A DNA stretch of 64,000 bases, taken from a virus. Both the position numbers and the translations under genes were made by a program. Location of the stretch: the IMG/VR virus record IMGVR_UViG_3300036770_006330. One strand, written 5' to 3'. The notes beneath the pieces were generated by a model, which was not told where the DNA came from, did not search any database, and saw only the letters and a list, made by a program, of their open reading frames with translations. Positions 1-64,000 of this stretch are shown here, in pieces. Position 1 is the first letter of the stretch. Each line of letters begins with the position of its first letter.

Positions 1-913
1 ATTGATTATCGTTTGCCGTTCTTACCAAAACATCCCAAACAGATTCTTCTCCGTCAGAACTTCGAGCTTTGAATGTGCTTTTCGTCTTTGATGTCTGCTG
101 CCCCACAAACTGTAAGCCAAATTTTCGCGCTGCATTTCCTGCATATTGATACCCAGAGCTACCAGTTACTGAGCCCGGAGTCTTATCCCTGCGCATTTGC
201 TGAAGTGCCTTATTTCGGGCTTTGATTATTACCGATGGAGAGCCGCCAGGGCCTGGTCGAGCCGAGACCTCTGCTATCTCATACCGGCGCCCACGGTACG
301 TAATGTCACGACGAATTACGAAATAATTGCTTTCGAACATCCTGTAGTCTTCATCAATGACCTCGATTGAAATTTCAGGATTCAGGTCCATTGAGTAGCT
401 GACAGTGACTGCGACCATATTTTCAGAAAATGTTTGTAACGATGCGCCATAAAGGTCTGACATCTGCAAGATACCGCCGAGGTTTCTATTATTCGGCTCT
501 ATGATTTCGTTTATCGGATACCATGTTTTTTCGCCAACAAGATAATTAGGATTGTTTTTTATCTGAGAGCGATATTTCTCACCTTCTTTTTTCGAAAGTA
601 GGGTCGCATACGAGTTTGCATCTTTGAGACGCGCAAATTTGCCCAAATGTCTGCCGGTATCCAAATACAGCAGCCGAGCGTCTTTTTCGGTAAGCTGATT
701 TCCATCATCTGAAATGGTTGGTATTACCGTAAAAACACTTGTGCCGTCTGGGTATTTGTCCGTAATTGTTATAGACGCGATGGTCGCTATGGTGCCGTTT
801 TTAAGCTTTACAATCGGTCGGAGGTTTAGATTGATATTCCCATAGGCGATAACGTTTGCCTCAAAGACTCCAGCCTCTTGCGCTGTCGGATATTCAGGGC
901 GCCGTTCAAGCAT
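1..913 (-). CDS. Baseplate hub / late-control-D-like tail protein with an extra N-terminal domain (runs off the window)
   Basis: Not in the ORF track. Hand translation from ATG 913: MLERRPEYP...FSENMVAVTVSYSMDLNPEISIEVID...YEIAEVSARPG...EESVWDVLVRTANDNQ. The 'ESxWDxLxRxA' pattern and the position two genes after the tape measure fit gpD/XkdQ-type hubs. Confidence 0.55.
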   Translation of the reverse strand, partial: MLERRPEYPTAQEAGVFEANVIAYGNINLNLRPIVKLKNGTIATIASITITDKYPDGTSVFTVIPTISDDGNQLTEKDARLLYLDTGRHLGKFARLKDANSYATLLSKKEGEKYRSQIKNNPNYLVGEKTWYPINEIIEPNNRNLGGILQMSDLYGASLQTFSENMVAVTVSYSMDLNPEISIEVIDEDYRMFESNYFVIRRDITYRGRRYEIAEVSARPGPGGSPSVIIKARNKALQQMRRDKTPGSVTGSSGYQYAGNAARKFGLQFVGQQTSKTKSTFKARSSDGEESVWDVLVRTANDNQ

Positions 914-927
914 TTATATTCACGCCT

Positions 928-1650
928 CTAGCCACGCCGTCCGTAAAGCTTATCGGCCAGTTGATTCGCTAAAGCGTATTGACCGGCAGCCCGCAGGGCC
1001 GCAATTTGTGCGGCCGTATCGTCTTTGTTGCCAGTTTTGTCGTCGGTGGGTTTCTTTTTTTGCTCTGGTTTAAATTTCCCATATTTGAACCTGGGTAGCA
1101 AAATCATTTTATTACTGCGCGGCTTAAATTCGACCAATGAAAGAGTGCATTGAGCGGCTGTAGTTTGGCCGTCAGTATTTATTCTGGTATGAGAAAACGA
1201 AATGTTATCTATGTACCAATGCGGAGTTGAGAGCGATTCATGAACGTTGTCAAAATCTACGGGTATGCCGTAGTTGGCGAATTCTTGAAGAAGTTTAATC
1301 TCCGAGTCAATTGGGATAAAAAATCCATCCAATCTCGATGCAATCACAAATTCAAACGAACATCTGAGCGCCTTGCCACCTGTCGTATCTATTACCGGAA
1401 CAGAATATGGTCTATTAATCTCATTTAGGGTTATGCCATAGCCTTCGTGCGTAAATGTTGTGGGCGGAAATATAAATTCATATTTTAGAAAAGGTGATGT
1501 TACCTGCCGCATCGCACGGACTTTTGGCATAAAGTCATTTTTAGTTGTGTTGCCATTTCGTGCGTTTGATTCAAGCGTCGCCCGTACCTTGGTTAGCCTC
1601 TCGAAGTCAGACGAACCAACGACATCACGTCCCGAAATTGCGATAGCCAT
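928..1650 (-). CDS. Probable tail-tube initiator / baseplate protein
   Basis: Directly downstream of the tape measure; beta-rich 'WYIDNISFSHTR...AAQCTLSLVEF' pattern typical of tube-initiator folds; mostly a positional call. Confidence 0.45.
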   Translation of the reverse strand: MAIAISGRDVVGSSDFERLTKVRATLESNARNGNTTKNDFMPKVRAMRQVTSPFLKYEFIFPPTTFTHEGYGITLNEINRPYSVPVIDTTGGKALRCSFEFVIASRLDGFFIPIDSEIKLLQEFANYGIPVDFDNVHESLSTPHWYIDNISFSHTRINTDGQTTAAQCTLSLVEFKPRSNKMILLPRFKYGKFKPEQKKKPTDDKTGNKDDTAAQIAALRAAGQYALANQLADKLYGRRG

Positions 1651-4600
1651 TTACGACCTCTGCTTCCAGTTTCTTTGCATTTTCATGATTTCTTGAGCAA
1701 CAGCGCGCGCAGTAGATTGGGCATCTCCGCCGCCGTTTACTGTTATGTTGTACGTGTCGCCAGCGTAATTTGTTGTTCCACCGCTCATCGCAGACAGCAT
1801 TGAGCTGGAGGTGTCGCCCATCGGCCCCACTGGAGGTACGACATGGAGGTGTCTTCCATCGCCAGAGCCGTGGAACTCTGCAAATCCACCAGATGCGTTT
1901 ACTAGGCCGGCGTACTGGTTGAGGTTGGAGCCGATGAGGTCATAGGCATGGCCTGTGGCATGGTCTGAATTATTTGAGCCAAGCGCAAAGTTGCGCAAAG
2001 AGCTCGTTACGGTCCTGTTGCCCGGAACCATGCTGTTAAATATGCCATGTTTGCCCATTGTCTTTTTCAGTTGAGACGATTGCGTATCTCCGATAGGAAC
2101 AAGTTTGCTGATATTTCCGTCTTTATCAAGCTGCGCCTCAAAGCCAGTATTCCACCAGTTTGGAGCGTCATCCCACCAAAGCGGTCTGTTTTCTTTTGCC
2201 ATAAAACCACTCTGAATCGCGTCAAAGAACCCTTTTCGCATCACCTCTGCCTCTGCGGTAAGAATATCTTTGAACGGGTCAAGTTGACCGGAAAGTTCTT
2301 TTGTTAGGCCAACTCCAAATAGGTTTGTGCCCTGCCGTGGGCCAGATGTGCCGACCGAGCCAAATATGCTGTTGTAGTAGGCCGAAATCTCGCTTTGGCT
2401 CTTGCCCTTGAGCGCTGTCCCTCTGGCCAAATCACCCTCAAGTTTCTGCAATGAGGCCAATGCTGTTGCGTCACCACCCATTGCCTTATTAATCATTGTA
2501 AGAATCGCATTCTCGGTTGCTTTGGCACCCTTGTCCGCATCTGAGAATACGAAACCAGACGATGCAAGCATTGCCCCCAGCTGTGTCGACATTTGCATAG
2601 CGGTTCCGGATGCGGTTTGCTTCTGTGCTTCACCAATTAGGCCTTGGGCTTCTCCACCCATGGACAGGCCCTCCAGAACTCCACCGGGCCCGAATGCTGT
2701 TCCTTTGCCAACATTTGCGCCGATTCCCATTCGCTGAGCGGTCACTATGAAGTTAGTTAGCGGGCTTTCTGGGTTTATATAATTCGAATAATCCTGAAGC
2801 TTTGTGTAGTAGTCAAGAAATGCTTCGGTCGATGTATCTCCACCACGGAGTGTTTGACCCGCCGCTTGGAGGGCATCCTTCATTTCTTTAGATTGCCTAA
2901 ACTTTGCAAATACGTCCAATGATGCAACTTGCACATCCCGCAAGGAGTCCTTAAATTGCTTAGAAGTCTTTACCATTCCTACGCCAAGCTTCTGGACAGC
3001 ATCAGTCAGGCTGAGCGTCGTGTCGTAGAGATTTACGTTTTTCTCCATCGCAAGTTCAAAAATTGCTTCCGATGTCATGCCTGTGGATTGCTTAAGGCCC
3101 TTCATGATTGCGTCAAACTGGTTAAATGCTGGACCGAGTGCCATATTCATGGTCTTGTTAACGTTCTTGAGTTCTTCGGCGGCAGTTCCGGCCCTGTCGC
3201 CAGTAGCCAATGACAGAGCATTGCCGTCAATTATGCCGGCATCGATATATGGCTTAAGAACTTTCTGGCGCGCAGCCGGTGTTTTGGCAGCAGCAAAATC
3301 ACGAGACAAGTTTGAAGACTGAGCAAGCAAATTCCGAGCACCAGCGGTACTTCCTTTCAGCCCACCAGCTAGCGCAGCGGAAGCTATTGAGGACATTTGT
3401 GCATCACCAACAGCACGCATTGCCGACTTGACCATTTTCCCCTGATTGCGTTTCGCCGCAAAATAACCGAGGCCTGCTCCAAGGAGTCCGCCAACAGCTG
3501 CGCCTAATGGCCCAGCAATCATCGAACCGATTGCCGCGCCTCCGACGGCTCCCGAAATCATGCCACCCTTGCGGGTTTTTGCGCTAAATGCTGTGAGACC
3601 AGCACCAACGGCAAGGCCAAGCATCGGATTTATTGACATCAAACCGGCTCCAGCTTGCAAGCCCCCCATAGCCTCCTCCGAGACCATTCCCGCTCCGGCA
3701 AGTTTTTCAATTGCGTATCCGCTCGCCAGAGAAGCTGCTAATCCAGCGCCGCTGAAGGAATTGCGCATGCCCGCCTTAATGCCGCGCATTCGGCTGAATT
3801 TTGCGTTAGCCGGAATTTCTCCCTTTGCCTGAGCATCAAGGAAGTTTTGACGAGCCATCCGATAGCCAGCGCCAAAGTTACCGCCCTTCTTGCCACTAAC
3901 TGTTCTGTCGAATATATTGCCGCCAGGTCCAGATTTGGCAAATCCAAGTTGCCCCATGAGTTCTTGGCGGAACCCACGATAACCGGTTGTTCCATAACCC
4001 TGACCAAGAATTCCCCTAAGTAATCCGCCCTTCAACCCGCCTGCTGCGGCAGATGTCCCACCGCCCATTGCCCCACTAATTCCTGCCTCACGAGCGGCAA
4101 GTGCAACAGCACCCTGTTCTCGTCCAAGCCACATGTTGTAGAGGCCTTGTCGACCAAATCTGGTGGCGTTTCGCATATTTGCGCGTATGGCTCCAGGAAG
4201 GGCGCGCATTCTCCCGCCAATTGACGTGTACTGTCTGCCCGGCATGAAACCAGACTGCTGGAGCCGCGCATCCGTCGCATATCTGTAAGGGTCATTGCTC
4301 AAAAGAGTGCTGTGTGGCCCGCTAGGAGCGTTGGGACGCATAGCTCGTCTTGCTCGTCGTTCTGACTCTTTATATTGCTCCCTAGTCATCATTCTCATGC
4401 CGATTGCGTCTAGGTCTTGAGAAACACCTATCTGTCTGCCATAAATATTTGTCTGACCTGACTTATCTGAATACAGGGTTGGGGCCCTATATCCTCTCTG
4501 CTCTAGTGGAAGGTCAACAGTCCCCCGATTCGCCACCTTCCACCTGATAATGTCGCGTTGATAGTCGGCATTTGACTGTCCAGGTTTTCTTCTTGGGAGG

Positions 4601-6498
4601 CTTCTGTATCGCCCTGTAGCTGGGTCAACTGAACCGCCGCCCATACCTCCCCTAAGTGAGCTACCGAAAGCTGCGGAGGAAATTGCGCCTGCTGCGGAGC
4701 TAAGGGCTCCTGCCGCGCCACTGAGGGCGCCGCCAGCTCCAGTGAGACTGCTTGCTGCTGGTGCCATTGCAGCAGATGTCGCGCTAGACATTGCGCCAGA
4801 AAGCGAACCGAGACCTGGCGGTTGCGCACCACCGGCAGGCATTGCTTTTCCGCTATAAATCATGTCATCGAACGACATTTGATATCCGCGATTTCTTTGG
4901 AACCTCGCCGCTCTGCGTCCCTTGAACGCAAGCGCTCCAAGGCCACCGACTATCGCGGCACCACCAACACTGCCAAGGCCAGCAACCCCAGATACTGCAC
5001 TACCAAGTAATTTCATAAAAAACGAAAGCGCTTTAAGAAGAGGGGTGATTATTGGAAGGGCAGCCGCAAATGCCTCCCTCACAGCGCGGCTTATCTCAAA
5101 GAAGCCTTCGACGACCGATTTGAGCGCATCTCCGAATGCTAGGAAATCGTCTTTGTACTTTACTGCTTGTTCATCAAGCGCTTTTACGCTTTTGCCGATT
5201 TGCTTGAATATTTCAAGAATCGGCTTACCGAATGTTTGAATGACTATCGAGCCGCCATCTCTCAAAGGCTCGAGCGCGTCGCGCACCTGGCGGAAATACA
5301 CAGCAAAATCTTTAAAGAAATTTGTTGTTCTTTTCCAGAAACCCTCAGTTGCGGGCAGGAATTTGCGGAACATAACAACAGCAAAATCTTCTAATTTATT
5401 TGTAAACGCAACAAGCGAGCCAATGAACGGTCCCCTACCGAATGTGACAAGGTCGCCAGATATTCTTCTAAACGTCCTCATCAGCCCTTGGAAAATGTCA
5501 AACATGCCCTTCTTAATTGGCTCAAGGACGCGTTGTCCAACGTCCGAAATCTCAACCAGCGCTTGGCTTATATACGCTTTGAATTGACCAAACAGTGTTC
5601 TGCTTATGGCATCTGCCTGCCCAGACACTCCAGCTTCTGCGGCAATCTTGCCACTTAGCAAATCATCCATAAAGGCCTGCATGTTTTTGTATGAACCCTT
5701 CTTGAAGGCCTTGTCAAATTCAGGACTTATTTGTTTTGCTGCATTCAATGCTTCAGCGGTGAATTTCTTCTCTTTTTGCAGGAGACCGATAAAGGACGCT
5801 GCAGCCTGGAGACTTTTCGCCGGGTCGCCACTCGCCTGGGCAAAGTCAGCCATCGCCTTCAGGGCATTCTTAGAGGCTGGAGTAAACGCTGTACTCTTGC
5901 TGACCGCCGCGAATGCTCCAGCAAGGGCCTGCACCCCAAATGTGGCAAGAGTTGCGTCCTGGTAGAGACTTCTGAGATTTTGTGATGACTGGTCTAGGGC
6001 GCTACCAAGCTGTGCAGAATCTTTGTATCTGAACTGAAATTGCGCTGCTTGAAACTCACGGAATGCTGCTGCTGCACCTATTGCTGCTGCACCGACAGCC
6101 GCCAGCGTCCCAGCAAGCGCCTGCATGCCATAGTTATATACACGCATGGCAAATTTGCCTATTGCAAAAGCTGCATTTACGCTTGCTATAGCAAGTGCAG
6201 AAATACCGAACTCAATGCCCATAGCTATTACAGAAAACATGATGAGTCGCGCAAACTTCAGTACGCGAGTCCCAACCTTCTCCATCAACGTCAGCTCTCG
6301 CGTGAACTTCTGGCTGCTTTTGCTCGTCTTGTTCATCGCGCCACTAAGGCGTGTCATCGAGCCTGACAGTCTGTCAGTTCTGGTTTCTAGGCGTTTTGCA
6401 ACCTTCTCAAACGCAAGTAATTTTGCAGAGGCGGCGGTGAGATTGCGTTCACCCTTGACATTAACGTCAACTGTTAAATTTACGCGCTCGTCAGCCAT
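1651..6498 (-). CDS. Tape measure protein with C-terminal M15-like Zn peptidase domain
   Basis: 1615 aa, Ala/Gly-rich and helical, directly after the chaperone genes; C-terminal SDHATGHAYD...RHLHV matches the M15 SxHxxGxAxD / HxH signature. Confidence 0.9.
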   Translation of the reverse strand: MADERVNLTVDVNVKGERNLTAASAKLLAFEKVAKRLETRTDRLSGSMTRLSGAMNKTSKSSQKFTRELTLMEKVGTRVLKFARLIMFSVIAMGIEFGISALAIASVNAAFAIGKFAMRVYNYGMQALAGTLAAVGAAAIGAAAAFREFQAAQFQFRYKDSAQLGSALDQSSQNLRSLYQDATLATFGVQALAGAFAAVSKSTAFTPASKNALKAMADFAQASGDPAKSLQAAASFIGLLQKEKKFTAEALNAAKQISPEFDKAFKKGSYKNMQAFMDDLLSGKIAAEAGVSGQADAISRTLFGQFKAYISQALVEISDVGQRVLEPIKKGMFDIFQGLMRTFRRISGDLVTFGRGPFIGSLVAFTNKLEDFAVVMFRKFLPATEGFWKRTTNFFKDFAVYFRQVRDALEPLRDGGSIVIQTFGKPILEIFKQIGKSVKALDEQAVKYKDDFLAFGDALKSVVEGFFEISRAVREAFAAALPIITPLLKALSFFMKLLGSAVSGVAGLGSVGGAAIVGGLGALAFKGRRAARFQRNRGYQMSFDDMIYSGKAMPAGGAQPPGLGSLSGAMSSATSAAMAPAASSLTGAGGALSGAAGALSSAAGAISSAAFGSSLRGGMGGGSVDPATGRYRSLPRRKPGQSNADYQRDIIRWKVANRGTVDLPLEQRGYRAPTLYSDKSGQTNIYGRQIGVSQDLDAIGMRMMTREQYKESERRARRAMRPNAPSGPHSTLLSNDPYRYATDARLQQSGFMPGRQYTSIGGRMRALPGAIRANMRNATRFGRQGLYNMWLGREQGAVALAAREAGISGAMGGGTSAAAGGLKGGLLRGILGQGYGTTGYRGFRQELMGQLGFAKSGPGGNIFDRTVSGKKGGNFGAGYRMARQNFLDAQAKGEIPANAKFSRMRGIKAGMRNSFSGAGLAASLASGYAIEKLAGAGMVSEEAMGGLQAGAGLMSINPMLGLAVGAGLTAFSAKTRKGGMISGAVGGAAIGSMIAGPLGAAVGGLLGAGLGYFAAKRNQGKMVKSAMRAVGDAQMSSIASAALAGGLKGSTAGARNLLAQSSNLSRDFAAAKTPAARQKVLKPYIDAGIIDGNALSLATGDRAGTAAEELKNVNKTMNMALGPAFNQFDAIMKGLKQSTGMTSEAIFELAMEKNVNLYDTTLSLTDAVQKLGVGMVKTSKQFKDSLRDVQVASLDVFAKFRQSKEMKDALQAAGQTLRGGDTSTEAFLDYYTKLQDYSNYINPESPLTNFIVTAQRMGIGANVGKGTAFGPGGVLEGLSMGGEAQGLIGEAQKQTASGTAMQMSTQLGAMLASSGFVFSDADKGAKATENAILTMINKAMGGDATALASLQKLEGDLARGTALKGKSQSEISAYYNSIFGSVGTSGPRQGTNLFGVGLTKELSGQLDPFKDILTAEAEVMRKGFFDAIQSGFMAKENRPLWWDDAPNWWNTGFEAQLDKDGNISKLVPIGDTQSSQLKKTMGKHGIFNSMVPGNRTVTSSLRNFALGSNNSDHATGHAYDLIGSNLNQYAGLVNASGGFAEFHGSGDGRHLHVVPPVGPMGDTSSSMLSAMSGGTTNYAGDTYNITVNGGGDAQSTARAVAQEIMKMQRNWKQRS

Positions 6499-6527
6499 GA
6501 CCCTACCTAGGTAATAAATTCGATGCG

Positions 6528-6725
6528 CTAGTACCCTTGAGACTTGCGCTCGGCTGCCTCACGGTCTGCCTCAATAACTTTAGCACAGGCAAGCCTTATA
6601 ATCCATTGCTCAAACGAGCAATCCATTAGCTTTATTGGGTCCGTCCCAAACAACTCGCCCAACCGGGCTGCAGTTATTATTCGGTTGTCGTCAACTAGTT
6701 CGCTGAGGACGGAGTCGTAGGGTTT
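6528..6725 (-). CDS. -1 frameshift extension of the tail assembly chaperone (gpGT-like)
   Basis: The -1 frame is open from the slippery site to TAG at 6528-6530 (PYDSVLSELVDDNRIITAARLGELFGTDPIKLMDCSFEQWIIRLACAKVIEADREAAERKSQGY*) and fills the gap before the tape measure. Confidence 0.8.
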   Translation of the reverse strand, partial: KPYDSVLSELVDDNRIITAARLGELFGTDPIKLMDCSFEQWIIRLACAKVIEADREAAERKSQGY

Positions 6726-7204
6726 TCCTGCTGCTCGACAGTGTCGCCATAACCAGCGGCGTCAATGATTGCGAGTGCGGCTGACTCGAGATGCGGGTCG
6801 AGACCGAAAAACTTTTGAACTGCATCAGGAAGGGCGCGCGTTGCACCAGTCATCTTGAGCACAGATGGAGAAGCAAATCCGAGAGACTTGCCGCCCTCGA
6901 GAACCTCTTCACCGTTCAAGTAGATGCCCTTCGTCGTGTGTCCAATGACTTGGCACGCAAAGCGGATTGCATCGAGGCCGCTCTTGGATTCTGAGCCAGC
7001 GTTCTTTTGCCACGCTTTAATTTGCTGCTGCGTAATGTTTGGGCTCACGAGAATCGACACGCCCGGCCGTTCTGGAACGTTGATAAAGATGTCTGGTCGA
7101 CTCACCTTCTTGCTGATTACAGCAGTGAGTTGGTCGAGGACATTGTCCGAATCAACGAGTGGTTCGTTGTCGAAATTGCTTGATTCTGAGTACAGGTTCG
7201 TCAT
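6695..7204 (-). CDS. Tail assembly chaperone (gpG-like)
   Basis: Lies between tube and tape measure; carries an in-frame X XXY YYZ heptamer near its 3' end. Confidence 0.8.
   Translation of the reverse strand: MTNLYSESSNFDNEPLVDSDNVLDQLTAVISKKVSRPDIFINVPERPGVSILVSPNITQQQIKAWQKNAGSESKSGLDAIRFACQVIGHTTKGIYLNGEEVLEGGKSLGFASPSVLKMTGATRALPDAVQKFFGLDPHLESAALAIIDAAGYGDTVEQQENPTTPSSAN
6719..6725 (-). promoter_or_regulatory. Programmed -1 ribosomal frameshift slippery site A AAC CCT
   Basis: Codons GAA AAC CCT give a correctly phased X XXY YYZ heptamer, 7 codons before the gpG stop. Confidence 0.75.
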
Positions 7205-7257
7205 GCAGAGAACACTAGCACCATGACCACCCTACTGGTGGATGTCAATAGGTTCTA

Positions 7258-7710
7258 TTACTGAGTTGGCGCGCCAGAAATGGCGAACGTCAACGCAATC
7301 GTTGCGGGGGCGCCCGATGAGGCATCGCCTTCTGGCTCCGAAAGACCAACGAGAAGCGCATTTGAATAGACGCGCTCAGACTGGGCGTTCTTGAGGTCGC
7401 AGTCAGTGTCGTAAATCTTGATTTCGTAGTAAGCCCGACCAACGACCGTACGGACATCCTTGATAATTGTCCGCATGTCTGCATCGTAGTGCTTTGTCAG
7501 CGTGATATCGCCGACTTCAGATGGCGCACACAGCACTTCCGGGAACGGAGTGCCACCTACATAAATTTTCTCGACGGCAGCCGTGATTTCACCACCAGAC
7601 ACCTGGGCAAAGTACCCAGAAAGAGATGGTCCGATAACGGCAACGTTTTGCGTAATCGGCGTGATTTCGGCAATAATCTGCCTCTGAGCCAATTTTGTGG
7701 AAAGAGCCAT
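7258..7710 (-). CDS. Tail tube protein
   Basis: 150 aa right after the sheath; FAQVSGGEITA...EVGDITLTK...DASSGAPATIALTF fits the T4 gp19-like tube pattern. Confidence 0.8.
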   Translation of the reverse strand: MALSTKLAQRQIIAEITPITQNVAVIGPSLSGYFAQVSGGEITAAVEKIYVGGTPFPEVLCAPSEVGDITLTKHYDADMRTIIKDVRTVVGRAYYEIKIYDTDCDLKNAQSERVYSNALLVGLSEPEGDASSGAPATIALTFAISGAPTQ

Positions 7711-7735
7711 GTATTCCTCCGTGTTCCTTTACTAA

Positions 7736-9193
7736 TTACACCAATGTTGCCGTGAGGTTGGACTTGGTGATTTCCACCTCAATCGTGTCGCCGATTGAAG
7801 ATACTCGCGCTCCAACCTTTGCCTTGATGACTCCGGTTGCAAGCTGAGACAGTGGGTTGTTGGCATTGTTGACCTGCACCGTGTAGCCAGGGTCAATCTG
7901 TTTCCCATTAGCGTCAAACGCCTCGTACAATCCTCCGCCAACTCGAATTCGGTCCATGATGGCCACAAGAGTTGCCTGCACTCTTGAGAATGTCGACTGA
8001 CGTCCATCGATTGGCAAGAACAAGAGCGCTTCAAGAGCAATCTCTGATTCATGGACAATCTGGTTCAGCACTTCTCGCGCGATGATGAAGCGATAATTCG
8101 CAACGTCATCCGATGCCGAGCGAGCACCGTACACTCTGACAGTTCCATTGATTACACGAATCGCATTGATGTAGTTATTGTCCAGACTGTCTGCATCCGC
8201 TTTTGACAGTGAAGAGTACACGCCTGTTACGAACGATGCTTCTGTTCTTTCGCCAGCGTATGGGTTCCACGAACCATAGAGATTGTGGACTCTTGCGCGC
8301 TTGCCGCAAACATAGCCTTCCGGTGGAATCGTTGTCGTAAGCGAACCGTTTGGAATCTTCACCCAAGGGTAGAAGAATGCGCCAAATTGCGCATTTGCCA
8401 AACCAGTGTGATTTGCTGCTTCAGAAATGGCAGTCGAGACGCTCGTATCTTTATCGAACGACATGATTGCGATTCTGTTATTGTTTTGAGCATGTGACAG
8501 CAAATAGTTACGGACAGTCTCGCTGGTGAATCCAGGTGCGCATACTGCGCCAGGTCCGAGATTCGAGGTAAACGTGCCGAGAGCAGCATTTACGTCAGCA
8601 TCAACAAGGGCTGAGCCATTGGTTCCGCCAGCAAATGTTGTTGCCGCAGAAACTTTTGGAATCTCCGAAGATGCTCCAGCTGCAGCGGTGAAGTACAGCG
8701 CTGCTACTGGGCTGTTGTTAATTTCCTCAATCGCTGTTTCAGGCGATGTATGTGTCGCTGAAGTGTAGACAAGGCTGCCATTCAGTCGCACCTTGACTCT
8801 AAAGCTGACGCTTGCCGATGGGTGGTCAACCTCTGCGGTAAGACCGCCCGAGTTTGCCCAAGTTCCGGTACCAGAGGCAAGAAGGTTGATGCAAGCCACG
8901 TTGTCGGCATCAAATAGGGTCAAGCCAGCTTCAACGGCATCCTCATCCACGACTCTCGATACGTACGCACGTGCGCCACCCTCTTCGAAGAAGGTTTCAA
9001 TTGTCTGATGCGTCCAGCCGGTTGATACGTAGCCACCAAAGATGTCTTCGAAGTCGGAAAGGCTGGTCACCAAGTGTGATGAACCATCAGGACCACGCTC
9101 AGTTACACCAACAACGAACATCGTTGCTGTGGCCGCGGTCTGGGTGTTGATTGGGCCCGTGCGGACCGCAGTGGTAACAACTATGCCTGGCAT
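7736..9193 (-). CDS. Contractile tail sheath protein
   Basis: N-terminal MPGIVV...FVVGVTERGP; FFYPWVK, PPEGYVCG, GARS and C-terminal NNPLSQLATGVIKAKVG sheath motifs; GGAGG RBS. Confidence 0.95.
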   Translation of the reverse strand: MPGIVVTTAVRTGPINTQTAATATMFVVGVTERGPDGSSHLVTSLSDFEDIFGGYVSTGWTHQTIETFFEEGGARAYVSRVVDEDAVEAGLTLFDADNVACINLLASGTGTWANSGGLTAEVDHPSASVSFRVKVRLNGSLVYTSATHTSPETAIEEINNSPVAALYFTAAAGASSEIPKVSAATTFAGGTNGSALVDADVNAALGTFTSNLGPGAVCAPGFTSETVRNYLLSHAQNNNRIAIMSFDKDTSVSTAISEAANHTGLANAQFGAFFYPWVKIPNGSLTTTIPPEGYVCGKRARVHNLYGSWNPYAGERTEASFVTGVYSSLSKADADSLDNNYINAIRVINGTVRVYGARSASDDVANYRFIIAREVLNQIVHESEIALEALLFLPIDGRQSTFSRVQATLVAIMDRIRVGGGLYEAFDANGKQIDPGYTVQVNNANNPLSQLATGVIKAKVGARVSSIGDTIEVEITKSNLTATLV

Positions 9194-9244
9194 TTTTCCT
9201 CCGTCCCATTTCAGATAGGAACTACTTTGTATGAGACTACTGAA

Positions 9245-9250
9245 ATTATA
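9245..9250 (-). promoter_or_regulatory. Candidate -10 box (TATAAT) upstream of the sheath gene
   Basis: Perfect TATAAT in the 98-nt intergenic gap, about 50 nt before the sheath ATG. Confidence 0.45.
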
Positions 9251-9291
9251 CCGACCACACGCCTAATCTGGCGTATGTTTGCAGTCTCTGA

Positions 9292-9663
9292 CTATTTGAA
9301 TAGATTGCTTAACTCATCAACTTTCTGTTTTTGCTCTGCCGCAACCTTGACCTTGCTTTTTCGCTTTGGCTTGGTTTCGGAGACCGCTTCTTCCGGTTGA
9401 GATAGTGTTTGACTGCTCTTTTGGCTCTGCTTTGAGCCTTCCTGTGCAGCAGCAATTATGACGATTTTCCCAGTGTCAAGTAGACGTTTTACAAGTTCAT
9501 CATTTGGGTCAACCAGCGCAAAACATCTACCCATAAGATAAGCGCCAGCCATCACCTGAATTGTCTGTGATGTCAAATTGCGCACCTGAACGAGGTGTGA
9601 GTACTCTTTCTGGATGACATCAACTTTGTCGGCTAAACCTACAAAATTTCCGTTAGAGCTCAT
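9292..9663 (-). CDS. Hypothetical protein (neck/tail region)
   Basis: Overlaps the upstream stop by 4 nt and fills the operon gap. Confidence 0.6.
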   Translation of the reverse strand: MSSNGNFVGLADKVDVIQKEYSHLVQVRNLTSQTIQVMAGAYLMGRCFALVDPNDELVKRLLDTGKIVIIAAAQEGSKQSQKSSQTLSQPEEAVSETKPKRKSKVKVAAEQKQKVDELSNLFK

Positions 9664-10295
9664 TGAACCACCACACTAGCTGCGTTCGTGAAATTCGAGA
9701 TATTCGAGTTTAGCGGGTTTTGTCCAACCGTAAGACCATATTGCAGCACCTCGTCGGCAATAAGGTCTCTGGCTATGACTTCGTCGATTGATAATTCATA
9801 TCCAAGATATGCACCAGCAAGAACTCTGTCACCCTTAAGTAAGGTCAAATCAGAAAACTCTTCCACCATCGTTGTTTCTTCTATCCGTGCTTCTCTGTCG
9901 GCCCCTTCTCTTTGCAAACATGGATAGTCAAGTAGGGCAGACCGCACGACTGTCGTCAATCTGTCCCTCATCGCCGTTGTCTGTTCGGAGCCTTCCGTGC
10001 GAACCCAGATGTATGTCCTCATCGCATAGGTAACCTTATACAGCGGGTCAAGGCCAACCCCATAATCCATTCGATTAAAAGAACGCGTTGAAATCGCCAC
10101 TGTTATGATGGTTGGCCAAGAATCAAGAGTAAGTGGTTCATATGTTAAATACTCTTCTGGGTTGGGCAAATCTGCATCATCAAGATTCCAACCGTTTCTA
10201 TACCGAATGAGGCGCCGCGGAATATCCACTTTCAAATATTCAGTCACAAATGACTTCGCAAATTGCGACCCATACATCAACTCTGCGGCCATCAC
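9660..10295 (-). CDS. Probable tail terminator / tail completion protein
   Basis: Position between the neck genes and the sheath; alpha/beta pattern 'WPTIITV...YAMRTYIWVR...RDRLTTVVRSAL'. Confidence 0.5.
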   Translation of the reverse strand: MMAAELMYGSQFAKSFVTEYLKVDIPRRLIRYRNGWNLDDADLPNPEEYLTYEPLTLDSWPTIITVAISTRSFNRMDYGVGLDPLYKVTYAMRTYIWVRTEGSEQTTAMRDRLTTVVRSALLDYPCLQREGADREARIEETTMVEEFSDLTLLKGDRVLAGAYLGYELSIDEVIARDLIADEVLQYGLTVGQNPLNSNISNFTNAASVVVQ

Positions 10296-10753
10296 AGAAC
10301 CTCTCCACGCGCAATCCAGTCAAGGGCATCAACGCCAAGTTTTTTTGCAAACAGAGGAGGCTCAAACACAATTTTACGTTTTGGCATCTTCGTCGTCCCA
10401 TACTGATGGAATTTTGCGTACTCGACAGTTGTGCCAATAGTGAATGAAGTATTGGTCATTGTTTCAAGTGATGCTGTTGCGCCGGTTAGGCTTGCAAACA
10501 ATCTTCCCGAGCGAACAAGAGGTGGAGCTCCAGGGAATCTTGCCATTTTCCATGCTGCGTACTGAGCATCGAGTGGCTGCCACCCACCGACAGGTAGTCC
10601 ATTCGTCGCGAAGTTAGCAGCGTTCGCAAGTTTGACTTGTTGCTTCGCTTTCACCAACACTGGTGTAAAAAGTTTCGTTCTAGCGTGCATCGCGATTAAA
10701 CGGGCAGACGCTTCCTTTGCACCACTAACGCGCACATCGATGTCAATTGGCAC
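10292..10753 (-). CDS. Phage virion morphogenesis protein (Mu gpG / P2 gpS family)
   Basis: WQPL...LVRSGRLFASL...IGTTVEYAKFHQYGT..MPKR motif. Confidence 0.8.
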   Translation of the reverse strand: MPIDIDVRVSGAKEASARLIAMHARTKLFTPVLVKAKQQVKLANAANFATNGLPVGGWQPLDAQYAAWKMARFPGAPPLVRSGRLFASLTGATASLETMTNTSFTIGTTVEYAKFHQYGTTKMPKRKIVFEPPLFAKKLGVDALDWIARGEVL

Positions 10754-11607
10754 TAGATTCTCCGCCTTCTCCAGCGCCGAAGTGCAGCGAGCTCCCTGTC
10801 TGTAAAACCAGTTTCCATTGGTGCGACGTTTCTGGTTGTCAGGTCTTTCACTCCAACGGTGTCATCGTGCATGTTTTGCATTTCTCGAGTTGCTGCGCGA
10901 AGAATAAATAATTTGAACATCTTGATTGCATCGCCGTTCAGCCCGCCGGTATATGTAATTTCAACAACGTCATTTGGAAAGCCCCTGTACAGTTCGATGC
11001 CGTAACGCTGCACTGTGTAGTCATTTCCAGTCGCGGTCGCAGTGCCTCCGGATACGTATGCGCCCAGAGTCTGCGTGTATCCGCCGATTGTGAAAGAAGT
11101 TGGCGTGACTGAAAGTATTTCTCTTCCAGATACATTTAGTCCAGCAGGACTTGCATTCTGGATTGCGACCCGCTGACCTTTTGTAAAATTGTTGGCTGCG
11201 CTAAAGGTGATATTTTCGCCAGACTGAACAGCGCCGGTTATTGATGCCGAACGCTGCAATGCCTCCGCCAGATAAGTTGCGCCCTGAGCGAGATTTCGTA
11301 TTGATACAGATTTGACAGACATAATCGGAGTGTTGCGCATACTCAAGACTATTGATGGCTGTATATAGTTCAGCGTGTCACCAGTGGTATCGAGACTTGC
11401 ATCATAAAAGAAAGACGTAGCCGGAACGCCCTGGAAATAGCTTGGTATTACGTGCTGCTCGACTACTTCTTCTGCCTCGACTGGACGACGCAAAAATGCT
11501 TCAAGCTCACTTTGGAGGCCTTCAAGTACATAATCAGCCGCATCAATTTGGCGCAGACTGAACTTAATGTCCATATACGTCTGCAGTTCTTGGACTGTGA
11601 CGAGCAT
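10753..11607 (-). CDS. Head-tail adaptor (gp6/gp15-like) with an inserted beta-rich domain
   Basis: MLVTVQELQTYM start, 'ELEAFLRR', 'VEITYTGG', C-terminal 'ELAALRRWRRRRI'; an insert of about 75 aa (SITGAVQSGENITFS...TPTSFTI). Confidence 0.7.
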   Translation of the reverse strand: MLVTVQELQTYMDIKFSLRQIDAADYVLEGLQSELEAFLRRPVEAEEVVEQHVIPSYFQGVPATSFFYDASLDTTGDTLNYIQPSIVLSMRNTPIMSVKSVSIRNLAQGATYLAEALQRSASITGAVQSGENITFSAANNFTKGQRVAIQNASPAGLNVSGREILSVTPTSFTIGGYTQTLGAYVSGGTATATGNDYTVQRYGIELYRGFPNDVVEITYTGGLNGDAIKMFKLFILRAATREMQNMHDDTVGVKDLTTRNVAPMETGFTDRELAALRRWRRRRI

Positions 11608-11615
11608 TAACTCTC

Positions 11616-11837
11616 CTAGGTTGTTCTGGCGAGGTTAAGACGTCGTCTTTCTCTCAGCAATTCTCGGCCTTGGCCACGCGGCGTTCTTCTTCCGCCACCA
11701 CCAACTACGTCTGCTAGACGATTGAGTCCGTACGAAACGGCTCTCCTCCACCAAGCAGGGCGAAATCCACCAGCCTGCGCAGCCCTCCGCGTCGGAGAGG
11801 GAAGTTCTGTATCAACGGCATTATTAGGAATAGGCAT
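11616..11837 (-). CDS. Small Arg-rich hypothetical protein
   Basis: 73 aa with a GAGG RBS; very basic. Confidence 0.55.
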   Translation of the reverse strand: MPIPNNAVDTELPSPTRRAAQAGGFRPAWWRRAVSYGLNRLADVVGGGGRRTPRGQGRELLRERRRLNLARTT

Positions 11838-11891
11838 ATAACCTCACAGGTATTCCAAGAAAGTCTACACCATTATAAATTATGACCCCGG

Positions 11892-12437
11892 CTATCGGTC
11901 ATCATTAGGCGGTCGTTCAAGCACCACTGATTCCTGCGCCCCAGATGGAGCCTCAATAGGCACCCACGCTGGAGAGTAAACATGTTCTTTTATTTTGCGC
12001 ATCTTGATTAACGAGCCATCAAGCATCAATTCCGACTCTGTCACGTTCATATTGAACAGTTCATCAATCTGCTCAATTGTGTATTTCCTGCTTTGGTATA
12101 TCTGCTTGACAATTGAAGACATGTGTTTTGCAACGATGCTTCCCTTTGGTCGGTTAACTCGCACATGCATGACCATCGCATCAATGTCATCGACATTAAC
12201 AAGAACGCACGGAACTCCATCGCCGTAGCTTTTTGTCAAACTCTTAGACGAAGAAATTGCAATAAGCCTGTGGTATCCATCAATTACCAATCCGGATGAT
12301 TTCTGCACAATGAGCGGCGAAAGCAGCCCATAATCGGATATTGAATCAGAAAGTATTTTTAGGTCAGGCTTAAGAACGTGTGTGGCTCGCCATGGAGCTG
12401 GAGTCAGGCGTGCCGGCTTAACACTTTCGATTTTCAT
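11892..12437 (-). CDS. ParB/Srx-fold protein (IbrB-like)
   Basis: LSDSISDYGLLSPLIV...VIDGYHRL ParB-N motif and IbrB-like 'VRVNRPKG'. Confidence 0.8.
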   Translation of the reverse strand: MKIESVKPARLTPAPWRATHVLKPDLKILSDSISDYGLLSPLIVQKSSGLVIDGYHRLIAISSSKSLTKSYGDGVPCVLVNVDDIDAMVMHVRVNRPKGSIVAKHMSSIVKQIYQSRKYTIEQIDELFNMNVTESELMLDGSLIKMRKIKEHVYSPAWVPIEAPSGAQESVVLERPPNDDR

Positions 12438-12775
12438 GGCTGCACCTGTACTCGGACATTTGCGTTCAGTGTTCGAAGGGCATCGATGCTCGTTCGAAGC
12501 GAAAGAAGTTTCTCACGTTTCGCCTTAACAAGACCCTCGGCTAATGCATAGTCATCAAAAAGCGATGCAGTTGTCCATACCGCATATTGTTTCTTTTCCT
12601 CAACTGGGCCCTTACCGGTGAGGTACGCCTTGGCATGTCCGTTCTTGTATGCGGATTCCTTTTTTGCCAAATCGATGCAGAGCGCTTCGAAGGCTTCTGT
12701 TTCTTCCTCAAGCATGTCTGTTAAGCGCAACAACTCTTGCTCGATATCTATTTGGCTAATCGGCCTCGTTCGCAT
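12434..12775 (-). CDS. Helical hypothetical protein (possibly UvsY-like recombination mediator)
   Basis: All-helical, 113 aa, inside the recombination cluster; function is inference only. Confidence 0.4.
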   Translation of the reverse strand: MRTRPISQIDIEQELLRLTDMLEEETEAFEALCIDLAKKESAYKNGHAKAYLTGKGPVEEKKQYAVWTTASLFDDYALAEGLVKAKREKLLSLRTSIDALRTLNANVRVQVQP

Positions 12776-13292
12776 TTATCAACCCCTCCAGTGGTGTCCA
12801 ATCTATCTTCTCGAGAGCTGAGAGAGCTGTGTTCGGCCATGAAAATTTTGGGCAGCCGAGTTTTGCCATAACCATTTCTTCCAATACCCATGCGTCGCAC
12901 ATATCATCGGCATGCGCGCCTTTCCAGACTATTCCAGTAATAGCTGATATTGAAGATATTACTTCCGACTTGCCAGCATTACCCTTCCCGGTAGCAAATT
13001 TGGCTCTGCATGTTGGCGGTATCTCTAGGTATGGGATATCCATATTCAGTAGGAATACTCTGACAACGCCTCCGAGTTCACCGATTGAGTGAGCCTGCGA
13101 ATTTCGGGAAGCGAAAGAGTAGCCCTCTATTGCCACAATGTCGATTCTTTTATCAACAACAATATTCTCCACTTCTCTTCCAATTTTGCGCAGTCGCTCG
13201 GCCCCAAATTCACCAGTTGATATAAAGCCAGCTTCGCCGTTGTGGCAGTAGCCGGTGGAGGTTAAAGAAAGGTCAAGCCCAAGAACATTCAC
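12756..13292 (-). CDS. ruvC: RuvC-like Holliday junction resolvase
   Basis: VLGLDLSLTSTG, AIEGYSF, KFATGKGNAGK and DDMCDA catalytic motifs; start re-assigned to GTG 13292. Confidence 0.85.
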   Translation of the reverse strand: MNVLGLDLSLTSTGYCHNGEAGFISTGEFGAERLRKIGREVENIVVDKRIDIVAIEGYSFASRNSQAHSIGELGGVVRVFLLNMDIPYLEIPPTCRAKFATGKGNAGKSEVISSISAITGIVWKGAHADDMCDAWVLEEMVMAKLGCPKFSWPNTALSALEKIDWTPLEGLINANEAD

Positions 13293-13309
13293 TTGCGGAA
13301 CTCTATCCC

Positions 13310-13346
13310 AAAAACAAAGACCCGCTGGCTCTAGCAAACCAGCGGG
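13310..13346 (-). terminator. Intrinsic terminator
   Basis: CCCGCTGG...CCAGCGGG hairpin followed by TCTTTGTTTTT on the minus strand. Confidence 0.7.
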
Positions 13347-13444
13347 GATTAATCAAGGGCGCGGTGCCCAAGCCTACTTTGCGTGAAACCACTAGACTTA
13401 GGACCACCTGCCTTTCCTCGTGTAGATACGGACTGGCTAGATGT
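13310..13444 (-). ncRNA. Candidate structured small RNA
   Basis: Extended -10 (TGGTACTCT, 13450-13458), a long stem (13393-13407 pairing with 13361-13376), then an intrinsic terminator, all in an ORF-free gap. Confidence 0.45.
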
Positions 13445-13490
13445 TGGTCAGAGTACCATTACAAAAGTTTCAGCTGGAGTAAATGATTAC

Positions 13491-13793
13491 TTATCTTTCC
13501 CATCCATGCCTAGCAAGACCAAGGTCAAAGGCAAGCTGCGGATAGTTTCCGATTCTGTTGTGACAACCCCTGCACACAGCCAATAAATTATTTTCATCGA
13601 GTATTGACCCTCCCTGTGAGCGACGGACTATTTCATGAATGTCCGTACTTGGTCTACGGTTGTAAATCGAAAGTTCGTCGTGTTCGGCAAAAACCGGACA
13701 CGCTTCGCAATACGGTCTCTGCGCCAACAATCGAGCGACAAGGGGTCTACGCAGCCTGTACTCGGCTTCTTTCTTTTTGGAGCGATATCGCAT
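13491..13793 (-). CDS. HNH endonuclease
   Basis: CEAC...DIHEIVRRSQGG...NNLLAVCRGCHNRI. Confidence 0.8.
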   Translation of the reverse strand: MRYRSKKKEAEYRLRRPLVARLLAQRPYCEACPVFAEHDELSIYNRRPSTDIHEIVRRSQGGSILDENNLLAVCRGCHNRIGNYPQLAFDLGLARHGWER

Positions 13794-14275
13794 TACTGCG
13801 ATTTTATATCGTCAAAACTCCATTTGTTGTCAAGCGCTTCCCAGAGAGCCACGTCAAGGTCTGTCTCTTCCATATCGAATTCAATCATCAGTTCCTTATG
13901 CTTACGGATGGCCGCCTCAAGAAATTGAGCACGCGCAGCGACACTCTCATCTTCCCCAAGCGAAACCACATAATCAAGGCGCTTATCTACATAGAACTTG
14001 AATCGCTCTATTTTGGCCAGCCGTGAATCATATGACGTCATGGCTTCTGCAAGAAGGGCCTTTCCGTCCTCGCCGAATTGGGAATAGCGGTCGATATCAA
14101 GTTCCTTATCGCTCTTGATGTCGTCAATTTGTGCCGAAAGGTTGCGCACCAGCGCGACCAGTGCTCGCTTCCAACGTTCGCGATTTTGCGGCAGTTCAAG
14201 ATACTCGCGCTGCGCATCCGACACGCGGTTCTTTACATCATCAGCAACAAGACGAGAGAAAATCTCGTCATTCAT
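13793..14275 (-). CDS. Coiled-coil hypothetical protein
   Basis: Start re-assigned to ATG 14275 (MNDEIFSRLV), which overlaps the upstream stop. Confidence 0.6.
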   Translation of the reverse strand: MNDEIFSRLVADDVKNRVSDAQREYLELPQNRERWKRALVALVRNLSAQIDDIKSDKELDIDRYSQFGEDGKALLAEAMTSYDSRLAKIERFKFYVDKRLDYVVSLGEDESVAARAQFLEAAIRKHKELMIEFDMEETDLDVALWEALDNKWSFDDIKSQ

Positions 14276-15080
14276 TCGCTGGGTTCCAATATGGGCAGAG
14301 AGTTGATTTGAAAAAGCAGAAGTTGCAGAGTCCTGATGGAATGGTAGGCCAGTTTTGTTGTTCATGTGATTTAACTATCTCCTTCTTTGTTGTAACGATT
14401 GTATTTTTTGCTTTCTCCAAATCCAACTCGGACGGAGAATATTTTTTTCGCACACCGTGCTTGATGTACAAAAGTTCTAATTCAAAGTTTTCTTTACCGT
14501 GCAATTCTCGCATCAGGAGTGCGTAAAGGCAGAGTTGAAAAAACTTATCTCCTGCGTATTTATCAGCTGGGACCTTGCCGGTTTTGTAGTCAGAGATTGT
14601 GACCAAGTTATTTGCCTCGACCCAACGGTCTATGTATCCCTTGATGAGCACGCCATCAATTTCGCCGTAAACCTCAAATTCGACACCAGAAGGATTAACC
14701 ATCACGGGGTCTTCCAGCACAAAAATGTTTTCCACACACCACCACGCACTCCAGCGGAAGTCGTTGATTGACTTCCATGTCAATTGAGGCGCGCGCATGT
14801 GGAGCAACGGAGTTACAACATCTTCCCAGCCACCATTAACCCATGTAGCCGTACAGCAAGAACGAAGCGACGCAACGTTTCGCTCTTCCGGCGGGATGGT
14901 TGTATAAAACAACTCCATCACGTCGTGCACGAAATTGCCGAACGTTGTGTGGGTCGTCGGCGGCTCTTTAATTCCGTCAACACGTGAAAGCTTGAACTTG
15001 AGAGGACACTGAATATATGTCTGGATTGAAGATGCAGACAGATGTTCAGGAAGTTTTGGCTGTGGGGCGGCATCCGTCAC
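14268..15080 (-). CDS. Cas4/RecB-like PD-(D/E)xK exonuclease with Fe-S cysteines
   Basis: HLSASS...CP, GYIDR, DYKTG, QLCLYA, CNFC...CP. Confidence 0.9.
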   Translation of the reverse strand: MTDAAPQPKLPEHLSASSIQTYIQCPLKFKLSRVDGIKEPPTTHTTFGNFVHDVMELFYTTIPPEERNVASLRSCCTATWVNGGWEDVVTPLLHMRAPQLTWKSINDFRWSAWWCVENIFVLEDPVMVNPSGVEFEVYGEIDGVLIKGYIDRWVEANNLVTISDYKTGKVPADKYAGDKFFQLCLYALLMRELHGKENFELELLYIKHGVRKKYSPSELDLEKAKNTIVTTKKEIVKSHEQQNWPTIPSGLCNFCFFKSTLCPYWNPANE

Positions 15081-15742
15081 TTTGGCTCATTTTCTACAAT
15101 AATTCCGCCAAACATGATGCGGGTTGCCTCAACGGTCAGGAACTCAATTTCCTCAGCCTTGGCCGTTTCCTTCGTCGGTGTTGGCTTTCCACCAGAGAAT
15201 GCGGACCAGGAGGCGCGGAGTTCTTCTTTTTGCTCCTTATTGAGCGACTTGCTCAAGGAGACGAACTGGTCCCACGGTGTTGGTTCTGCCTTTGGTGCTG
15301 CCTCGACTTCTGCCGTTGCTTCCATGACCTGCTCAATCTCAATTGCATCGTCAGTACGAGCAAGATACAGACCGACACCGAGCGTCTGGGCTGCCTTCTT
15401 CAACGCGTCTGAAATCGCGCCCTTGAACTCATCGCCGAGGTCAACAATCGTTCCCTGCTTCGTGCGCTTGATTTTCTGACCACCGATTCCGTCGCGGATG
15501 ATGTTTGCTCCATCGCCAGAGACGTATTCAAGACGAACGTGAGCGACAACAAAGTCCGGGTCAATCGCATCGCGTTCACACTTGATGACGGTCATTGACC
15601 ATTTGTCGACACCAAGAACTTTGTTCATGCGGTTGATGACTTCGCTGACAGGTATGTACGTCAGTGAAGTTCCGCTCTTGGTGATTGTTCGCTCCACCTC
15701 TGGGTGGAACGGCTCGGTTAGTTGCTGGTAGATGTTTGCCAC
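15077..15742 (-). CDS. Rad52/Sak-family single-strand annealing recombinase
   Basis: LTYIPVSEVINRMNKVLGVDKW...FKGAISDALKKAAQTLGVGLYL; start re-assigned to GTG 15742. Confidence 0.9.
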   Translation of the reverse strand: MANIYQQLTEPFHPEVERTITKSGTSLTYIPVSEVINRMNKVLGVDKWSMTVIKCERDAIDPDFVVAHVRLEYVSGDGANIIRDGIGGQKIKRTKQGTIVDLGDEFKGAISDALKKAAQTLGVGLYLARTDDAIEIEQVMEATAEVEAAPKAEPTPWDQFVSLSKSLNKEQKEELRASWSAFSGGKPTPTKETAKAEEIEFLTVEATRIMFGGIIVENEPK

Positions 15743-15743
15743 G

Positions 15744-16262
15744 TTATTTCGCCTTTCGTACGATGATGTTTGTTTTTGCTTCGCCAACTTCGCAGAAGTT
15801 ATCTGCGCTGATGCCGATTTTGGATAGCTCTTTTACGCGCCAGTAAGACACCGCAGCGAATTCAAACATCTTGACCATCATGTCCTGCGGCGTCATGACA
15901 ACTTCGCCGGTATCCATATCGACTGCCATGTCGTTGATGCGGCTCGCTACGTTTTTTGCAAGTTCTGCGTGGTTCCATGACTTGCGGTCTGCGCCAGATT
16001 TTTTCTCCACCTTGTGACCGCCCTCGAGATTCACCTCCGGGATGTCGCCCATCTTGTCAATCATGATTTTGCACGCTCCGTCATACACAACAGAGATGTC
16101 CGCCTTGAGTGAGTGTAGGCCGACAATTGCATCGGCGAGTTTGGAAATATCCACGTCGTTTTCAGAGAGTGCAACAAATTGCTTCTCAAGGTCGATGAGA
16201 GCAGAACTTATTTGAGTGAGTTGCTCTTGCCATTGCTCGTAGGTTGATGCATCAGTACTCAT
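15744..16262 (-). CDS. Hypothetical protein upstream of the Rad52-like gene
   Basis: Clear GAGGG RBS; no motif recognised with confidence. Confidence 0.6.
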   Translation of the reverse strand: MSTDASTYEQWQEQLTQISSALIDLEKQFVALSENDVDISKLADAIVGLHSLKADISVVYDGACKIMIDKMGDIPEVNLEGGHKVEKKSGADRKSWNHAELAKNVASRINDMAVDMDTGEVVMTPQDMMVKMFEFAAVSYWRVKELSKIGISADNFCEVGEAKTNIIVRKAK

Positions 16263-16299
16263 AATCCCTCCTAGGTTTTATAAGTGTAGGTTTTAGGTG

Positions 16300-17604
16300 T
16301 CAGATAATTATAGACACCGGACGGCGCTGTGGCAACCCCAAACCAGCAAGATATGTAAATGCACCGACTGCCGAGTCGACCTGGTCGTCGTGGTCGCAGG
16401 CTTCAGGGAAAGACGAAAACTCATCAAGCCAATCCGTCAACCATGCCCCACGAACAACTCTTACGTTTCCATTAGCTACTGCTGCGGCAAATGGCCGAGA
16501 CCTGGTCTCCTTGTCTCCGGTGGAACGAATGCCTTGGAAGTCATAGCCTGGCAAAACGTATCTCGCATATTGGTCAACGAGGGCCTTGCCTGAAGAGCCG
16601 GGCTCCTGTTCCATTCTCACTGAAACCGAATGCCCGTCCTCGTAGGCTGTTTGAGCTATTAGCTGTTCGACTTTCTCGTTTTTGACCCGGGCGCGCTTTA
16701 CGTCCAGGATGTAGGCGATTCCTTGGTCAAAAAGCATTAACGTTCCCACCGTATAGTCGGGGTCAGGGTTTGAAGGACCAGGCTCGGAAGCCGCCAAATC
16801 CCAGAATCGAACCGCTCTCGCAGACGATAAAACCTGCGGAACTTCCTGGTGGTCAATAACAACAAAATTAGTTCTATCGAATAAAGTTCCCAGAGTAGTA
16901 GCCCACCAGTCGCCCATTTCGAGACGACGACGCTCAATCGGGTCAAGTGCAGAGAGGGCCTGTCGATACGAATCGGCATCGATGCCGGGGTTGTCGGTCA
17001 GCTTGGAGGGTACAAATATTCTGTTCTGCTCCCGCCCCTCAACGATGAATCTCTGGCGGACCCAATTGGGAGCGGGGTTTGATGCTGCCCGCATACGAAG
17101 TGGGACTTTGGATAGTTCTCCAGTTGAAGGCCTTCTTAGTCGAGAAAAGAGATAGCGATAATCTGATTCTCGAATTTCGGTCACCTCATCCATACCAATG
17201 AACTGGAATTCAGAGCCCTTGTATCTCAAGTAGTCATTCGTATTATTCAGGTATCCGAAAGATATTCGTGCCCCAGACGGGAAAGTAGCTACGTAGGTGT
17301 TGTTATTCCAATGGACTTCATCATAATTAGTTATCCATGAACGAAATCGGTCCATCAGGGCTCCCGGCAGGGCCAGGTCGGCATAGGTTTTTCTGAACAG
17401 GATTGCGGAATACCCAGGTATGTCAACGTACTGGAGGGCGGACATCAAAAGAGCGGATGATTTTCCTCCGCCAGCCGCACCGCCAAAAAGCGCTTCAATT
17501 GAGTAGGTACGCAGAAATACATTCTGTGTAATTGAAGGAGCTTCAGGACAGTAAAGCGGTTCCTTTGGTTTTAAATACTGAAGTACTTTGTTCCAGTCAG
17601 TCAT
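16300..17604 (-). CDS. terL: Terminase large subunit
   Basis: GGAAGGGKS Walker A, FIGMDE Walker B, ASNP, RFWDLA nuclease motif, HDDQVDS. Confidence 0.97.
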   Translation of the reverse strand: MTDWNKVLQYLKPKEPLYCPEAPSITQNVFLRTYSIEALFGGAAGGGKSSALLMSALQYVDIPGYSAILFRKTYADLALPGALMDRFRSWITNYDEVHWNNNTYVATFPSGARISFGYLNNTNDYLRYKGSEFQFIGMDEVTEIRESDYRYLFSRLRRPSTGELSKVPLRMRAASNPAPNWVRQRFIVEGREQNRIFVPSKLTDNPGIDADSYRQALSALDPIERRRLEMGDWWATTLGTLFDRTNFVVIDHQEVPQVLSSARAVRFWDLAASEPGPSNPDPDYTVGTLMLFDQGIAYILDVKRARVKNEKVEQLIAQTAYEDGHSVSVRMEQEPGSSGKALVDQYARYVLPGYDFQGIRSTGDKETRSRPFAAAVANGNVRVVRGAWLTDWLDEFSSFPEACDHDDQVDSAVGAFTYLAGLGLPQRRPVSIII

Positions 17605-17676
17605 GAGTTCTCATTCAAGCCACGTATTGGTACTAGTATTTAATCACATGTTCAGTGCTTATCCGAATGGGGTTCG

Positions 17677-17841
17677 ATGAAATTCGCACAATGGTTTACT
17701 CGGTCAAGAGCTGCCAATCTTCTTATCGCGTCATTTATAATTATGACAACGATAGGCGCTTTCATTTTTAGTATTCCGGTGGGTTTTATAGTCGCCGGAG
17801 TGTCGTGCGGCGCCGTCGGGCTCCTTCTCGGACTGGAATAA
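17677..17841 (+). CDS. Small two-TM membrane protein preceding the portal
   Basis: Not in the ORF track. MKFAQWFTRSRAANLLIASFIIMTTIGAFIFSIPVGFIVAGVSCGAVGLLLGLE (54 aa); small hydrophobic genes in this position are common in HK97-type head modules. Confidence 0.65.
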   Translation: MKFAQWFTRSRAANLLIASFIIMTTIGAFIFSIPVGFIVAGVSCGAVGLLLGLE

Positions 17842-17850
17842 ATATAAAAC

Positions 17851-20133
17851 ATGGCTTGGAACTCCTCTAAAAACAAGTCACTTGGCTCGGCTTCGGAAAA
17901 ATCCATTCTTGGCCCAGGTGCTCCAGTTGCATTCAACGCTGGCACGGTCGGCAAGCCGTATCGCGACTCGTGGGATATTGAGCGGGCATACCGCGAGGGG
18001 ATGCAGAAGGTTACTTGGGTCAATCGGTGCATTGACGCAATCGCAGGAAATCAGGCGCGGCTCCCAGTAATTCTACGAAAAGATAATTCTCCGGATGGGA
18101 AAATTGTCACCGACAATAAAGACAATAAAATTCTCGACCTTCTTAATACAAAGTCGAACATCGGTGAAAACTCTTTCGTGTTCAGATATCGACTCTCGTC
18201 ACAACTCTTGCTTTCGTCGCGTGGAGCTTTCATCGAAAAGGTCCGTGGCAGGGACGGAAGCATTATTGGTCTTCACCTACTCCCCCCTCAGCACACTGCG
18301 CCAATCCCGCACCCAAAGACATTTGTCTCTGGTTTCGAAGTTGACATGCGCAATGGAACAAAAATTACGCTAAAGCCAGATGACGTTGTTTGGATTCGCA
18401 AGCCACACCCGCTTGACCCCTACCTCTCGCTTACTCCACTCGAGTCAGCCGGTATTGCAGTAGAAATTGAAAATCTTTCAAAAATATACAATCGCAACTT
18501 TCTCCTAAATGACGGACGTCCTGGTGGCTTGCTTGTCGTGCGTGGAGAAATAGATGACGACGACAAAGACGAATTGCGCAGCAGGTTTAGGGGCAATATA
18601 AACCGTGCTGGCGCAATAACAGTTGTGTCTTCAGATGAGGGAGTGGACTTCGTCGACACCGGCTCTAATCCGCGCGATGCGAACTATATCCAAATGCGCC
18701 AAATCACCAAAGAAGAAATTCTTGCTTCATTTGGTGTACCAGAATCAGTAATCGGAAATGCTGCAGGCCGCACATTCAGCAACGCAGCCGAAGAACACCG
18801 TGTCTTTTGGAATGAGACGATGCTCCCGCACATGGAACTGATTGGACGCGGGCTAGATGAACTCGACGACGAGTACTACATCGATTTCGACACATCAGAA
18901 GTGCCAATTCTTGTTTTGTACAAACAGGAACGTGAAAGATATTTGCTTGATGAGTTTCAGAACGGCCTCATCAGCGGCAACGAATACAGAAAAGGAACTG
19001 GCCGAAAGTCGATTGATTCGGACCTGATGCAAGCCATGTTGGCGAATCCAAACCTGACTCCGATTGGATACACAGACAAGAAGTTTGATTCAACACAGCA
19101 AGCGCAGATGGCTGGAGCTCAACCTGGAGTCCCCGGTGTCGCTGCGGCAGGGATGATGCCAGCCCCAGAGGCAGCTGCCCCAGGTGCGGAACAGGCGCCA
19201 CCAGCTCAGCCGCAAGGTCCGCAGGAGCTTCCGGCACAGATGGTTAATTTTAATGAAAAGCCAAACACGATGACTGAGGCGTTAGCTGCCGAACAAACGC
19301 AACAGCCAGCTCAGCAGCAGCCGGTAATGGCTTCGCCAACAGCTTTGTCGGCATTCGGTTCTGATATGCAATTCAAGTCTGAGACAAAAGAGGTTTCCGA
19401 TTGGGATGCGAAAGCGGAAGAGAATGCAGATAGATGGGTTGAAATTTTGGACCGCAACATTGAGCGTCTGTTTGAGCGTCAACAGCGGGTAGTCCTTGAA
19501 AAGGCAACCGGCGCAAAGTCGAAGAAACTAATTTCGGCAAACACCCTCACGGTTGAGAATATTTTTGATGATGAGGTGTGGGACAAGCAGCTTGAAGACG
19601 ATATTCGTCCTGTCATCTCTGGCATAACCGCAGACGCAGCCAGACTAATTACTGAGCAAACCGGCATGCCTGTCGACATTGATGATGAAGAGGTGAAACA
19701 GGTCGCCGAAGCGCAGATGGAACGAATTAAGAAAGTAAACCAAAACACCAAGGGCGAAATTGCATCAGCAATTTTGATTGCAATGGCACTTGCTGATGAC
19801 GAAGACAAAGTAGGCATGCTAAAGGCAGCCCTTATGGCAATCTTCATGAATCTCATATCTCAGCGTCGCCGAATGATTGCCGAGCATGAGGGTCAGGCGG
19901 CATATAACGCCGGCGTTTATTTTGGGTCCAAGCAGGTCGGTGCAACAACAAAAACGTGGATTTCGAACAAGGACTCGAAAGTCCGGGCTGAGCACAGACT
20001 GCTGGATGGCGACACAGTCGAAATGGGCGAAAACTTCAGCGTCAACGGCCAGATGATTCGTTTTCCTGGTGACCCACAGGCGCCCATAGGGCTAACAGCC
20101 AACTGTAGGTGCAGACTCCGCTTCGCAATTTAG
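17851..20133 (+). CDS. HK97-family portal protein fused to a C-terminal MuF (SPP1 gp7-like) domain
   Basis: VNRCIDAIA, GLHLLPP, LTPLE, NDGRPGGLL, EILASFGVP portal motifs; Q/P-rich linker; KTWIS..DSKVRAEH..LDG...FPGDP...NCRC MuF motifs. Confidence 0.95.
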   Translation: MAWNSSKNKSLGSASEKSILGPGAPVAFNAGTVGKPYRDSWDIERAYREGMQKVTWVNRCIDAIAGNQARLPVILRKDNSPDGKIVTDNKDNKILDLLNTKSNIGENSFVFRYRLSSQLLLSSRGAFIEKVRGRDGSIIGLHLLPPQHTAPIPHPKTFVSGFEVDMRNGTKITLKPDDVVWIRKPHPLDPYLSLTPLESAGIAVEIENLSKIYNRNFLLNDGRPGGLLVVRGEIDDDDKDELRSRFRGNINRAGAITVVSSDEGVDFVDTGSNPRDANYIQMRQITKEEILASFGVPESVIGNAAGRTFSNAAEEHRVFWNETMLPHMELIGRGLDELDDEYYIDFDTSEVPILVLYKQERERYLLDEFQNGLISGNEYRKGTGRKSIDSDLMQAMLANPNLTPIGYTDKKFDSTQQAQMAGAQPGVPGVAAAGMMPAPEAAAPGAEQAPPAQPQGPQELPAQMVNFNEKPNTMTEALAAEQTQQPAQQQPVMASPTALSAFGSDMQFKSETKEVSDWDAKAEENADRWVEILDRNIERLFERQQRVVLEKATGAKSKKLISANTLTVENIFDDEVWDKQLEDDIRPVISGITADAARLITEQTGMPVDIDDEEVKQVAEAQMERIKKVNQNTKGEIASAILIAMALADDEDKVGMLKAALMAIFMNLISQRRRMIAEHEGQAAYNAGVYFGSKQVGATTKTWISNKDSKVRAEHRLLDGDTVEMGENFSVNGQMIRFPGDPQAPIGLTANCRCRLRFAI

Positions 20134-20220
20134 AACTTTACTAAAACTAGCTAATTCATTCGCCAGCTTTACCCATTTATTGTTTATTATTGTGAATACC
20201 ATTCGCAGAAAGTAACCAGA

Positions 20221-22704
20221 ATGAACAATCAAGTCCAGGACTTTACTGAAACTCAGTACAAGGCAATCCCAGGTCAAATCAGCACAAACGAATCGCAGGG
20301 CATCGTTGAATGCTTTGTTGCTGGTATCGGGAACAAGGACAGCGTTGGTGACATCTGCCTGCCTGGCTGTTTTAACGGGTCTCTTAAAAGACGCAAGCCA
20401 AGAGTTGTTTGGGGCCACAATTGGAATGAGCCAATCGGAAAAGTTCTAGAAATTTATGAAGTCGGCCCAAACGACCCACGCCTGCCGGCAAAAATGAAAG
20501 CCAACGGAATCGGTGGCCTCTTTGCAAAGGTTCAGTTCAATCTCAAGTCCGAGCGCGGTCGCGAAGCTTTTAGCAACGTGCAATTCTTTGGCGAGGAGCA
20601 AGAGTGGTCGATTGGTTATAAAACTCTTGATGCAGTGTTTGATTCAACCAAGCAAGCCAACATGCTCAAAGAAGTTGAGCTGTATGAGGTGAGCCCGGTC
20701 CTGCATGGCGCCAATCAGCTCACGGGGACCATTTCAATCAAGTCAGATAAACCACTCAAGGACCCCAAGGGCGGATTGACCGCAGCAGGACGCGCACACT
20801 TCAAGAGAACCGAAGGCGCCAATCTCAAACCTGGCGTGAAGGGTCCAGCAGATACACCAATGAAGATGCGACGCAAGGGCTCATTCCTTACCCGTTTTTT
20901 CACCAATCCATCTGGTCCGATGAAAGATGAAAAGGGTCGCCCGACTCGACTTGCTCTCTCCGCTGCCGCATGGGGTGAGCCAGTTCCAAAGAATGCACAA
21001 GATGCAGCGCGTCTTGCGGCTAAGGGTCGCAGACTTCTCGAGCGCTATGAAAACTCAAAGAAGTCGGATGAAGCGTTTGAAGAAGTAGATGAAAAGAACG
21101 TACAGATTTACTCAATTTCAGACGCTTCGCAGAATCCAATAATCGGGCGCATGGGCAATCTCGCGAAGGCTCTTTCTTCCCACTTTGGTGGCGAAGTGGC
21201 GGTGCGAGAGGCGGACAGCAATGTCGTTGTTTTCGACATTGCAAAAGACGGCAAGTCCGAGACAATGAGGGCGTCTTACCACACTCCGAATGAATCAGAT
21301 TTTATGTTCGGAGCCGCACAACCAGTCCGAGTAGAAACAATCTACTTGCCGCTTGATTCAGATGGAATGCCATCCGGGTCTCCGATTCCTTCGAGTCCAA
21401 ATATGCTTAACTCCCCCCAGAAAACTGGATGTGGATGTGGTGGAGCATGCGGAATGAAGTCGTCTCCATTCGCAACATGGGAACAGTTTAAAAATGACAC
21501 ACCTGGCATCCACATGTTTGTCAAAACTGCGAATATGGAAATGTACGAAGTTGCAAACGAAATCGCTGATTACCACGGTTTTGATGTTGAGCTGCTCGAG
21601 GATGGCTTTGCCATTGCGAACATTGACTGGTACGAAGAAGATGCCAGAAAGGCTCTTGTATCAGCAATCGAGGCAATTGAACTGAAGGCATTTGCCCGCG
21701 CAGCGAGAGCGCCACTTGGAGCAGCACGACGCGCTCGACGAATGGTTAAACCCTCGTCGTTCGACGGCGATGGTGACGGCATGAGAACTGGCCCAGATGG
21801 AAGAGACAACATTCCATATAGGAAGCCAAATGTTCCATCAATGATGCCCCCGCGAAGGGAGCCAACTGAAGTTCCCGAGCGCGAGAGAAAACCAACGGTA
21901 ATCCCAAGAACCGTTCCGCGCCCGCAGCCAGCTCCAACCCCCGCCCCCGCACCAGTACGTCCGAAGACTCCAGCAAGACCGGGGACGCCAGGTGCTGTTT
22001 CTGGAAGAATGGGCTCTTCGCGTAGAGGTTCAAAGCTCAAACTGACGGATGCTGAGATTTACAAGCAGCGCATGGCGGGTGCCTCACTCGAAGATATGGC
22101 AAAGAAGCTCGGAGTAGAGCGAATTGATATTCGCCGTGCAGAGCAAAGGCATATGCAGAAGATGCGCAAGAGCCCGTCAGCGATACTCGAACAGTTGAGG
22201 GCGCTTGAAATGGACCCGTCTTCGCCATCAGGAACTCCACAACGGGCGATGGAGAGAGCGGTTGAAATGCTGGCCGAACAAAACTCTATGTCCGCCGAAC
22301 AGGTGCGGGCAAGGATACGTCGAGCTTTGGCTAACGAGCGTAAAAAGAATATGACCAAGTCCGCTCAGGACGCAAGGTCTTTGGCGGCGTCTATACACAT
22401 ATCCATTTCTGAGAACTCAGACGTGTTTGTCAAGTCGTACTGCTCTGCAGTATCAGACGAACATCGAGCAGTGATAATTCCGATTGAAAACGAATTTATT
22501 GCTGAGTTTAAGGACGCTATGGAAACTGTTGGCAGTTACCACAACGTAACAATGGAGTTCATTGACAACGCAGTAAAGATTACGAATGCGGCAGAACTTA
22601 CGGATGATGCGGTCGAGGCGTTGTCTAATGTTGTTCATTCAACTTTGATGACGGTTCCGGTAGAAGACTCTGAAATCGCAAGAGTGCTTGGCCTCACGGT
22701 CTAG
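20221..22704 (+). CDS. HK97-type prohead protease with a long multidomain C-terminal extension
   Basis: GNKDSVGD..PGCF, VWGHN..EPIG, WSIGY, LYEVSPV..GAN; then a DUF6321-like block (KDPKGGLTAAGR...RLALSAAAWG), a repeated domain, DGDGDG and VSGRM motifs, and an HTH. Confidence 0.92.
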   Translation: MNNQVQDFTETQYKAIPGQISTNESQGIVECFVAGIGNKDSVGDICLPGCFNGSLKRRKPRVVWGHNWNEPIGKVLEIYEVGPNDPRLPAKMKANGIGGLFAKVQFNLKSERGREAFSNVQFFGEEQEWSIGYKTLDAVFDSTKQANMLKEVELYEVSPVLHGANQLTGTISIKSDKPLKDPKGGLTAAGRAHFKRTEGANLKPGVKGPADTPMKMRRKGSFLTRFFTNPSGPMKDEKGRPTRLALSAAAWGEPVPKNAQDAARLAAKGRRLLERYENSKKSDEAFEEVDEKNVQIYSISDASQNPIIGRMGNLAKALSSHFGGEVAVREADSNVVVFDIAKDGKSETMRASYHTPNESDFMFGAAQPVRVETIYLPLDSDGMPSGSPIPSSPNMLNSPQKTGCGCGGACGMKSSPFATWEQFKNDTPGIHMFVKTANMEMYEVANEIADYHGFDVELLEDGFAIANIDWYEEDARKALVSAIEAIELKAFARAARAPLGAARRARRMVKPSSFDGDGDGMRTGPDGRDNIPYRKPNVPSMMPPRREPTEVPERERKPTVIPRTVPRPQPAPTPAPAPVRPKTPARPGTPGAVSGRMGSSRRGSKLKLTDAEIYKQRMAGASLEDMAKKLGVERIDIRRAEQRHMQKMRKSPSAILEQLRALEMDPSSPSGTPQRAMERAVEMLAEQNSMSAEQVRARIRRALANERKKNMTKSAQDARSLAASIHISISENSDVFVKSYCSAVSDEHRAVIIPIENEFIAEFKDAMETVGSYHNVTMEFIDNAVKITNAAELTDDAVEALSNVVHSTLMTVPVEDSEIARVLGLTV

Positions 22705-22707
22705 ACG

Positions 22708-23094
22708 ATGCGTGACAATAACCTGTTGACAACGGCGCTGAACAACGCCACCAGGCTTCGCGATAAATCAATCATTAACGGCGATTTGAAGTCTGTGAGC
22801 AAATACGAAACAATTATTGACGAGCTGAGTGACGCAATTGAAAATGCGCAACTCGCTCCAGAGTTGATTGCATACAGAGTGAAGTCGTCGCGCTTTCTTA
22901 GACCGAAATCAAAACCCAACGTCAGCCGTAGTAACCCTGTTATGGGTTATGCTAAACCTATACAACATCAACGAATTTCATACAAATACAACTGCATGGT
23001 TACTGGCATAAAGCGCATGGATACGTGCGCTGGATGCAGTAATCCAAAAGGTTGTCTTTCGAATTCGATGCAATACAAGGAGCATCAGACATGA
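22708..23094 (+). CDS. Hypothetical protein with a C-terminal 4-Cys motif
   Basis: CMVTG...CAGCSNPKGC; ATGA-coupled to the next gene. Confidence 0.6.
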   Translation: MRDNNLLTTALNNATRLRDKSIINGDLKSVSKYETIIDELSDAIENAQLAPELIAYRVKSSRFLRPKSKPNVSRSNPVMGYAKPIQHQRISYKYNCMVTGIKRMDTCAGCSNPKGCLSNSMQYKEHQT

Positions 23095-24587
23095 CCGAGA
23101 AAGCAGCAGTCGTGAAATTGAACTCGGACGGTGAACTCGTCCAGTGCGCTAAGGGTCTTGCTGGCTCGGAGTGTGGCTATAAGGCTGGAGCAAAGGTATG
23201 TGGCAAGTGCGGCGCCATGGCTGTATCGATGAAAGATGACGAGAAAGAAGTTTCTGTGAAGCAGATGAAAAAGAAGAAGATGGCCGGTATGGTCGCCATG
23301 AATGCCAACCTCGATGAGGAAATGGACGACACCGACATGGAAGACACGGAAGACGAGGAATCGGAGGACATGGAGCTTGTTGACGACGAGTCAATGGATG
23401 ACGACATGGACGAAGAGGACATGGACGATGAAGAGGACATGGACGAAGAGGACATGGAGTCTGACGAAAAGATGATGTGGAGCGATGACGAGGATGACGA
23501 CATGTATGTCCGCCGTGCTGCGCCCAAGAAGAAAAAGAAGCAGTCGATGGAGGCCTCAGAAGCTGAAGTTGCAGCCGAAGAAGATGACGAAGACATCTAT
23601 GCAGATGAAATGGCGACAAGAAGCAAGATGCGCCGCAGAAGGCTTACAAGCATGGGCTACAAGTCAGAAGACTTTGATGATTCTGCATTTGTTTGCGCGA
23701 TTGACAAGAAGGTCTATCCAGGCGCCGCCAATGTGTGCGATAACTGCGTGGGTGGATGCGTTGCCGAAAAGGGAATGCCGGCGCTTATTGAAATCGAGGG
23801 CATGGCCGAGGATATGTTCAGAGGAAAGATTCTTGACTCTGGATATTCAGATGAGGCAGACCTGTTCATCGTTGACGTAGAGCGCAAGGACGGAAAGCCG
23901 ATTGAGGTGTTCTTCGACGGTTCAACCGGCGAGATGATGGGTTGGCACAGACTCCCAGAAGACGTAATGCAGGTCAAGTCGGGCTTGCAGAACAAGGTAA
24001 TGATTAGCTTTGGCGAAGCGGCTGACCTTGCCGTCAAGTCCGTTGATGGAGAAATAATTGCTGTAGAGCCAGACGTATTTGAGGGCTTTGATGTTTACGC
24101 CGTAGAAATCGAAGGCGTTAACGGAAAGTCGTATGACGTCTTCGTCTCTCTCGATGGCGAGGTGCTCGGATATGACGAGTACACGATGGAAGAAGCTTCG
24201 GAGATTGAAGCAGAGGCTGCTGAAATTGCCCTCAAGCGCGCATACTCGGAAGAGTCGCGTGGCGAGATGGCGAAGCGCGGAATGGCGCTTCCAGACGGGT
24301 CGTACCCAATCAAGGATGAAGCAGACCTCCGTAACGCAATTCAGGCATTTGGAAGAGCGAAGGACAAGTCAGCGGCAAAGGCGCACATCATGAAGCGCGC
24401 TGTTGACCTCGGCCTTGAAGACCTGATTCCAATGAATTGGGTTTCCAAGGATGACATGGAAAAGGCCAAGGGCGAAAAGTCTGCCGAGACGGCAGTTGCG
24501 TCAGACGAGTCGAAGTTCCTGTCAAGCCTCATGGAATTTGAAATGCTCACAGTCGAAGAGGAACTCAACGGCCCGAAATCCGAATAG
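23091..24587 (+). CDS. Acidic multidomain head-module protein: Cys motifs, two PepSY-like domains, DUF6582-like domain
   Basis: AAGGAG RBS before ATG 23091; D/E/M-rich tract; two 'EA..IA.....G.I..VE......Y.VE....G...EV..D..GE.L'-type repeats; GMALPDGSYPIKD..DL.NAIQAFGR...AKAHI.KRA..LG...LIP..W. Confidence 0.65.
   Translation: MTEKAAVVKLNSDGELVQCAKGLAGSECGYKAGAKVCGKCGAMAVSMKDDEKEVSVKQMKKKKMAGMVAMNANLDEEMDDTDMEDTEDEESEDMELVDDESMDDDMDEEDMDDEEDMDEEDMESDEKMMWSDDEDDDMYVRRAAPKKKKKQSMEASEAEVAAEEDDEDIYADEMATRSKMRRRRLTSMGYKSEDFDDSAFVCAIDKKVYPGAANVCDNCVGGCVAEKGMPALIEIEGMAEDMFRGKILDSGYSDEADLFIVDVERKDGKPIEVFFDGSTGEMMGWHRLPEDVMQVKSGLQNKVMISFGEAADLAVKSVDGEIIAVEPDVFEGFDVYAVEIEGVNGKSYDVFVSLDGEVLGYDEYTMEEASEIEAEAAEIALKRAYSEESRGEMAKRGMALPDGSYPIKDEADLRNAIQAFGRAKDKSAAKAHIMKRAVDLGLEDLIPMNWVSKDDMEKAKGEKSAETAVASDESKFLSSLMEFEMLTVEEELNGPKSE
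23403..23459 (+). repeat. Imperfect 15/18-nt coding tandem repeat (GACATGGACGAAGAG; DMDEE)
   Basis: About 3.5 copies read directly from the sequence. Confidence 0.8.
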
Positions 24588-24658
24588 GGTAAGATGGTTG
24601 TTGTTCCAGCAAAAAAATAGGCGCAAGCGACTGAGCGGTCGCGCCCCAGGAGCAACAA

Positions 24659-27600
24659 GTGGGAAACTCTAATCCAGATTTTGCGAATAAAGCCCTAAGG
24701 GACATTTCGCGACGCGGTGATTTCGAAATTGAGTTTGTACCCACGCTTGCCACCAAGGCGGATAAATCTCCGAAGACTGACGAAGCAGAAAAAGAAAAGT
24801 CGTACGCCAACGCGTATGACGAATACATCAAAACATGGGAGCCGGGTGACGTTCTCCCCATTGTCCCACCAGGAATAAAGTGGCATCTTTGCAGATTTAA
24901 TCCAAGCCGTCTTGCCCAAGAATCTGAAGTTTTTGAGGTCGAGGGGCAGCCATCTGGGCTAAAACAAAAAAGTCTTGAGGACCAGATTGAAATCGATTAC
25001 AAGGTACTCGGCAGAAAATTGAGAGATAGCGTTGAGTCGCTGCTTCGAAGAGCGGCAGGTGCACGCGGACTTTGGGTGGACGACAAGAATAAACTTAGGT
25101 GTCCTCCGGGTACTCCAGCCGCAAACCAGTTTACCGACATCACGGGAGCAAACTGTTTCATTCCGACACCCCGTACAGCCGCGCAGAGTGGTGCGCGAGC
25201 AGTGAGGCGAGCAGCACAGGGCGCAATGGCCCGCGGAGCACAAGTCGGAGAGCGAGTACCCGAGACATTCGATTTCGCCCGTGCGACCCAAGCCCAAATA
25301 CAAGAGCTTGGATTTGAACGCGCACAAGAAGTGATGGCTGTCGGCGGAAGAATATCTCCTCCAGATGGAACAATTCCAACCGTCATTTCTGGAGCAATGA
25401 ATGTTCCAAACGCTCTTCGAATAGGAGCCCCAAGACCACAACAGCAAAGACAAGGAAGGGGTTCTGGTTTCCGTGGAGCGCCTCCCGGGAAGGGGGGAGC
25501 CCAAGGTGTGTGGCTACCAGGCCTTCGTGAGCAAATCTATAGAGGCAAAAGACTTACAGAACTTGCTGATTCACTAGACCAAAGAATAAGAAATCCGAAA
25601 TTGCCGAACGGACTGTTTCTGCCAACCGGAATGCCAGTTGGCGACATTAGAAATAAGCAAGAGTTCGTAAATGCCCTAAGCGCAATTTTCCCCAATGTTG
25701 ACCCGGCCGAATGGGGACAATTGTTTGATAACTCAATTCCACAAAATTTGTCTTACGTTGAGAAAAAACGCCTAAAGGAAGCGCTCGTATCATTTTGGCA
25801 AGGAATAATTGCTGAGGGAATTGCGAATCCACAGCACGCTCAGTGGGTTACTCAGATGAATATTGAAACAACTGGCGAAGACGCTTTTCGTGTTGACCTA
25901 ACGCCATACGCTCCGGACATTGTTTATGGCGGAAGACGAGCGTCTGCCACGGCGCTAAAACTGCAAAGCGGGCAAAAGGCATACGAAACAGGCGGTGTGC
26001 ACTTCTCCCTAAACATCAACCCTTTAAAGATGTATCAGCAAGCATTGGGAATAGGGTTCGATAAAAACGGCCGTGCCAACGGCGTTGTTGACTCAATCCA
26101 GGGTGATATGCATTATATGGCAACGCATGAGTTTGGGCATATTGCGCACTTCAGCTCAGCAATGCGCGCGCTTGGGTTTGACCCTAATAATTTGAACAGG
26201 TACCAACTGCAGCGCTCGCTTGTGGCTGGACAAGGTGGCCCACAGTGGCAACCGAAGGAAGGTGTTGGGGCTTGGGTTATCGATTTCACAAAAGCCAAAA
26301 ACCCTCTGAATAGCCCAAGTATTGACCTACTTATCGACGCTGCTCAAAACCTCAGGACAAGAACGTATACAGGGTATCGAACCTATTCGCGACAAGAGCT
26401 CGAGCGAGACCTTAACAATTTCCACATGGCCCTTCACGAGGCCGTACTCAATAACATCACCGATACGGCCGAAGAGCGTGAATTGATGAATCAGTTCGCA
26501 GGCGGCGCCTATGGCGCATCAAGCCCGATTGAGGTTCGCGCAGAATATTACGCAGCGCGCAGGCTTTTCAGCGGAGAAAAGGGACAACAAGACAATGTTG
26601 ACCTATTTGCAGATGCTCTTTCCAAGGCGCAGAATTCTCCATATAACGCGCAGCAAATCCGCCAAATACTGGATGATTCGGGCAAAAGAACGTTTGGCGT
26701 GTCCGGGCGAAACTGGAATATCAGCGGAAGAATGCAGTCGGCACAAAATCAACAACCGTCCCTTAAGACGAGGGCGGTTAGACGTGCGGTAGCCCAGCAG
26801 GGCGGAGGACGCAGGTCGTCGGGGAGCATATCTGGCTCAATGAGGGCTCCAGGAGTCGATAGGAGCGTCGCGAGTTCTAGAGACTGGAAAGCAGACGACA
26901 CATTAAACAATCGATTCAATATTGAGGGCGAGCTATTCTCGGCGCGCGACATAGAAGCATCATTGCCGTCGATGATACGCACAACTCGCACAACCCAGCC
27001 AAGACAGCTTCGGTCAATATCTGGAAGTATGAAAATGATGGCTGACCCTGATGCGCGTCCGTACGGCAAAATACGAGATGGTGGAAATATTAGAGACATT
27101 GAAGTTGAGGGCAAGCAGTACTCATTTAATGGTGAAAAAATAATTTTTGATAACCCTGAAATATCTTACGAGGACCAATCAGTAAAAGTAATTGCGCGAA
27201 ATCCATTTGCGATAACGGGCATGGACGAAACCAGCACAAAGGGTAGGCAGCTGGCGGAGAAGTGGACGGCAGCACACATAGGAAACGGCTTAGACAGCGG
27301 CCGTGAATCCACAGAAATTGATGCACTCCTGTACGCGGGAACAAGGGGCGACACGGAAGCCATGGAGGAATTCGAAAGACTTGCAGGCATTGGACAGCAA
27401 GCGATTGACGATAAGAAGAGACAACAAAAGACAGAAGTAAACTTAAGCCAATCTCAGTTGTCGGAAATACGTCGTGAAGGCCTGGATGACTTGAGTGTGG
27501 ATGACCTATACATAATCCACGAGACCGGCTACACACCGCAACCAGATGCAAACGGTGATATTGAAATAAAACCGCTGTCCGATTTCGACACGACAACCAA

Positions 27601-30559
27601 GACTGGTTCGAAGATTCGCTATCCAAGACATACTGTGCATTTTGGCGTTAACCACATGGCTGGTGGGCATGTTTTCAGGCAAAGGTCGGACCGCGACACC
27701 GACATAGTGATTATTCCGCTATCAGAAATGATGAAAGCAAACCCAGATTCTCTAGACACTTTGCACTCTGTCGATACATACTTCACCCCGAAGCCAGGTG
27801 AGGGGCTCAAAATGAAGGCTGGGACCTACAGAATCATAAAGGGTACGCCAGACGAAGACGACACGCGAAAGCGAGTTGAGGAAACGCTAAAGGATATGGG
27901 TGCCAAGAAAATCTTTCCTGGTAGCACAGCTGAAGGAAGCACCTCTGGCGTTGATTTAGCGCTATGGAAACTTAGCGCTGAGCTTGGAGTTTCTCATGGC
28001 CTGCATTCAAACAATCCTGCAGGCCAAATAGAAAATTATGTGACACGTATGCGAGCTCAGGGCAGAAAGGCCGACCCAAATATCGGAGCTGATAGTGCTG
28101 CACGAATGAGCCGCAACGCTAGGATGCGAATGGGAGTGACGAACTACTGGCAAAGCTCAGACCTGAGCTACGGCAGGGGTGATTCAATTAGCGGATTCAT
28201 GAGAGCTCCCAATTCAACGCCGAGATACCCACGAACACCGTCGTACGGGCCGATGCTTGGCAGGACAAATGAAATCTTCGACGGTGTTAAAGACTGGAAT
28301 GATTTCAAGAGCCGTTATAACGATACGGACATTGTGTTCATCGACTACGAGACAACGGGTCTTGTTTTTGACGAATTTGGTCGTGCGTCATCAAATGGGG
28401 CCCCTGTGCAGATTGGTGCCGTCAGAGTTCGCAATGGGCAAGTTGTGGACAGAATGAATACTTTTATAAATCCCGGTAAACCCATGTCCGAGTGGGAGCA
28501 ATGGTCGCGCGACAATCTGCGAGGACCAGACGGGAACCCACTAACCGACGATTTCCTGGGCGACAAACCATCAATTTCTGATGCTCACAGAATGCTTGCG
28601 GAGTTTGCCGGACCGGACGCAATTATGGGTGTTCAAAACGCTGCATTTGACAAGAACGTGCTTGATGATGCGCTGCGCGAATCGGGAATCGACTGGACAC
28701 CAAGCGGATGGATAGACCTCAAAGATATGGCATCGATGACGTTGCCAAGATATTCAGACGAAAATCCTGATGGGCCGTTCAAGTTTGACAAGAAAAAAGG
28801 CAAAAATGTTCCATCCAACGGACTGGCAGATATTACAAAGTACCTAGGAGTTGACCTGGGTGACAAACACCACACGGCGGACGCAGATGCTGAAGCGACT
28901 GCGGAATCAATGCGAAAGCTCATAGATGGAGCGATAGAAAAGAATTGGTCTTCTGATGTATTGACCAGGTCTCGCAGGGATTCATATGTAAGCAGACAGC
29001 AGGACCAATTCAATAAAGATATCGCAACATTTGAGTCAGACTTGGCAGAATACAAACAGACAGCCGTATCCGGCAAGATGACCACAACGCCAAGAAATTC
29101 AAACATACTTGATTCTGTAAAACAAAAGGCAAAAGGCTCGACTTTTGGTTCTAACACTACTCGTGAATACATAGACTCACTTCCTTCAAAAATGCGCTGG
29201 ATGGCACAGACCCTTGAGGAAAGCGAGCCAGGACGCATTGCGGCGCGACGAGAGATTGTAGCGGGCCTCAAGCAATTTGCCACAAACGGTGAAACAGAAA
29301 ATCCAGAATTGCAGTTGGGGCGCATCACAAATGGACTCGACCCTGAGTTCTTCAGGTATCTACAAACTGCGGATGAAAACGAGCTATTGGCTGATTTACG
29401 TCAGGCCGGAATCGAATTTCATTCTGGAATCAACATCGAACCAGTATCAATGGTTCGCGCCGACAATATCATGGACGTAATAAATAATGGTGTAAAGCCA
29501 AACCCGAAGGCTGCCGGAATCGGTAAAATCTATGAGGCAGATATTGGAATTCACCCCGATACCGAAAACAGCTTAAGACCAGTTGTAGCCCAGGCCGTAC
29601 ATACTGACACTCTTGCGGCGGAAACTGCGGAAATAGAGAAATTTTTCAGGGAAAACAACTTAGATTTTGATGGTTCGAGATACAACATCGACCTTGTTGA
29701 CAGAACTCCATATCGGCGAAATAGGGACACTTCGCTTGCGTCAGGGGAAGTGGAACTGATACTCAGGCCGGATGTTGCACAACGCACTGCGTACGGAAAT
29801 GGCAGCGCAATAAATAACCATATCTTCCCAGTCTCAATGACGTCATCTGACCCAGACGCAATTGGGAGAGCAGTCATCGACCCCAATGGCAGGGCTGATG
29901 ACAGAGACGAGAATATCGTTGAGCTTCTGTACGGAAAGTTCAAAGGCAACTACAACGCCTACAGAACCGACAATGGCAAGACGCGTCCACAGATGGCGGG
30001 CCGCTGGTCAGGCAGGGACGCACTAATTCTTGGGGGCATAGAGCCAGGCGATATTCAAGAAATTCGCATCCCGTTCAATTCAATAGTGCCCGCAGAAACG
30101 CACAGAGAAGCATCGGCATTGCGTCCAGGCGACATTCCGTTTGGGGACATTTCCTCGGACGCAACAATACGCGACGCTGCCACAAAGAAAAATATACCCA
30201 TATTCCAAATCGTGTCTGACATTGCGAACGGGGTTGACCCATACGAGGCGATGCCAGAGAGCATATGGTCACGGATAAACGATGTTGGAAGCTATAGCGA
30301 ATTAGCTTCAGTTCAGTCAAAATTGGCAAAAGTAATCGCAGCTCGAGAAATCCGAGACAGGGCAAATGCCTTTGACATAAAGACATCCTTTACCAACCAG
30401 TATGGTTTGGATGTCTTCAATGGAAAAACATTTTCGTCGTTGGCTCGTGCCAACTCTGAGGCGGAAAATGTGCTCCGAGCACGAAGGCGTGACATTATTG
30501 AAGAACTCATTAAGGACCTGAGGCGCGTGAAAAACGAAATGGGCAAGGCCACTAAATGA
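24659..30559 (+). CDS. Giant polyvalent protein A (1966 aa): zincin metallopeptidase, ART-like, DEDDh exonuclease and DUF3626-like domains
   Basis: HEFGH...E..AEYY; IDYETTG...NAAFD...HHTADAD; six [IV]SGxM motifs; RCP...C motif; GGAG RBS before the GTG start. Confidence 0.8.
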   Translation: MGNSNPDFANKALRDISRRGDFEIEFVPTLATKADKSPKTDEAEKEKSYANAYDEYIKTWEPGDVLPIVPPGIKWHLCRFNPSRLAQESEVFEVEGQPSGLKQKSLEDQIEIDYKVLGRKLRDSVESLLRRAAGARGLWVDDKNKLRCPPGTPAANQFTDITGANCFIPTPRTAAQSGARAVRRAAQGAMARGAQVGERVPETFDFARATQAQIQELGFERAQEVMAVGGRISPPDGTIPTVISGAMNVPNALRIGAPRPQQQRQGRGSGFRGAPPGKGGAQGVWLPGLREQIYRGKRLTELADSLDQRIRNPKLPNGLFLPTGMPVGDIRNKQEFVNALSAIFPNVDPAEWGQLFDNSIPQNLSYVEKKRLKEALVSFWQGIIAEGIANPQHAQWVTQMNIETTGEDAFRVDLTPYAPDIVYGGRRASATALKLQSGQKAYETGGVHFSLNINPLKMYQQALGIGFDKNGRANGVVDSIQGDMHYMATHEFGHIAHFSSAMRALGFDPNNLNRYQLQRSLVAGQGGPQWQPKEGVGAWVIDFTKAKNPLNSPSIDLLIDAAQNLRTRTYTGYRTYSRQELERDLNNFHMALHEAVLNNITDTAEERELMNQFAGGAYGASSPIEVRAEYYAARRLFSGEKGQQDNVDLFADALSKAQNSPYNAQQIRQILDDSGKRTFGVSGRNWNISGRMQSAQNQQPSLKTRAVRRAVAQQGGGRRSSGSISGSMRAPGVDRSVASSRDWKADDTLNNRFNIEGELFSARDIEASLPSMIRTTRTTQPRQLRSISGSMKMMADPDARPYGKIRDGGNIRDIEVEGKQYSFNGEKIIFDNPEISYEDQSVKVIARNPFAITGMDETSTKGRQLAEKWTAAHIGNGLDSGRESTEIDALLYAGTRGDTEAMEEFERLAGIGQQAIDDKKRQQKTEVNLSQSQLSEIRREGLDDLSVDDLYIIHETGYTPQPDANGDIEIKPLSDFDTTTKTGSKIRYPRHTVHFGVNHMAGGHVFRQRSDRDTDIVIIPLSEMMKANPDSLDTLHSVDTYFTPKPGEGLKMKAGTYRIIKGTPDEDDTRKRVEETLKDMGAKKIFPGSTAEGSTSGVDLALWKLSAELGVSHGLHSNNPAGQIENYVTRMRAQGRKADPNIGADSAARMSRNARMRMGVTNYWQSSDLSYGRGDSISGFMRAPNSTPRYPRTPSYGPMLGRTNEIFDGVKDWNDFKSRYNDTDIVFIDYETTGLVFDEFGRASSNGAPVQIGAVRVRNGQVVDRMNTFINPGKPMSEWEQWSRDNLRGPDGNPLTDDFLGDKPSISDAHRMLAEFAGPDAIMGVQNAAFDKNVLDDALRESGIDWTPSGWIDLKDMASMTLPRYSDENPDGPFKFDKKKGKNVPSNGLADITKYLGVDLGDKHHTADADAEATAESMRKLIDGAIEKNWSSDVLTRSRRDSYVSRQQDQFNKDIATFESDLAEYKQTAVSGKMTTTPRNSNILDSVKQKAKGSTFGSNTTREYIDSLPSKMRWMAQTLEESEPGRIAARREIVAGLKQFATNGETENPELQLGRITNGLDPEFFRYLQTADENELLADLRQAGIEFHSGINIEPVSMVRADNIMDVINNGVKPNPKAAGIGKIYEADIGIHPDTENSLRPVVAQAVHTDTLAAETAEIEKFFRENNLDFDGSRYNIDLVDRTPYRRNRDTSLASGEVELILRPDVAQRTAYGNGSAINNHIFPVSMTSSDPDAIGRAVIDPNGRADDRDENIVELLYGKFKGNYNAYRTDNGKTRPQMAGRWSGRDALILGGIEPGDIQEIRIPFNSIVPAETHREASALRPGDIPFGDISSDATIRDAATKKNIPIFQIVSDIANGVDPYEAMPESIWSRINDVGSYSELASVQSKLAKVIAAREIRDRANAFDIKTSFTNQYGLDVFNGKTFSSLARANSEAENVLRARRRDIIEELIKDLRRVKNEMGKATK

Positions 30560-30897
30560 AAAAGTATTTGATGGCCACCGTGGGTGAAACTGGAAGGTTA
30601 TACTTTGTTCCCGAAGGCGATAAATACAATGGCGTATTTGTTGACAAGGGAAAGATGTTGGTTGTTCCAATATTCGACTTCATACACCGAAATTCAGACG
30701 TAGAGCCGATAAAGCAGACCAACCGGCAGAAAAAATTTTGGAAAATGGATTTCAATGACCCTCGTTGGGCCCGCGAGCATTTTGTCGAACTAAAAAACTC
30801 CACGTCTGGGAACAAGTACAATCGCCGGGCCAGGGTGACAATGGATGCCATTGATGACATCTCGTCATCGCGCCAAAAGCGAAGACCAAACAACTAA
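30556..30897 (+). CDS. Small hypothetical protein coupled to protein A
   Basis: ATGA overlap with the protein A stop. Confidence 0.6.
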   Translation: MKKYLMATVGETGRLYFVPEGDKYNGVFVDKGKMLVVPIFDFIHRNSDVEPIKQTNRQKKFWKMDFNDPRWAREHFVELKNSTSGNKYNRRARVTMDAIDDISSSRQKRRPNN

Positions 30898-30974
30898 TTG
30901 ACATGTATTTATATAGAGATATTTTGCGTACAATTGACATTGGGGCGCAATTATGAGTCGGCAAAGGAGTTGCT

Positions 30975-31616
30975 GTGGACCTCATTAAACAAATTCTTGA
31001 TGGCAAGCTGGTGATTGCCGACAGCGAGAAAGCAGACCCAGCTGGTGCTGTAATTCCACAGGAGCGAATCACGGGAGACGTTCTCAAAGGAAGAGGGCCG
31101 AGGCGCGGAAACCTAGAGCGACTCCTAAGGTACTGGCGACCGATAATGAGAAAACCTGGCGGATTTAGAAGATGCCGGGTTATCCTTGCTGACCATCCAG
31201 AGCTATACCCGCTCAACAATATTTGCGCTTGGCTTCACCACGAGACGACAGGTCTTTGGCCAAACGAAGGTTGCCATCACCCCAACATGAAGAATTGCAA
31301 AAAGAAAATACGAGGCGTTGTGAGGGGCAGTGTTTGGAGCGATGAGGAATTCGACAACAGACTTCGAAAGCTCACTTCTCGTGCTGGTCGGAAATCGATG
31401 GGTTTTGCGGGAGTCCGTGCTGCCGACGAACCATTCGCCCCAGTTATTACGGATGAAGATTGGACACACGCAATTAAGGTTCTGCAGGACTTCACGGAGA
31501 TGGAACCTGATTTTGTTAAGTACATTCAGGATGACCAAAACTGGGAACACGAACACGGTTTCAAGGTTGAACAAATGAATTTGGAGCCAATGGATGAAAA
31601 CAATATTGAATTCTGA
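30975..31616 (+). CDS. Head-associated hypothetical protein with a Cys/His motif
   Basis: AAGGAG RBS; LLRYW...PGGFRRC......CAWLHHETTGLWP resembles a block I recall from actinophage capsid-maturation/MuF proteins. Confidence 0.6.
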   Translation: MDLIKQILDGKLVIADSEKADPAGAVIPQERITGDVLKGRGPRRGNLERLLRYWRPIMRKPGGFRRCRVILADHPELYPLNNICAWLHHETTGLWPNEGCHHPNMKNCKKKIRGVVRGSVWSDEEFDNRLRKLTSRAGRKSMGFAGVRAADEPFAPVITDEDWTHAIKVLQDFTEMEPDFVKYIQDDQNWEHEHGFKVEQMNLEPMDENNIEF

Positions 31617-33660
31617 TTGTTGCGGAGCCGGCGCGTCGAAGCCGGTAATTAGAACACGCTACATTTCTCCAGGGCTTGCTGTTTCGCGCCCAAACGCCTT
31701 CCTTGCACCTCTTAGTTCATTTGACAGTAAGGAAAACGCAGTTAAATATAAGTGTGCAATGCAGCGTTCTGGAGGCAAAAGAGACTACAGCGTCAAAGTT
31801 GGAGTAACTGGTTCAGAAAGCAGAATTCTTCAGTCACTGCAAGGTCTTGGAAGTGCTATTACACCAGGAAACTTTTCAAATGTGAGGAGTCCTGTGCGTT
31901 CACGGATATATTCAGCCCTTACTCCTGGTGGCGGACGTGGCGTACCTGGTGGCTTTGGCGCGCTGAAACCAGAACGCGGATACCGATGCCCAGAGGGGTA
32001 TCAATACGGTGGCCGATTTACCGACTCGAGATTCTCTACTTGCGGCAAGCAGTTGTTTGACCTTCCGGGAATTATTGGGCGAACAATCGCACAGGCTCTT
32101 CGCGGAACAGCAAGACCTTCGGCATTTCAGCAAGTTGCTGGCCGGCAAGTCGCGGCGATGTCCGTAACCGGCGACATTATTCAATCTCGCGCGCCACAGA
32201 TTCCAAAGGTATCTACTGCAAATCGCCCGCGCCGAACAACGGAAGTTCAGAAAATAGTCGGACAGATGGCTGACGTTAACGATGCCTATATGCGGATGGT
32301 TCGTCGTGATGGTTTTGTTCTCGAGCCAGTCGTAACCCCAGCAGTATTACGAACAGTTCCGGATAACAGAGACATGGAAGGCGCCACATTTATCATGAAC
32401 GCGCTTACAGATGATGTTATTGGAAACGATGAACTTGGGCTTTTGTCCAACACTGGAGTAGAAAACGTAACCTATGTGCTCTCGGGTGGCTCAACAATCA
32501 GCATCGGGAAAGCACGTCCATTGACCGTCGGAGAGCGACGAAAGCTGGGCAAAACCATTTCTGCCGCTGAAAAAATGCGCAAAACAGATGACCCAGTTGC
32601 TCGGTTGAGATTTGTCACCCAAGAAATGGGCGATGCGATTGCCTACGAAGAGAATTTCAAGGGTATAAAAAATCCGAATGACATGATTACTGTAAATCTT
32701 CCAGCTGGAAGAGGAAAACGAACAATGCGCAGATGGCACTATGACGCCTTCTATCGAAAGCGCAAGAAGTCAAACATGGTCGCTCGAGCGACACAGCTTG
32801 AGGCCGTTCCAGAGGATGAGAAAATAAAAGACCTCGCGAGCGCCGTAAGACACTTGAATAATGGCGGTTCGCTGGAAAATATTGCTGCCACCGTTCGCTC
32901 AGAGGCAATAAAACGAAGCAATATGTATAAGACCGGCAAAATCAAAAACGGCGTAATACTTCATGAACGAGCAGACGGTCAAACCGTATTTGAAATTACG
33001 CCAGACAACCAATATGAGCATCTTGGAGCGGCATTCGCATCTGAGCTGCAACGCTCAATGGGCCTTGCTGCTCCAAAAGTTAGATTGAGTGGCGCAGGCA
33101 AAAAGCGCAACTACATGTTGGGAGAGGCGCAAGACGTTGAGCCGATGTCGCAACAGGAAAGAGCCACAGATATTGCATCACTGCCCCCTGAAGATGTGCT
33201 TGGAATCGCCATATCCGACTTCTTGACTGATGCCAGGGATAGGAATCCCTCCACAATCGCACAAGTGAGAATTGGTGGCCGGATGAGGGCCGTTGCATCG
33301 ATGAATCCGAATGCTGGTCTCGCCGGCCTCAGTGCGCAAGAAATACGCCAAAGACGGCAATTGCAGCTGAACGAATTCTTTAACCGCCGTCAACAGGCAA
33401 CATACGAACAGTATTTTCGAAATCTAAAAGAGCAGCAGCGACGTAAGGCATTGGCTCTTTTTGAGCAGCTAATGGACAGGGCATCGGATTTTGATTACCG
33501 CCGATTCCAGCAGCAACTCGCGGTTGACGGGATGCTTTCCGAGGCTGAAAAACTCCACTTGCGAATAGTTGAGCAAATTTTTGAGCAACGGATAGAAATA
33601 CTTAAAGCGTCCTCCGGGGTATTTAAGCAAATAATGGGTCTAACAAATCGGACACAATGA
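31594..33660 (+). CDS. Head-module protein B (688 aa): RCP...C motif and a degenerate HipA/PI3K-like kinase fold
   Basis: ASELQRSMGLAAP...ISDFLTDARDRNPSTI; the metal-binding Asp appears to be missing. Confidence 0.55.
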   Translation: MKTILNSDCCGAGASKPVIRTRYISPGLAVSRPNAFLAPLSSFDSKENAVKYKCAMQRSGGKRDYSVKVGVTGSESRILQSLQGLGSAITPGNFSNVRSPVRSRIYSALTPGGGRGVPGGFGALKPERGYRCPEGYQYGGRFTDSRFSTCGKQLFDLPGIIGRTIAQALRGTARPSAFQQVAGRQVAAMSVTGDIIQSRAPQIPKVSTANRPRRTTEVQKIVGQMADVNDAYMRMVRRDGFVLEPVVTPAVLRTVPDNRDMEGATFIMNALTDDVIGNDELGLLSNTGVENVTYVLSGGSTISIGKARPLTVGERRKLGKTISAAEKMRKTDDPVARLRFVTQEMGDAIAYEENFKGIKNPNDMITVNLPAGRGKRTMRRWHYDAFYRKRKKSNMVARATQLEAVPEDEKIKDLASAVRHLNNGGSLENIAATVRSEAIKRSNMYKTGKIKNGVILHERADGQTVFEITPDNQYEHLGAAFASELQRSMGLAAPKVRLSGAGKKRNYMLGEAQDVEPMSQQERATDIASLPPEDVLGIAISDFLTDARDRNPSTIAQVRIGGRMRAVASMNPNAGLAGLSAQEIRQRRQLQLNEFFNRRQQATYEQYFRNLKEQQRRKALALFEQLMDRASDFDYRRFQQQLAVDGMLSEAEKLHLRIVEQIFEQRIEILKASSGVFKQIMGLTNRTQ

Positions 33661-36600
33661 AAACCTCGACAGTTATCAGAGATAAGATTTCTGGTGCGCC
33701 GTTCGCCGTCATCGTAGGACCGGCGCAACCCCTGCGCGTCTTCGGTGCGAGCGGACAGGGTAGGGCATGGGCCGAATGGGCGGTTAAACAGCCATCGATG
33801 GACGCATTGCTTTCTTCTCTTGATGCGTCTCTTGTACACGAAAAAAACGTGCAGCTCACAACTGAGTTTTTGGACTCTATCGCCGACTCGTTTGACCAAC
33901 AGGTAATAAATGACCTGCGTGCCTTGGCGTCCCAAAAAGCCCTCGTATTGATAATGCAGACAAAATCCGACATTGGTCCGGAGCACAATGAGTATGAGCA
34001 GATGAACGAAACTTCTGAGCTCGAAGAAATCGACAACTGGCCAATTACTGATGCCGCATTGGCAACAATAGATGTTGCCTATAAGCAAATCGCAATCAAT
34101 TATAAAGCGCGGGCATTTGAGCTTGACACAAAACGAGCTGGCATCATGCTCCAGGTCAAAGGTGTTCGCGCTCTCTGGGACCCAAACATGCCCGGTGGTG
34201 GAGGTTGGAGATGCCCGGACGATACGCCGAATGGTGGACAATTCACCAACAGGCTTGGTCGCGGATGCACATTTGGAATGTTGAGGAGAATAGGAAGAAG
34301 TCTCGTTGCGGCATCATTGCGAGATATTTCAAAGGCAGTAGATGATGCGGCAAACATAGATTTGCCAACAGTGAACCGGGCTGGAAGGGCATTAACTTCC
34401 GCCGCTGACGCAAGAGATGCCAGACTGCAAAATAAGTTTAAAAACAGGGCACAACGAAGAGCACGAAAACTTGCTAAAGCAAAAGCACAAGAGCAGTTGA
34501 AACAAGGCGCAATTACGTGGAGACAAGCATATGAAAGTCTCGATAAGGATAGGACGCGCAGAGGAAGAGCTCGAATCGCAACTGCATTGGTCGCAAAGCG
34601 CATGGCAGACGATGCCGCAACTAGAGCATTTAATTCAGAGACAAGAAGGCAGCGGAGACGAGCTGGAAGAGGTGTTGAAAAAACACCGCCCCCATCACCT
34701 GGCGGCGCAGTCTCAACACAGACTGTGGTCCCAGGTCAACAGGGGGGACCGTCAAGAAGAGAAATACTCGCGGAACGGTTGAGGCGCACCGCTCAAAACA
34801 TAGTAGGTGAAGACCAGCAGCAGACACGCAGAATGTCTCGACGCGCTAGACGCGTCGCGCAACAACCCCAAGCTGAAGAACCTGTCGATACTGAATATAC
34901 GCCCCCGCAGTCGCCGGCTAGAGGTGTGCGCGGACAGACGCCATCACCTGCACCAATCGCCACGCGTTTTGCTCGTGGCGAAAATGAATCGCGCATGGGG
35001 GAGATACGAGCAATTCGCAGAGAACTAAGAGGGAGAACACCACGTAGCACAAGTCCATTGCGAGAGCGAATCGCAATGCGCCAAAGACGTCGAGCCGCAA
35101 GACTGCGCGGAGAGGCACCCGGGTTGGAGGACTATCCAGATTTTGAGGCAAGCCGTATTGAATTGCCAGACTTAAAAGGTGGACCACTAGAAGCAAACGC
35201 CTTCATGGGCAGGGGCCAGGATGCAAAACGGGTCGACCCAATTTTGCGAGACATTCCATCGCCTCCGGGGAGAGGAGAGGGCAGCTTTATACCTATAGGC
35301 GATACACCCGCTCGAGAAGAGTACGTGGAAAGAAGGCAAGAATGGCTCACTGACGAGAACCTAATTGGCCTAAACAATTTGCAGAAATTTTTTGAACATC
35401 GAGCTAGTCATGGAAAAATTCGAGAAGCTCGCTCGGACGACAGCACTAATGCAGAGCAAGTGGAAGATGCTCTCATCAATGCCGGCGAACTGCTGGACTC
35501 TTTCGATGCCAGCTCGCAAAATGAACTAAAAGAAATATACGAGAACTGGCAGCGCGAATTCAATGACCCAAACCTCCCTTCTCCGGAGGGATATGTATCC
35601 AATCTTGGGCGCACCATTTCCAGACAGGACGACGTTAATGGAATAAGCAGAACTGTTTTGTACGCTGCCGATGTTCCAGGAAATCCGATTGTCTACATAG
35701 AAGATTCAGATAAAGGAATAGCCCACCTGCTGGACACAAAGGGCCGTCACGTTCTTTCAATGTTCACCGACGATAACGGAGAGGTGCGTTTCATGTCTGG
35801 CTCTGCAGCAGCGGAGACTATCGCTAGACGTGGAATGCGTAGACCGATTCGTGAACGAATAATGGAAAGACTCAACAGAAGAGATTCCGACGGGTCGCCA
35901 GCGCAACAGATGTCATTGCGTGCTAGAAGAATTGCGGTTGAGCGTAGCAAAACTCGCTCTGGCCTAAGTTTTGGCAAGACAACAAGTGGCGATGTGTACC
36001 TCCCAGGCGACCATCTACTCGCCGAGCAGGACAGACTAATAATCGAAGCCAACATTCAGGACCAATTGGCACGATATAACGAATCATTCAGGCACAGACT
36101 GAATATTGCCGACCCGGACGAACCGCTATCGGAAGATGGAATACTTTCGTATATCGACGAACTAGCAAAAACTGATGCCAGACATGCCGGAATAATAAAA
36201 ACACGCCTGCACGATTTCCTGGTGCTAACAGAAATTGAAGAGACCGGAGATTTAAATTTCATTAATAATCTCAAGCCGTCAGCTAGGTCTCGAATTCTTG
36301 AGGGAACGTCCAGCTATACGAGGGGGAAGAGAAGCGGTAGGCAGAAATTTACCCCATACAGGCCTTCAGGCGCGCGCAATATAAATCCAGAGGATATAAC
36401 GCCGCCAATACTGGTAAATGCCCCAGTGAATACCATGGCGCCAATAAATGTACCAAGCACCGGAATTCCACTTACGCCAGGTCTTGGCAATCCTTCCCTT
36501 GGTATCAATTACGACCCTTCAAGTGGCCTATACATTGATTCAGCTACTGGATTGTTTGTTGAGGACCTAACCGGCCTTCCAATTGACCGCACCAGTGTGT

Positions 36601-39068
36601 ATGATGCCGTATCCAGACCAGACATGGATGCTGGAAACTATCCAATAGTTCGCGTCAGTCCTCCGGGCATTTTGCCGCCAAGATACGTACGTCTCGCTCC
36701 TGGCACAGACCCAGATGGTGCCGGAAAAGCCGGAACAAACAATGTTGTTGGTGTGGCGAGAAACTACAACGAAGCAATGGAAATGTTTGCGGTATCAGAG
36801 GCAGCATCACTAAAGCCAGGCTCATCCGAGGCTGCAGTAGCAAGAATACTTGGAAGAAGTCGTCCGACCATACTCCAAAATCAAACCACGAGAATCGATG
36901 CACGGAATCGAATGTCCGCAGCCAATACGGACCCAACAATTACGAGTCCAGACATGCATCCGGTAAAGAATTTTACACTTGGCGAATTGTTGAACATTGG
37001 TCAATCTTCTTCTGCAAGCGACATTATGACAACGCCAAAGGCCCAGCAATGGATTGAGGCCGGGGATGGAGATTTAAACAAGCCAATAGGTTCAGATTCA
37101 CGCCTAAGACCAGTTTTTGAAAAGCTTGGCATTGATATCGATATGCCGATTGGCGAGTTTTACATACCGTCTTCAGCAGAAACAAGCACGGATGTTACAG
37201 ACTCGATTGCATCACTGAACAGGGCACTTCAAGCTCAACACGTAGCTGAAATTGGAAATCGCATAACCGGTCTTCCGGCTTATGACGAAGATTCCAGACT
37301 GGTTGACCTATGGAACACGGCCGCTGACGACCTGGCTGCCAACTTAAAAGTTGCTCAGGTCGAAACGTCAAGAGCAGTTGATGAACTAACGCAAAATAAG
37401 AGAAATAAGCAAGGGCAGTGGAGACTGCTCAAGAGTGGCCACCAGGAAGAGCTTCTTTCTTCACTTCTAGAATCACACGTAGTGTCTAATCCAGTAGCAA
37501 TGCAGGCATTGGAGATAAGAAAGCGAAATGCTCTTGAGTCATCCGCGAATAAGCGAAATGCTCGCATTAGAGCCGCTCAAGCCAGAGCGGCAAGAGGCAT
37601 ACGAGCAGCAGGTTCATTCGATGACCAGCCAGACATTCTTGACCCGTGGGGCAGTTCAAATCCACCAGCAGCTCCGCGCTCTCTCGATGACATACTCAGC
37701 GTACATGTCCAGCACAAAGCAGAGGGTCTTTTCGAAAATCCATTCGTAAATGGAACCACTCAGCTATCAGATGAGCAGGTTGATGCTCTATCGAGCATGG
37801 GCGAGCTATACGACCTGCAGAGAAGTGGCAATCAAATGGGCCTCCCTGGAACCCCATACGATGGGGTCCAGTTTGGCGATATTCGAAAAGCAATGCTCGC
37901 CCATATGTGGCACTTTAATGGCTACAACAGCCTTCCGATTCTTGCAACAAAAGAAGAGATGCTTGCAGCTGCAGAGGGCCCTGTTACGCCAGAGGGAACT
38001 CAACCTGTATTTTTTATTGCGCGAGGCGTGCAGGGTAGCCCAGCTCAGCAAGTTCAGTTCATTACAGACATGCTCGGTGGGGATAGATTTGTTCCGGGCC
38101 AGGGTGGTCAGGTTGCCGGTCTTGGTGATTACTGGTCGCTTCAGCCCAGTGGCTGGTCGAGTTATCACGGCGGAAATGGCGGCACAGCAATCGCGATAAT
38201 CAGCCCACAAATGAATATTGTTTCGCGAGACGCACACCTCGAGCTATTCGGAACACAAAATGGCACTCCGCTCTATGAGTCAATGTGGTCAATATACAAC
38301 GCTATTGGAGCGCCAGATGCGCCAAATGGAGTAAATCCGTCGCACGGACCAGAAAGCAGATTTGGAATTACTCCGAATAGCATTCTCCCAGACCCCAAAA
38401 CTGGTCTGTTCACACAGGCACAGCTTGATGAGCTAAACGGCCACGTTGCTCGCCTTACTGCAGAAGGAACTCCTGGGCGTAACCTGAGAAATAATGCCGT
38501 GTGGAGCGATACCTCTGGATGGGGCGAAGCAACAATCGAGCGTTCGCTTACTACTGGCTCTCATTCTGGAACCCTAAAGCGCGCACTCACGCTAGACATT
38601 GTTGGCAATACCCCGGAAGAAAACCTAAAAGCTCAAGAGGCCATAGAGCGAAGAAAAGAAATCAATTCATGGTTTGCGCAACACCTGAGCTGGTTTGTTC
38701 AGCTAGCACAACTGCGTAGGGATGAGTCTTTGCCTGGCCAGGTAGGAATAGATAATAAGGCACACAATGCGAAACTAAATCGCGCAATGCGCTCACTCCT
38801 TTACATGGACCCAGACGTAAGAGCGGTATTGATGGGAATCGACGCTTATGCGGCAGATAGCGTTGGAATGGACACAGTTTTACGGTCCAATCTTTGGCAA
38901 GCAATACAACAGGGTGCAGGAGACAGAATTGTTGTCCTCAACAGAAGCGCAATGATTATGCACCGCGAACCAGTTAAAGTCTATAGCGACTGGACAAATG
39001 ACCTGTTGGCGATTAAACCACAAGTTCCCGGGGTAAACTCACCAATTGACGGAAGGGGTTGGAGATGA
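33657..39068 (+). CDS. Giant protein C (1803 aa): RCP...C motif, Arg-rich region, C-terminal ART/PARP-like domain
   Basis: GYNSLP...FIARGV...GQVAGLGDYWS...SYHG...GIDAY...IVVLNRS pattern resembles MuF-associated ART domains. Confidence 0.6.
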   Translation: MKTSTVIRDKISGAPFAVIVGPAQPLRVFGASGQGRAWAEWAVKQPSMDALLSSLDASLVHEKNVQLTTEFLDSIADSFDQQVINDLRALASQKALVLIMQTKSDIGPEHNEYEQMNETSELEEIDNWPITDAALATIDVAYKQIAINYKARAFELDTKRAGIMLQVKGVRALWDPNMPGGGGWRCPDDTPNGGQFTNRLGRGCTFGMLRRIGRSLVAASLRDISKAVDDAANIDLPTVNRAGRALTSAADARDARLQNKFKNRAQRRARKLAKAKAQEQLKQGAITWRQAYESLDKDRTRRGRARIATALVAKRMADDAATRAFNSETRRQRRRAGRGVEKTPPPSPGGAVSTQTVVPGQQGGPSRREILAERLRRTAQNIVGEDQQQTRRMSRRARRVAQQPQAEEPVDTEYTPPQSPARGVRGQTPSPAPIATRFARGENESRMGEIRAIRRELRGRTPRSTSPLRERIAMRQRRRAARLRGEAPGLEDYPDFEASRIELPDLKGGPLEANAFMGRGQDAKRVDPILRDIPSPPGRGEGSFIPIGDTPAREEYVERRQEWLTDENLIGLNNLQKFFEHRASHGKIREARSDDSTNAEQVEDALINAGELLDSFDASSQNELKEIYENWQREFNDPNLPSPEGYVSNLGRTISRQDDVNGISRTVLYAADVPGNPIVYIEDSDKGIAHLLDTKGRHVLSMFTDDNGEVRFMSGSAAAETIARRGMRRPIRERIMERLNRRDSDGSPAQQMSLRARRIAVERSKTRSGLSFGKTTSGDVYLPGDHLLAEQDRLIIEANIQDQLARYNESFRHRLNIADPDEPLSEDGILSYIDELAKTDARHAGIIKTRLHDFLVLTEIEETGDLNFINNLKPSARSRILEGTSSYTRGKRSGRQKFTPYRPSGARNINPEDITPPILVNAPVNTMAPINVPSTGIPLTPGLGNPSLGINYDPSSGLYIDSATGLFVEDLTGLPIDRTSVYDAVSRPDMDAGNYPIVRVSPPGILPPRYVRLAPGTDPDGAGKAGTNNVVGVARNYNEAMEMFAVSEAASLKPGSSEAAVARILGRSRPTILQNQTTRIDARNRMSAANTDPTITSPDMHPVKNFTLGELLNIGQSSSASDIMTTPKAQQWIEAGDGDLNKPIGSDSRLRPVFEKLGIDIDMPIGEFYIPSSAETSTDVTDSIASLNRALQAQHVAEIGNRITGLPAYDEDSRLVDLWNTAADDLAANLKVAQVETSRAVDELTQNKRNKQGQWRLLKSGHQEELLSSLLESHVVSNPVAMQALEIRKRNALESSANKRNARIRAAQARAARGIRAAGSFDDQPDILDPWGSSNPPAAPRSLDDILSVHVQHKAEGLFENPFVNGTTQLSDEQVDALSSMGELYDLQRSGNQMGLPGTPYDGVQFGDIRKAMLAHMWHFNGYNSLPILATKEEMLAAAEGPVTPEGTQPVFFIARGVQGSPAQQVQFITDMLGGDRFVPGQGGQVAGLGDYWSLQPSGWSSYHGGNGGTAIAIISPQMNIVSRDAHLELFGTQNGTPLYESMWSIYNAIGAPDAPNGVNPSHGPESRFGITPNSILPDPKTGLFTQAQLDELNGHVARLTAEGTPGRNLRNNAVWSDTSGWGEATIERSLTTGSHSGTLKRALTLDIVGNTPEENLKAQEAIERRKEINSWFAQHLSWFVQLAQLRRDESLPGQVGIDNKAHNAKLNRAMRSLLYMDPDVRAVLMGIDAYAADSVGMDTVLRSNLWQAIQQGAGDRIVVLNRSAMIMHREPVKVYSDWTNDLLAIKPQVPGVNSPIDGRGWR

Positions 39069-39469
39069 CGCGCAAACTTACTGCTGGGGACCTTGGGGTT
39101 GAGGACAGAAAGATTTTTGACCGCAACAACCGGTCAGTTGTTGAGTCGTATGAAGAACTGTACCATCTTGTAAATTTTCCTCCGTTTCGCTTGAGTGGCA
39201 ACTTTGAAAAAGCACAAAAATACATAATCGAGCTCAAAAGCGAATATCAGAAACTTCGGTCTAGTTCAGCAGAAGACCTAATCGACCCTGATTTCAAACC
39301 ATTTAAATCATTCATTCGCAAATATGCAAGCAATGTTGCAGAGGCAAGACGGTACGCAAAGAGCTCCAACAAAAACATCGTGCAAGCGCTTGATATGTAT
39401 GTTGCGGAAAATCCCGATTCCAATGTCGGAGACGACGAGTACTACCTACCAGAACAAACACCTTGGTGA
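39065..39469 (+). CDS. Small hypothetical protein coupled to protein C
   Basis: ATG 39065 overlaps the TGA of protein C (ATGA). Confidence 0.6.
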   Translation: MTRKLTAGDLGVEDRKIFDRNNRSVVESYEELYHLVNFPPFRLSGNFEKAQKYIIELKSEYQKLRSSSAEDLIDPDFKPFKSFIRKYASNVAEARRYAKSSNKNIVQALDMYVAENPDSNVGDDEYYLPEQTPW

Positions 39470-39473
39470 TTGA

Positions 39474-41522
39474 ATGGAACTTGAGCAGCGTCCGGAAATT
39501 GCCAAGCGCAAGAAGAGGAAACGAAGGAAACTTCGCGGAGAAAGCGCTGAGCAGTGGGAGGAGCTTCGCGAAGGTGGCGTCGTTGGGATAGATAGCCTTC
39601 CAGGTGGAGGAATAGTCAGCGCACCAGTAATTTCTGGAAAAGCACTGCCGAGAATAGGCAGAAGATTGTCTGCCATAAAAAGAAGAGCGAAGATTTCCGA
39701 GCGCGACGGCGATGGTGATGGATTTAGAACAAATCCGTTAACAGGTCGCGATGACCTGCCAGTATTGCCAAATGTCCCCGGAATGGATGCAATATCTGGG
39801 GCAATACGAAGCGGAAACAACACTGAATATATCGGGGATGAAGGGCTAATAAAAGCGCAGGCTAGACAGGTTTCTGAATTCGAAAAATGGTCCAAGGGAA
39901 AACAGTGGAATAACTTTCATCGTGAACATTTTGACTGGTGGACCTTCCCAATCGACAAGGGAAGTAGTCATAGCGGGTTTGCTTACGACATCTCCGGAGA
40001 ACCACTGGAGCGCCTAAAACAGAACCCCAAATATCTCTCATCGATTTCACGTGCGGCTGAACTATATAACCGCAGTCTTGGCTGGGACCTAAAAAGTTCC
40101 AGGTGGATTGATTCACCAGATAAAAGTCGTGGTCAAAACGCGTCTCAATCAAACATAAATCAGCAGCGTCTTTTCAAAATTGGTAGGTCTTTACAGATAC
40201 ACGGCCTTGATAATGACTTTAATTCACACCGACAAATGGTTGAATCCCTAAGAAGAGCTGGGATTAGGGTTGGCAATGAGTCATATTGGGACAACCCAAA
40301 TGAGTTTGTCATGCGCTCACGATTCAAAGATGGTGACGGGTCGATTTCCGGAGCAATGTCAGGTATTGGAATTTCTCCAAAAGTGATGAAATTGCAACAA
40401 CATGACCCACGCCGCGACAAAGAATTTGTCGAGCTCCAGAAAGCCCGTGACGCCAGAAATGCATCCAGGGACCCATCTAAGGGTGACCTTACTTTTGACT
40501 GGAAAGATGATAATTCACGAACATCTTTCATACGGCGAATTTGGAAGAAGGCTTGGGAAAAAGGCGATGCAAAATTTAATGGAAAAATTAGCAACGGAGC
40601 CAGGTGGGATACCCAACATGCACACACTGGACTGGCCCCACAAATAGATGAAAATCTAAACTTGGTTGCTGATTTGGGATTGCACTGGGGGGTAGGGGAT
40701 AGAACCTACAGCGGTTTTTTTGACCAATACGGAAGTGTATTTAGGCATTCTCTTTCGCCACAAAATCCAGAAGGTGCAGCTGCCGAACAAGTCAGAGACC
40801 TAAAGGGGTATTTTGCACCAACAATAAATCCAGCCCTATATTGGCAAAGATTTGAATCATGGATTCGAAATCCATTCTCGGTGGTTAGGGACCCAAATAC
40901 TGGTAGAGATGTTGGTGTCCGCAAATACTTCAATAATGACAGAACCCTTCTTGTTCAAGAATTTGACAGAAGAATATCCAAGCTATATGACGCACTGTCT
41001 GAGGCGTCCGGCAAAGACATTGAGCAGCATAAATATATTCCATTGCCAGAATTCGACAATCCCAGACCACGCAGGGACAGTGTTCCGAATTTTATGATTA
41101 ATGACATCAAAAGACAGATGTCTGAAGCCATTGAAGCTATGAGCAAGCATTCAACACTAGAGGGGCTGCGCAAAAGGTTGTTAGACTTTTTCCAAACGCG
41201 AAATCAGGCAGCGTTGGCCGAGTCAATAACACCTGATTGGCTTGAAGATTACCTAAAATCAGACCACAAGAATTGGCTTGCTGAGCAACTGCGTCGCCAC
41301 CCAGACTTTTTGCGCGCAAGTTCACTGGACAGCCTTAGTCACGACAAGCTAAAAGAGTCTTCAGAGATGATGGAACTGGTATTTGATGAGGTAGCGCTTG
41401 CCGGAGGAGACCCAAAAAACATAGACCTAGCTGGCGATTTGGTAAGAAGCGTAATGACGGGTCTTTCGGAGGAACAAATAAAGAAGCTTTACGAAGATGA
41501 ACTTCGACGCAATAGAAATTAA
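39474..41522 (+). CDS. Polyvalent protein D (682 aa): DGDGDG motif, OGFr/DUF1810-like domain, unknown C-terminal domain
   Basis: FHREHFDWWTFPID..S...RLFKIGRSL..HG, bounded by ISGAI and ISGAM. Confidence 0.6.
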   Translation: MELEQRPEIAKRKKRKRRKLRGESAEQWEELREGGVVGIDSLPGGGIVSAPVISGKALPRIGRRLSAIKRRAKISERDGDGDGFRTNPLTGRDDLPVLPNVPGMDAISGAIRSGNNTEYIGDEGLIKAQARQVSEFEKWSKGKQWNNFHREHFDWWTFPIDKGSSHSGFAYDISGEPLERLKQNPKYLSSISRAAELYNRSLGWDLKSSRWIDSPDKSRGQNASQSNINQQRLFKIGRSLQIHGLDNDFNSHRQMVESLRRAGIRVGNESYWDNPNEFVMRSRFKDGDGSISGAMSGIGISPKVMKLQQHDPRRDKEFVELQKARDARNASRDPSKGDLTFDWKDDNSRTSFIRRIWKKAWEKGDAKFNGKISNGARWDTQHAHTGLAPQIDENLNLVADLGLHWGVGDRTYSGFFDQYGSVFRHSLSPQNPEGAAAEQVRDLKGYFAPTINPALYWQRFESWIRNPFSVVRDPNTGRDVGVRKYFNNDRTLLVQEFDRRISKLYDALSEASGKDIEQHKYIPLPEFDNPRPRRDSVPNFMINDIKRQMSEAIEAMSKHSTLEGLRKRLLDFFQTRNQAALAESITPDWLEDYLKSDHKNWLAEQLRRHPDFLRASSLDSLSHDKLKESSEMMELVFDEVALAGGDPKNIDLAGDLVRSVMTGLSEEQIKKLYEDELRRNRN

Positions 41523-41613
41523 TTACTTGACATGTATCTCGGCATAATCCACAAATTTGAAGTACTATTATTGAAGCACGGTTGGGGCAAAGCAAACTGC
41601 TGTTCCACATATT

Positions 41614-44600
41614 TTGTCGAAGAGTGCCATGGGTGAACTAAACAAAGAAACATCTGAACAGTCAAAAGCAATGCTCGGTGCGCCGCGTTTGCTGCGCCCT
41701 TCAGACCCAGACGTTTACGATAATCCGGAGTCAGCAAGGGTTAGGGCAAGACAAATCGGATGCATTGGAATACGTCGCTACAATAATCGCAATGGCGGTG
41801 TGTCGTGGATGCCATGCACAAATGAATCTGACTACAGACGCGTATCTGGTTTTGGACACTCCGGCAGAAGATTTAGGAGACAGCAACTAGAACGCGAAGT
41901 GCGAGAAATAATTGGGAGACGCGGCTCTCGCTCATTCTCGAAAAAGAGTGCAAATTATACAAAACCAGAACTCCGAGAACGTCTCAAGCAAAGGATAATG
42001 GCTGGCTCAAAGGGTGGAGCGCCAGGGCAGTGGTCGGCACGAAAAGCGCAGCTTTTGGCAAGCGCCTACAGAAAAGCTGGCGGCGGCTATAGGGGCAGAA
42101 AAACATCCAAGCAGCGCTCACTTTCTCGCTGGACAAAACAAAAGTGGCGAACAATTGATGGCAAGCCAGCACGACGCGGCAACGTTGTTCGCCGCTATCT
42201 TCCTGCAAGGGCATGGGGTAAGTTGACACCAGGACAACGACAAGCAACAAACCGCAAGAAAATCCAGGGCAGTAAACGCGGTGAGCAGTTTGTCGCAAAC
42301 ACAGAAGCAGCGAGAAAAGCTAGAAAGCGTTCTGTCGTAAGCAAGAAGCATGCAGAATTTTATGAAGACTTTGAGTTTAAAGCAGTCGGCAAGAAGCTTG
42401 GTCGAGCACTGCCCGGAAAGCTCGGACCAGGAGGTGGTTCTGGTGGCAGAAAAGCCAGACGAGTTGGTGCATCGCTCCGTGGGGCAATGGCGAGATTTGA
42501 CCCGAATGCAGTAGACGCTGACGCAGACAATATCGTACAAGAAGGAACAATTTATGAGCGTCCTGCTCCACCAAGAAGTGGTGCGGTTTCTTCGCTTACA
42601 AACATACGCGCTCCACAGATTCCTGAGCCGGAACGTGCATTTGGCCGTGCTGCACGCTCGAGTGACGGTCGCTTTGCTTCTCCTGCGTCGCGAGCAATTT
42701 CGTCTGGACGCTCTCGGGCTGAACGGGAAATAACTCGCGGTTCTAGAGCAACCCCAAAACCAAGAATTGTTCCAAAGACTCCAACGGCAAGACGTCTTGC
42801 CGAACAGGCAGGACAAACTGCTGTCCCAGCAGCAAGACGCGGTCGTATTACAGGAAGAAGAGACTACGCAGTTCCACAAGTTAGTCGGGATGTAAGAGAC
42901 TCGATAAGAGAACAACGCGCGGATATATATGAGAGATTCGCAACCGGAGATTACACAGTTCAGCAACTCGCTGACCAGTTTGATGTTGTTCGTGATGAAA
43001 TTACTTCATCTATTAGGGCTCATGAGAATTTCCGTAATTCAAATTTGCGAAAATTTAAAAAGGGAAGCCCGAAGCTTTACCAGGCAATTTCTGGATTCGG
43101 AAATTCAAGAGGAAGTTTTGATGAGGCGATAAAAGAAAGAAAGTTTAGTAATTGGGACGGTCTCGTAAGACACATATTCACCGACCCAAAACTCCGCCGC
43201 TCCGGAAAACACACAGATATGCAGAACGACCTTTTTAAGGCGTTCCCGGATGGCAAAAACCCAGACAAAGATTCAAACATTGAACTTGGATACCTGCCAA
43301 GCGTTCGCGGCGAATCACGCCCGCCAGTGAAGGCTTTCAATGACCGCAGAAGCCCAACTCCAGAATTTAGACCGCTTTCACTTTCTCCAAGACAGCCAGG
43401 ACGACTCGGCAGCGCATCCGATATAGCCGAGAGAGCCGGAAGGCGTGCAGCATTCAGAAGAGACTCATTGATTATTGATGCGATGCGCAGAGGAGACTCA
43501 ATCTCCGGAGCGATGTCTTCCGTGAACATGACTCCAGCGGAAGAGAGAGACTGGAAGCGCAAGGAATGGACCAGACAACAGCTAAAGAATTTTGCCCTGG
43601 ACCCTGATGTGAAAAAGAAATACCCAACCCTTGCAAATCAGCTTGGGGACGGCCCACTCATAGATGCAGTTCTTGGGCTGGACGGACTTGATGATGATTC
43701 GCTTGGGAATCTTTGGGACGCTACTGTTACGGAAATTTCAGCAACTCCAGGCTCAAAAGTTCCTGCATATCAGGCCAGACAAGCTCCTCTTTCCCCAAGG
43801 GAACTAGCAGCTGCATCAACAGTTAAACGCCCACTTGTTTCTGCATTCCTCGATGAATATAAGAAGAGTGCCCCAGGCGGCCAATTAGCCAAACTCGATG
43901 CATCGAGAATGACCGACGAAGACGTAGAGTCCTTCTACAACACATTTATTCTTCCGGAATTGATTAATAATGGAGCTCCATCCCAGCAAGACATAGAAGC
44001 GGCAGCAGCACTACCAGCTGTTCGTAGTCGACTTAATGAAGCTGAACAAATTCTTCTGAATGTTCCACTTGAGCTAAGGACCCTCGACCTTCGCATGAAG
44101 TTGGCGAGAAAGGCTCTCGAGTCTACGAACATAGACCCAGACAGCCCTGAATTTGAAGACGCTCTTCAAAAGCTGATTAATGACCAACTCGACCTTGAAG
44201 CTGTCCAATTTGCCGAAGACGTTGAGAAGTGGCTGCGCGGTGGATTCGATAGGCCGCGCCGTATACCAATTAATCCGATGACTGGACAAGAATACACGGA
44301 TGGCGAACTTGAAGCTCAAATCAATATAGTTAGGGACAATATTGAGCGACTTTCTGCCGACTTAGACAAAATGCAAATGGAAGAGCTTCAGCACCTTGGA
44401 TTTATTAGGAACATACTTTTCGACGCACTTATGCTTGAAGAGTTTTTTGCTGAAGGAGATGCACGAAATCTGGATAAACCAGTCGACCCACTAACTGGTC
44501 GAGAACTATCAATGCGTGAATACCTTGAATCTGCCTCATATCAATTAAATCAAGTCCCAATTAACCCGCTTACTGGCAAAAAATATACCCTACAAGAAAT

Positions 44601-47600
44601 GCGAGACCAAATTGCAAACCTCGATAATAGACTTGAAACAATCCGCACCGGAATGGGCATTTCAAAGCTAAACCAGATTGGCGGACAGCAGCAATTGCTT
44701 GGCGCACTCATGAAGGCAGCAGCGCAATTAGAACCTGACGATTCTGACATGCCAGACGATATTGATATTCCAGGCGATGGCGACGTAGATGTAATGGAAA
44801 TAGAAGACAAGCCAGATGCAGATGCAATCAACGAAATGCTTGATGCGTTCAAGGATTTTCTTGGCGATGCTGGAGATACAACTGTATCGATACGTTCTGA
44901 AGACATAATAAGAGCAAGACAACTAAATCGTCAACTTGAATCCATGCCAGACCCTCGTTCGACGGTCCCAGATACCGACGACTTCTGGAATGGCCTGAGG
45001 GACCAGGATGGGAATCCATTACCAGACTATGACGGAACAGCAAGTCACCCATTAAATTTTGGCCCAGATGGACAACCACTCAAGGTTGATGACCCAGATT
45101 TCATGCTTGCCGATTCCCTGTATCGCGAACACCTTGACCCAAACAACTATGAACTTCAGGAATGGATAAGCATTGATAATCCCCATCTTGGCGGAAGATA
45201 CACGGCGCCACCGAAAGAGCTGGTTAGCCGGTTCTACCAGGGCGACGCAGACTCAAAAGACCCAGAACAAATTGACAAACGAATCAGCTGGGACAGATTA
45301 ATTGGCTATATCCAAAGAACTGCACCCAATCTTTTCCGTCGCAACAAGAAGGGTGAACTTGTTGGAGACATGAATGAGTTGACAAGGAACGGAAACTACG
45401 GAGGCGCCAGCTTTAGTAATGCTCAATTCGACCCGAATGTTCCTTCTAGCGGATACCAGTTTGAAGCCCAGCTTGCGGAACTTAGGGATGCAACGATTGC
45501 TGCACAGAATGCTGAATATCTTTCGCAGGATGCGACTAGTGCCACTGCACGAGCACGGCTATGGGACCTTCACACACAGAGTGGCTTTACTCCAGATGAA
45601 ATAGCTTTTGACCTTGAGATAGTGGACCCACAAGTTGTTTCTACTGCGCTAATGATGCACGCTTCAGACAACAATGTCTCTTCATCTCAGCAGCGGCAAT
45701 TCATGAATATTGCGCAACAAGCAGCTGGTCCAAGACGGGCAACATATGACAAGAAGCGAGTTCAGCGCATTATTGATGAGCTTAGGGGCCTTGCCCGACT
45801 CAGTGGCTCAGGAGCAACCGACTCTCGCTCAATGGTTGCAGAAATTGACAGAGCAATAGCAATACAAGAAGACAGGCTTGCCAAGGTTCAAAGAGAGTAC
45901 GACAACTTCCGTGCCGAAACGCGGACACTGCAAAACATGCTGACTGGATTGTTGCTAACCCGCCCAAAGAACAGAAAAATGGTTCGGGATAATGATGGAA
46001 ATATTGTTCAGGATGGCTGGGACGAAACCAAAGAACCTCTAGCCAGATACCTAAATAGAATCCGCCTATGGGACGATGAATATATCGGCTCAACTAACCC
46101 TGTAACTGGAGAGCGTCGCATCGGGATGGTCACCTACCTGGTTAACCGAATGAAAGATATGGCTCGGATGACCGGAGACGATGGCGGAGCCTCAGCAACT
46201 ACGTTCATTGCTCAAGTTGCCCAAAGCAACATCGCAGGCCTGAGACAATTTAGGTCTGAAATTCAAGGTGTTAGCTCGGACGCCCAAAATGTTGGAATTT
46301 CTGGTTTCATGCGTTCCGGAAGCGCAATAAATAGAGCGGAGTTTGCTGCTCGACGCGGAGCGCGAAAAGCAGCATCTGGAAGATTCGACTTTGCAGACCC
46401 GAGAATACTTAAGCGATTTGATAACGCCGGCTACCCAGTGACTAGAAATATGGTTGGCGCTGCATCCGGTTTCAATCCGCAATATTCGAATTTCATTGCG
46501 GATGCAACAAGGGTAAATAATTTTAAATATGCAAATGGACCAGAGTTCAATTATTTAAATCCCAGAGAACAGCAGATAATTCGCGCACTTGATGACATGG
46601 GTGTTTCTGGCCCGGTCAGAAATCCGGCGCCTGGTGTCCGAGATGAAAACATTGGAAGACGCGTAAGAGACGCCATAGGAATGAACAAGAGGCCAATTAA
46701 GCGCTCTGGTCTTGACCTTACTGGTCCGGTAGAACCGAAGCGTAATCTTTTCAACCCGGAAACCTATGGCCGTCAATCGATGCGCAATAGAACAAGTATA
46801 AATATTGCTGGTCGGATGAGTTCGAGCAAGCCAGACATGTTAATGGAAATGGAAGTTGAGCAAGCGCCAAACGGTAAGTGGTATGTAGTAAACAAACATG
46901 GACAGGCGCTCATTGATTCTCCTTTCGATTCGATGTCGAAGGCAAAAGATGCAATGTACTCATTGCGTCAAACCATTCACGAAAAGGGACGAAGAAGGGA
47001 CCTCCCTGGAACCGTAGCCGAATGGGAGGCAACCGTTGCGGGAATGAAGCAGGTTGGATATCGCTCCCTTTCCCGCGAAATGCGAAATGCAATGGATGTC
47101 GCTCCAATTTCCGCAAATGGAGAAAAGAATCGCTTCATTTTTAAGATAGATGCTGGTCCGAAGCCACGAGCTGGCGACTCAGTTATTTTTAGACGCAACC
47201 CATCGACCAACCAACCAGAAGTTCTTTTGATTGGCCGAGCATTTGGCCCACATAGAACCGAAGCTGATGGGACCATGAGTCTTCCTGGTGGCCTGTTTGA
47301 TGCGGAGGCAGGAGACAAAGACCTAATGGACACAGCACTGCGTGAAGCAGTGGAAGAAATAGGACTTGACCAATCACGCCTACTAAAAGTCGAGCGTCTT
47401 GGAATTATTGATGCACCAGATTGGGACCCTCGGTTCTCCAAGGGCGTTGAGGTTGGTGGAATTTTTGTTGAGGTCCCAGGTGACTGGGAACCAACGGCTG
47501 GCGACGATGCTCTTTCAGCAAGATTTGTTCCATTATCAGATATTGCCAGTGGCGAGGTTCCACTCGGTTTCGGACATGCAGCATGGCTCGAGGCGGCATT

Positions 47601-50600
47601 TGGAGGCTCCGAAGACGAAGATATCGCCAAGCACACAACCGGAATAGCCCTTGCAAACAGGCTCTCCAGAGAGAGACAGCAAAGAATAATTGCGTCCGTT
47701 AACGAGGGTAGAAAGATTTGGAATAGGGATACACAAAAGCAAGCAATTACGCTATTCGACCAAGACAACCCAGAGCTTGGTTTATTCCCGGACGAAATGC
47801 CAGAACCAACCTGGGGATGGAGACCGACAGGCCCAGAGGCAGAAGCCAGAGTTGCCGAAGTGAGAAAACGAGTTCTCGCACAAGCCAAAGCAGAACTGGC
47901 AAAGCGAAATCCTCCAAAGGGTGGATTAGGAAGAATTTCTGGTTCGATGAAAGCCAGGGCATTAGAAGTTGATACACCGGATTTTGCCTACAGAATTTCT
48001 CCAGACGCCCGTGAGCGAATCGAGACAGATGTCATGTCGCTCAGACGAAAGGGCATGTCCGCTCGCTCAATCGCTGAAACTCTCAGCAATGTGTACTCGA
48101 TTGATGACTCAATGATTGTAGATGGCCTTGCAATTTCCCCGACAGACTCCCTGGTGAATGGCGTTATACGTAGTGCCAAAGACTCTGGCGTCAACCTGCC
48201 TGAAGCGAAAGATACATTTGATAGGCGGAACTTTGACCTCACGAGCGACGCAGCTCAGATGGCAATCAGCGGAATGGACCGTTCATCAATTGCCTCATAC
48301 CTAGATACATCTGACGCTAGGGCTTCGAGAATCCTAAATTCTCTTGGATTTGATGTTATGCCAGGAGATGGTTCACCTACCTCAATAGAGTCGAGCAGAC
48401 AAAAATTTGCAGACCTGCCTATCAGTAAGCAGCTATACATCGATTCCACACACCGAAGAATGACTTTATCTGAGCTCTCAAAGAAATACAAACTTCCAGA
48501 GTCGAGAATCAGGGAGTCAATTGAACAATACAGAACAATCGCTGAAAACGACTCGGACATGATTTCTAGCAAATACCGCTCCCTCATGAGAGACGGCGGC
48601 GAATCGGTTCTTACACCAGAAGAGATGAATCACGTACGCATGAGGCTTGACGGAATGTCATATTCCGAAATATCCTCAGCAATGGGCATTCCAGAAGGTG
48701 TCTCACGCAGACGCGAAGCATCTAGCCTTGCAAAGTTGCGTGCAATTGATAATGACGGATTCTATGAGGTTGAAAAAGAAAAAACCATTCAAAGACTTCG
48801 CTCGCTACCAGTAGCAGAGTACATGGATGAGCGTGCGCTTTCTTTTGCTGCAGCAGCTGGTTCCACCCCTCCGCCGGATGACCCGGATGACCCAAATAAA
48901 ATTACTCAAGCAGAAATAAGCAAACTTCAGAAGAAGTTTGCTTCCGCTCGCGACATGCGCGATTTCAGGAGTTCAGCAAAAGACGCATACATGCGTAATC
49001 AGTATCTTGGGCAAAGCGTAGAAGAAATTGCTGATATGCAGAATAAGTCGCCTCGCGATGTGCAGCAAGCAATACGCGCCTACGATAAAGCAGTACAAGA
49101 ATCGGACACATTGAGAGACAGAGCATTGAGGAGAGCGCTTGCATCTGCAGCTGATTCATTGTTCACTGAAAACGAACTGGCATTCATCAATATCAGAAAT
49201 GATGGTGCCTCGCTTGATGACGTAGCTAGATACTTTGGAACAGATAAAGCTTCGGTGAGAGCAAGGCAGATGATGCTCATGTCTCGCCTCAACATGAATA
49301 ACGGACTGGGTAGTTCAATTGACTCGGTTTTGGATGCAGACTCAAGAGACCTATACAATGAGCTTGGCGTGCCAACTAGCGCCAGTCGTGAACAGCTAGA
49401 AGACGCGATGCACGATGTTATTAAGACACACTTTGATAGGGCGCTACGCAAGGATAGAGATTCAAGAGAGATAATGCGCAAGGCGTCGGAGGCCTACGCA
49501 ATCCTGTCGAATGAAAATCTCAGAAATCTTTACGACAATAACGAGTTGTCGCCATCGAATGCCAAATCGTTCTGGGAAAACTACGACGATTTCACCAGCT
49601 ATGTTGACCCGTCAACTGGGCAAAGAAGACACCGGTCATTTGGCTATGCAATGAATGATGAACCATTCAAGTCTCGTGATGCATTTAGACTACCACATGA
49701 TACTGGCTCTGACGTAATCTCCGACGACATTGATGACGGTTTCCTTGGATTTACTCTAAATGATAATGTTTCTGATTCTTCAATAAGCGACATGATGTAT
49801 AGGAAGCCAATTCCTGGAACAAAAGAATGGCGTGATAAGAAACGCGATGCGCAAATTGCAATAAGTTCTGGCGACCCAAGATATATGTTTGACCAAGATG
49901 GTTTTATTGCTGGCAAGAAAATGTCTTTCGACCCACGATACGACGACCCAATGTCTCCCGACTACATCGGGGATAGGTTTGGTGGTCCAGCCAAGGGCGT
50001 GAGTCCATTCCAGAACATGGATTTTAAGCCGAAAAAAAAAATAAATAATTCGATATCTGGGAAGATGTCATCCAAATGGGATGACACTTACGAAAAATCC
50101 ATTGGAGTGAATCTTCCAAAAGCAGAATCTATCGATAACGCGGACACAACAAACATATCCAGTTTTTCTAAGTTTGCAAGCCCTGCGAAAAATGAGTCAT
50201 TCTTCGAAATGACTTCCACTTTTGGTGGCAAAACGCCAGTCAGGGAGAGCCGTTTCTGGGGTCTATATTTCCCTATCGCCGAGGCAATTAACAATTCTGT
50301 GACAAAGCGTAAGCGCAAAAAGGGTGAGAGAAAAGTATTTGTCAGTGTTGGCGGTGCCCCAGGCTCTGGAAAGACTTCAATGAGAACTGATGGGACTGGA
50401 GGCATCCCGTCTGTTAGCGACGCAGTTCATGTTGATGCCGACAAAATAAAACTCCTTATACCTGAAGCTCGCGCCATGCACGATGCTGGAAACCCAAATT
50501 GGGGAGATTCGGTTCACGAAGAATCGCGTCTAATTGCAGACCTCACATTGCGCATGGGCCTAGAGCAAGACCACGATATTGTCTACGATTCAACTGGTCA

Positions 50601-52851
50601 ATTCAACAGCGGTTACGATACGCTAAAAGCAGCACGAGCAAATGGGTATGACATCGTCATGCACTATGTTTCGGCTCCGCAATCTGTGTTAACAGAGCGT
50701 GTAGATGAGCGAGAAAAAACAGATAATCGTCGCCTGCCAAGACATATTATTGCCGCAACAATTGATAGGAATTACAGGATAATGCCTGAGGTTGCCGAAG
50801 CTTCTGATGAGTTTTATCTATGGGATTCTTCCGGCAAGCAAAAAGTTCTCATTGCCAAAAAAGAGAAGGGTAAGAAACTGGAAATACTTGATGCTCGGGC
50901 CTATCTCTATGGTGGATTCGACGACTCTGGCCAGAAAGTCACAATGGATAATCCAGTCAAAGTTGCAGCACAGCGCAAAGTGGCGAAGGGCTCCCGTGAT
51001 GCGAAATTCCTAGAAGATATTGGTTCTGGTATGAGCCTTAGTGAAGCTGCCAAAAAGCACAAGATGTCAAAGCAGTCTGCTTTTGTAATCGCCTCCGAAG
51101 TAGAAATCGACCCAAATCTTCCAGAGGTAAAACCGTGGCAGCCAACAACTACTGGCAAATTGCCGACTGGCAAAAAAGCTCCGAAGAATGCCGCATATAT
51201 TCCCGACTCTCAAGCTGAAGAAATATTCCTAACCCTGCCGGACCAAGTGCAACAAGACATAATCTCCATGGTTTCAGGAAATCTTGATGAGAGTGTCAAA
51301 AAACAACTGCAGGACTATCTCGCGCAAAACGAAATTCCGTCAGATGTCATGGTTTGGGCCTGGGAAAACCTAGAAACATTGGCGTCTGACCCAACGGAGG
51401 AAATGTTTGAGGACCAGGAACAGTGGTCGATGCTGCCAGAATCAACAAAGGATGCGATTATGACAGCGCTCGAGAGCGGCTCAGACCCCCTTGAAATAGC
51501 GCAAATTCTTGGTGTTCCGTTTTCTTGGGTTGAGCGAGGCGTAGACGAATTGTACGAGGATGACGGTAACGATATATCCGGAAGAATGTCTTCACCCAAA
51601 AAATCTGCATCGAAAATATTGGACCTATCAGCAAAGAAATCCCCTCGATGGAGCGATAGCGAAATAAATGCAGCCAGAGCAGTGGATGCTGATTTGCCAC
51701 AAAAGCCCGGAATTTCCGGTTCGATGTCGTCGCCAGATGACCTAAACGAAGAACTAGCAGATTATTATGACGAGGATGGTCCGCTTGGGTTCCCAACAAT
51801 TCGTCACCCATTGATGTATTGGATGGGTCCTGTTGATGTGGACCTCATAAATAAGATGTTTTCACAAAAAGTTAATGCTGTTAATGATGCATACGAGAAC
51901 AAAAACTGGAATAGTTACATATACATGCATGAGAGGCCATATCGACTTGACGCCTTGATGGACATCGAAGACCAAATGAGCGACGACGAATTCTGGGAAA
52001 ATGTCGGCTCAATTTGGGTTGATTCAGAAAACATTTGGCAAAACCGGGATATTTGGTCTGATATTTTGACCTCCGACAGGCCCGGTAGAGAAAAAATCAT
52101 GACCTCGGAGGAGCTCCAGGATTTCAACAATCTTCCTGATGAGATAACCGTATACCGTGGGCACATAAAAGGCAAAAATAAAGATGGTTTATCTTGGACA
52201 ACTTCAGAGGAAAAAGCACGCTGGTTTGCAAATCGCTTAGCTGCTGGAAAAGATGAGCCCGATGTTGCTGAAGGAGTAGTTAAGAAAAGCGATGTCATCG
52301 CCCACTTCACAAGGCGGGGTGAATCTGAAATAGTTGTTGCGAGCCCGGATAGTGTTTCAGGCAGGATGAGTGACGAGAATCCAACAGATGAACAACGCAA
52401 GGTCAATGACAGGATTAAGAGAGCTGTGGCGGTTGAGAGAGGCGAGGCTATTGCAGAAAGGATGCTGGACGCAATGGCAAGAATGGATGGTTTCCAAGAC
52501 TGGGAGCACTATTCTTTGTCAAAAAGAAATCAAGATGAAATTGCTTTTGCGGATAAGTATTCGGGCGGTCCAGGTCGCCTAGAGCTCAACCCAGACATTA
52601 CAGATGGCTTCCATTACAGGGTAGATAATCCTTCTGGTTACTATGGAATTCACCGAGGGGCCGGAATGGATATTTACCACCCTCGCGAGGGAGCTGTTGA
52701 CTTCATCAGTTTTACCGATGTATACAAACATTCGCTCTTGACCCCAATGACTCCAGACGAATGGCCATCCCCGCAGCAAGTTCAGGATGAACTAGATGAG
52801 TGGGTAAAGACATACAGAGAGGACTACGACAGGAATTATGGAAAACCGTAA
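41614..52851 (+). CDS. Giant polyvalent protein E (3745 aa; alternative start ATG 41629): DUF3721-like, DUF5872-like, Nudix, HTH array, J-domain, zeta-toxin kinase, R-S-E ADP-ribosyltransferase
   Basis: GCIG...WMPC; YTKPELRER...GQWSARKAQ; PGG...REAVEEIGL; DLYNELGV...EAYAILS; GGAPGSGKT...DADKIK...YDST; VYRG...SWT...ESEIVV; eight [IV][SA]GxM motifs. Confidence 0.85.
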   Translation: MSKSAMGELNKETSEQSKAMLGAPRLLRPSDPDVYDNPESARVRARQIGCIGIRRYNNRNGGVSWMPCTNESDYRRVSGFGHSGRRFRRQQLEREVREIIGRRGSRSFSKKSANYTKPELRERLKQRIMAGSKGGAPGQWSARKAQLLASAYRKAGGGYRGRKTSKQRSLSRWTKQKWRTIDGKPARRGNVVRRYLPARAWGKLTPGQRQATNRKKIQGSKRGEQFVANTEAARKARKRSVVSKKHAEFYEDFEFKAVGKKLGRALPGKLGPGGGSGGRKARRVGASLRGAMARFDPNAVDADADNIVQEGTIYERPAPPRSGAVSSLTNIRAPQIPEPERAFGRAARSSDGRFASPASRAISSGRSRAEREITRGSRATPKPRIVPKTPTARRLAEQAGQTAVPAARRGRITGRRDYAVPQVSRDVRDSIREQRADIYERFATGDYTVQQLADQFDVVRDEITSSIRAHENFRNSNLRKFKKGSPKLYQAISGFGNSRGSFDEAIKERKFSNWDGLVRHIFTDPKLRRSGKHTDMQNDLFKAFPDGKNPDKDSNIELGYLPSVRGESRPPVKAFNDRRSPTPEFRPLSLSPRQPGRLGSASDIAERAGRRAAFRRDSLIIDAMRRGDSISGAMSSVNMTPAEERDWKRKEWTRQQLKNFALDPDVKKKYPTLANQLGDGPLIDAVLGLDGLDDDSLGNLWDATVTEISATPGSKVPAYQARQAPLSPRELAAASTVKRPLVSAFLDEYKKSAPGGQLAKLDASRMTDEDVESFYNTFILPELINNGAPSQQDIEAAAALPAVRSRLNEAEQILLNVPLELRTLDLRMKLARKALESTNIDPDSPEFEDALQKLINDQLDLEAVQFAEDVEKWLRGGFDRPRRIPINPMTGQEYTDGELEAQINIVRDNIERLSADLDKMQMEELQHLGFIRNILFDALMLEEFFAEGDARNLDKPVDPLTGRELSMREYLESASYQLNQVPINPLTGKKYTLQEMRDQIANLDNRLETIRTGMGISKLNQIGGQQQLLGALMKAAAQLEPDDSDMPDDIDIPGDGDVDVMEIEDKPDADAINEMLDAFKDFLGDAGDTTVSIRSEDIIRARQLNRQLESMPDPRSTVPDTDDFWNGLRDQDGNPLPDYDGTASHPLNFGPDGQPLKVDDPDFMLADSLYREHLDPNNYELQEWISIDNPHLGGRYTAPPKELVSRFYQGDADSKDPEQIDKRISWDRLIGYIQRTAPNLFRRNKKGELVGDMNELTRNGNYGGASFSNAQFDPNVPSSGYQFEAQLAELRDATIAAQNAEYLSQDATSATARARLWDLHTQSGFTPDEIAFDLEIVDPQVVSTALMMHASDNNVSSSQQRQFMNIAQQAAGPRRATYDKKRVQRIIDELRGLARLSGSGATDSRSMVAEIDRAIAIQEDRLAKVQREYDNFRAETRTLQNMLTGLLLTRPKNRKMVRDNDGNIVQDGWDETKEPLARYLNRIRLWDDEYIGSTNPVTGERRIGMVTYLVNRMKDMARMTGDDGGASATTFIAQVAQSNIAGLRQFRSEIQGVSSDAQNVGISGFMRSGSAINRAEFAARRGARKAASGRFDFADPRILKRFDNAGYPVTRNMVGAASGFNPQYSNFIADATRVNNFKYANGPEFNYLNPREQQIIRALDDMGVSGPVRNPAPGVRDENIGRRVRDAIGMNKRPIKRSGLDLTGPVEPKRNLFNPETYGRQSMRNRTSINIAGRMSSSKPDMLMEMEVEQAPNGKWYVVNKHGQALIDSPFDSMSKAKDAMYSLRQTIHEKGRRRDLPGTVAEWEATVAGMKQVGYRSLSREMRNAMDVAPISANGEKNRFIFKIDAGPKPRAGDSVIFRRNPSTNQPEVLLIGRAFGPHRTEADGTMSLPGGLFDAEAGDKDLMDTALREAVEEIGLDQSRLLKVERLGIIDAPDWDPRFSKGVEVGGIFVEVPGDWEPTAGDDALSARFVPLSDIASGEVPLGFGHAAWLEAAFGGSEDEDIAKHTTGIALANRLSRERQQRIIASVNEGRKIWNRDTQKQAITLFDQDNPELGLFPDEMPEPTWGWRPTGPEAEARVAEVRKRVLAQAKAELAKRNPPKGGLGRISGSMKARALEVDTPDFAYRISPDARERIETDVMSLRRKGMSARSIAETLSNVYSIDDSMIVDGLAISPTDSLVNGVIRSAKDSGVNLPEAKDTFDRRNFDLTSDAAQMAISGMDRSSIASYLDTSDARASRILNSLGFDVMPGDGSPTSIESSRQKFADLPISKQLYIDSTHRRMTLSELSKKYKLPESRIRESIEQYRTIAENDSDMISSKYRSLMRDGGESVLTPEEMNHVRMRLDGMSYSEISSAMGIPEGVSRRREASSLAKLRAIDNDGFYEVEKEKTIQRLRSLPVAEYMDERALSFAAAAGSTPPPDDPDDPNKITQAEISKLQKKFASARDMRDFRSSAKDAYMRNQYLGQSVEEIADMQNKSPRDVQQAIRAYDKAVQESDTLRDRALRRALASAADSLFTENELAFINIRNDGASLDDVARYFGTDKASVRARQMMLMSRLNMNNGLGSSIDSVLDADSRDLYNELGVPTSASREQLEDAMHDVIKTHFDRALRKDRDSREIMRKASEAYAILSNENLRNLYDNNELSPSNAKSFWENYDDFTSYVDPSTGQRRHRSFGYAMNDEPFKSRDAFRLPHDTGSDVISDDIDDGFLGFTLNDNVSDSSISDMMYRKPIPGTKEWRDKKRDAQIAISSGDPRYMFDQDGFIAGKKMSFDPRYDDPMSPDYIGDRFGGPAKGVSPFQNMDFKPKKKINNSISGKMSSKWDDTYEKSIGVNLPKAESIDNADTTNISSFSKFASPAKNESFFEMTSTFGGKTPVRESRFWGLYFPIAEAINNSVTKRKRKKGERKVFVSVGGAPGSGKTSMRTDGTGGIPSVSDAVHVDADKIKLLIPEARAMHDAGNPNWGDSVHEESRLIADLTLRMGLEQDHDIVYDSTGQFNSGYDTLKAARANGYDIVMHYVSAPQSVLTERVDEREKTDNRRLPRHIIAATIDRNYRIMPEVAEASDEFYLWDSSGKQKVLIAKKEKGKKLEILDARAYLYGGFDDSGQKVTMDNPVKVAAQRKVAKGSRDAKFLEDIGSGMSLSEAAKKHKMSKQSAFVIASEVEIDPNLPEVKPWQPTTTGKLPTGKKAPKNAAYIPDSQAEEIFLTLPDQVQQDIISMVSGNLDESVKKQLQDYLAQNEIPSDVMVWAWENLETLASDPTEEMFEDQEQWSMLPESTKDAIMTALESGSDPLEIAQILGVPFSWVERGVDELYEDDGNDISGRMSSPKKSASKILDLSAKKSPRWSDSEINAARAVDADLPQKPGISGSMSSPDDLNEELADYYDEDGPLGFPTIRHPLMYWMGPVDVDLINKMFSQKVNAVNDAYENKNWNSYIYMHERPYRLDALMDIEDQMSDDEFWENVGSIWVDSENIWQNRDIWSDILTSDRPGREKIMTSEELQDFNNLPDEITVYRGHIKGKNKDGLSWTTSEEKARWFANRLAAGKDEPDVAEGVVKKSDVIAHFTRRGESEIVVASPDSVSGRMSDENPTDEQRKVNDRIKRAVAVERGEAIAERMLDAMARMDGFQDWEHYSLSKRNQDEIAFADKYSGGPGRLELNPDITDGFHYRVDNPSGYYGIHRGAGMDIYHPREGAVDFISFTDVYKHSLLTPMTPDEWPSPQQVQDELDEWVKTYREDYDRNYGKP

Positions 52852-53038
52852 AAAACCAAATAAAAATGAGCCTGTTTTCGACGCCTCTCAGATTGGGGAC
52901 TTGGAGGCTATGCATATTGCTGCGTTTAGGGGCCTTACGTTAGAGGATGTGGGCGTAAAGCCAACATTAAAAAACCGAATTGACTTCGCGAGGATTCGCA
53001 TAGATGTCAAGAGGATTTCAAAACAAAATTTGAATTGA
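52838..53038 (+). CDS. Small hypothetical protein overlapping the end of protein E
   Basis: 14-nt overlap, AGGA upstream of the ATG, 66 aa. Confidence 0.45.
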   Translation: MENRKKPNKNEPVFDASQIGDLEAMHIAAFRGLTLEDVGVKPTLKNRIDFARIRIDVKRISKQNLN

Positions 53039-53088
53039 CCATATTGGAAAGTAGTTATCAATACTTCCGCTACATGTGATAAGTAGTT

Positions 53089-53097
53089 TGCTACATT
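53089..53097 (+). promoter_or_regulatory. Candidate extended -10 promoter (TGcTACATT) for the major capsid gene
   Basis: TGn-TAnnnT in the AT-rich gap about 90 nt upstream of the capsid ATG. Confidence 0.4.
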
Positions 53098-53185
53098 AGG
53101 TAATAGACATAAAGGCTGGGTGCTCACCTGAGTCGAAGTGTTAGAAATTCCATTCAACTTCAAGACTCTATACAAGGAGAGTTTC

Positions 53186-54544
53186 ATGTCATCGCATGAT
53201 GAATCAAGAGTACGCGAGCTGCAGACAGCACTCCGTACAAAAATGGCCGAGAACAAGGCAATTGCCGATTCGTTCAAGGTCGAAGACGGCACCGTAGTTG
53301 TGTCGTCAGAGCAGAAGACCGCGTTCGATAAGAACATGGCCGACATCCGTGAAATCAAGGGCCTCATCGAGGGCCTTGAGCAGATGAGAGAAGTCTCGTC
53401 GTGGGGCGAAACAGAGAGCACCAACTCAGTTGCTGCCGCTCATGCCGCTGCCGCTGCAGAAGTCTCGCAGCTGACATCACGCGAAATCAAGAGCATCGGT
53501 CAGATGTTCGTTGAGTCGCCAGAGTTCAAGACGCTCGGCAACGGTCGCAACGGTGTGAACATGGTTGCCCCATGGCAGGCGAACCTCTCGCTGACAACGT
53601 ACAACGTCAAGGATGTCTACTCGGCGCTGCCGACCGGCACCCCTGGCTCGTTCGGTACGATTCAGCGTGACGCCATCGTCACCCCGCCAACCCGCACCCG
53701 TCGCGTTCGTGACCTCTTCCCGGTCCGCACAACGACAGCCGCGGTCATCGAGTACTTCCGTCAGATTGGCTTCACGAGCGTTGCAGCTCCTGGCGTCTCT
53801 GCCTCGTCGTACTCGACCAACAACGCTGCTGCAGCTGTTGCTGAGCGCTCTGGTAACGCCTTCGGCCTCAAGCCGCAGTCGTCGTTCCAGTTCGTCGGCG
53901 AGCAGGCTGCTGTTCGTACGCTGGCCCACTGGGAAGCAGCACACCGTAACGTTCTTGCCGATGAGCCGCAGCTTCGCAGCATCATCGACAACGAGCTCAT
54001 GTACGGTCTGCGCCTCCTCGAGGACAACCAGATTCTGAACGGCGACGGCAACGGTGAGAACCTCCGTGGCGTGCTCCAGACTCCTGGCATCCAGAACTAC
54101 GCATGGTCAGACGGCGTGGGTGGCGACACCCCAGACACCAAGGCCGACGCGCTTCGCCGCGCCGCCACCTTGGCGTTCCTTGCGTACTACGAGCCAACCG
54201 GCATCGTTCTTCACCCGAACGACTGGGAGGACATCGAGCTGACCAAGGACCTGCAGGGCCAGTACCTCGTCGCGGTTTCGGTCGCGATGGGCGGCGAGCC
54301 ACGCGTGTGGAGAATGCCAGTCATCGACACTCCAGCAATGGAAGAGGGCGCAGCTCTCGTCGGTGCTTTCGGTACGGGCGCACAGCTCTACGACCGCGAG
54401 CAGGCCAGCATCCGCATCAGCGAGCAGCACTCGGACTTCTTCGTCCGCAATGCCATCGTCGTCTTGGCCGAGCAGCGCCTTGCTCTCGCCGTCAAGCGTC
54501 CAGAGGCGTTCGTCAAGGTTGACTTCGACAACGCTCCTGCCTGA
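53186..54544 (+). CDS. Major capsid protein, HK97 fold with N-terminal delta domain
   Basis: AAGGAG RBS before ATG 53186; VRDLF, KPQS, LAHW, EDNQILNGDG.G.NLRG, VLHPNDW, DFFVRNAIVVLAEQRLALAVKRPEAFV; strong C-ending codon bias. Confidence 0.97.
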   Translation: MSSHDESRVRELQTALRTKMAENKAIADSFKVEDGTVVVSSEQKTAFDKNMADIREIKGLIEGLEQMREVSSWGETESTNSVAAAHAAAAAEVSQLTSREIKSIGQMFVESPEFKTLGNGRNGVNMVAPWQANLSLTTYNVKDVYSALPTGTPGSFGTIQRDAIVTPPTRTRRVRDLFPVRTTTAAVIEYFRQIGFTSVAAPGVSASSYSTNNAAAAVAERSGNAFGLKPQSSFQFVGEQAAVRTLAHWEAAHRNVLADEPQLRSIIDNELMYGLRLLEDNQILNGDGNGENLRGVLQTPGIQNYAWSDGVGGDTPDTKADALRRAATLAFLAYYEPTGIVLHPNDWEDIELTKDLQGQYLVAVSVAMGGEPRVWRMPVIDTPAMEEGAALVGAFGTGAQLYDREQASIRISEQHSDFFVRNAIVVLAEQRLALAVKRPEAFVKVDFDNAPA

Positions 54545-54566
54545 TAGCTAGCTATTAGCGGGATAA

Positions 54567-54618
54567 GCCCCCGCGCTTCGACCAGATATTTCGGTTGAGG
54601 CGCGGGGGTTTCCTTTTG
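54567..54618 (+). terminator. Intrinsic terminator after the capsid gene
   Basis: GCCCCCGCGCTTCGACC / GGTTGAGGCGCGGGGGT stem followed by TTCCTTTT. Confidence 0.85.
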
Positions 54619-54633
54619 TGGCAGTATTGATAT

Positions 54634-54978
54634 ATGAACAATTTCGACAAACTGATTGCCATTCTCACCGATGGGGCCCGACTCATAGTTGAGAAGCCAC
54701 AAGACAAATTGTCGAACCTTGTGGACGAAGAGCGAGACCTGGCAAACGCTCTTTTAATGATTGCCAAAAGATATGGCAAGTTTGACCAAGACGGGTCTGG
54801 CATCTGGGCTGGGTATATCCCAGCAAAAGAAAACGACAACAAGAGAATTGGCGTAATGTGCGCAAACTGCGCCTTGTATGAGGGCGGAGAATCTTGTGCC
54901 ATAATTGCTGCGCAAGTTGAGCCGCAAGGCTACTGTCGATTTGCAATCATTCCAGATGGTGTCGTCAAAAAGCGCTAG
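54634..54978 (+). CDS. Hypothetical protein with HiPIP-like 4-Cys domain
   Basis: CANCALY....CAII...VEPQGYCRF spacing matches the HiPIP-type Cys pattern. Confidence 0.6.
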   Translation: MNNFDKLIAILTDGARLIVEKPQDKLSNLVDEERDLANALLMIAKRYGKFDQDGSGIWAGYIPAKENDNKRIGVMCANCALYEGGESCAIIAAQVEPQGYCRFAIIPDGVVKKR

Positions 54979-55023
54979 TCGACACTAATTCGACTATTCT
55001 GTTCTACACACCAGGAGGCAGCC

Positions 55024-55227
55024 ATGGAAGACGAGCAAAACCCCGCACTCATTCGCACAGTAAATGCGCTAGTCGAGGAAGTCGAACGTCTTCGGTTGAA
55101 GGTTGCACAACTTGAAAGTGCTCAAAAAATATTACGGACAGAAGCGCTGCGCATCAAGACAATGAGCGACAAGTATCTGCCATCCATCGGCGATTTGATG
55201 GGCCACAACGGCCGCAAGGGCGCTTAA
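55024..55227 (+). CDS. Small coiled-coil hypothetical protein
   Basis: AGGAGG RBS, 67 aa. Confidence 0.6.
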   Translation: MEDEQNPALIRTVNALVEEVERLRLKVAQLESAQKILRTEALRIKTMSDKYLPSIGDLMGHNGRKGA

Positions 55228-55433
55228 TCTTCGTCTTTTGAGGAGCCCCTACGAGGCTTCTTTTTGCCCACTGGACCATGAAGGTCATGAGTGCGCAATG
55301 GATGCCCAAGCGGCAGACGGCTACGCTTCTTGCCAGCCTTGGTTCCAGGAATAATTTCAACTTGCTTGGTCAAAGGATTAATGCGCTCACGTTGCTGCGC
55401 ACCACGCTTAACTGACTTATTTTTCTTACCCAT
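55224..55433 (-). CDS. Small basic hypothetical protein
   Basis: Lys/Arg-rich, 69 aa, converges on the previous gene. Confidence 0.5.
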   Translation of the reverse strand: MGKKNKSVKRGAQQRERINPLTKQVEIIPGTKAGKKRSRLPLGHPLRTHDLHGPVGKKKPRRGSSKDED

Positions 55434-55479
55434 TGGATGTAATCCTATTGGGTATTAGCTATTTATAAATGTAAATAGC

Positions 55480-55704
55480 TTATTTTGTGTAACTGTCGCG
55501 CCATTTCGATGGGGAGTGAGCGTCCTCGATGGCCTTCTTGTGGGGTTCGTCTTGATATAGGCGAATCATGTGCACACAGGGGTCGCCTGACTCAAACTCT
55601 TCGCTTTCCTCGTCACTCATCGGAAAGCCATCATGTGTGTAGCAAACTGGCGGCCCACACCAGCCATTTTCAATGCCAATTTTCATCCATGTGTCAAAGT
55701 CCAT
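55480..55704 (-). CDS. Small Cys/His-containing hypothetical protein
   Basis: GGAGG RBS before ATG 55704 (MDFDTWMKIG); WCGPPVCYTHDG...DPCVHMIR. Confidence 0.6.
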   Translation of the reverse strand: MDFDTWMKIGIENGWCGPPVCYTHDGFPMSDEESEEFESGDPCVHMIRLYQDEPHKKAIEDAHSPSKWRDSYTK

Positions 55705-56215
55705 CGCATCCTCCGTCGGTGAAAAATACAGCTGACATGTATTTGAAGCCATCTGTGATTGGCGTAACCGAATGTGCATAGTCCCAACTGGAGGGGAACA
55801 TGATTAATTGGCCAGCCATTGGCCTCATGCTAACCCCTATTCGGTCAAAGTTCAACTCCCCGCCGCAGTAGTCGTCATTGAGGTAAATCAATGCGGAGTA
55901 AGTAATTCCGTTTAAGCCATCGTTCTCACCCTTGTCCGAGCAGTCGGCATGTGTCGTGACAATTGAGCCAGGTTCGTATTTTCTCAGGTAGGAGCGGAAT
56001 TCGCGAATTGGGAGACTGTTCCGCTCAGAAGCCTTCTGGATAAGTCTTTCGGATATCACCTGCCTCAGCGTGGGGCTTGAATCGTAAGAAACGATATCCC
56101 CACCGGAAGCAATCCATCGCGCACGCTCAGCCATCGCATTAACTTCATTGATTATCTTGCGACACTCACTTTCAGAAAGAAAATCCTCAATAACGATGAT
56201 ATTTTCTGCGGTCAT
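55694..56215 (-). CDS. 2OG-Fe(II) oxygenase (prolyl-4-hydroxylase-like)
   Basis: HAD...YLNDDYCGGEL...FPS...HSV...G.KY. Confidence 0.9.
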   Translation of the reverse strand: MTAENIIVIEDFLSESECRKIINEVNAMAERARWIASGGDIVSYDSSPTLRQVISERLIQKASERNSLPIREFRSYLRKYEPGSIVTTHADCSDKGENDGLNGITYSALIYLNDDYCGGELNFDRIGVSMRPMAGQLIMFPSSWDYAHSVTPITDGFKYMSAVFFTDGGCDGL

Positions 56216-56820
56216 CTTGTGAAATGGATTGTCAGGGAGTGTCTTTTGCCATTATTCTCATCACCCCTGTGTAGGGTATGGCCATGCCACAGCATGACGC
56301 TCCCAGAAGAGTGCTGAAATTGAACTGGGGGCACACCCTTGGCAGAGACCATACCCCTGTAGTACTCGTAGCAGTCTTCCTCGCGCGTACGTATATTTGT
56401 TTCATTAATCATGGACTCGTCTACCTGCCATAGATGAGAACCGGGAATATATTCGAACTGGCCCGCATCTGCTTCAGCGTCTTCAAGTGCGATAATGACC
56501 CCAAGATAGCTGTTTGCAGCATCTTTGTCATTCGAGTTGCAGTCCCTGTGCCAGTAGATGCGCGAAGAGTGTGTCCTTGCTTCTGCAAGCATTGGCGAGA
56601 AGCCGCTCCCGGCGCGTAGCACCAGCTCGCAAACTGCTTCGCTATTTATAATCGCCATGATTTCTTGGCTGTCTTTGTACTCATCCCTAGACGGCAGATA
56701 AGAGTGCTGGCTCGCATTGCCCTCAAACAACGGTCCATATCTGGCAAGGTACGCCAAAATGAGATGCTCTGGCACCCTATTTTCCGTGTGCATTGCACCG
56801 TCTATTTCGTAATTCACCAC
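56212..56820 (-). CDS. PhyH-family 2OG-Fe(II) dioxygenase
   Basis: WHRD...IALED...G...IPGSH...HG.TLHRG..N...R.SL. Confidence 0.88.
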   Translation of the reverse strand: MVNYEIDGAMHTENRVPEHLILAYLARYGPLFEGNASQHSYLPSRDEYKDSQEIMAIINSEAVCELVLRAGSGFSPMLAEARTHSSRIYWHRDCNSNDKDAANSYLGVIIALEDAEADAGQFEYIPGSHLWQVDESMINETNIRTREEDCYEYYRGMVSAKGVPPVQFQHSSGSVMLWHGHTLHRGDENNGKRHSLTIHFTR

Positions 56821-56830
56821 ACCATTTTAG

Positions 56831-56903
56831 TGGGCCGTGTAGGGATTGAACCTACGACCAAGCGATTATGAGTCGCCTGCTCTGACCACTGAGCTAACGG
56901 CCC
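56831..56903 (-). tRNA. tRNA-Ile2 (CAU, lysidine-type; reads AUA)
   Basis: GGGCCGTTAGCTCAGTGGTCAGAGCAGGCGACTCATAATCGCTTGGTCGTAGGTTCAATCCCTACACGGCCCA; full cloverleaf; D and anticodon arms closely match enterobacterial tRNA-Ile2; lacks initiator features; no encoded CCA. Confidence 0.9.
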
Positions 56904-57480
56904 CTTTTTGATACCACCATGAGACCAAAGAGTAACGAGTTTTCGTACCCAATACAACTTCCACACCGTGTAAATGGCCGGCCGAAGGCCAGGCAATCAG
57001 GTCTCCAGCATTAAGGCGTGTGGATACCCCGTATTCTGGAAAAACGAAATTTCCGCCCTCATAGTCATCGTTCAGAACCACAATTGTGGAGATAAGCGAC
57101 GGTAGTTTTGCATCATCGTCGATTGTTGTTCGACCCACAGACTTAACCCTTGCATCAGTATTTGCGTCGGTGTGAATATTGTGCGATTGTCCTGGGTGTT
57201 GCATTTTGAGCAGAGAGTTCTGCAGATAAAAAGTATCTTGTATTTCGTAGCTCGGGAACAGGTCAACTACCGCTAAATGAATGCTGTCCAGGCATTCCCC
57301 TAGCGGCAACACAGCAGAAAAGTCGTTCACAATTTCAAATGGAGTTCCCCCATTGCTTTCCTCTGGTTTGATGGACTTAACTTTTAATGCCGAATCAAGG
57401 ACGCTTAAACAGGTTTGTTTCGTAAGAAATTCACGTATTATGACGATGTCGCCAGAAAACCACTCAGATTTACTTGCCAC
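56866..57480 (-). CDS. 2OG-Fe(II) oxygenase whose 3' end overlaps tRNA-Ile2
   Basis: HTD...LNDDYEGGNF...WPS..HLHGV....RYSL; start re-assigned to GTG 57480. Confidence 0.85.
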   Translation of the reverse strand: MASKSEWFSGDIVIIREFLTKQTCLSVLDSALKVKSIKPEESNGGTPFEIVNDFSAVLPLGECLDSIHLAVVDLFPSYEIQDTFYLQNSLLKMQHPGQSHNIHTDANTDARVKSVGRTTIDDDAKLPSLISTIVVLNDDYEGGNFVFPEYGVSTRLNAGDLIAWPSAGHLHGVEVVLGTKTRYSLVSWWYQKGAVSSVVRAGDS

Positions 57481-57667
57481 GGAAGTCCTTCCACCTATCC
57501 AGGGCATCATCGAAGCCGTGTTGACCGCCAGTCTCAGCCAGGGCGTCACCAACATCACGGAGCACCTGGTTCTCTTTGCGCAATCGCTCAATTTCGTCTG
57601 CTGCCTCACCGCAGATGATTGAATTAATTCGCTGCCAGCGCAGCCGCTCAACGATATCTTCAATCAT
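57470..57667 (-). CDS. Small hypothetical protein (DIVERLR...EAADEIERLR type)
   Basis: ATG 57667 overlaps the upstream stop; common small phage protein pattern. Confidence 0.6.
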   Translation of the reverse strand: MIEDIVERLRWQRINSIICGEAADEIERLRKENQVLRDVGDALAETGGQHGFDDALDRWKDFRGK

Positions 57668-57942
57668 TCCGGTAATTTGCTCATTTGCGGCTTGAAGTAG
57701 CTGCCGTATTTTTCCCAATACAAAACAATGGATGGCTCGAGCATGTCTCGCCAGGATTCTTCGTGCGCTGAGCCAGACATAAGCCAACCCACGCCCTCAC
57801 TGGAGAGGATGGAGTGAGCAAGGCGAACTTGCTCTTGAAGTTTTTCAATCGTTTCTGCTGCTTGTGCCATGGTGCTGTAAATGTCCTCAGCCGAATCAGA
57901 CACGGTATGTGTACGCAGTCGAGAAATCAATTCAAAAGTCAT
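57664..57942 (-). CDS. Small hypothetical protein
   Basis: AAGGAG RBS; ELISRLR...QAAETIEKLQ resembles its downstream neighbour. Confidence 0.6.
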   Translation of the reverse strand: MTFELISRLRTHTVSDSAEDIYSTMAQAAETIEKLQEQVRLAHSILSSEGVGWLMSGSAHEESWRDMLEPSIVLYWEKYGSYFKPQMSKLPE

Positions 57943-57956
57943 ATTTGCTCCTTTTG

Positions 57957-58028
57957 TGGGCGCTGAGGGTCTCGAACCCCCGACCTACTCGGTGTAAACG
58001 AGGTGCTCTACCACTGAGCTAAGCGCCC
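57957..58028 (-). tRNA. tRNA-Val (UAC)
   Basis: GGGCGCTTAGCTCAGTGGTAGAGCACCTCGTTTACACCGAGTAGGTCGGGGGTTCGAGACCCTCAGCGCCCA; cloverleaf with TAC anticodon. Confidence 0.92.
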
Positions 58029-58036
58029 GAAACCAA

Positions 58037-58210
58037 TTATTTCTTCTTTAGTGTTGCGCACTTCCAGCAGGTTGTGCTGAAAATTATCTCATTGTCAAGT
58101 TCAACCATGCTGATAACGCCACCAATTCGCTTGCCATCTTCGGCAATCATGGACTTATTGCAATCCGTGCACGTATTGGTGAACGTTGTCTTTGTCTCTT
58201 CGCGCGTCAT
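58037..58210 (-). CDS. 57-aa CxxC...CxxC zinc-ribbon protein
   Basis: Not in the ORF track; GAGGA RBS; MTREETK...CTDC...CWKCATLKKK. Confidence 0.6.
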   Translation of the reverse strand: MTREETKTTFTNTCTDCNKSMIAEDGKRIGGVISMVELDNEIIFSTTCWKCATLKKK

Positions 58211-58218
58211 TTTTCCTC

Positions 58219-58401
58219 TCAGAATCCAGCTACTCGCTTCTCGAATTCACGAATGTTGAACTTTGGGTTTTGCTCTTGAATTCCCAATGCTACTGCACGG
58301 ACAACTTTCATGATGACGGCATATTTTGCTGGGTCATCGTGGTTGTCGCGTGCCATGTCCTTGAGGTGGCGCACCAACGAATTGATGTCGCGGTTGAGCA
58401 C
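58219..58401 (-). CDS. Small hypothetical protein
   Basis: Coupled to the upstream gene; C-terminal NPKFN..EF pattern. Confidence 0.5.
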   Translation of the reverse strand: MLNRDINSLVRHLKDMARDNHDDPAKYAVIMKVVRAVALGIQEQNPKFNIREFEKRVAGF

Positions 58402-58640
58402 TAGTTCTGCTCGTCGGTGGTCTTCAACTCGGCAAGCTCGCGCTGGTAGAGGTCGTCAAACTCGTCTTTGTAGGTTTTCTGGAGGATGATGGAGGCGCGG
58501 CGGCGCGCTTCCTGACGCTGGCGGTTGGCAATCTTTGCCTTCTCTTCGCGCTCCTTCACTTCTTGCTTCGACAGCTTCTTCTTGCTGCGTCCACGGCTGA
58601 TGATTCCAGCCGCTTTCATTTGCTCATACTTGCTAGTCAT
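58401..58640 (-). CDS. Small basic hypothetical protein
   Basis: GAAAGGA RBS, 79 aa. Confidence 0.6.
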   Translation of the reverse strand: MTSKYEQMKAAGIISRGRSKKKLSKQEVKEREEKAKIANRQRQEARRRASIILQKTYKDEFDDLYQRELAELKTTDEQN

Positions 58641-58836
58641 GGGTATTCCTTTCGGTAGGTGTGTTATCTAGCAGTAGACAACCTAGCCAGTGGCTACGAG
58701 GATTGCAACTTTTTCTGGATAAATTTATTTCGAACGGTAGCCCTGATATTTATTGGGTTTTAGCCCTATTGTGACGAACGGCACTCTTAATCACTGACTT
58801 GTCTAATCGCAAAATGCCAGATAAATTTAAACAGAC

Positions 58837-59301
58837 ATGAGCAAGCACTTCGATATTCCAGGCCGGGTCTTTGACTTTCCTGCCGATTTGGCCTATGGTG
58901 AGCAAGGGGAAGAACTGGTTCGCCAGTTCCTATCAAGCATCTCCGGTGCCGACTTCGAAGTAAAAAGCGACCGCTACCGCAACGGCCGAATGGTCGTAGA
59001 AACAGACCAGAATCCAAAGGCCGCAAAAGACTCAACTGGCGCTCCGCTGTGGTTCAAAAGCGGTATCAATGTCACAACGGCTAAATGGTGGGTGTATATC
59101 TACTCACCAGAAGGCGCATTCGTCGTAGTGGATGTACAGCGCCTGAAGCGCTACTTGCGAGCCAACTCCCACCGCTTCAATGAGGGTACGAAGATTTCCC
59201 TCGGCGGCGCAGATAATCCAGCCAGAGGATTTCTGCTCATGCCAGAAGATGTGATGGAAATGCTCTACGACAAACAATACGACAAAAAGGAAACACAATG
59301 A
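58837..59301 (+). CDS. PD-(D/E)xK-like nuclease-fold protein
   Basis: DL.YG..GE.LV...FEVKSD...G...VE...SGI..T.A.WW.Y pattern of a common phage nuclease family. Confidence 0.6.
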   Translation: MSKHFDIPGRVFDFPADLAYGEQGEELVRQFLSSISGADFEVKSDRYRNGRMVVETDQNPKAAKDSTGAPLWFKSGINVTTAKWWVYIYSPEGAFVVVDVQRLKRYLRANSHRFNEGTKISLGGADNPARGFLLMPEDVMEMLYDKQYDKKETQ

Positions 59302-59549
59302 CAAACGACGAAGCACTCCGCAAGTACCTAGGAATCGGGTTCGAAGACCTCGATGCACAAAAAGTCACCCAATGTCTGGTTGACGCATTCGTTTACCACG
59401 AAGGAATGGCAGACCTCTCGCTAAACACCATCAATAACAAATCGGCGAGTCCGGCAAGCACTGGCATTCTCTGGGATGCCTTCGAAACCAATAACGCACT
59501 TGCCTATGCCATGCGTGACATCTTGCTCAAGGGTTCAGAGAAGGAATAA
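59298..59549 (+). CDS. Hypothetical protein
   Basis: AAGGA RBS, ATGA coupling. Confidence 0.6.
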   Translation: MTNDEALRKYLGIGFEDLDAQKVTQCLVDAFVYHEGMADLSLNTINNKSASPASTGILWDAFETNNALAYAMRDILLKGSEKE

Positions 59550-59767
59550 TGGCCTTTTCGCCGAATCCCAAACGGGTAAATGTCACGATTCGCAATGTGC
59601 TGAATTGGTTCAAAGACGGCGAACGCTGCGTCATGCATAACAACGTCATCCCGCTTCAAGTAACTCGAATAAATCTATCCGAGGGCGACCTCGACGATTT
59701 AATTTTGCGGGGTGGGGGCAAGTATCCGCTCAACGGCGGCAATGACGTCATGCACGACAAACAGTAA
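59549..59767 (+). CDS. Hypothetical protein
   Basis: AAGGA RBS, TAATG coupling. Confidence 0.55.
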   Translation: MAFSPNPKRVNVTIRNVLNWFKDGERCVMHNNVIPLQVTRINLSEGDLDDLILRGGGKYPLNGGNDVMHDKQ

Positions 59768-60199
59768 GTCCTCGAAGAACAATTCCGGACTGCCGGATTT
59801 CCCGGCGCGGCTTGAATAAAAACTCTCGTAAGGCAAAGGTGGATTATCCCCAGAGTGGTGAGCACAGGCAGTAAAGAACCAACGACGGTCATCTTGTCGC
59901 AATCGCCCAGGGGCACCACACTTTTCACAAATAAACATCGAGGCAGTAGAAAAGCGAAGCACCACCTGGTCCAACTCTACCTGTTTGTTCTCATCTGAAG
60001 CGGAAAGATATACACGAAGTGCACCAAACTTCTCCTTCACCTGATAGAGACGATAATTCTCGTCAATCGAACACAGACGAAAGTGAAGAGCGAGCAGCAA
60101 TCCTGTCCAGCCCTCACCAACGGAAAGTACCGGAGGCCAAGGGTCAACAAAGCGTGACCTCATCTCGACGATGTCGGGGGATTCTGTAAAGCGACTCAT
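59699..60199 (-). CDS. Conserved phage hypothetical protein (QVKEKFG.LR.Y ... CE.CG..G ... C..H family)
   Basis: GEGW..L, QVKEKFGALRVY, ICEKCGAPG, TACAHH. Confidence 0.7.
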   Translation of the reverse strand: MSRFTESPDIVEMRSRFVDPWPPVLSVGEGWTGLLLALHFRLCSIDENYRLYQVKEKFGALRVYLSASDENKQVELDQVVLRFSTASMFICEKCGAPGRLRQDDRRWFFTACAHHSGDNPPLPYESFYSSRAGKSGSPELFFEDLLFVVHDVIAAVERILAPTPQN

Positions 60200-60455
60200 T
60201 CCAGCAGCATATCGGATAAATCTATCCGGGAAATGATGGGTGAAAAATTCTTCTCCCGTCCCCCCACCCCCACCGGGGTACGCGGAAAAGTTTGGTATCG
60301 GGACTCGCGAGACCAGAACAGGCGCCCCACCCTCGACTAATTAATTTGCTGCTTTACACAATTCAAATCAGCCCAATCAAAACGCAATCTGCAATAGCGT
60401 TACTACTCGTCTGTTTTTATACAAACGTCAAAGTGTTTCTCTTCCTTGACAATCG

Positions 60456-61127
60456 TTAATCAAAGAGCTGACAGAAGAACCCCGCATTGTAGAGACCTGT
60501 GCTCAGAGTCTCATAATATGTCGCAGCGTCAAATATGTCGTTATCAGGCTCAGGCTCAATTGTCGTCAGCACTCTGTGAAACATGTTTGGATACATGCCG
60601 TTCTGGTCGCGCACCATAGATGAACCCGGATGATATTGCTCGTCATCCCACACCACTGCTCGTGGCACGTCATAGTGGTAAGGCTTAATCACGAACGTGA
60701 CATAACCGTCTTCCACGTGAGCCACAGTTAGGCATTCACTTACGCCACTATTGGGGTCAAGGAACGCATGCTTGAGCTCCATACCTTTGGTCTTCTCAGG
60801 GTCCTGACTGAAGTACCCCTCTGATATCAGCGTGACTGCATCGATGCCCCAACCCTTACGGGTGACAGCGAGAGCATCTGTCACCGCACTGAACCTATCT
60901 CTTTGGTTCAGCTTCTGTATGTCGTTCCTCAACTGGAGCATCACCCTGAGCCTGTTTGCACGCCATAGGAACAGGTTCATCGACAGGTCCTCGCCTATGC
61001 CGAACTCTTTGACGCTGTCGTTCTTGGCCTCGACGCCTGACATCAAGGCGAGCCCTATCTTGTCAAGACGATTATCGAAATCAGATAACTGCACACCCAA
61101 ACATACCAAAGCATTAGCTTCCGCCAT
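60456..61127 (-). CDS. Hypothetical protein
   Basis: 223-aa ORF with protein-like composition; start uncertain. Confidence 0.65.
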   Translation of the reverse strand: MAEANALVCLGVQLSDFDNRLDKIGLALMSGVEAKNDSVKEFGIGEDLSMNLFLWRANRLRVMLQLRNDIQKLNQRDRFSAVTDALAVTRKGWGIDAVTLISEGYFSQDPEKTKGMELKHAFLDPNSGVSECLTVAHVEDGYVTFVIKPYHYDVPRAVVWDDEQYHPGSSMVRDQNGMYPNMFHRVLTTIEPEPDNDIFDAATYYETLSTGLYNAGFFCQLFD

Positions 61128-61158
61128 AAGTGCCTACGGGTGTACTAGCGTCTTCTAC

Positions 61159-61395
61159 ATGACAGCAAAGAAGCCAACCAAGAAAACAACCAAGAAGACA
61201 GCGCCGAAGAAGAAGGCGCCAGCAAAGAAGGCTGCTCCCAAGAGCAAGCCGAAGGCTGAAGCAGTAGTCAATGAAAAGCTTGCAACACTGGCAACGCCAG
61301 TTGTCGAAGAGCCAAAGCATGGCACTGTGATTTACGCCGCAGACGTAAAGAAGCCTTCTACCAAGAAGAAGTTCTTTGCCTGGTTCCGACGTTAA
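61159..61395 (+). CDS. Histone H1-like Lys/Ala/Pro-rich small protein
   Basis: MTAKKPTKKTTKKTAPKKKAPAKKAAPK; start re-assigned to ATG 61159. Confidence 0.65.
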   Translation: MTAKKPTKKTTKKTAPKKKAPAKKAAPKSKPKAEAVVNEKLATLATPVVEEPKHGTVIYAADVKKPSTKKKFFAWFRR

Positions 61396-61739
61396 TCTTC
61401 GTCGTCAGGAATTTCGTGCTTTAGCTTGTCGCGAGCGGCAAGCAAGTAAATCGCATTCTCGCCAAGTGGCGTAATGCGCCAAGCACCCTCATATACCTCT
61501 TGAGCGAATCCACGCTTTGTGAGAGTCTTGAGAATTCGACCAGCCTCGACTGGACCCTTGAAGAATGCAGGAAACATCTTGCGTGTCTGTAAAGCCGTTA
61601 CGGGCTTACCTCGCATCATCTTTAGGTAGCAGAGCACAGAGCGTGTTGATGATGGCCCACGCTTCATGAAGGAGATGCTTGAGTACTCCTTCCACTTGGA
61701 GGGGTCCTTGATTACGTACACTCGCTTAGTTGCTGGCAT
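61392..61739 (-). CDS. Winged-helix DNA-binding protein
   Basis: RILKTLTKRGFA......WRITPLG wHTH ending; start re-assigned to ATG 61739. Confidence 0.55.
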   Translation of the reverse strand: MPATKRVYVIKDPSKWKEYSSISFMKRGPSSTRSVLCYLKMMRGKPVTALQTRKMFPAFFKGPVEAGRILKTLTKRGFAQEVYEGAWRITPLGENAIYLLAARDKLKHEIPDDED

Positions 61740-61792
61740 GTATTGCAGCATATCGACAGCACACATGTTTTCCACAGGTGTAAAATAGTTAT

Positions 61793-62110
61793 ATGTCTGA
61801 TGCCTTTTATACAAATGACAGAGTATTTGGCGACATCCCAATACTTCGAGCAGACAGAGAACCCTGCCTCGTCTGTGGACATCCTACGGGTGACTGTACG
61901 CCAGATGACCACAATCCACAAGATATTCACATTGACCTATCTGACAGCAGACTCGAGTCGCTGAAAAATGAAAAACTCATCTATGTTGACGAAACTATTT
62001 ACGGCGAACGACAGATAACTCCGTTTACTACTGCTAAGGTAATCCTTGCGAGAGCAGGAACGTACGTCACAGTTGACAAAGCAAGGGAACTTGGCATAAA
62101 AGTCAACTAG
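61793..62110 (+). CDS. Hypothetical protein (CxxCGHPTGDC motif)
   Basis: 105 aa with a leaderless-type -10 upstream. Confidence 0.6.
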   Translation: MSDAFYTNDRVFGDIPILRADREPCLVCGHPTGDCTPDDHNPQDIHIDLSDSRLESLKNEKLIYVDETIYGERQITPFTTAKVILARAGTYVTVDKARELGIKVN

Positions 62111-62177
62111 ACGCATCACTTTTGCGTCTCGTGTAAAATTGAAGTTTCCATCCAAGTCCTACAGAAAGAATAAAGAC

Positions 62178-64000
62178 ATGTCTTTGTTGACCCCAGAATT
62201 CATCGATACATACAAGAGCAAGACGTCACCTTGGGGTTTTGGTGGACTCGGAGAAGTTGTCTACCTGCGCACATACAGTCGACCAATCGAAGAGCTTGGT
62301 CGCAACGAGACTTGGACCGAAACCATCACACGGGCTATCAATGGCGCAGTCGAGATTGGCACGCCACTCACGCAAGACGAAGCAGAGAAGCTCTTCGACC
62401 ATATGTTCAATCTGCGCTGTTCCCTCTCTGGTCGTGCGCTCTGGCAGCTCGGCACGCCACTGGTGAAGAAGTTCAACGCAACGTCACTGAACAACTGCTA
62501 CTTCACGAACATCGAATCAATCGAAGACTTCGAGTTGTTGTTCGAATATCTCATGCTTGGTGGAGGAGTTGGCTTTTCTGTGGAGCGCTCCAAGATTCAT
62601 GAACTTCCAAAGGTAAAGACTGGCGTCAGCATCACGCACGAACGCTCCAATGACGCAGACATCATCGTTCCAGACTCACGTCAAGGTTGGAAGCGCCTCC
62701 TGCACGCAGTGTTGAAGTCATATTTCGACACGGGTAAGTCTTTCTCGTACTCCACGATTCTCATCCGTGAATTCGGCGCACCACTCAAGACATTCGGTGG
62801 CACAGCATCCGGACCAGGCGCACTGATTGATGGAATCGCAGATATCTGCAAGGTCATGCAGAATCGCGAAGGCAAGAAGCTCCGCTCAGTCGACGTACTC
62901 GACATCTGCAACATCATCGGCCGCATCGTCGTATCAGGCTCATCACGCCGCTCGGCACAGATAGCAATCGGCGACCCAGACGACGTTCTTTTCATCCGTG
63001 CCAAGAATTGGTCTACGGGTACCATCCCAGCATGGCGTGCCAACTCCAACAACAGCATCTATGCCGATGCCTATGAGGAAATCATGCCAGAACTCTGGAA
63101 GGGATATGACGGCTCAGGTGAACCGTATGGTCTCGTCAACCGCAAGCTGGCTCGCTCCTACGGTCGTCTTGGAGAGCGTGCAGTCGACAACTCAATCGAA
63201 GGCTTCAACCCATGTGCAGAGATTGGTCTTGCGGACGGAGAGTCGTGCAACCTTTCGACCATCTTCCTGCCAAACGTAGAGTCGCTTGCTCAGTTGAAGG
63301 AAATCTCAACACTGCTCTACAAGGTCCAGAAGCAAATCACACGCCTCGAATACCCATATGCCAAGACGACAGAAATCGTGCGCAAGAACGCCCGACTCGG
63401 TCAAAGCATCACGGGTGTCCTCCAAGTGTCTGAGGAAAAGGTCGCCTGGCTCGATGAGGCGTACAAGCACCTCAAGGCCTACGACGAGGCGTACTCACAG
63501 GAGCGTGGGTGGCCAGCATCGGTCCGCCTGACGACCGTACAGCCCTCAGGAACGCTCTCATTGCTCCCTGGCGTGACTCCAGGCATCCACCCAGGTTATG
63601 CCCGCTTCTACATCCGACGGGTGCGTTTTGGCGCCTCTGACCCGCTTGTAGAGGCATGCCGCAAGCGTGGCTACAAGGTCCAGTGGGACATCGGTATTGA
63701 CGGCCGCGAAGACCACACTCGCTACGTCGTCGACTTCCCATGCACGTCGCCAGATGGCGCGGTTCTTGCAGCAAACATGACTGCTGTCGAGCAGCTTGAG
63801 TGGGTCAAGAAAATGCAGACCGTATGGGCAGACAATGCCGTATCGGTCACCGTCTACTATCGCAAGGAAGAGTTGCCAGCAATCCAGGAATGGCTGTCAA
63901 AGAACTACGACAAGGGCGTCAAGTCCGTGTCATTCCTCCTGCACAGCGACCACAACTTCCCGCTTCCCCCATACGAGGAAATCACGGAGGACCAGTACGA
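62178..64000 (+). CDS. nrdJ: Class II (adenosylcobalamin-dependent, RTPR-type) ribonucleotide reductase, runs off the window
   Basis: Not in the ORF track. Hand translation: VYLRTYSR, SGRALWQLGT, LNNCYF, GGGVGFS, RRSAQI, NPCAEI, ESCNL, TTVQPSGTLSLL. Confidence 0.95.
   Translation, partial: MSLLTPEFIDTYKSKTSPWGFGGLGEVVYLRTYSRPIEELGRNETWTETITRAINGAVEIGTPLTQDEAEKLFDHMFNLRCSLSGRALWQLGTPLVKKFNATSLNNCYFTNIESIEDFELLFEYLMLGGGVGFSVERSKIHELPKVKTGVSITHERSNDADIIVPDSRQGWKRLLHAVLKSYFDTGKSFSYSTILIREFGAPLKTFGGTASGPGALIDGIADICKVMQNREGKKLRSVDVLDICNIIGRIVVSGSSRRSAQIAIGDPDDVLFIRAKNWSTGTIPAWRANSNNSIYADAYEEIMPELWKGYDGSGEPYGLVNRKLARSYGRLGERAVDNSIEGFNPCAEIGLADGESCNLSTIFLPNVESLAQLKEISTLLYKVQKQITRLEYPYAKTTEIVRKNARLGQSITGVLQVSEEKVAWLDEAYKHLKAYDEAYSQERGWPASVRLTTVQPSGTLSLLPGVTPGIHPGYARFYIRRVRFGASDPLVEACRKRGYKVQWDIGIDGREDHTRYVVDFPCTSPDGAVLAANMTAVEQLEWVKKMQTVWADNAVSVTVYYRKEELPAIQEWLSKNYDKGVKSVSFLLHSDHNFPLPPYEEITEDQY

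What the first reader, a model, noticed from the sequence alone, without database searches (positions are those of the whole stretch)
20221..52851. Putative capsid-packaged effector polyproteins punctuated by a recurring [IV]-[SA]-G-x-M processing motif
Seen: the pentapeptide occurs 16 times in four head-module proteins. Protease: VSGRM 21997. Protein A: ISGAM 25385, ISGRM 26720, ISGSM 26828, ISGSM 27017, ISGFM 28187, VSGKM 29066. Protein D: ISGAM 40344 (plus ISGAI 39792). Protein E: ISGAM 43501, ISGFM 46297, IAGRM 46804, ISGSM 47935, ISGKM 50053, ISGRM 51574, ISGSM 51712, VSGRM 52354. With typical residue frequencies, well under 1 copy is expected in these ~7200 aa (my rough estimate). Codons vary freely (Ser as TCN and AGC), so selection acts on the peptide. 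Every copy lies in a linker and none interrupts a recognisable domain: they bracket the zincin, DEDDh, OGFr-like, Nudix, HTH/J, zeta and ART domains, and VSGRM follows the ART catalytic ESE by 8 residues. Known: phage polyvalent and MuF-toxin proteins carry such effectors, and adenain-type viral proteases cut similar [MIL]xGx sites. Inference: these are polyproteins loaded into the prohead and cut, probably before Met, into about 20 separate proteins with Met N-termini for injection. The motif would then act as a modular socket for new cargo. I know of no description of such a motif-delimited system in tailed phages.
Basis: partly seen in the sequence, partly recalled or inferred. Interest (0 to 1): 0.95.

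Follow-up and report, generated by a model that had tools for sequence, protein, structure and literature searches.

The report
Cut-site code in phage cargo polyproteins
An uncultured ~160-kb aquatic phage joins the enzyme modules of its giant head-region proteins, and marks its tail tape measure, with the short peptide Ile/Val/Leu-Ser/Thr-Gly-x-Met; this is most likely a cutting site for a dedicated phage zinc protease that frees about 20 proteins, although no cutting has been measured.

Summary
[IV][SA]GxM occurs 16 times at the stated coordinates, against 0.27 expected, with freely varying codons.

- **Wider motif:** the real consensus is [GSN]-[ILV]-[STAV]-G-x-M-[SARG]. It also marks the tape measure protein (4 sites) and probably p688 (1 site).
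- **Specificity:** in a complete 160-kb relative, all 23 copies lie in six proteins and none in the other 175 genes.
- **Conservation:** the sites persist in 17 E-like, 18 A-like and 42 tape-measure homologues, while their indel-rich flanks diverge.
- **Modules:** cutting at the motif yields modules that recur in different orders and combinations.
- **Concerted variants:** each protein uses its own variant (VSGKM, LTGAM and so on), which points to one trans-acting reader.
- **Reader:** three sister clades share a 75-77% identical S78 prohead protease domain.
  - One clade has this motif and an HExGH zincin.
  - One has [STAG]GMR[ST] and a zincin only about 13% identical.
  - One has neither.
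  So I favour the zincin in protein A over the prohead protease.

Cleavage, packaging and timing remain inferred. The concept is not new. Iyer et al. 2017 predicted zincin processing of polyvalent proteins, and the T4, phiKZ and SPN3US head proteases use cleavage motifs. The explicit, lineage-specific code is new in the literature I searched. This scan had already noted sister dialects (GMRS, [LF]SSG) on other DNA.

The parts
1651..6498 (-). Tape measure protein (1615 aa) with four motif copies
   Evidence: It lies after the sheath, tube and chaperone genes. It has 4 copies against 0.46 expected (P = 0.002). In 42 homologues there are 133 copies against 16.9 expected, at conserved positions near residues 44, 575-590 and 750-830.
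6355..6369 (-). TMP site LSGSM (residue 44)
6334..6348 (-). TMP site LSGAM (residue 51)
4789..4803 (-). TMP site LSGAM (residue 566)
4066..4080 (-). TMP site ISGAM (residue 807)
17851..20133 (+). Portal protein fused to a MuF domain; no motif
   Evidence: Pfam Phage_portal 1.1e-48 and Phage_Mu_F 3.2e-8
20221..22704 (+). S78 prohead protease (residues 23-171), DUF6321, a Pro-rich linker, the motif, then a 231-aa C-terminal module
   Evidence: Pfam. The site is conserved in most relatives as VSGRM, VAGRM, ITGRM or ISGRM (one has ITGRT). In relative L003 the C-terminal region is absent from the alignment beyond a few residues after the motif.
21997..22011 (+). Motif VSGRM in the protease polypeptide (residue 593)
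24659..30559 (+). Protein A (1966 aa), seven modules of 246, 445, 36, 63, 390, 293 and 493 aa
25400..26719 (+). Zincin module of A (residues 248-687; HEFGH at 26126-26140), the candidate reader of the motif
   Evidence: HExGH plus E386/E390 are invariant in 17 homologues. AF2 model pLDDT 78. Best wide-search fold matches are anthrax lethal factor (Z 7.5) and a putative Zn peptidase (Z 6.1). All 17 large proteins among the 19 library representatives of the family carry 4-7 motif copies.
25385..25399 (+). A site ISGAM (residue 243)
26720..26734 (+). A site ISGRM (residue 688)
26828..26842 (+). A site ISGSM (residue 724)
27017..27031 (+). A site ISGSM (residue 787)
28187..28201 (+). A site ISGFM (residue 1177), before the DEDDh exonuclease module
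29066..29080 (+). A site VSGKM (residue 1470), after the exonuclease module
32254..32268 (+). Probable extra site IVGQM in p688 (residue 221)
   Evidence: It is IVGQM in relative G001 and IYGSM in L038, but LVLNR in the zincin-less clade despite conserved flanks.
39474..41522 (+). Protein D (682 aa), two modules
40344..40358 (+). D site ISGAM (residue 291)
41614..52851 (+). Protein E (3745 aa), nine modules including Nudix, an HTH array with a J-like domain, zeta toxin and an ART-like module
   Evidence: Pfam; motif and modules
43501..43515 (+). E site ISGAM (residue 630)
46297..46311 (+). E site ISGFM (residue 1562)
46804..46818 (+). E site IAGRM (residue 1731)
47935..47949 (+). E site ISGSM (residue 2108)
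50053..50067 (+). E site ISGKM (residue 2814)
51574..51588 (+). E site ISGRM (residue 3321)
51712..51726 (+). E site ISGSM (residue 3367)
   Evidence: G and M are invariant in 11 homologues. The site lies in a low-pLDDT stretch just before the folded domain.
51727..52353 (+). ART-like module (E 3372-3580), equivalent to PHROG 4776
   Evidence: PHROG match 6.6e-71. Arg of YRG, Ser of SWT and both Glu of ExE are invariant. Foldseek matches are weak but mostly ART-fold proteins.
52354..52368 (+). E site VSGRM (residue 3581), before a 161-aa C-terminal module that is absent in relative G001
53138..54544 (+). HK97-type major capsid protein; no motif
   Evidence: Pfam Phage_capsid 1.9e-40. Its N-arm stretch S[IV]G[QE][MA]F does not follow the clade dialects.

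Best explanation
The peptide [GSN]-[ILV]-[STAV]-G-x-M-[SARG] is the recognition site of one phage-encoded endopeptidase.

- **What it marks:** the junctions between swappable modules in proteins A, D and E, the C-terminal extension of the prohead protease, probably p688, and three regions of the tape measure protein.
- **Most likely reader:** the HExGH gluzincin that forms the second module of protein A and is itself bracketed by two sites.
- **Delivery (inferred):** the polyproteins are carried into the virion through conserved N-terminal modules or by fusion to the protease, and are delivered with the DNA.
- **Timing (inferred):** they are cut late, probably after ejection, because the tape measure must stay whole to set tail length.
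- **Outcome (inferred):** about 20 separate proteins are freed, including the zincin, a DEDDh exonuclease, a Nudix hydrolase, HTH/J-like, zeta-toxin-like and ART-like modules.
- **Scissile bond (inferred):** probably x|Met, with Met at P1', as is usual for zincins.

Shown here: motif enrichment, specificity, conservation, junction position, module shuffling, concerted variants and the clade correlation. Inferred: cleavage, the enzyme, the bond, packaging and timing.
For: - **Enrichment:** 16 copies against 0.27 expected, and a maximum of 3 in 5,000 shuffles. Codons vary.
- **Specificity:** the motif is confined to five proteins in a six-frame scan of the window. In the complete 160-kb relative there are 23 copies against 1.17 expected in six proteins, and none in the other 175 genes.
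- **Conservation:** sites are kept at aligned positions in roughly 50%-identical homologues while the flanks diverge and carry indels. There are 6-11 copies in each of 17 E homologues and 4-7 in each of 17 large representative proteins of the zincin family. In 42 TMP homologues there are 133 copies against 16.9 expected.
- **Junction position:** Pfam and PHROG envelopes lie between sites. Flanks are disorder-prone (p = 1.5e-5). AF2 models place the sites at domain edges.
- **Modularity:** segments cut at the motif cluster into modules that occur in different orders and sets. Ends of homology lie within 10 aa of a site in 22-28% of cases, against 5-6% at random. Module indels between the window and G001 lie at or next to motif copies.
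- **One trans-acting reader:** within-protein identity of the variable motif positions is 0.56 against 0.32 under shuffling, reached by 0 of 5,000 shuffles. In the LTGAM lineage the protease site also uses Thr-Gly-Ala-Met (ITGAM, LTGAM).
- **Zincin rather than S78:**
  - Clade 2 (G005/G006) has an S78 domain 76-77% identical to the window's, but its motif is [STAG]GMR[ST]: 7 copies in each S78 giant, 6-7 in the A-like protein, 2 and 3 in further cargo, 1 in the TMP and none elsewhere.
  - The clade-2 HExxH domain is only remotely related to the window's zincin (hhalign 88%, 13% identity).
  - Clade 3 (G002/G003) has a 75% identical S78 domain, no zincin or A/D/E genes, and no motif.
  - The zincin catalytic residues are invariant.
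- **Literature:** Iyer et al. predicted zincin processing of polyvalent proteins, in the head or after injection (PMC5512222).
Against: - No cleavage product, virion proteome or expression data exists for this uncultured phage.
- S78 and the zincin always co-occur in motif-bearing genomes. The case against S78 therefore rests on between-clade correlation, and a few substitutions could retune S78.
- The [ILV]-x-G part of the motif resembles the hydrophobic-P3, small-P1 pattern of assemblin-like proteases (T4 [LI]xE and herpesvirus [VLI]xA|S, from my own knowledge).
- The zincin fold match is only middling (Z 7.5), and Foldseek against the PDB found nothing.
- How a head-packaged zincin reaches the TMP is unexplained unless cutting follows ejection.
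- Packaging of A, D and E is inferred from gene order alone.
Confidence: 0.5

Rival explanations
1. The S78 prohead protease reads the motif inside the prohead, as T4 gp21 or SPN3US gp245 do, and cuts the cargo before DNA packaging.
For: - The S78 protease is encoded directly upstream, and its own polypeptide carries the motif.
- In clade 2 the cargo polyprotein is fused to S78.
- Motif-directed head maturation is established (AXE in SPN3US; PMC10052503).
- [ILV]-x-G could fit a P3-P2-P1 pattern of assemblin-like proteases (own knowledge).
Against: - The S78 domain is 75-77% identical, including around the conserved WGH and EWSIGY stretches that I take to hold the catalytic His and Ser, in clades that use another motif or none.
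- The MCP and the acidic scaffold-like p511 lack the motif, and the MCP N-arm stretch does not follow the dialect.
- The TMP, which is assembled outside the prohead, carries conserved sites.
Confidence: 0.2
2. The motif is not a cleavage site. It is instead a short docking or hinge signal, for example for packaging, threading through the portal and tail, or a chaperone.
For: - No cleavage has been observed.
- The motif occurs in all proteins presumed to travel through the tail, including the TMP.
Against: - It sits at the boundaries of modules that exist as free-standing proteins elsewhere (PHROG 4776) and brackets the protease-like zincin.
- The dialects are lineage-specific and concerted, and they track a peptidase-like domain.
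- Two very short inter-site segments (36 and 63 aa in A, 46 aa in E) are hard to explain as functional units but are typical of spacer peptides.
Confidence: 0.12
3. A host protease, or another unidentified phage protease (for example a cysteine protease with adenain-like [MIL]xGx specificity), reads the motif.
For:
- Many modules of A, D and E have no recognised fold.
- Different dialects could reflect different hosts.
Against: - No other peptidase family was detected by Pfam at E up to 1.
- Fine-grained concerted drift of the motif between closely related phages fits a fast-evolving phage enzyme better than a conserved host enzyme.
- The motif is absent from the clade that lacks the zincin.
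Confidence: 0.08

Closest known systems
Polyvalent proteins of phages and conjugative elements with zincin-like MPTase hubs (Iyer, Burroughs, Anand, de Souza, Aravind 2017; PMC5512222)
   Same: These are giant proteins that string together unrelated conflict enzymes (ART, Nudix, nucleases, zincin). They are encoded beside portal and MuF genes. Processing by an embedded zincin, in the head or after injection, was predicted.
   Different: In the passages I read, that work gives no cleavage motif. Here an explicit site is defined. It has lineage-specific dialects that track the zincin type. It extends to the tape measure protein, and module rearrangements map to it.
Motif-directed maturation of head and ejection proteins by prohead proteases (T4 gp21 [LI]xE with capsid-targeting leaders of IPI-III and Alt; phiKZ gp175; SPN3US gp245 AXE, PMC10052503)
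   Same: A short motif recurs in proteins packed in the head and later ejected. T4 Alt is a packaged ADP-ribosyltransferase (cited in PMC5512222).
   Different: Here the MCP lacks it, the sites separate whole enzyme modules, the tape measure is included, and the prohead protease does not track the motif.
MARTX and large clostridial toxins: autoprocessing after delivery (PMC3153235)
   Same: Effector domains are delivered as one chain and released by an embedded protease that cuts in inter-domain linkers after translocation.
   Different: Those toxins use a cysteine protease domain activated by InsP6 in eukaryotic cells. Here the candidate is a zincin and the target is a bacterium. This is an analogy only, not homology.
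Sister dialects noted earlier in this scan ([STAG]GMRS and [LF]SSG phage cargo polyproteins)
   Same: They have the same architecture: an S78 protease, an A-like zincin protein, giant cargo proteins and a marked tape measure. I re-derived the GMRS dialect independently. I also saw [LF]SSG enriched in distant TMP relatives, 36 copies against 8.9 expected.
   Different: This window carries a third dialect, [ILV][ST]GxM. The earlier items are unchecked AI notes, not publications.

Membership tests
Polyvalent proteins (Iyer et al. 2017) | Two to fifteen unrelated effector or enzymatic domains in one polypeptide of a phage or conjugative element | tested here: met
   A has the zincin and RNase_T (DEDDh). 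E has NUDIX, Sigma70_r4, a DnaJ-like domain, Zeta_toxin and an ART-like module.
Polyvalent proteins (Iyer et al. 2017) | Encoded among virion or packaging genes (portal, MuF) | tested here: met
   The genes lie between the portal-MuF and S78 protease genes and the MCP gene.
Polyvalent proteins (Iyer et al. 2017) | Zincin-like MPTase domain belonging to the family they defined | tested here: inconclusive
   HExGH plus a downstream Glu are invariant, and the fold is nearest to lethal-factor-like zincins (Z 7.5). There is no Pfam or PDB sequence match, and their MPTase profile was not available to me.
Prohead-protease-processed head proteins (T4 / phiKZ / SPN3US type) | An assemblin-like prohead protease encoded in the head module | tested here: met
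   Peptidase_S78 at 1.1e-11, above the cut-off; PHROG head maturation protease at 2e-29.
Prohead-protease-processed head proteins (T4 / phiKZ / SPN3US type) | The same motif marks the major capsid protein or scaffold as well as the internal proteins | tested here: not met
   There is no copy in the MCP, portal or acidic p511. The MCP N-arm stretch SIGQM is not conserved as a motif across clades.
Prohead-protease-processed head proteins (T4 / phiKZ / SPN3US type) | Motif specificity follows the prohead protease | tested here: not met
   The S78 domain is 75-77% identical in clades that use [STAG]GMR[ST] or no motif.
Prohead-protease-processed head proteins (T4 / phiKZ / SPN3US type) | Cleavage demonstrated in virions | not testable with these tools
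   The phage is uncultured and no proteome exists.
Adenain-type (clan CE) processing sites (M/I/L)XGX-G | A clan CE cysteine protease encoded by the virus | tested here: inconclusive
   No such Pfam family was found at E up to 1 in any head-module protein or unassigned module. Several modules remain without an assigned fold.
MARTX-type autoprocessing toxins | An InsP6-activated cysteine protease domain cutting after Leu in linkers | tested here: not met
   No CPD was found. The embedded peptidase-like domain is a zincin. This is a functional analogy only.

The most novel reading that the evidence does not exclude
A family of uncultured ~160-kb aquatic myoviruses uses a private, co-evolving protease and site code, with at least three dialects: [ILV][ST]GxM, [STAG]GMRS and [LF]SSG. 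Everything the virion injects, including the tape measure, would be dismantled only after delivery. One packaging signal would then carry a freely exchangeable train of anti-host enzymes. The invariant Met (or Arg) would be the P1' residue of a dedicated zincin, and Met would give each released enzyme a stable, native-looking N-terminus.
Probability: 0.35. Interest if true: 0.85.

Novelty: new variant of a known kind. Interest (0 to 1): 0.7.

Why it matters
If the motif is a cut site, it turns a 2017 prediction, that zincins process phage polyvalent proteins, into a directly testable rule with a defined enzyme, a defined substrate and natural specificity variants.

- It would explain how giant multi-enzyme proteins are loaded with a single targeting module and then released as about 20 independent effectors.
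- It would explain why cargo modules shuffle so freely: any module flanked by the tag is compatible.
- It would tie tape-measure processing to the same enzyme.

In practice the motif gives a way to parse domain boundaries in thousands of residues of unannotated phage sequence. The orthogonal protease and site pairs could also become laboratory tools.

Tried and rejected
- **Complex prediction:** Complex prediction of the zincin core with a 40-aa linker carrying ISGSM gave no verdict (score 0.23, mark 0.32). This is neither for nor against binding.
- **Fold and sequence searches:**
  - Foldseek of the zincin model against the PDB found nothing at E <= 0.001.
  - A PDB sequence profile search found nothing.
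  - Foldseek of the ART-like model gave only weak matches (best E 0.25), although most are ART-fold proteins.
- **Internal translation starts at the Met:** rejected. Positions 1 and 2 are conserved as amino acids across synonymous and non-synonymous codons. There is no consistent Shine-Dalgarno sequence. The sister dialect has Arg where this one has Met.
- **DNA-level recombination site:** rejected because the codons vary.
- **MCP as a motif carrier:** the SIGQM stretch in the N-arm does not follow the clade dialects.
- **Positional homology of the single GGMRS in the clade-2 TMP** with the window's site 566 could not be established, because the alignment of that region is unreliable.
- **Motif avoidance in the rest of the proteome** is only marginal (0 against 3.1 expected, P = 0.044).
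- **LVGDM at E 1249** is kept only in close relatives and looks like chance.
- **Context look-ups** for divergent A-like proteins all showed S78 next to the zincin, so no genome separates the two candidates within the motif-bearing clade.
- **Literature searches** found no description of this motif.
Full report
**Setting.** The window comes from an uncultured myovirus.
- Tail genes lie on the minus strand: sheath 7736-9193, tube 7258-7710, chaperone 6695-7204, and a 1615-aa tape measure protein (TMP) at 1651-6498. The large terminase is at 16300-17604.
- On the plus strand lie a portal-MuF fusion (17851-20133) and an 827-aa protein with an N-terminal Peptidase_S78 prohead protease and DUF6321 (20221-22704). 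About 30 kb of mostly giant genes follow: p128, acidic p511, A of 1966 aa, p113, p213, p688, p1803, p136, D of 682 aa and E of 3745 aa. The HK97-type major capsid protein follows at 53138-54544.
- No whole genome is held for the window. IMG/VR holds relatives, including a complete 160,282-bp genome (G001) with the same layout.
- The nearest cultured capsid proteins are from Gordonia and Brevibacterium phages at 44-47% identity. These phages also carry enzyme genes between portal and capsid.

**The observation.** All 16 copies of [IV][SA]GxM are at the stated coordinates.
- Composition predicts 0.27 copies. In 5,000 shuffles the mean was 0.26 and the maximum 3.
- Codons for Ile/Val, Ser/Ala and Gly vary freely, so selection acts on the peptide.
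- A six-frame scan of all open frames of 150 aa or more finds the relaxed pattern only in the four named proteins and the TMP: LSGSM, LSGAM, LSGAM, ISGAM.
- In G001 the pattern [ILV][SATV]GxM occurs 23 times against 1.17 expected. All copies lie in six proteins: TMP 3, A 7, the p688 homologue 1, the p1803 homologue 1, D 2 and E 9. The other 175 genes have none.

**Conservation and true consensus.**
- In A homologues about 50% identical, every site is kept at its aligned position. Position 2 widens to Ser/Thr/Ala/Val, while the flanks diverge and carry indels.
- Seventeen E-like proteins (29-95% identity over the aligned part, 2633-5070 aa) each carry 6-11 copies against about 0.2-0.4 expected.
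- An exhaustive search of 1.84 billion representative proteins with the zincin module found only 19 clusters. Seventeen are large A-like proteins, each with 4-7 copies.
- Forty-two TMP homologues carry 133 copies against 16.9 expected, at three recurrent positions.
- The pooled logo is [GSN]-[ILV]-[ST]-G-[ARKS]-M-[SARG]-[SG], with Gly and Met fixed by the search pattern.
- p688 has a conserved IVGQM. It is IYGSM in a distant relative and LVLNR in the clade without the system, although the flanks are conserved.

**Position at module junctions.**
- All Pfam and PHROG envelopes lie between sites. RNase_T 1226-1416 lies between A 1177 and 1470. In E, NUDIX, the sigma-r4/DnaJ-like region and Zeta_toxin each lie between consecutive sites.
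- PHROG 4776, a family with a 237-position profile, matches E 3373-3577, exactly the stretch between ISGSM 3367 and VSGRM 3581.
- Flank disorder propensity is above the protein median at all 16 sites (p = 1.5e-5).
- In the AlphaFold model of the zincin module the C-terminal site is disordered. The N-terminal site forms a short strand followed by a low-confidence linker.
- In the model of E 3300-3745 the folded ART-like domain spans about residues 74-286 of the model. ISGRM and ISGSM lie in low-confidence sequence before it, and VSGRM lies at its end.

**Modularity.**
- Cutting 18 E-like and 18 A-like proteins at the motif and clustering the pieces gives discrete modules of consistent length. 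These occur in different orders and sets. Examples from the A family are B-A-x-x-J-C-D, B-A-x-F-E-C, A-O-C-P-E-F-D and B-A-G-H-E-F. In the E family the zeta and ART-like modules occur in either order.
- Internal ends of BLAST homology fall within 10 aa of a site in 22-28% of cases, against 5-6% for random positions.
- Between the window and G001, an extra 236-aa module in G001 is bracketed by two copies. The window's 161-aa C-terminal module follows a copy that G001 lacks.
- In the protease of relative L003 the C-terminal module is absent from the alignment beyond a few residues after the motif.

**One reader per genome.**
- Variable positions are far more alike within a protein than between proteins: 0.56 against 0.32, reached by 0 of 5,000 shuffles. 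Whole proteins use VSGKM, LSGKM, ISGRM or LTGAM.
- In the LTGAM lineage the protease's own site is ITGAM or LTGAM.
- Concerted drift of unrelated sites is what co-evolution with a single trans-acting enzyme predicts.

**Which enzyme.** Two candidates exist: the S78 prohead protease, and the HExGH domain that forms module 2 of A.
- The zincin has invariant H, E, G, H and downstream Glu residues in 17 homologues.
- Its best wide-search fold matches are anthrax lethal factor (Z 7.5, 187 residues aligned) and a putative zinc peptidase (Z 6.1). This similarity is only middling.

The discriminating evidence is comparative:
1. **Clade 2 (G005/G006 and marine relatives).**
   - Its S78 domain is 76-77% identical to the window's.
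   - It lacks the window's motif and instead carries [STAG]GMR[ST]. There are 7 copies in each S78-fused giant, 6-7 in the A-like protein, 2 and 3 in further cargo proteins and 1 in the TMP. There are none elsewhere and none in the window.
   - Its A-like protein has a conserved HExxH domain at the same place. That domain is only remotely homologous to the window's zincin (hhalign probability 88%, E = 3e-6, 13% identity).
2. **Clade 3 (G002/G003).** Its S78 domain is 75% identical. It has no A, D, E or zincin, and no recurring motif. Its single 2392-2434-aa giant protein corresponds to p213, p688 and p1803.
3. **The capsid protein.** It lacks the motif, and its N-arm stretch (SIGQMF, TIGQMF, SVGEAF, SIGEAF) does not follow the dialects.
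4. **The TMP.** It is assembled outside the prohead, yet it carries conserved sites.

So the code tracks the zincin, not S78. Within the motif-bearing clade the two enzymes always co-occur, so this remains a correlation.

**Mechanism proposed.** Shown here: a selected, junction-specific, genome-concerted peptide tag that tracks a zincin. The following steps are inferred.
- The tag is a cleavage site.
- The zincin frees itself in cis and cuts the rest in trans.
- The bond is x|Met, because zincins usually select P1'. This also fits the Met-to-Arg switch at the one invariant non-Gly position between dialects.
- The polyproteins enter the head through invariant first modules. These are module B of A and module B of E. 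A shared RCP-x7-[QR]FT[DN]-x5-C element occurs in A, p688 and p1803. Some cargo instead enters by fusion to the protease.
- Cutting happens after ejection. A tape measure cut beforehand could not set tail length. I note from my own knowledge that lambda gpH is trimmed late in tail assembly by an unknown enzyme.

**Comparison with what is known.**
- Iyer et al. 2017 defined polyvalent proteins and predicted release of their domains by embedded zincins, in the head or after injection. The passages I read give no site.
- Motif-directed cutting of head and ejection proteins by prohead proteases is established, for example AXE in SPN3US.
- MARTX toxins are a functional analogue.
- Four literature searches found no description of this motif or of zincin-linked dialects.
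- This scan had already flagged the same architecture on other DNA, with GMRS and [LF]SSG tags. I re-derived the GMRS dialect independently before reading those notes. I also saw [LF]SSG enriched in distant TMP relatives, 36 copies against 8.9 expected.

**Verdict.** The polyprotein reading is well supported by comparative evidence but unproven biochemically. This is a new variant of a known kind.

Noticed in passing
window 25097-25162 (A residues ~147-168), p688 residue ~132 and p1803 residue ~186: A shared [WY]RCP-x7-[QR]FT[DN]-x5-C element lies near the N-termini of A, p688 and p1803. It is also kept in the clade-2 A-like proteins. It may be a packaging or anchoring element.
   Followed up: partly
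window p827 residues ~520-545 (about 21780-21855) and D residues ~78-100 (about 39705-39775): A DGDGDG[FM]RTG..GRD..P stretch is shared by the protease extension and protein D, and is conserved in protease homologues.
   Followed up: no
window 30975-39068; loci L031 3843-11018 and L032 3657-10958: p213, p688 and p1803 correspond to one fused protein of about 2400 aa in the zincin-less sister clade. No family was recognised for any of them.
   Followed up: partly
L028 9986-16927; L025 7553-13684: In clade 2 the S78 protease is the first domain of a 2044-2314-aa polyprotein with poly-Pro linkers and 7 GMRS-type tags.
   Followed up: partly
window ~49348-49539 (E residues 2579-2641): The J-like domain scores below the Pfam cut-off (25.1 against 27.8 bits). 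It reads HFD where a J domain has HPD.
   Followed up: no
relative G001, whole genome: The 175 genes without the tag contain no copy, against 3.1 expected (P = 0.044). This is a faint hint that the motif is avoided elsewhere in the proteome.
   Followed up: partly
TMP homologues P0111-P0188: Distant tape-measure relatives are enriched for [LF]SSG (36 against 8.9 expected) rather than the window's motif. This fits a third dialect.
   Followed up: partly
window 23052-24587 (p511): This is a very acidic protein with Cys clusters, encoded between the protease and protein A. It is conserved in all three clades, has no recognised family, and may be a scaffold.
   Followed up: no
window 45358-45372 (E residue 1249): LVGDM fits the relaxed pattern but is kept only in the closest relatives, so it is probably chance.
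   Followed up: yes

Follow-up and report, generated by a model that had tools for sequence, protein, structure and literature searches.

A conserved cysteine-pair motif in three cargo-like proteins encoded between the portal and capsid genes of an uncultured HK97-type phage clade

The loading of large enzyme cargo into phage heads has been understood for very few phages, namely T4 and P1. Published examples of cargo tags are the capsid-targeting sequence (CTS) of T4 plus the 30 N-terminal residues of P1 DarB, a packaged multi-enzyme protein of more than 2000 aa, and no consensus has been reported for the N-termini of the P1 Dar proteins (PMC9024508). The polyvalent proteins of phages carry conserved header domains in front of their effectors (Iyer et al., 2017; PMC5512222). 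Here we compare these systems with a head operon, in which three cargo-like proteins share a short motif with two cysteines.

The stretch of DNA analyzed (64,000 nucleotides of the IMG/VR virus record IMGVR_UViG_3300036770_006330; termed the window) contains three plus-strand genes encoding the proteins A (24659..30559; 1966 aa), B (31594..33660; 688 aa), and C (33657..39068; 1803 aa), each of which bears the motif RCP-x7-[QR]FT[DN]-x5-C. The first-pass annotation of the window described all three as giant proteins, which is appropriate for A and C but not for B. All of the motif copies are found in plus-strand ORFs located between the genes for the portal-MuF fusion and S78 protease and that for the HK97 capsid protein. 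Upstream of the cargo genes on the same strand are the portal-MuF fusion (17851-20133; MuF is PF04233), the S78 prohead protease with DUF6321 (20221-22704), a small ORF resembling ARTs (22708-23094), and, at 23052-24587, an acidic protein that carries PepSY domains and two zinc-ribbon-like clusters of four Cys each. The block including the cargo genes ends with the HK97-type major capsid protein (53138..54544, plus strand), which contains no Cys and shows 75-92% identity over the clade. The placement of the A, B, and C genes relative to those for portal-MuF, protease, and capsid was the same in 80 related IMG/VR loci, and in every locus reaching far enough the gene for the acidic protein was directly 5' of the A-type gene or separated from it by one small ORF. 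The neighbors of 3745 and 682 aa in the head operon lack the motif, so that the motif cannot be the sole route into the head.

The three 60-base stretches at 25097..25156 (A), 31984..32043 (B), and 34209..34268 (C), all on the plus strand, were confirmed to translate into the motif copies quoted by the first-pass annotation, and their positions at residues 147-166, 131-150, and 185-204, respectively, agree with the range of ~130-205 given there. In the six-frame translation, the strict pattern matched exactly three times, as opposed to 1.5e-5 matches expected from composition, and a loosened form of the motif was recovered in 0 of 20,000 within-protein shuffles. A chance origin of the motif was rejected. 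The pairwise identity among the three DNA segments is only 45-50% and is found mainly at codon positions 1 and 2, which excludes a DNA repeat as the origin and indicates that the motif is conserved as protein.

The extent of 20 aa originally assigned to the motif holds true for its invariant core, but the similarity is wider, reaching up to ~60 residues by BLASTP. A and C were alignable over ~60 residues extending upstream of the motif (BLASTP E of 1e-5), and B and C were alignable downstream of it (E of 0.003); an hhalign comparison of B and C (E of 5e-4) was restricted to the motif region. We regard the 20-residue motif as the invariant core of a 'header' of 60-100 residues preceding each putative enzymatic cargo module. 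The header of A (24992..25183, plus strand; ~residues 112-175) comprises a hydrophobic-Lys site (K115), a helix-like RAA..G.WVD, the type A motif (K[LF]RCPPGTP[AN]ANQFTD...SNC), and CF.P. In the header of B (31789..32088, plus strand; ~residues 66-165), a VK|VG site (K68) is followed by GS..TPGN.S..RSP.RS, a Gly-rich linker, the type B motif (G[YF]RCPEG[YF]Q[YF]GGRFTD..[FY]STC), and CGKQLFDLPG, whereas that of C (34095..34307, plus strand; ~residues 147-217) consists of a YKA.AF helix, a VK|GVRA.WD strand (K168), a Gly-rich loop, the type C motif (GWRCP..T.NGGQFTNR.G.GC), and C.FG..RRIG.

Across the family, the core consensus reads [aromatic or Leu]-R-C-P-x-G-x5-[G/N]-x-[F/I]-[T/S]-[D/N]-x5-C. 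No variation was found at the R, C, P, F, T, and C of the motif in 65 non-redundant headers, and R131, C132, F142, T143, and C150 of the B-type motif were invariant in 39 homologues. The mean pairwise identity among homologues was 0.82-0.84 in the motif, in contrast to 0.10-0.25 at distances of more than 40 residues on both sides. Within the loop between the two Cys, each paralogue type (A, B, or C) retains its own invariant residues. The profile searches over the motif region yielded no significant match in Pfam, PHROG, or PDB sequences, the best scores in the ESM Atlas search with the headers were 0.79 or lower, and no description of the motif was found in the literature.

The portions behind the headers differ among the three proteins. 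In A, there are junction tags of the form [IV]SGxM at six places, a zincin motif (HEFGH) seen in the translation, and an exonuclease of the RNase_T/DEDD type at residues 1226-1416 (Pfam E of 2.3e-12). The sole domain identified in B is a HipA/CtkA/PI3K-like kinase fold at residues 205-688, and C possesses an Arg-rich linker with the rest matching no family. In the relatives, the header precedes DRAT-like ART, ART-PolyVal, or PI3_PI4/HipA-like kinases, and for many of them the remainder of the protein matched no family. Altogether, one header is combined with interchangeable effector-like modules (HExxH plus DEDD exonuclease, ARTs, and kinases), and the cargo proteins are polyvalent-protein-like effectors from the head operon of uncultured HK97-type phages, which form a large clade with contigs up to ~150-180 kb. 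They resemble polyvalent proteins and MuF-headed toxins in being giant multi-enzyme proteins beside the portal and head genes and in having swappable ART, peptidase, nuclease, and kinase-like domains behind a conserved header. Nevertheless, MuF is the usual header of the phage polyvalent proteins, whereas MuF is fused to the portal here and the cargo proteins bear an undescribed Cys-loop header; neither 'cysteine' nor 'zinc ribbon' turned up in a term search of PMC5512222. Polyvalent proteins have at least two effector domains, are encoded beside the portal-terminase head genes, and carry MuF or another described header. A contains two effector domains (zincin and exonuclease), B one, and none was found in C; the genes are indeed beside the portal-terminase head genes, and neither MuF nor any other described header was detected on the cargo.

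A profile search of metagenomes detected 577 clusters of header-bearing proteins (50% identity, E<=1e-3), ranging from 144 to 4,629 aa in length, and a single match, in one MAG contig, was found among 185,579 genomes of prokaryote species. The first-pass annotation expected the profile matches to lie between the portal and capsid genes, and such locations were found in the 80 IMG/VR loci; the 577 clusters are of metagenomic origin. The median position of the motif was residue 169 among the 130 representatives with one strict-pattern copy, and in some relatives the motif is as deep as residues 533, 1418, and 1940. Some relatives possess two to four copies in a single polypeptide, including one protein with four (P0237). 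In the fused proteins, the A-, B-, and C-type headers follow one another as the individual genes do in the phage studied here, and fusions of the 213-aa neighbor's domain with B- and C-type headers also occur. Complete loci always contained at least two copies and mostly three to five. The searches with P0237, P0150, and P0132 as the queries found no related loci.

As the first-pass annotation noted, the motif is downstream of a Lys site, a conserved hydrophobic-Lys dipeptide represented by K115, K68, and K168 of A, B, and C, respectively. K68 of B and K168 of C (K46 in the alignment A4) are invariant, and K115 of A is the majority residue. The Lys site was detectable in most of the A and B homologues and in four of the nine C-type sequences. 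Comparable Lys sites are present at K118 of the capsid protein, at the N-terminus of the protease (K14, invariant), and at K256 of the 3745-aa protein. Which Lys site is used as the putative cleavage site is uncertain, and the mature N-terminus of HK97 aligns nearer K158|D159 of the capsid protein. As the motif is downstream of the putative protease site, it would remain on the mature protein.

The likeness of the motif to the T4 CTS, proposed in the first-pass annotation, does not hold anatomically, as the motif is not N-terminal, is downstream of the putative cut, and recurs two to four times in relatives at positions down to residue 1940. What is common with T4 and P1 is a short peptide on proteins packaged in the head, presumably so in the present case, and delivered to the host. 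The signals of T4 and P1 are confined to the extreme N-terminal 10-30 residues, while the present motif is 70-250 residues in or far deeper. Furthermore, the prohead protease cuts off the T4 signal, unlike the present motif, which would be retained. In contrast to P1, several cargo proteins have one strict consensus in common, and it comprises an invariant, repeatable Cys pair.

The use of Cys in these proteins is highly biased. In 150 representatives, 448 of the 584 Cys (77%) belong to pairs 17-19 residues apart, nearly all at a spacing of 18, which is identical to the spacing within the motif. Only three Cys are present in the entire A, and the two Cys of C are both within the motif; A, C, and the 3745-aa neighbor have a Cys content of 0.05-0.15%, compared with 0.4-3% in most of the other ORFs in the window. 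That proteins as long as 4,600 residues have nearly all of their Cys in the loop is unusual and suggests redox or metal chemistry in the virion. The suggestion in the first-pass annotation of a disulfide or a shared metal site is consistent with this near-exclusive use of Cys in the loop. The two invariant Cys are accompanied by no conserved His or further ligand. A zinc ribbon or knuckle, which needs four ligands, was rejected on this ground, and the top match in a PDB profile search with the header was eL37 with a non-significant E of 0.74. A Zn clasp with Cys46 and Cys50 of the protease was dismissed, as most homologues have Val/Ile and Ala at these positions. The CxC at the C-terminus of the portal is unlikely as a universal partner, since portals of ~670 aa without this tail coexist with the motif in one subgroup. 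Homology between the C header and a near-invariant neighbor of 213 aa (GGFRRC...C..HH) was rejected with an hhalign probability of 0.5%.

The header seems to have no autonomous fold, and its Gly-rich and basic flanks were left unfolded in the models. In the AlphaFold2 model of the full-length B, the kinase-like body is well folded but residues 1-201, inside which the motif resides, are unfolded, with a pLDDT of 30-45 in the header. The isolated C header, modeled by AlphaFold2 with 21 sequences, gave a pLDDT of 52 and no usable fold. We predicted a complex of the A-type header (76 residues, an alignment of 65 rows) with the acidic ZnR-PepSY neighbor (511 aa) and two Zn, and obtained scores of 0.24 and 0.00 against the mark of 0.32, a result that favors neither binding nor its absence.

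We propose, with a rough probability of 0.45, that the loop, held shut by a disulfide or metal, serves to dock the cargo modules to a partner in the head that is common to all of them. Every module would be plugged by its loop into this single receptor, and this docking would bring the cargo into the procapsid and/or hold it for co-ejection with DNA; the prohead protease may cut the upstream hydrophobic-Lys site, by which the header would come to lie at the new N-terminus. Packaging of A-C, partner binding by the loop, the disulfide or metal site, and cleavage at the Lys site are all what we infer. The first-pass annotation proposed a capsid-targeting or anchoring tag, and, apart from the anatomy of the T4 CTS, this reading as a cargo tag is consistent with the confinement to the head block, the swappable effector domains, the unfolded site, and its conservation above the surroundings. 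On the other hand, the position downstream of the putative cut and deep in some polypeptides appears to count against docking, being unlike N-terminal targeting sequences, and a single generic receptor site may not readily explain the type-specific invariant residues of the loop. The absence of the motif from all cultured relatives also counts against docking.

The header, of which every module would have its own copy, could be a new head-loading device, being either an encapsulin-like peptide for the HK97-fold shell or scaffold or a two-Cys clasp forming an ejectable inner body, but we consider this unlikely. Encapsulin cargo-loading peptides, like the C-terminal tail of the protease in HK97, are conserved peptides of short length, placed in flexible linkers rich in Gly/Pro, that guide cargo inside an HK97-fold shell. 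They are terminal and have no Cys, whereas the present loop has a Cys pair and Gly-rich flanks unfolded in the models. As for a clasp between the cargo proteins, in which the A, B, and C loops would share a metal or form intermolecular disulfides and so bundle the cargo into a single hetero-oligomeric inner body or a complex for ejection, instead of docking the proteins one by one to a capsid component, precedents are the Rad50 zinc hook and the CD4-Lck zinc clasp, to each of which a chain supplies just two Cys. Exactly two invariant Cys without His or another ligand in each loop, the depletion of Cys in the remainder of the A-, B-, and C-type proteins, the presence of at least two copies (usually 3-5) in all complete loci, the type-specific invariant positions, and the A-B-C order fixed in both genes and fused proteins agree with such an assembly. 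However, the copy number varies (2, 3, 4, or 5), and the C-x17-C spacing with a conserved loop, unlike the CxxC or close Cys of Rad50 and CD4-Lck, resembles intramolecular closure rather than a hook; the metal is hypothetical here. An inter-cargo clasp is improbable in our assessment.

The loop might instead be an exosite or recognition element through which the cargo is processed at nearby sites, either by the zincin of A or by the S78 prohead protease. The conserved Lys site upstream of the motif in A, B, and C, its occurrence in most A- and B-type homologues and in part of the C-type sequences, the similar sites in the capsid, protease, and 3745-aa proteins, and the rank of the protease domain with the best conserved sequences in the clade are in line with this idea. 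Nevertheless, the last three proteins have the Lys sites but not the motif, the distance from the Lys site to the motif depends on the type (16, 31-34, or 61-63 residues), multi-copy proteins such as P0237 have no [IV]SGxM tag near their loops, and it is uncertain which Lys site is used, with the HK97 mature N-terminus pointing elsewhere in the capsid protein. We regard such a role in processing as very unlikely. The loop may also act in the infected cell after ejection, as a redox latch (a disulfide in the virion that becomes reduced in the cytoplasm) releasing or activating the effectors or, with the basic linker, as an anchor for DNA ends or the nucleoid. The header would remain on the mature protein after a cut at the Lys site, the cargo includes a potentially toxic kinase, nuclease, and ARTs, and the net charge of the 100 residues behind the loop ranges from +4 to +12 compared with the near-neutral remainder of the protein, all of which suit a post-ejection role. 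The proposal is purely conjectural, no nucleic-acid-binding or redox family was matched, and we find it quite unlikely.

The docking of cargo by the loop is directly testable. In an abundant clade of environmental phages, at least three cargo families and hundreds of clusters are recognizable by the sharply defined consensus of 20 residues, which provides a sequence handle for spotting putative packaged effectors in metagenomes. If it is a true loading tag, it could be a tool for putting proteins into HK97-type capsids. DUF3721 of the 3745-aa protein has the C-x17-C spacing in common with the header and, apart from the Cys, no similarity to it. The cultured relatives in terms of capsid and portal, Gordonia phage Hanem and Streptomyces phage Gilgamesh, have no motif, and their genomes contain cargo-like genes at the corresponding place.

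The first-pass annotation had reported the pattern RCP-x7-[QR]FT[DN]-x5-C in three giant proteins, and translation returned all three stretches exactly as given: residues 147-166 of protein A (24659-30559, + strand; 1966 aa), 131-150 of B (31594-33660, +; 688 aa) and 185-204 of C (33657-39068, +; 1803 aa). No further match to the strict pattern was found in the six-frame translation of the whole window, composition predicts 1.5e-5 occurrences by chance, and a loosened pattern occurred in none of 20,000 within-protein shuffles. The DNA under the three copies is only 45-50% identical, chiefly at codon positions 1 and 2. Thus, the motif is conserved as protein, and a DNA repeat is ruled out. The proteins had also been described as otherwise unrelated, and indeed pairwise BLASTP and profile comparison detected no similarity outside the motif region. 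The region itself exceeds 20 residues: A and C align over ~60 residues reaching upstream (BLASTP E 1e-5), and that of B and C continues downstream of the motif (E 0.003; hhalign E 5e-4). We term this region, with the motif as its core, the header.

A scan of IMG/VR with the back-translated pattern found 153 relatives, of which 80 loci were retrieved. Three motif types can be told apart in them, and each is conserved on its own: K[LF]RCPPGTP[AN]ANQFTD...SNC (A), G[YF]RCPEG[YF]Q[YF]GGRFTD..[FY]STC (B) and GWRCP..T.NGGQFTNR.G.GC (C). The more distant loci carry at least two paralogues per genome of a C-like variant in which Ile replaces Phe (GGWRCPVGTRYGGQITDRFGRSCGWG). By a broadened pattern there are 1-5 copies per locus, the one-copy loci being mostly truncated contigs. 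When 1.84 billion representative proteins were searched with a profile built from 65 non-redundant headers, 577 clusters reached E<=1e-3, and 296 of these also passed E<=1e-10; protein lengths ranged from 144 to 4,629 aa. Among 185,579 prokaryotic species (one genome each) there was a single match, in a Bacteroidia MAG, where the 14-kb contig concerned likewise encodes the acidic PepSY protein described below; the header is thus essentially limited to uncultured, apparently non-integrated phages.

The header motif is real and strongly constrained. In motif-anchored comparisons, the mean pairwise identity of homologues is 0.82-0.84 within the 20 residues and drops to 0.10-0.25 more than 40 residues away on both sides, and the alignment of 65 sequences shows no variation at R, C, P, F, T and C. 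The flanks are Gly-rich (TPGGGRGVPGGFGALKPERGY in B, DPNMPGGGGW in C), and the 100 residues after the motif carry a net charge of +4 to +12, the remainder of the protein being near neutral. The isolated C-type header, modeled by AlphaFold2 from 21 sequences, reached a pLDDT of only 52, with a helix, a two-stranded hairpin (WD pairing with the W-R-C segment) and an unstructured loop; residues 1-201 of B, including the invariant motif, scored 30-45. The header is therefore predicted to lack an autonomous fold.

The Lys site noted upstream of each copy was recovered as a conserved hydrophobic-Lys dipeptide: IEYK|VLG type in A (K115, 31-34 residues ahead of the motif), YEVK|VG type in B (the invariant K68, 61-63 residues ahead) and VK|GVRA in C (K168, 16 residues ahead), where the Lys is invariant in the header alignment although just 4 of 9 C-type sequences showed the site in a pattern search. 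Since like dipeptides recur at K118 of the capsid protein, K14 at the protease N-terminus and K256 of the 3745-aa protein, their sequence suggests putative prohead-protease sites. The HK97 mature N-terminus aligns closer to K158|D159 of the window capsid protein. Cleavage at the Lys sites, if they are used, would leave the header on the mature cargo, at its newly formed N-terminus.

The header is not confined to one copy per protein. In other lineages, P0133 and P0263 carry an A header followed by a B header about 100-190 residues apart, P0132 (1066 aa) unites A, B and C headers, in P0150, P0185 and P0281 a B-type and then a C-type header come after the conserved domain found at the N-terminus of the 213-aa ORF, and P0237 (2331 aa) has four copies, at residues 206, 533, 1418 and 1940. 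The order in the fused proteins is the gene order in the window. From these forms, we regard the element as the header of each module and not as an N-terminal signal.

The 213-aa ORF (30975-31616, +) deserves separate mention. Its Cys- and His-rich core (residues 39-108), GPRRGNLERLLRYWRPIM.K.GGF.RCRVILA.HPELYPL..ICAWLHHETTG.WPNEGCHHP.MKNC, is nearly invariant in the clade, beyond the capsid protein, and is N-terminal in 26 of the 150 motif-bearing representatives; in distant loci (e.g., L080 and L056) the protease protein contains it as an internal fusion. The sole family match is phrog_6439, of which the function is not known. The ORF overlaps B by 23 nt (31594-31616) in a different frame, and the two are a single polypeptide in other phages, which makes it conceivable that they are translationally coupled or joined by a frameshift. 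B is conserved from M1 on, in support of the long start at 31594; the stored gene call for the window's own protein (P0007, 633 aa) spans just 92% of this longer B.

The proteins behind the headers differ. Protein A contains a HEFGH zincin motif, read from sequence, together with an exonuclease of the DEDD/RNase_T type (PHROG 'DNA polymerase exonuclease subunit'; Pfam E 2.3e-12). In other phages, the highly variable sequence downstream of an A-type header comprises a DRAT-like ADP-ribosyltransferase, ART-PolyVal, PI3_PI4/HipA-like kinases or, in several giants, no Pfam match. More than 700 homologues of B were found in metagenomes, none of them named. Residues 205-688 of B (32206-33657, +) folded confidently in an AlphaFold2 model from 39 homologues, and Foldseek matched them to HipA/CtkA/CotH/PI3K-type kinases (best E 4.5e-5); this region is predicted to adopt such a kinase fold. 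Other header-bearing proteins in related loci gave weak PI3_PI4_kinase and HipA_2 Pfam matches, and C has no family match in Pfam or PHROG.

The window is a phage head module. A large terminase (16300-17604, - strand), a portal fused to a MuF domain (17851-20133), an S78 prohead protease with DUF6321 and a long tail (20221-22704), a small ART-like ORF (22708-23094) and a very acidic protein (23052-24587) precede A. The acidic protein has two zinc-ribbon-like four-Cys clusters and a PepSY-like region, the Pfam call of the latter being made in the L080 orthologue. Two small ORFs (30556-30897 and 30975-31616) lie between A and B, and C is followed by a 136-aa ORF (39059-39469), a 682-aa ORF (39474-41522), a 3745-aa polyvalent protein (41614-52851; zeta toxin, NUDIX, sigma region 4, DnaJ, DUF3721 and DUF5872) and the HK97-type major capsid protein (53138-54544, +). 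The closest cultured phages, of Gordonia and Streptomyces (capsid 47% and portal 41% identity), likewise encode effector-like proteins between portal and capsid, and the motif is absent from these phages. In six related loci, the protease position is occupied by a giant ORF of 1,739-2,607 aa without the Cys-loop motif; those of L053, L068 and L074 clearly contain the S78 domain and thus combine the protease with long cargo-like sequence, and those of L071, L046 and L049 gave only weak matches to the protease tail region.

The cysteine chemistry of the header is unusual. Cys amounts to 0.05-0.15% in A, C and the 3745-aa protein: C has two in 1803 residues, both in the motif, and A three in 1966. 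The capsid protein, the 682-aa protein and a 1615-aa ORF (1651-6498) have none, and most other, non-structural ORFs of the window contain 0.4-3%. Representatives with one strict-pattern copy contain 0.23% Cys (205,670 residues); of the 584 Cys in all 150 best representatives, 448 stand in pairs 17-19 residues apart, and the distance between consecutive Cys is exactly 18 in 208 cases. Such depletion would fit extracellular virion proteins that may need to travel unfolded. Because every header strictly keeps one such pair, the two Cys are likely functional and could form a disulfide within the chain or bind a metal; a loop that offers just two ligands, and lacks any conserved His, is no classical zinc ribbon. 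The only two Cys of the 3745-aa protein (residues 50 and 68; 41761-41817, +), within its DUF3721 match, share the C-x17-C spacing without further similarity.

Considering the invariant loop, its unfolded context in models, the swappable cargo and the site in the head operon, we tentatively propose, with a probability of roughly 45%, that the header is a short docking element that would join each cargo module to a common partner inside the head. As a possible partner we considered the acidic protein, because it occupies the scaffold position and adjoins the A-type gene upstream (at most one small ORF between), an arrangement that holds wherever contigs reach far enough. Protease Cys46/Cys50 were rejected as partner, as these residues are not conserved. 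The portal C-terminal tail, absent in one motif-bearing subgroup, is an unlikely universal partner, and no homology links the 213-aa protein to the header. Alternatively, the loops of different cargo proteins might clasp one another through a shared metal or disulfides, for which the invariant residues specific to each type and the fixed A-B-C order speak, but we consider this unlikely. That the loop acts after ejection, for instance as a redox latch or DNA anchor, seems rather improbable. We rate lowest the possibility that the motif is a recognition element of the protease, as the distance from site to motif varies and Lys sites exist without the motif.

The proposed docking element bears on the capsid-targeting or anchoring tag suggested in the first-pass annotation: the motif does lie in headers of head-operon cargo, and a loading or anchoring role is plausible. 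In function the Cys-loop may resemble the sequences that target T4 internal proteins and P1 DarB to the capsid (PMC9024508), but it departs from both in anatomy, as the loop is not N-terminal and apparently not removed. A, B and C agree with the concept of polyvalent proteins put forward by Iyer et al. (PMC5512222), although their header is neither MuF nor another described domain. The header region matched nothing in Pfam, PHROG, PDB or Atlas, and no description of the motif was found in the literature, coverage of which was incomplete; the header motif of head-encoded phage cargo is apparently new to the literature.

The neighboring 3745-aa and 682-aa proteins are devoid of the motif, implying that it is not the sole route into the head. 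DGDGDG-[MF]RT.P..GRD occurs at residue 515 of the protease protein (21763-21780, +) and residue 78 of the 682-aa protein (39705-39722, +), and in none of A, B and C; it may represent a second class of head-protein tag. Junction tags of the form [IV]SGxM, absent from B and C, number six in A (24659-30559), the first of which, at residue 243, ends the header module, and single tags occur in the 682-aa protein and in the protease (20221-22704, +); the 3745-aa protein has eight [IV][SA]GxM tags, one of them IAGRM. The capsid protein is unusually conserved, its N-terminal scaffold-like domain included (75-92% identity among the best 120 of 2,281 homologues), and contigs carrying its homologues reach about 150-180 kb. 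Downstream of the head module lie tRNA-Met(CAT) (56830-56903, -) and tRNA-Val(TAC) (57956-58028, -).
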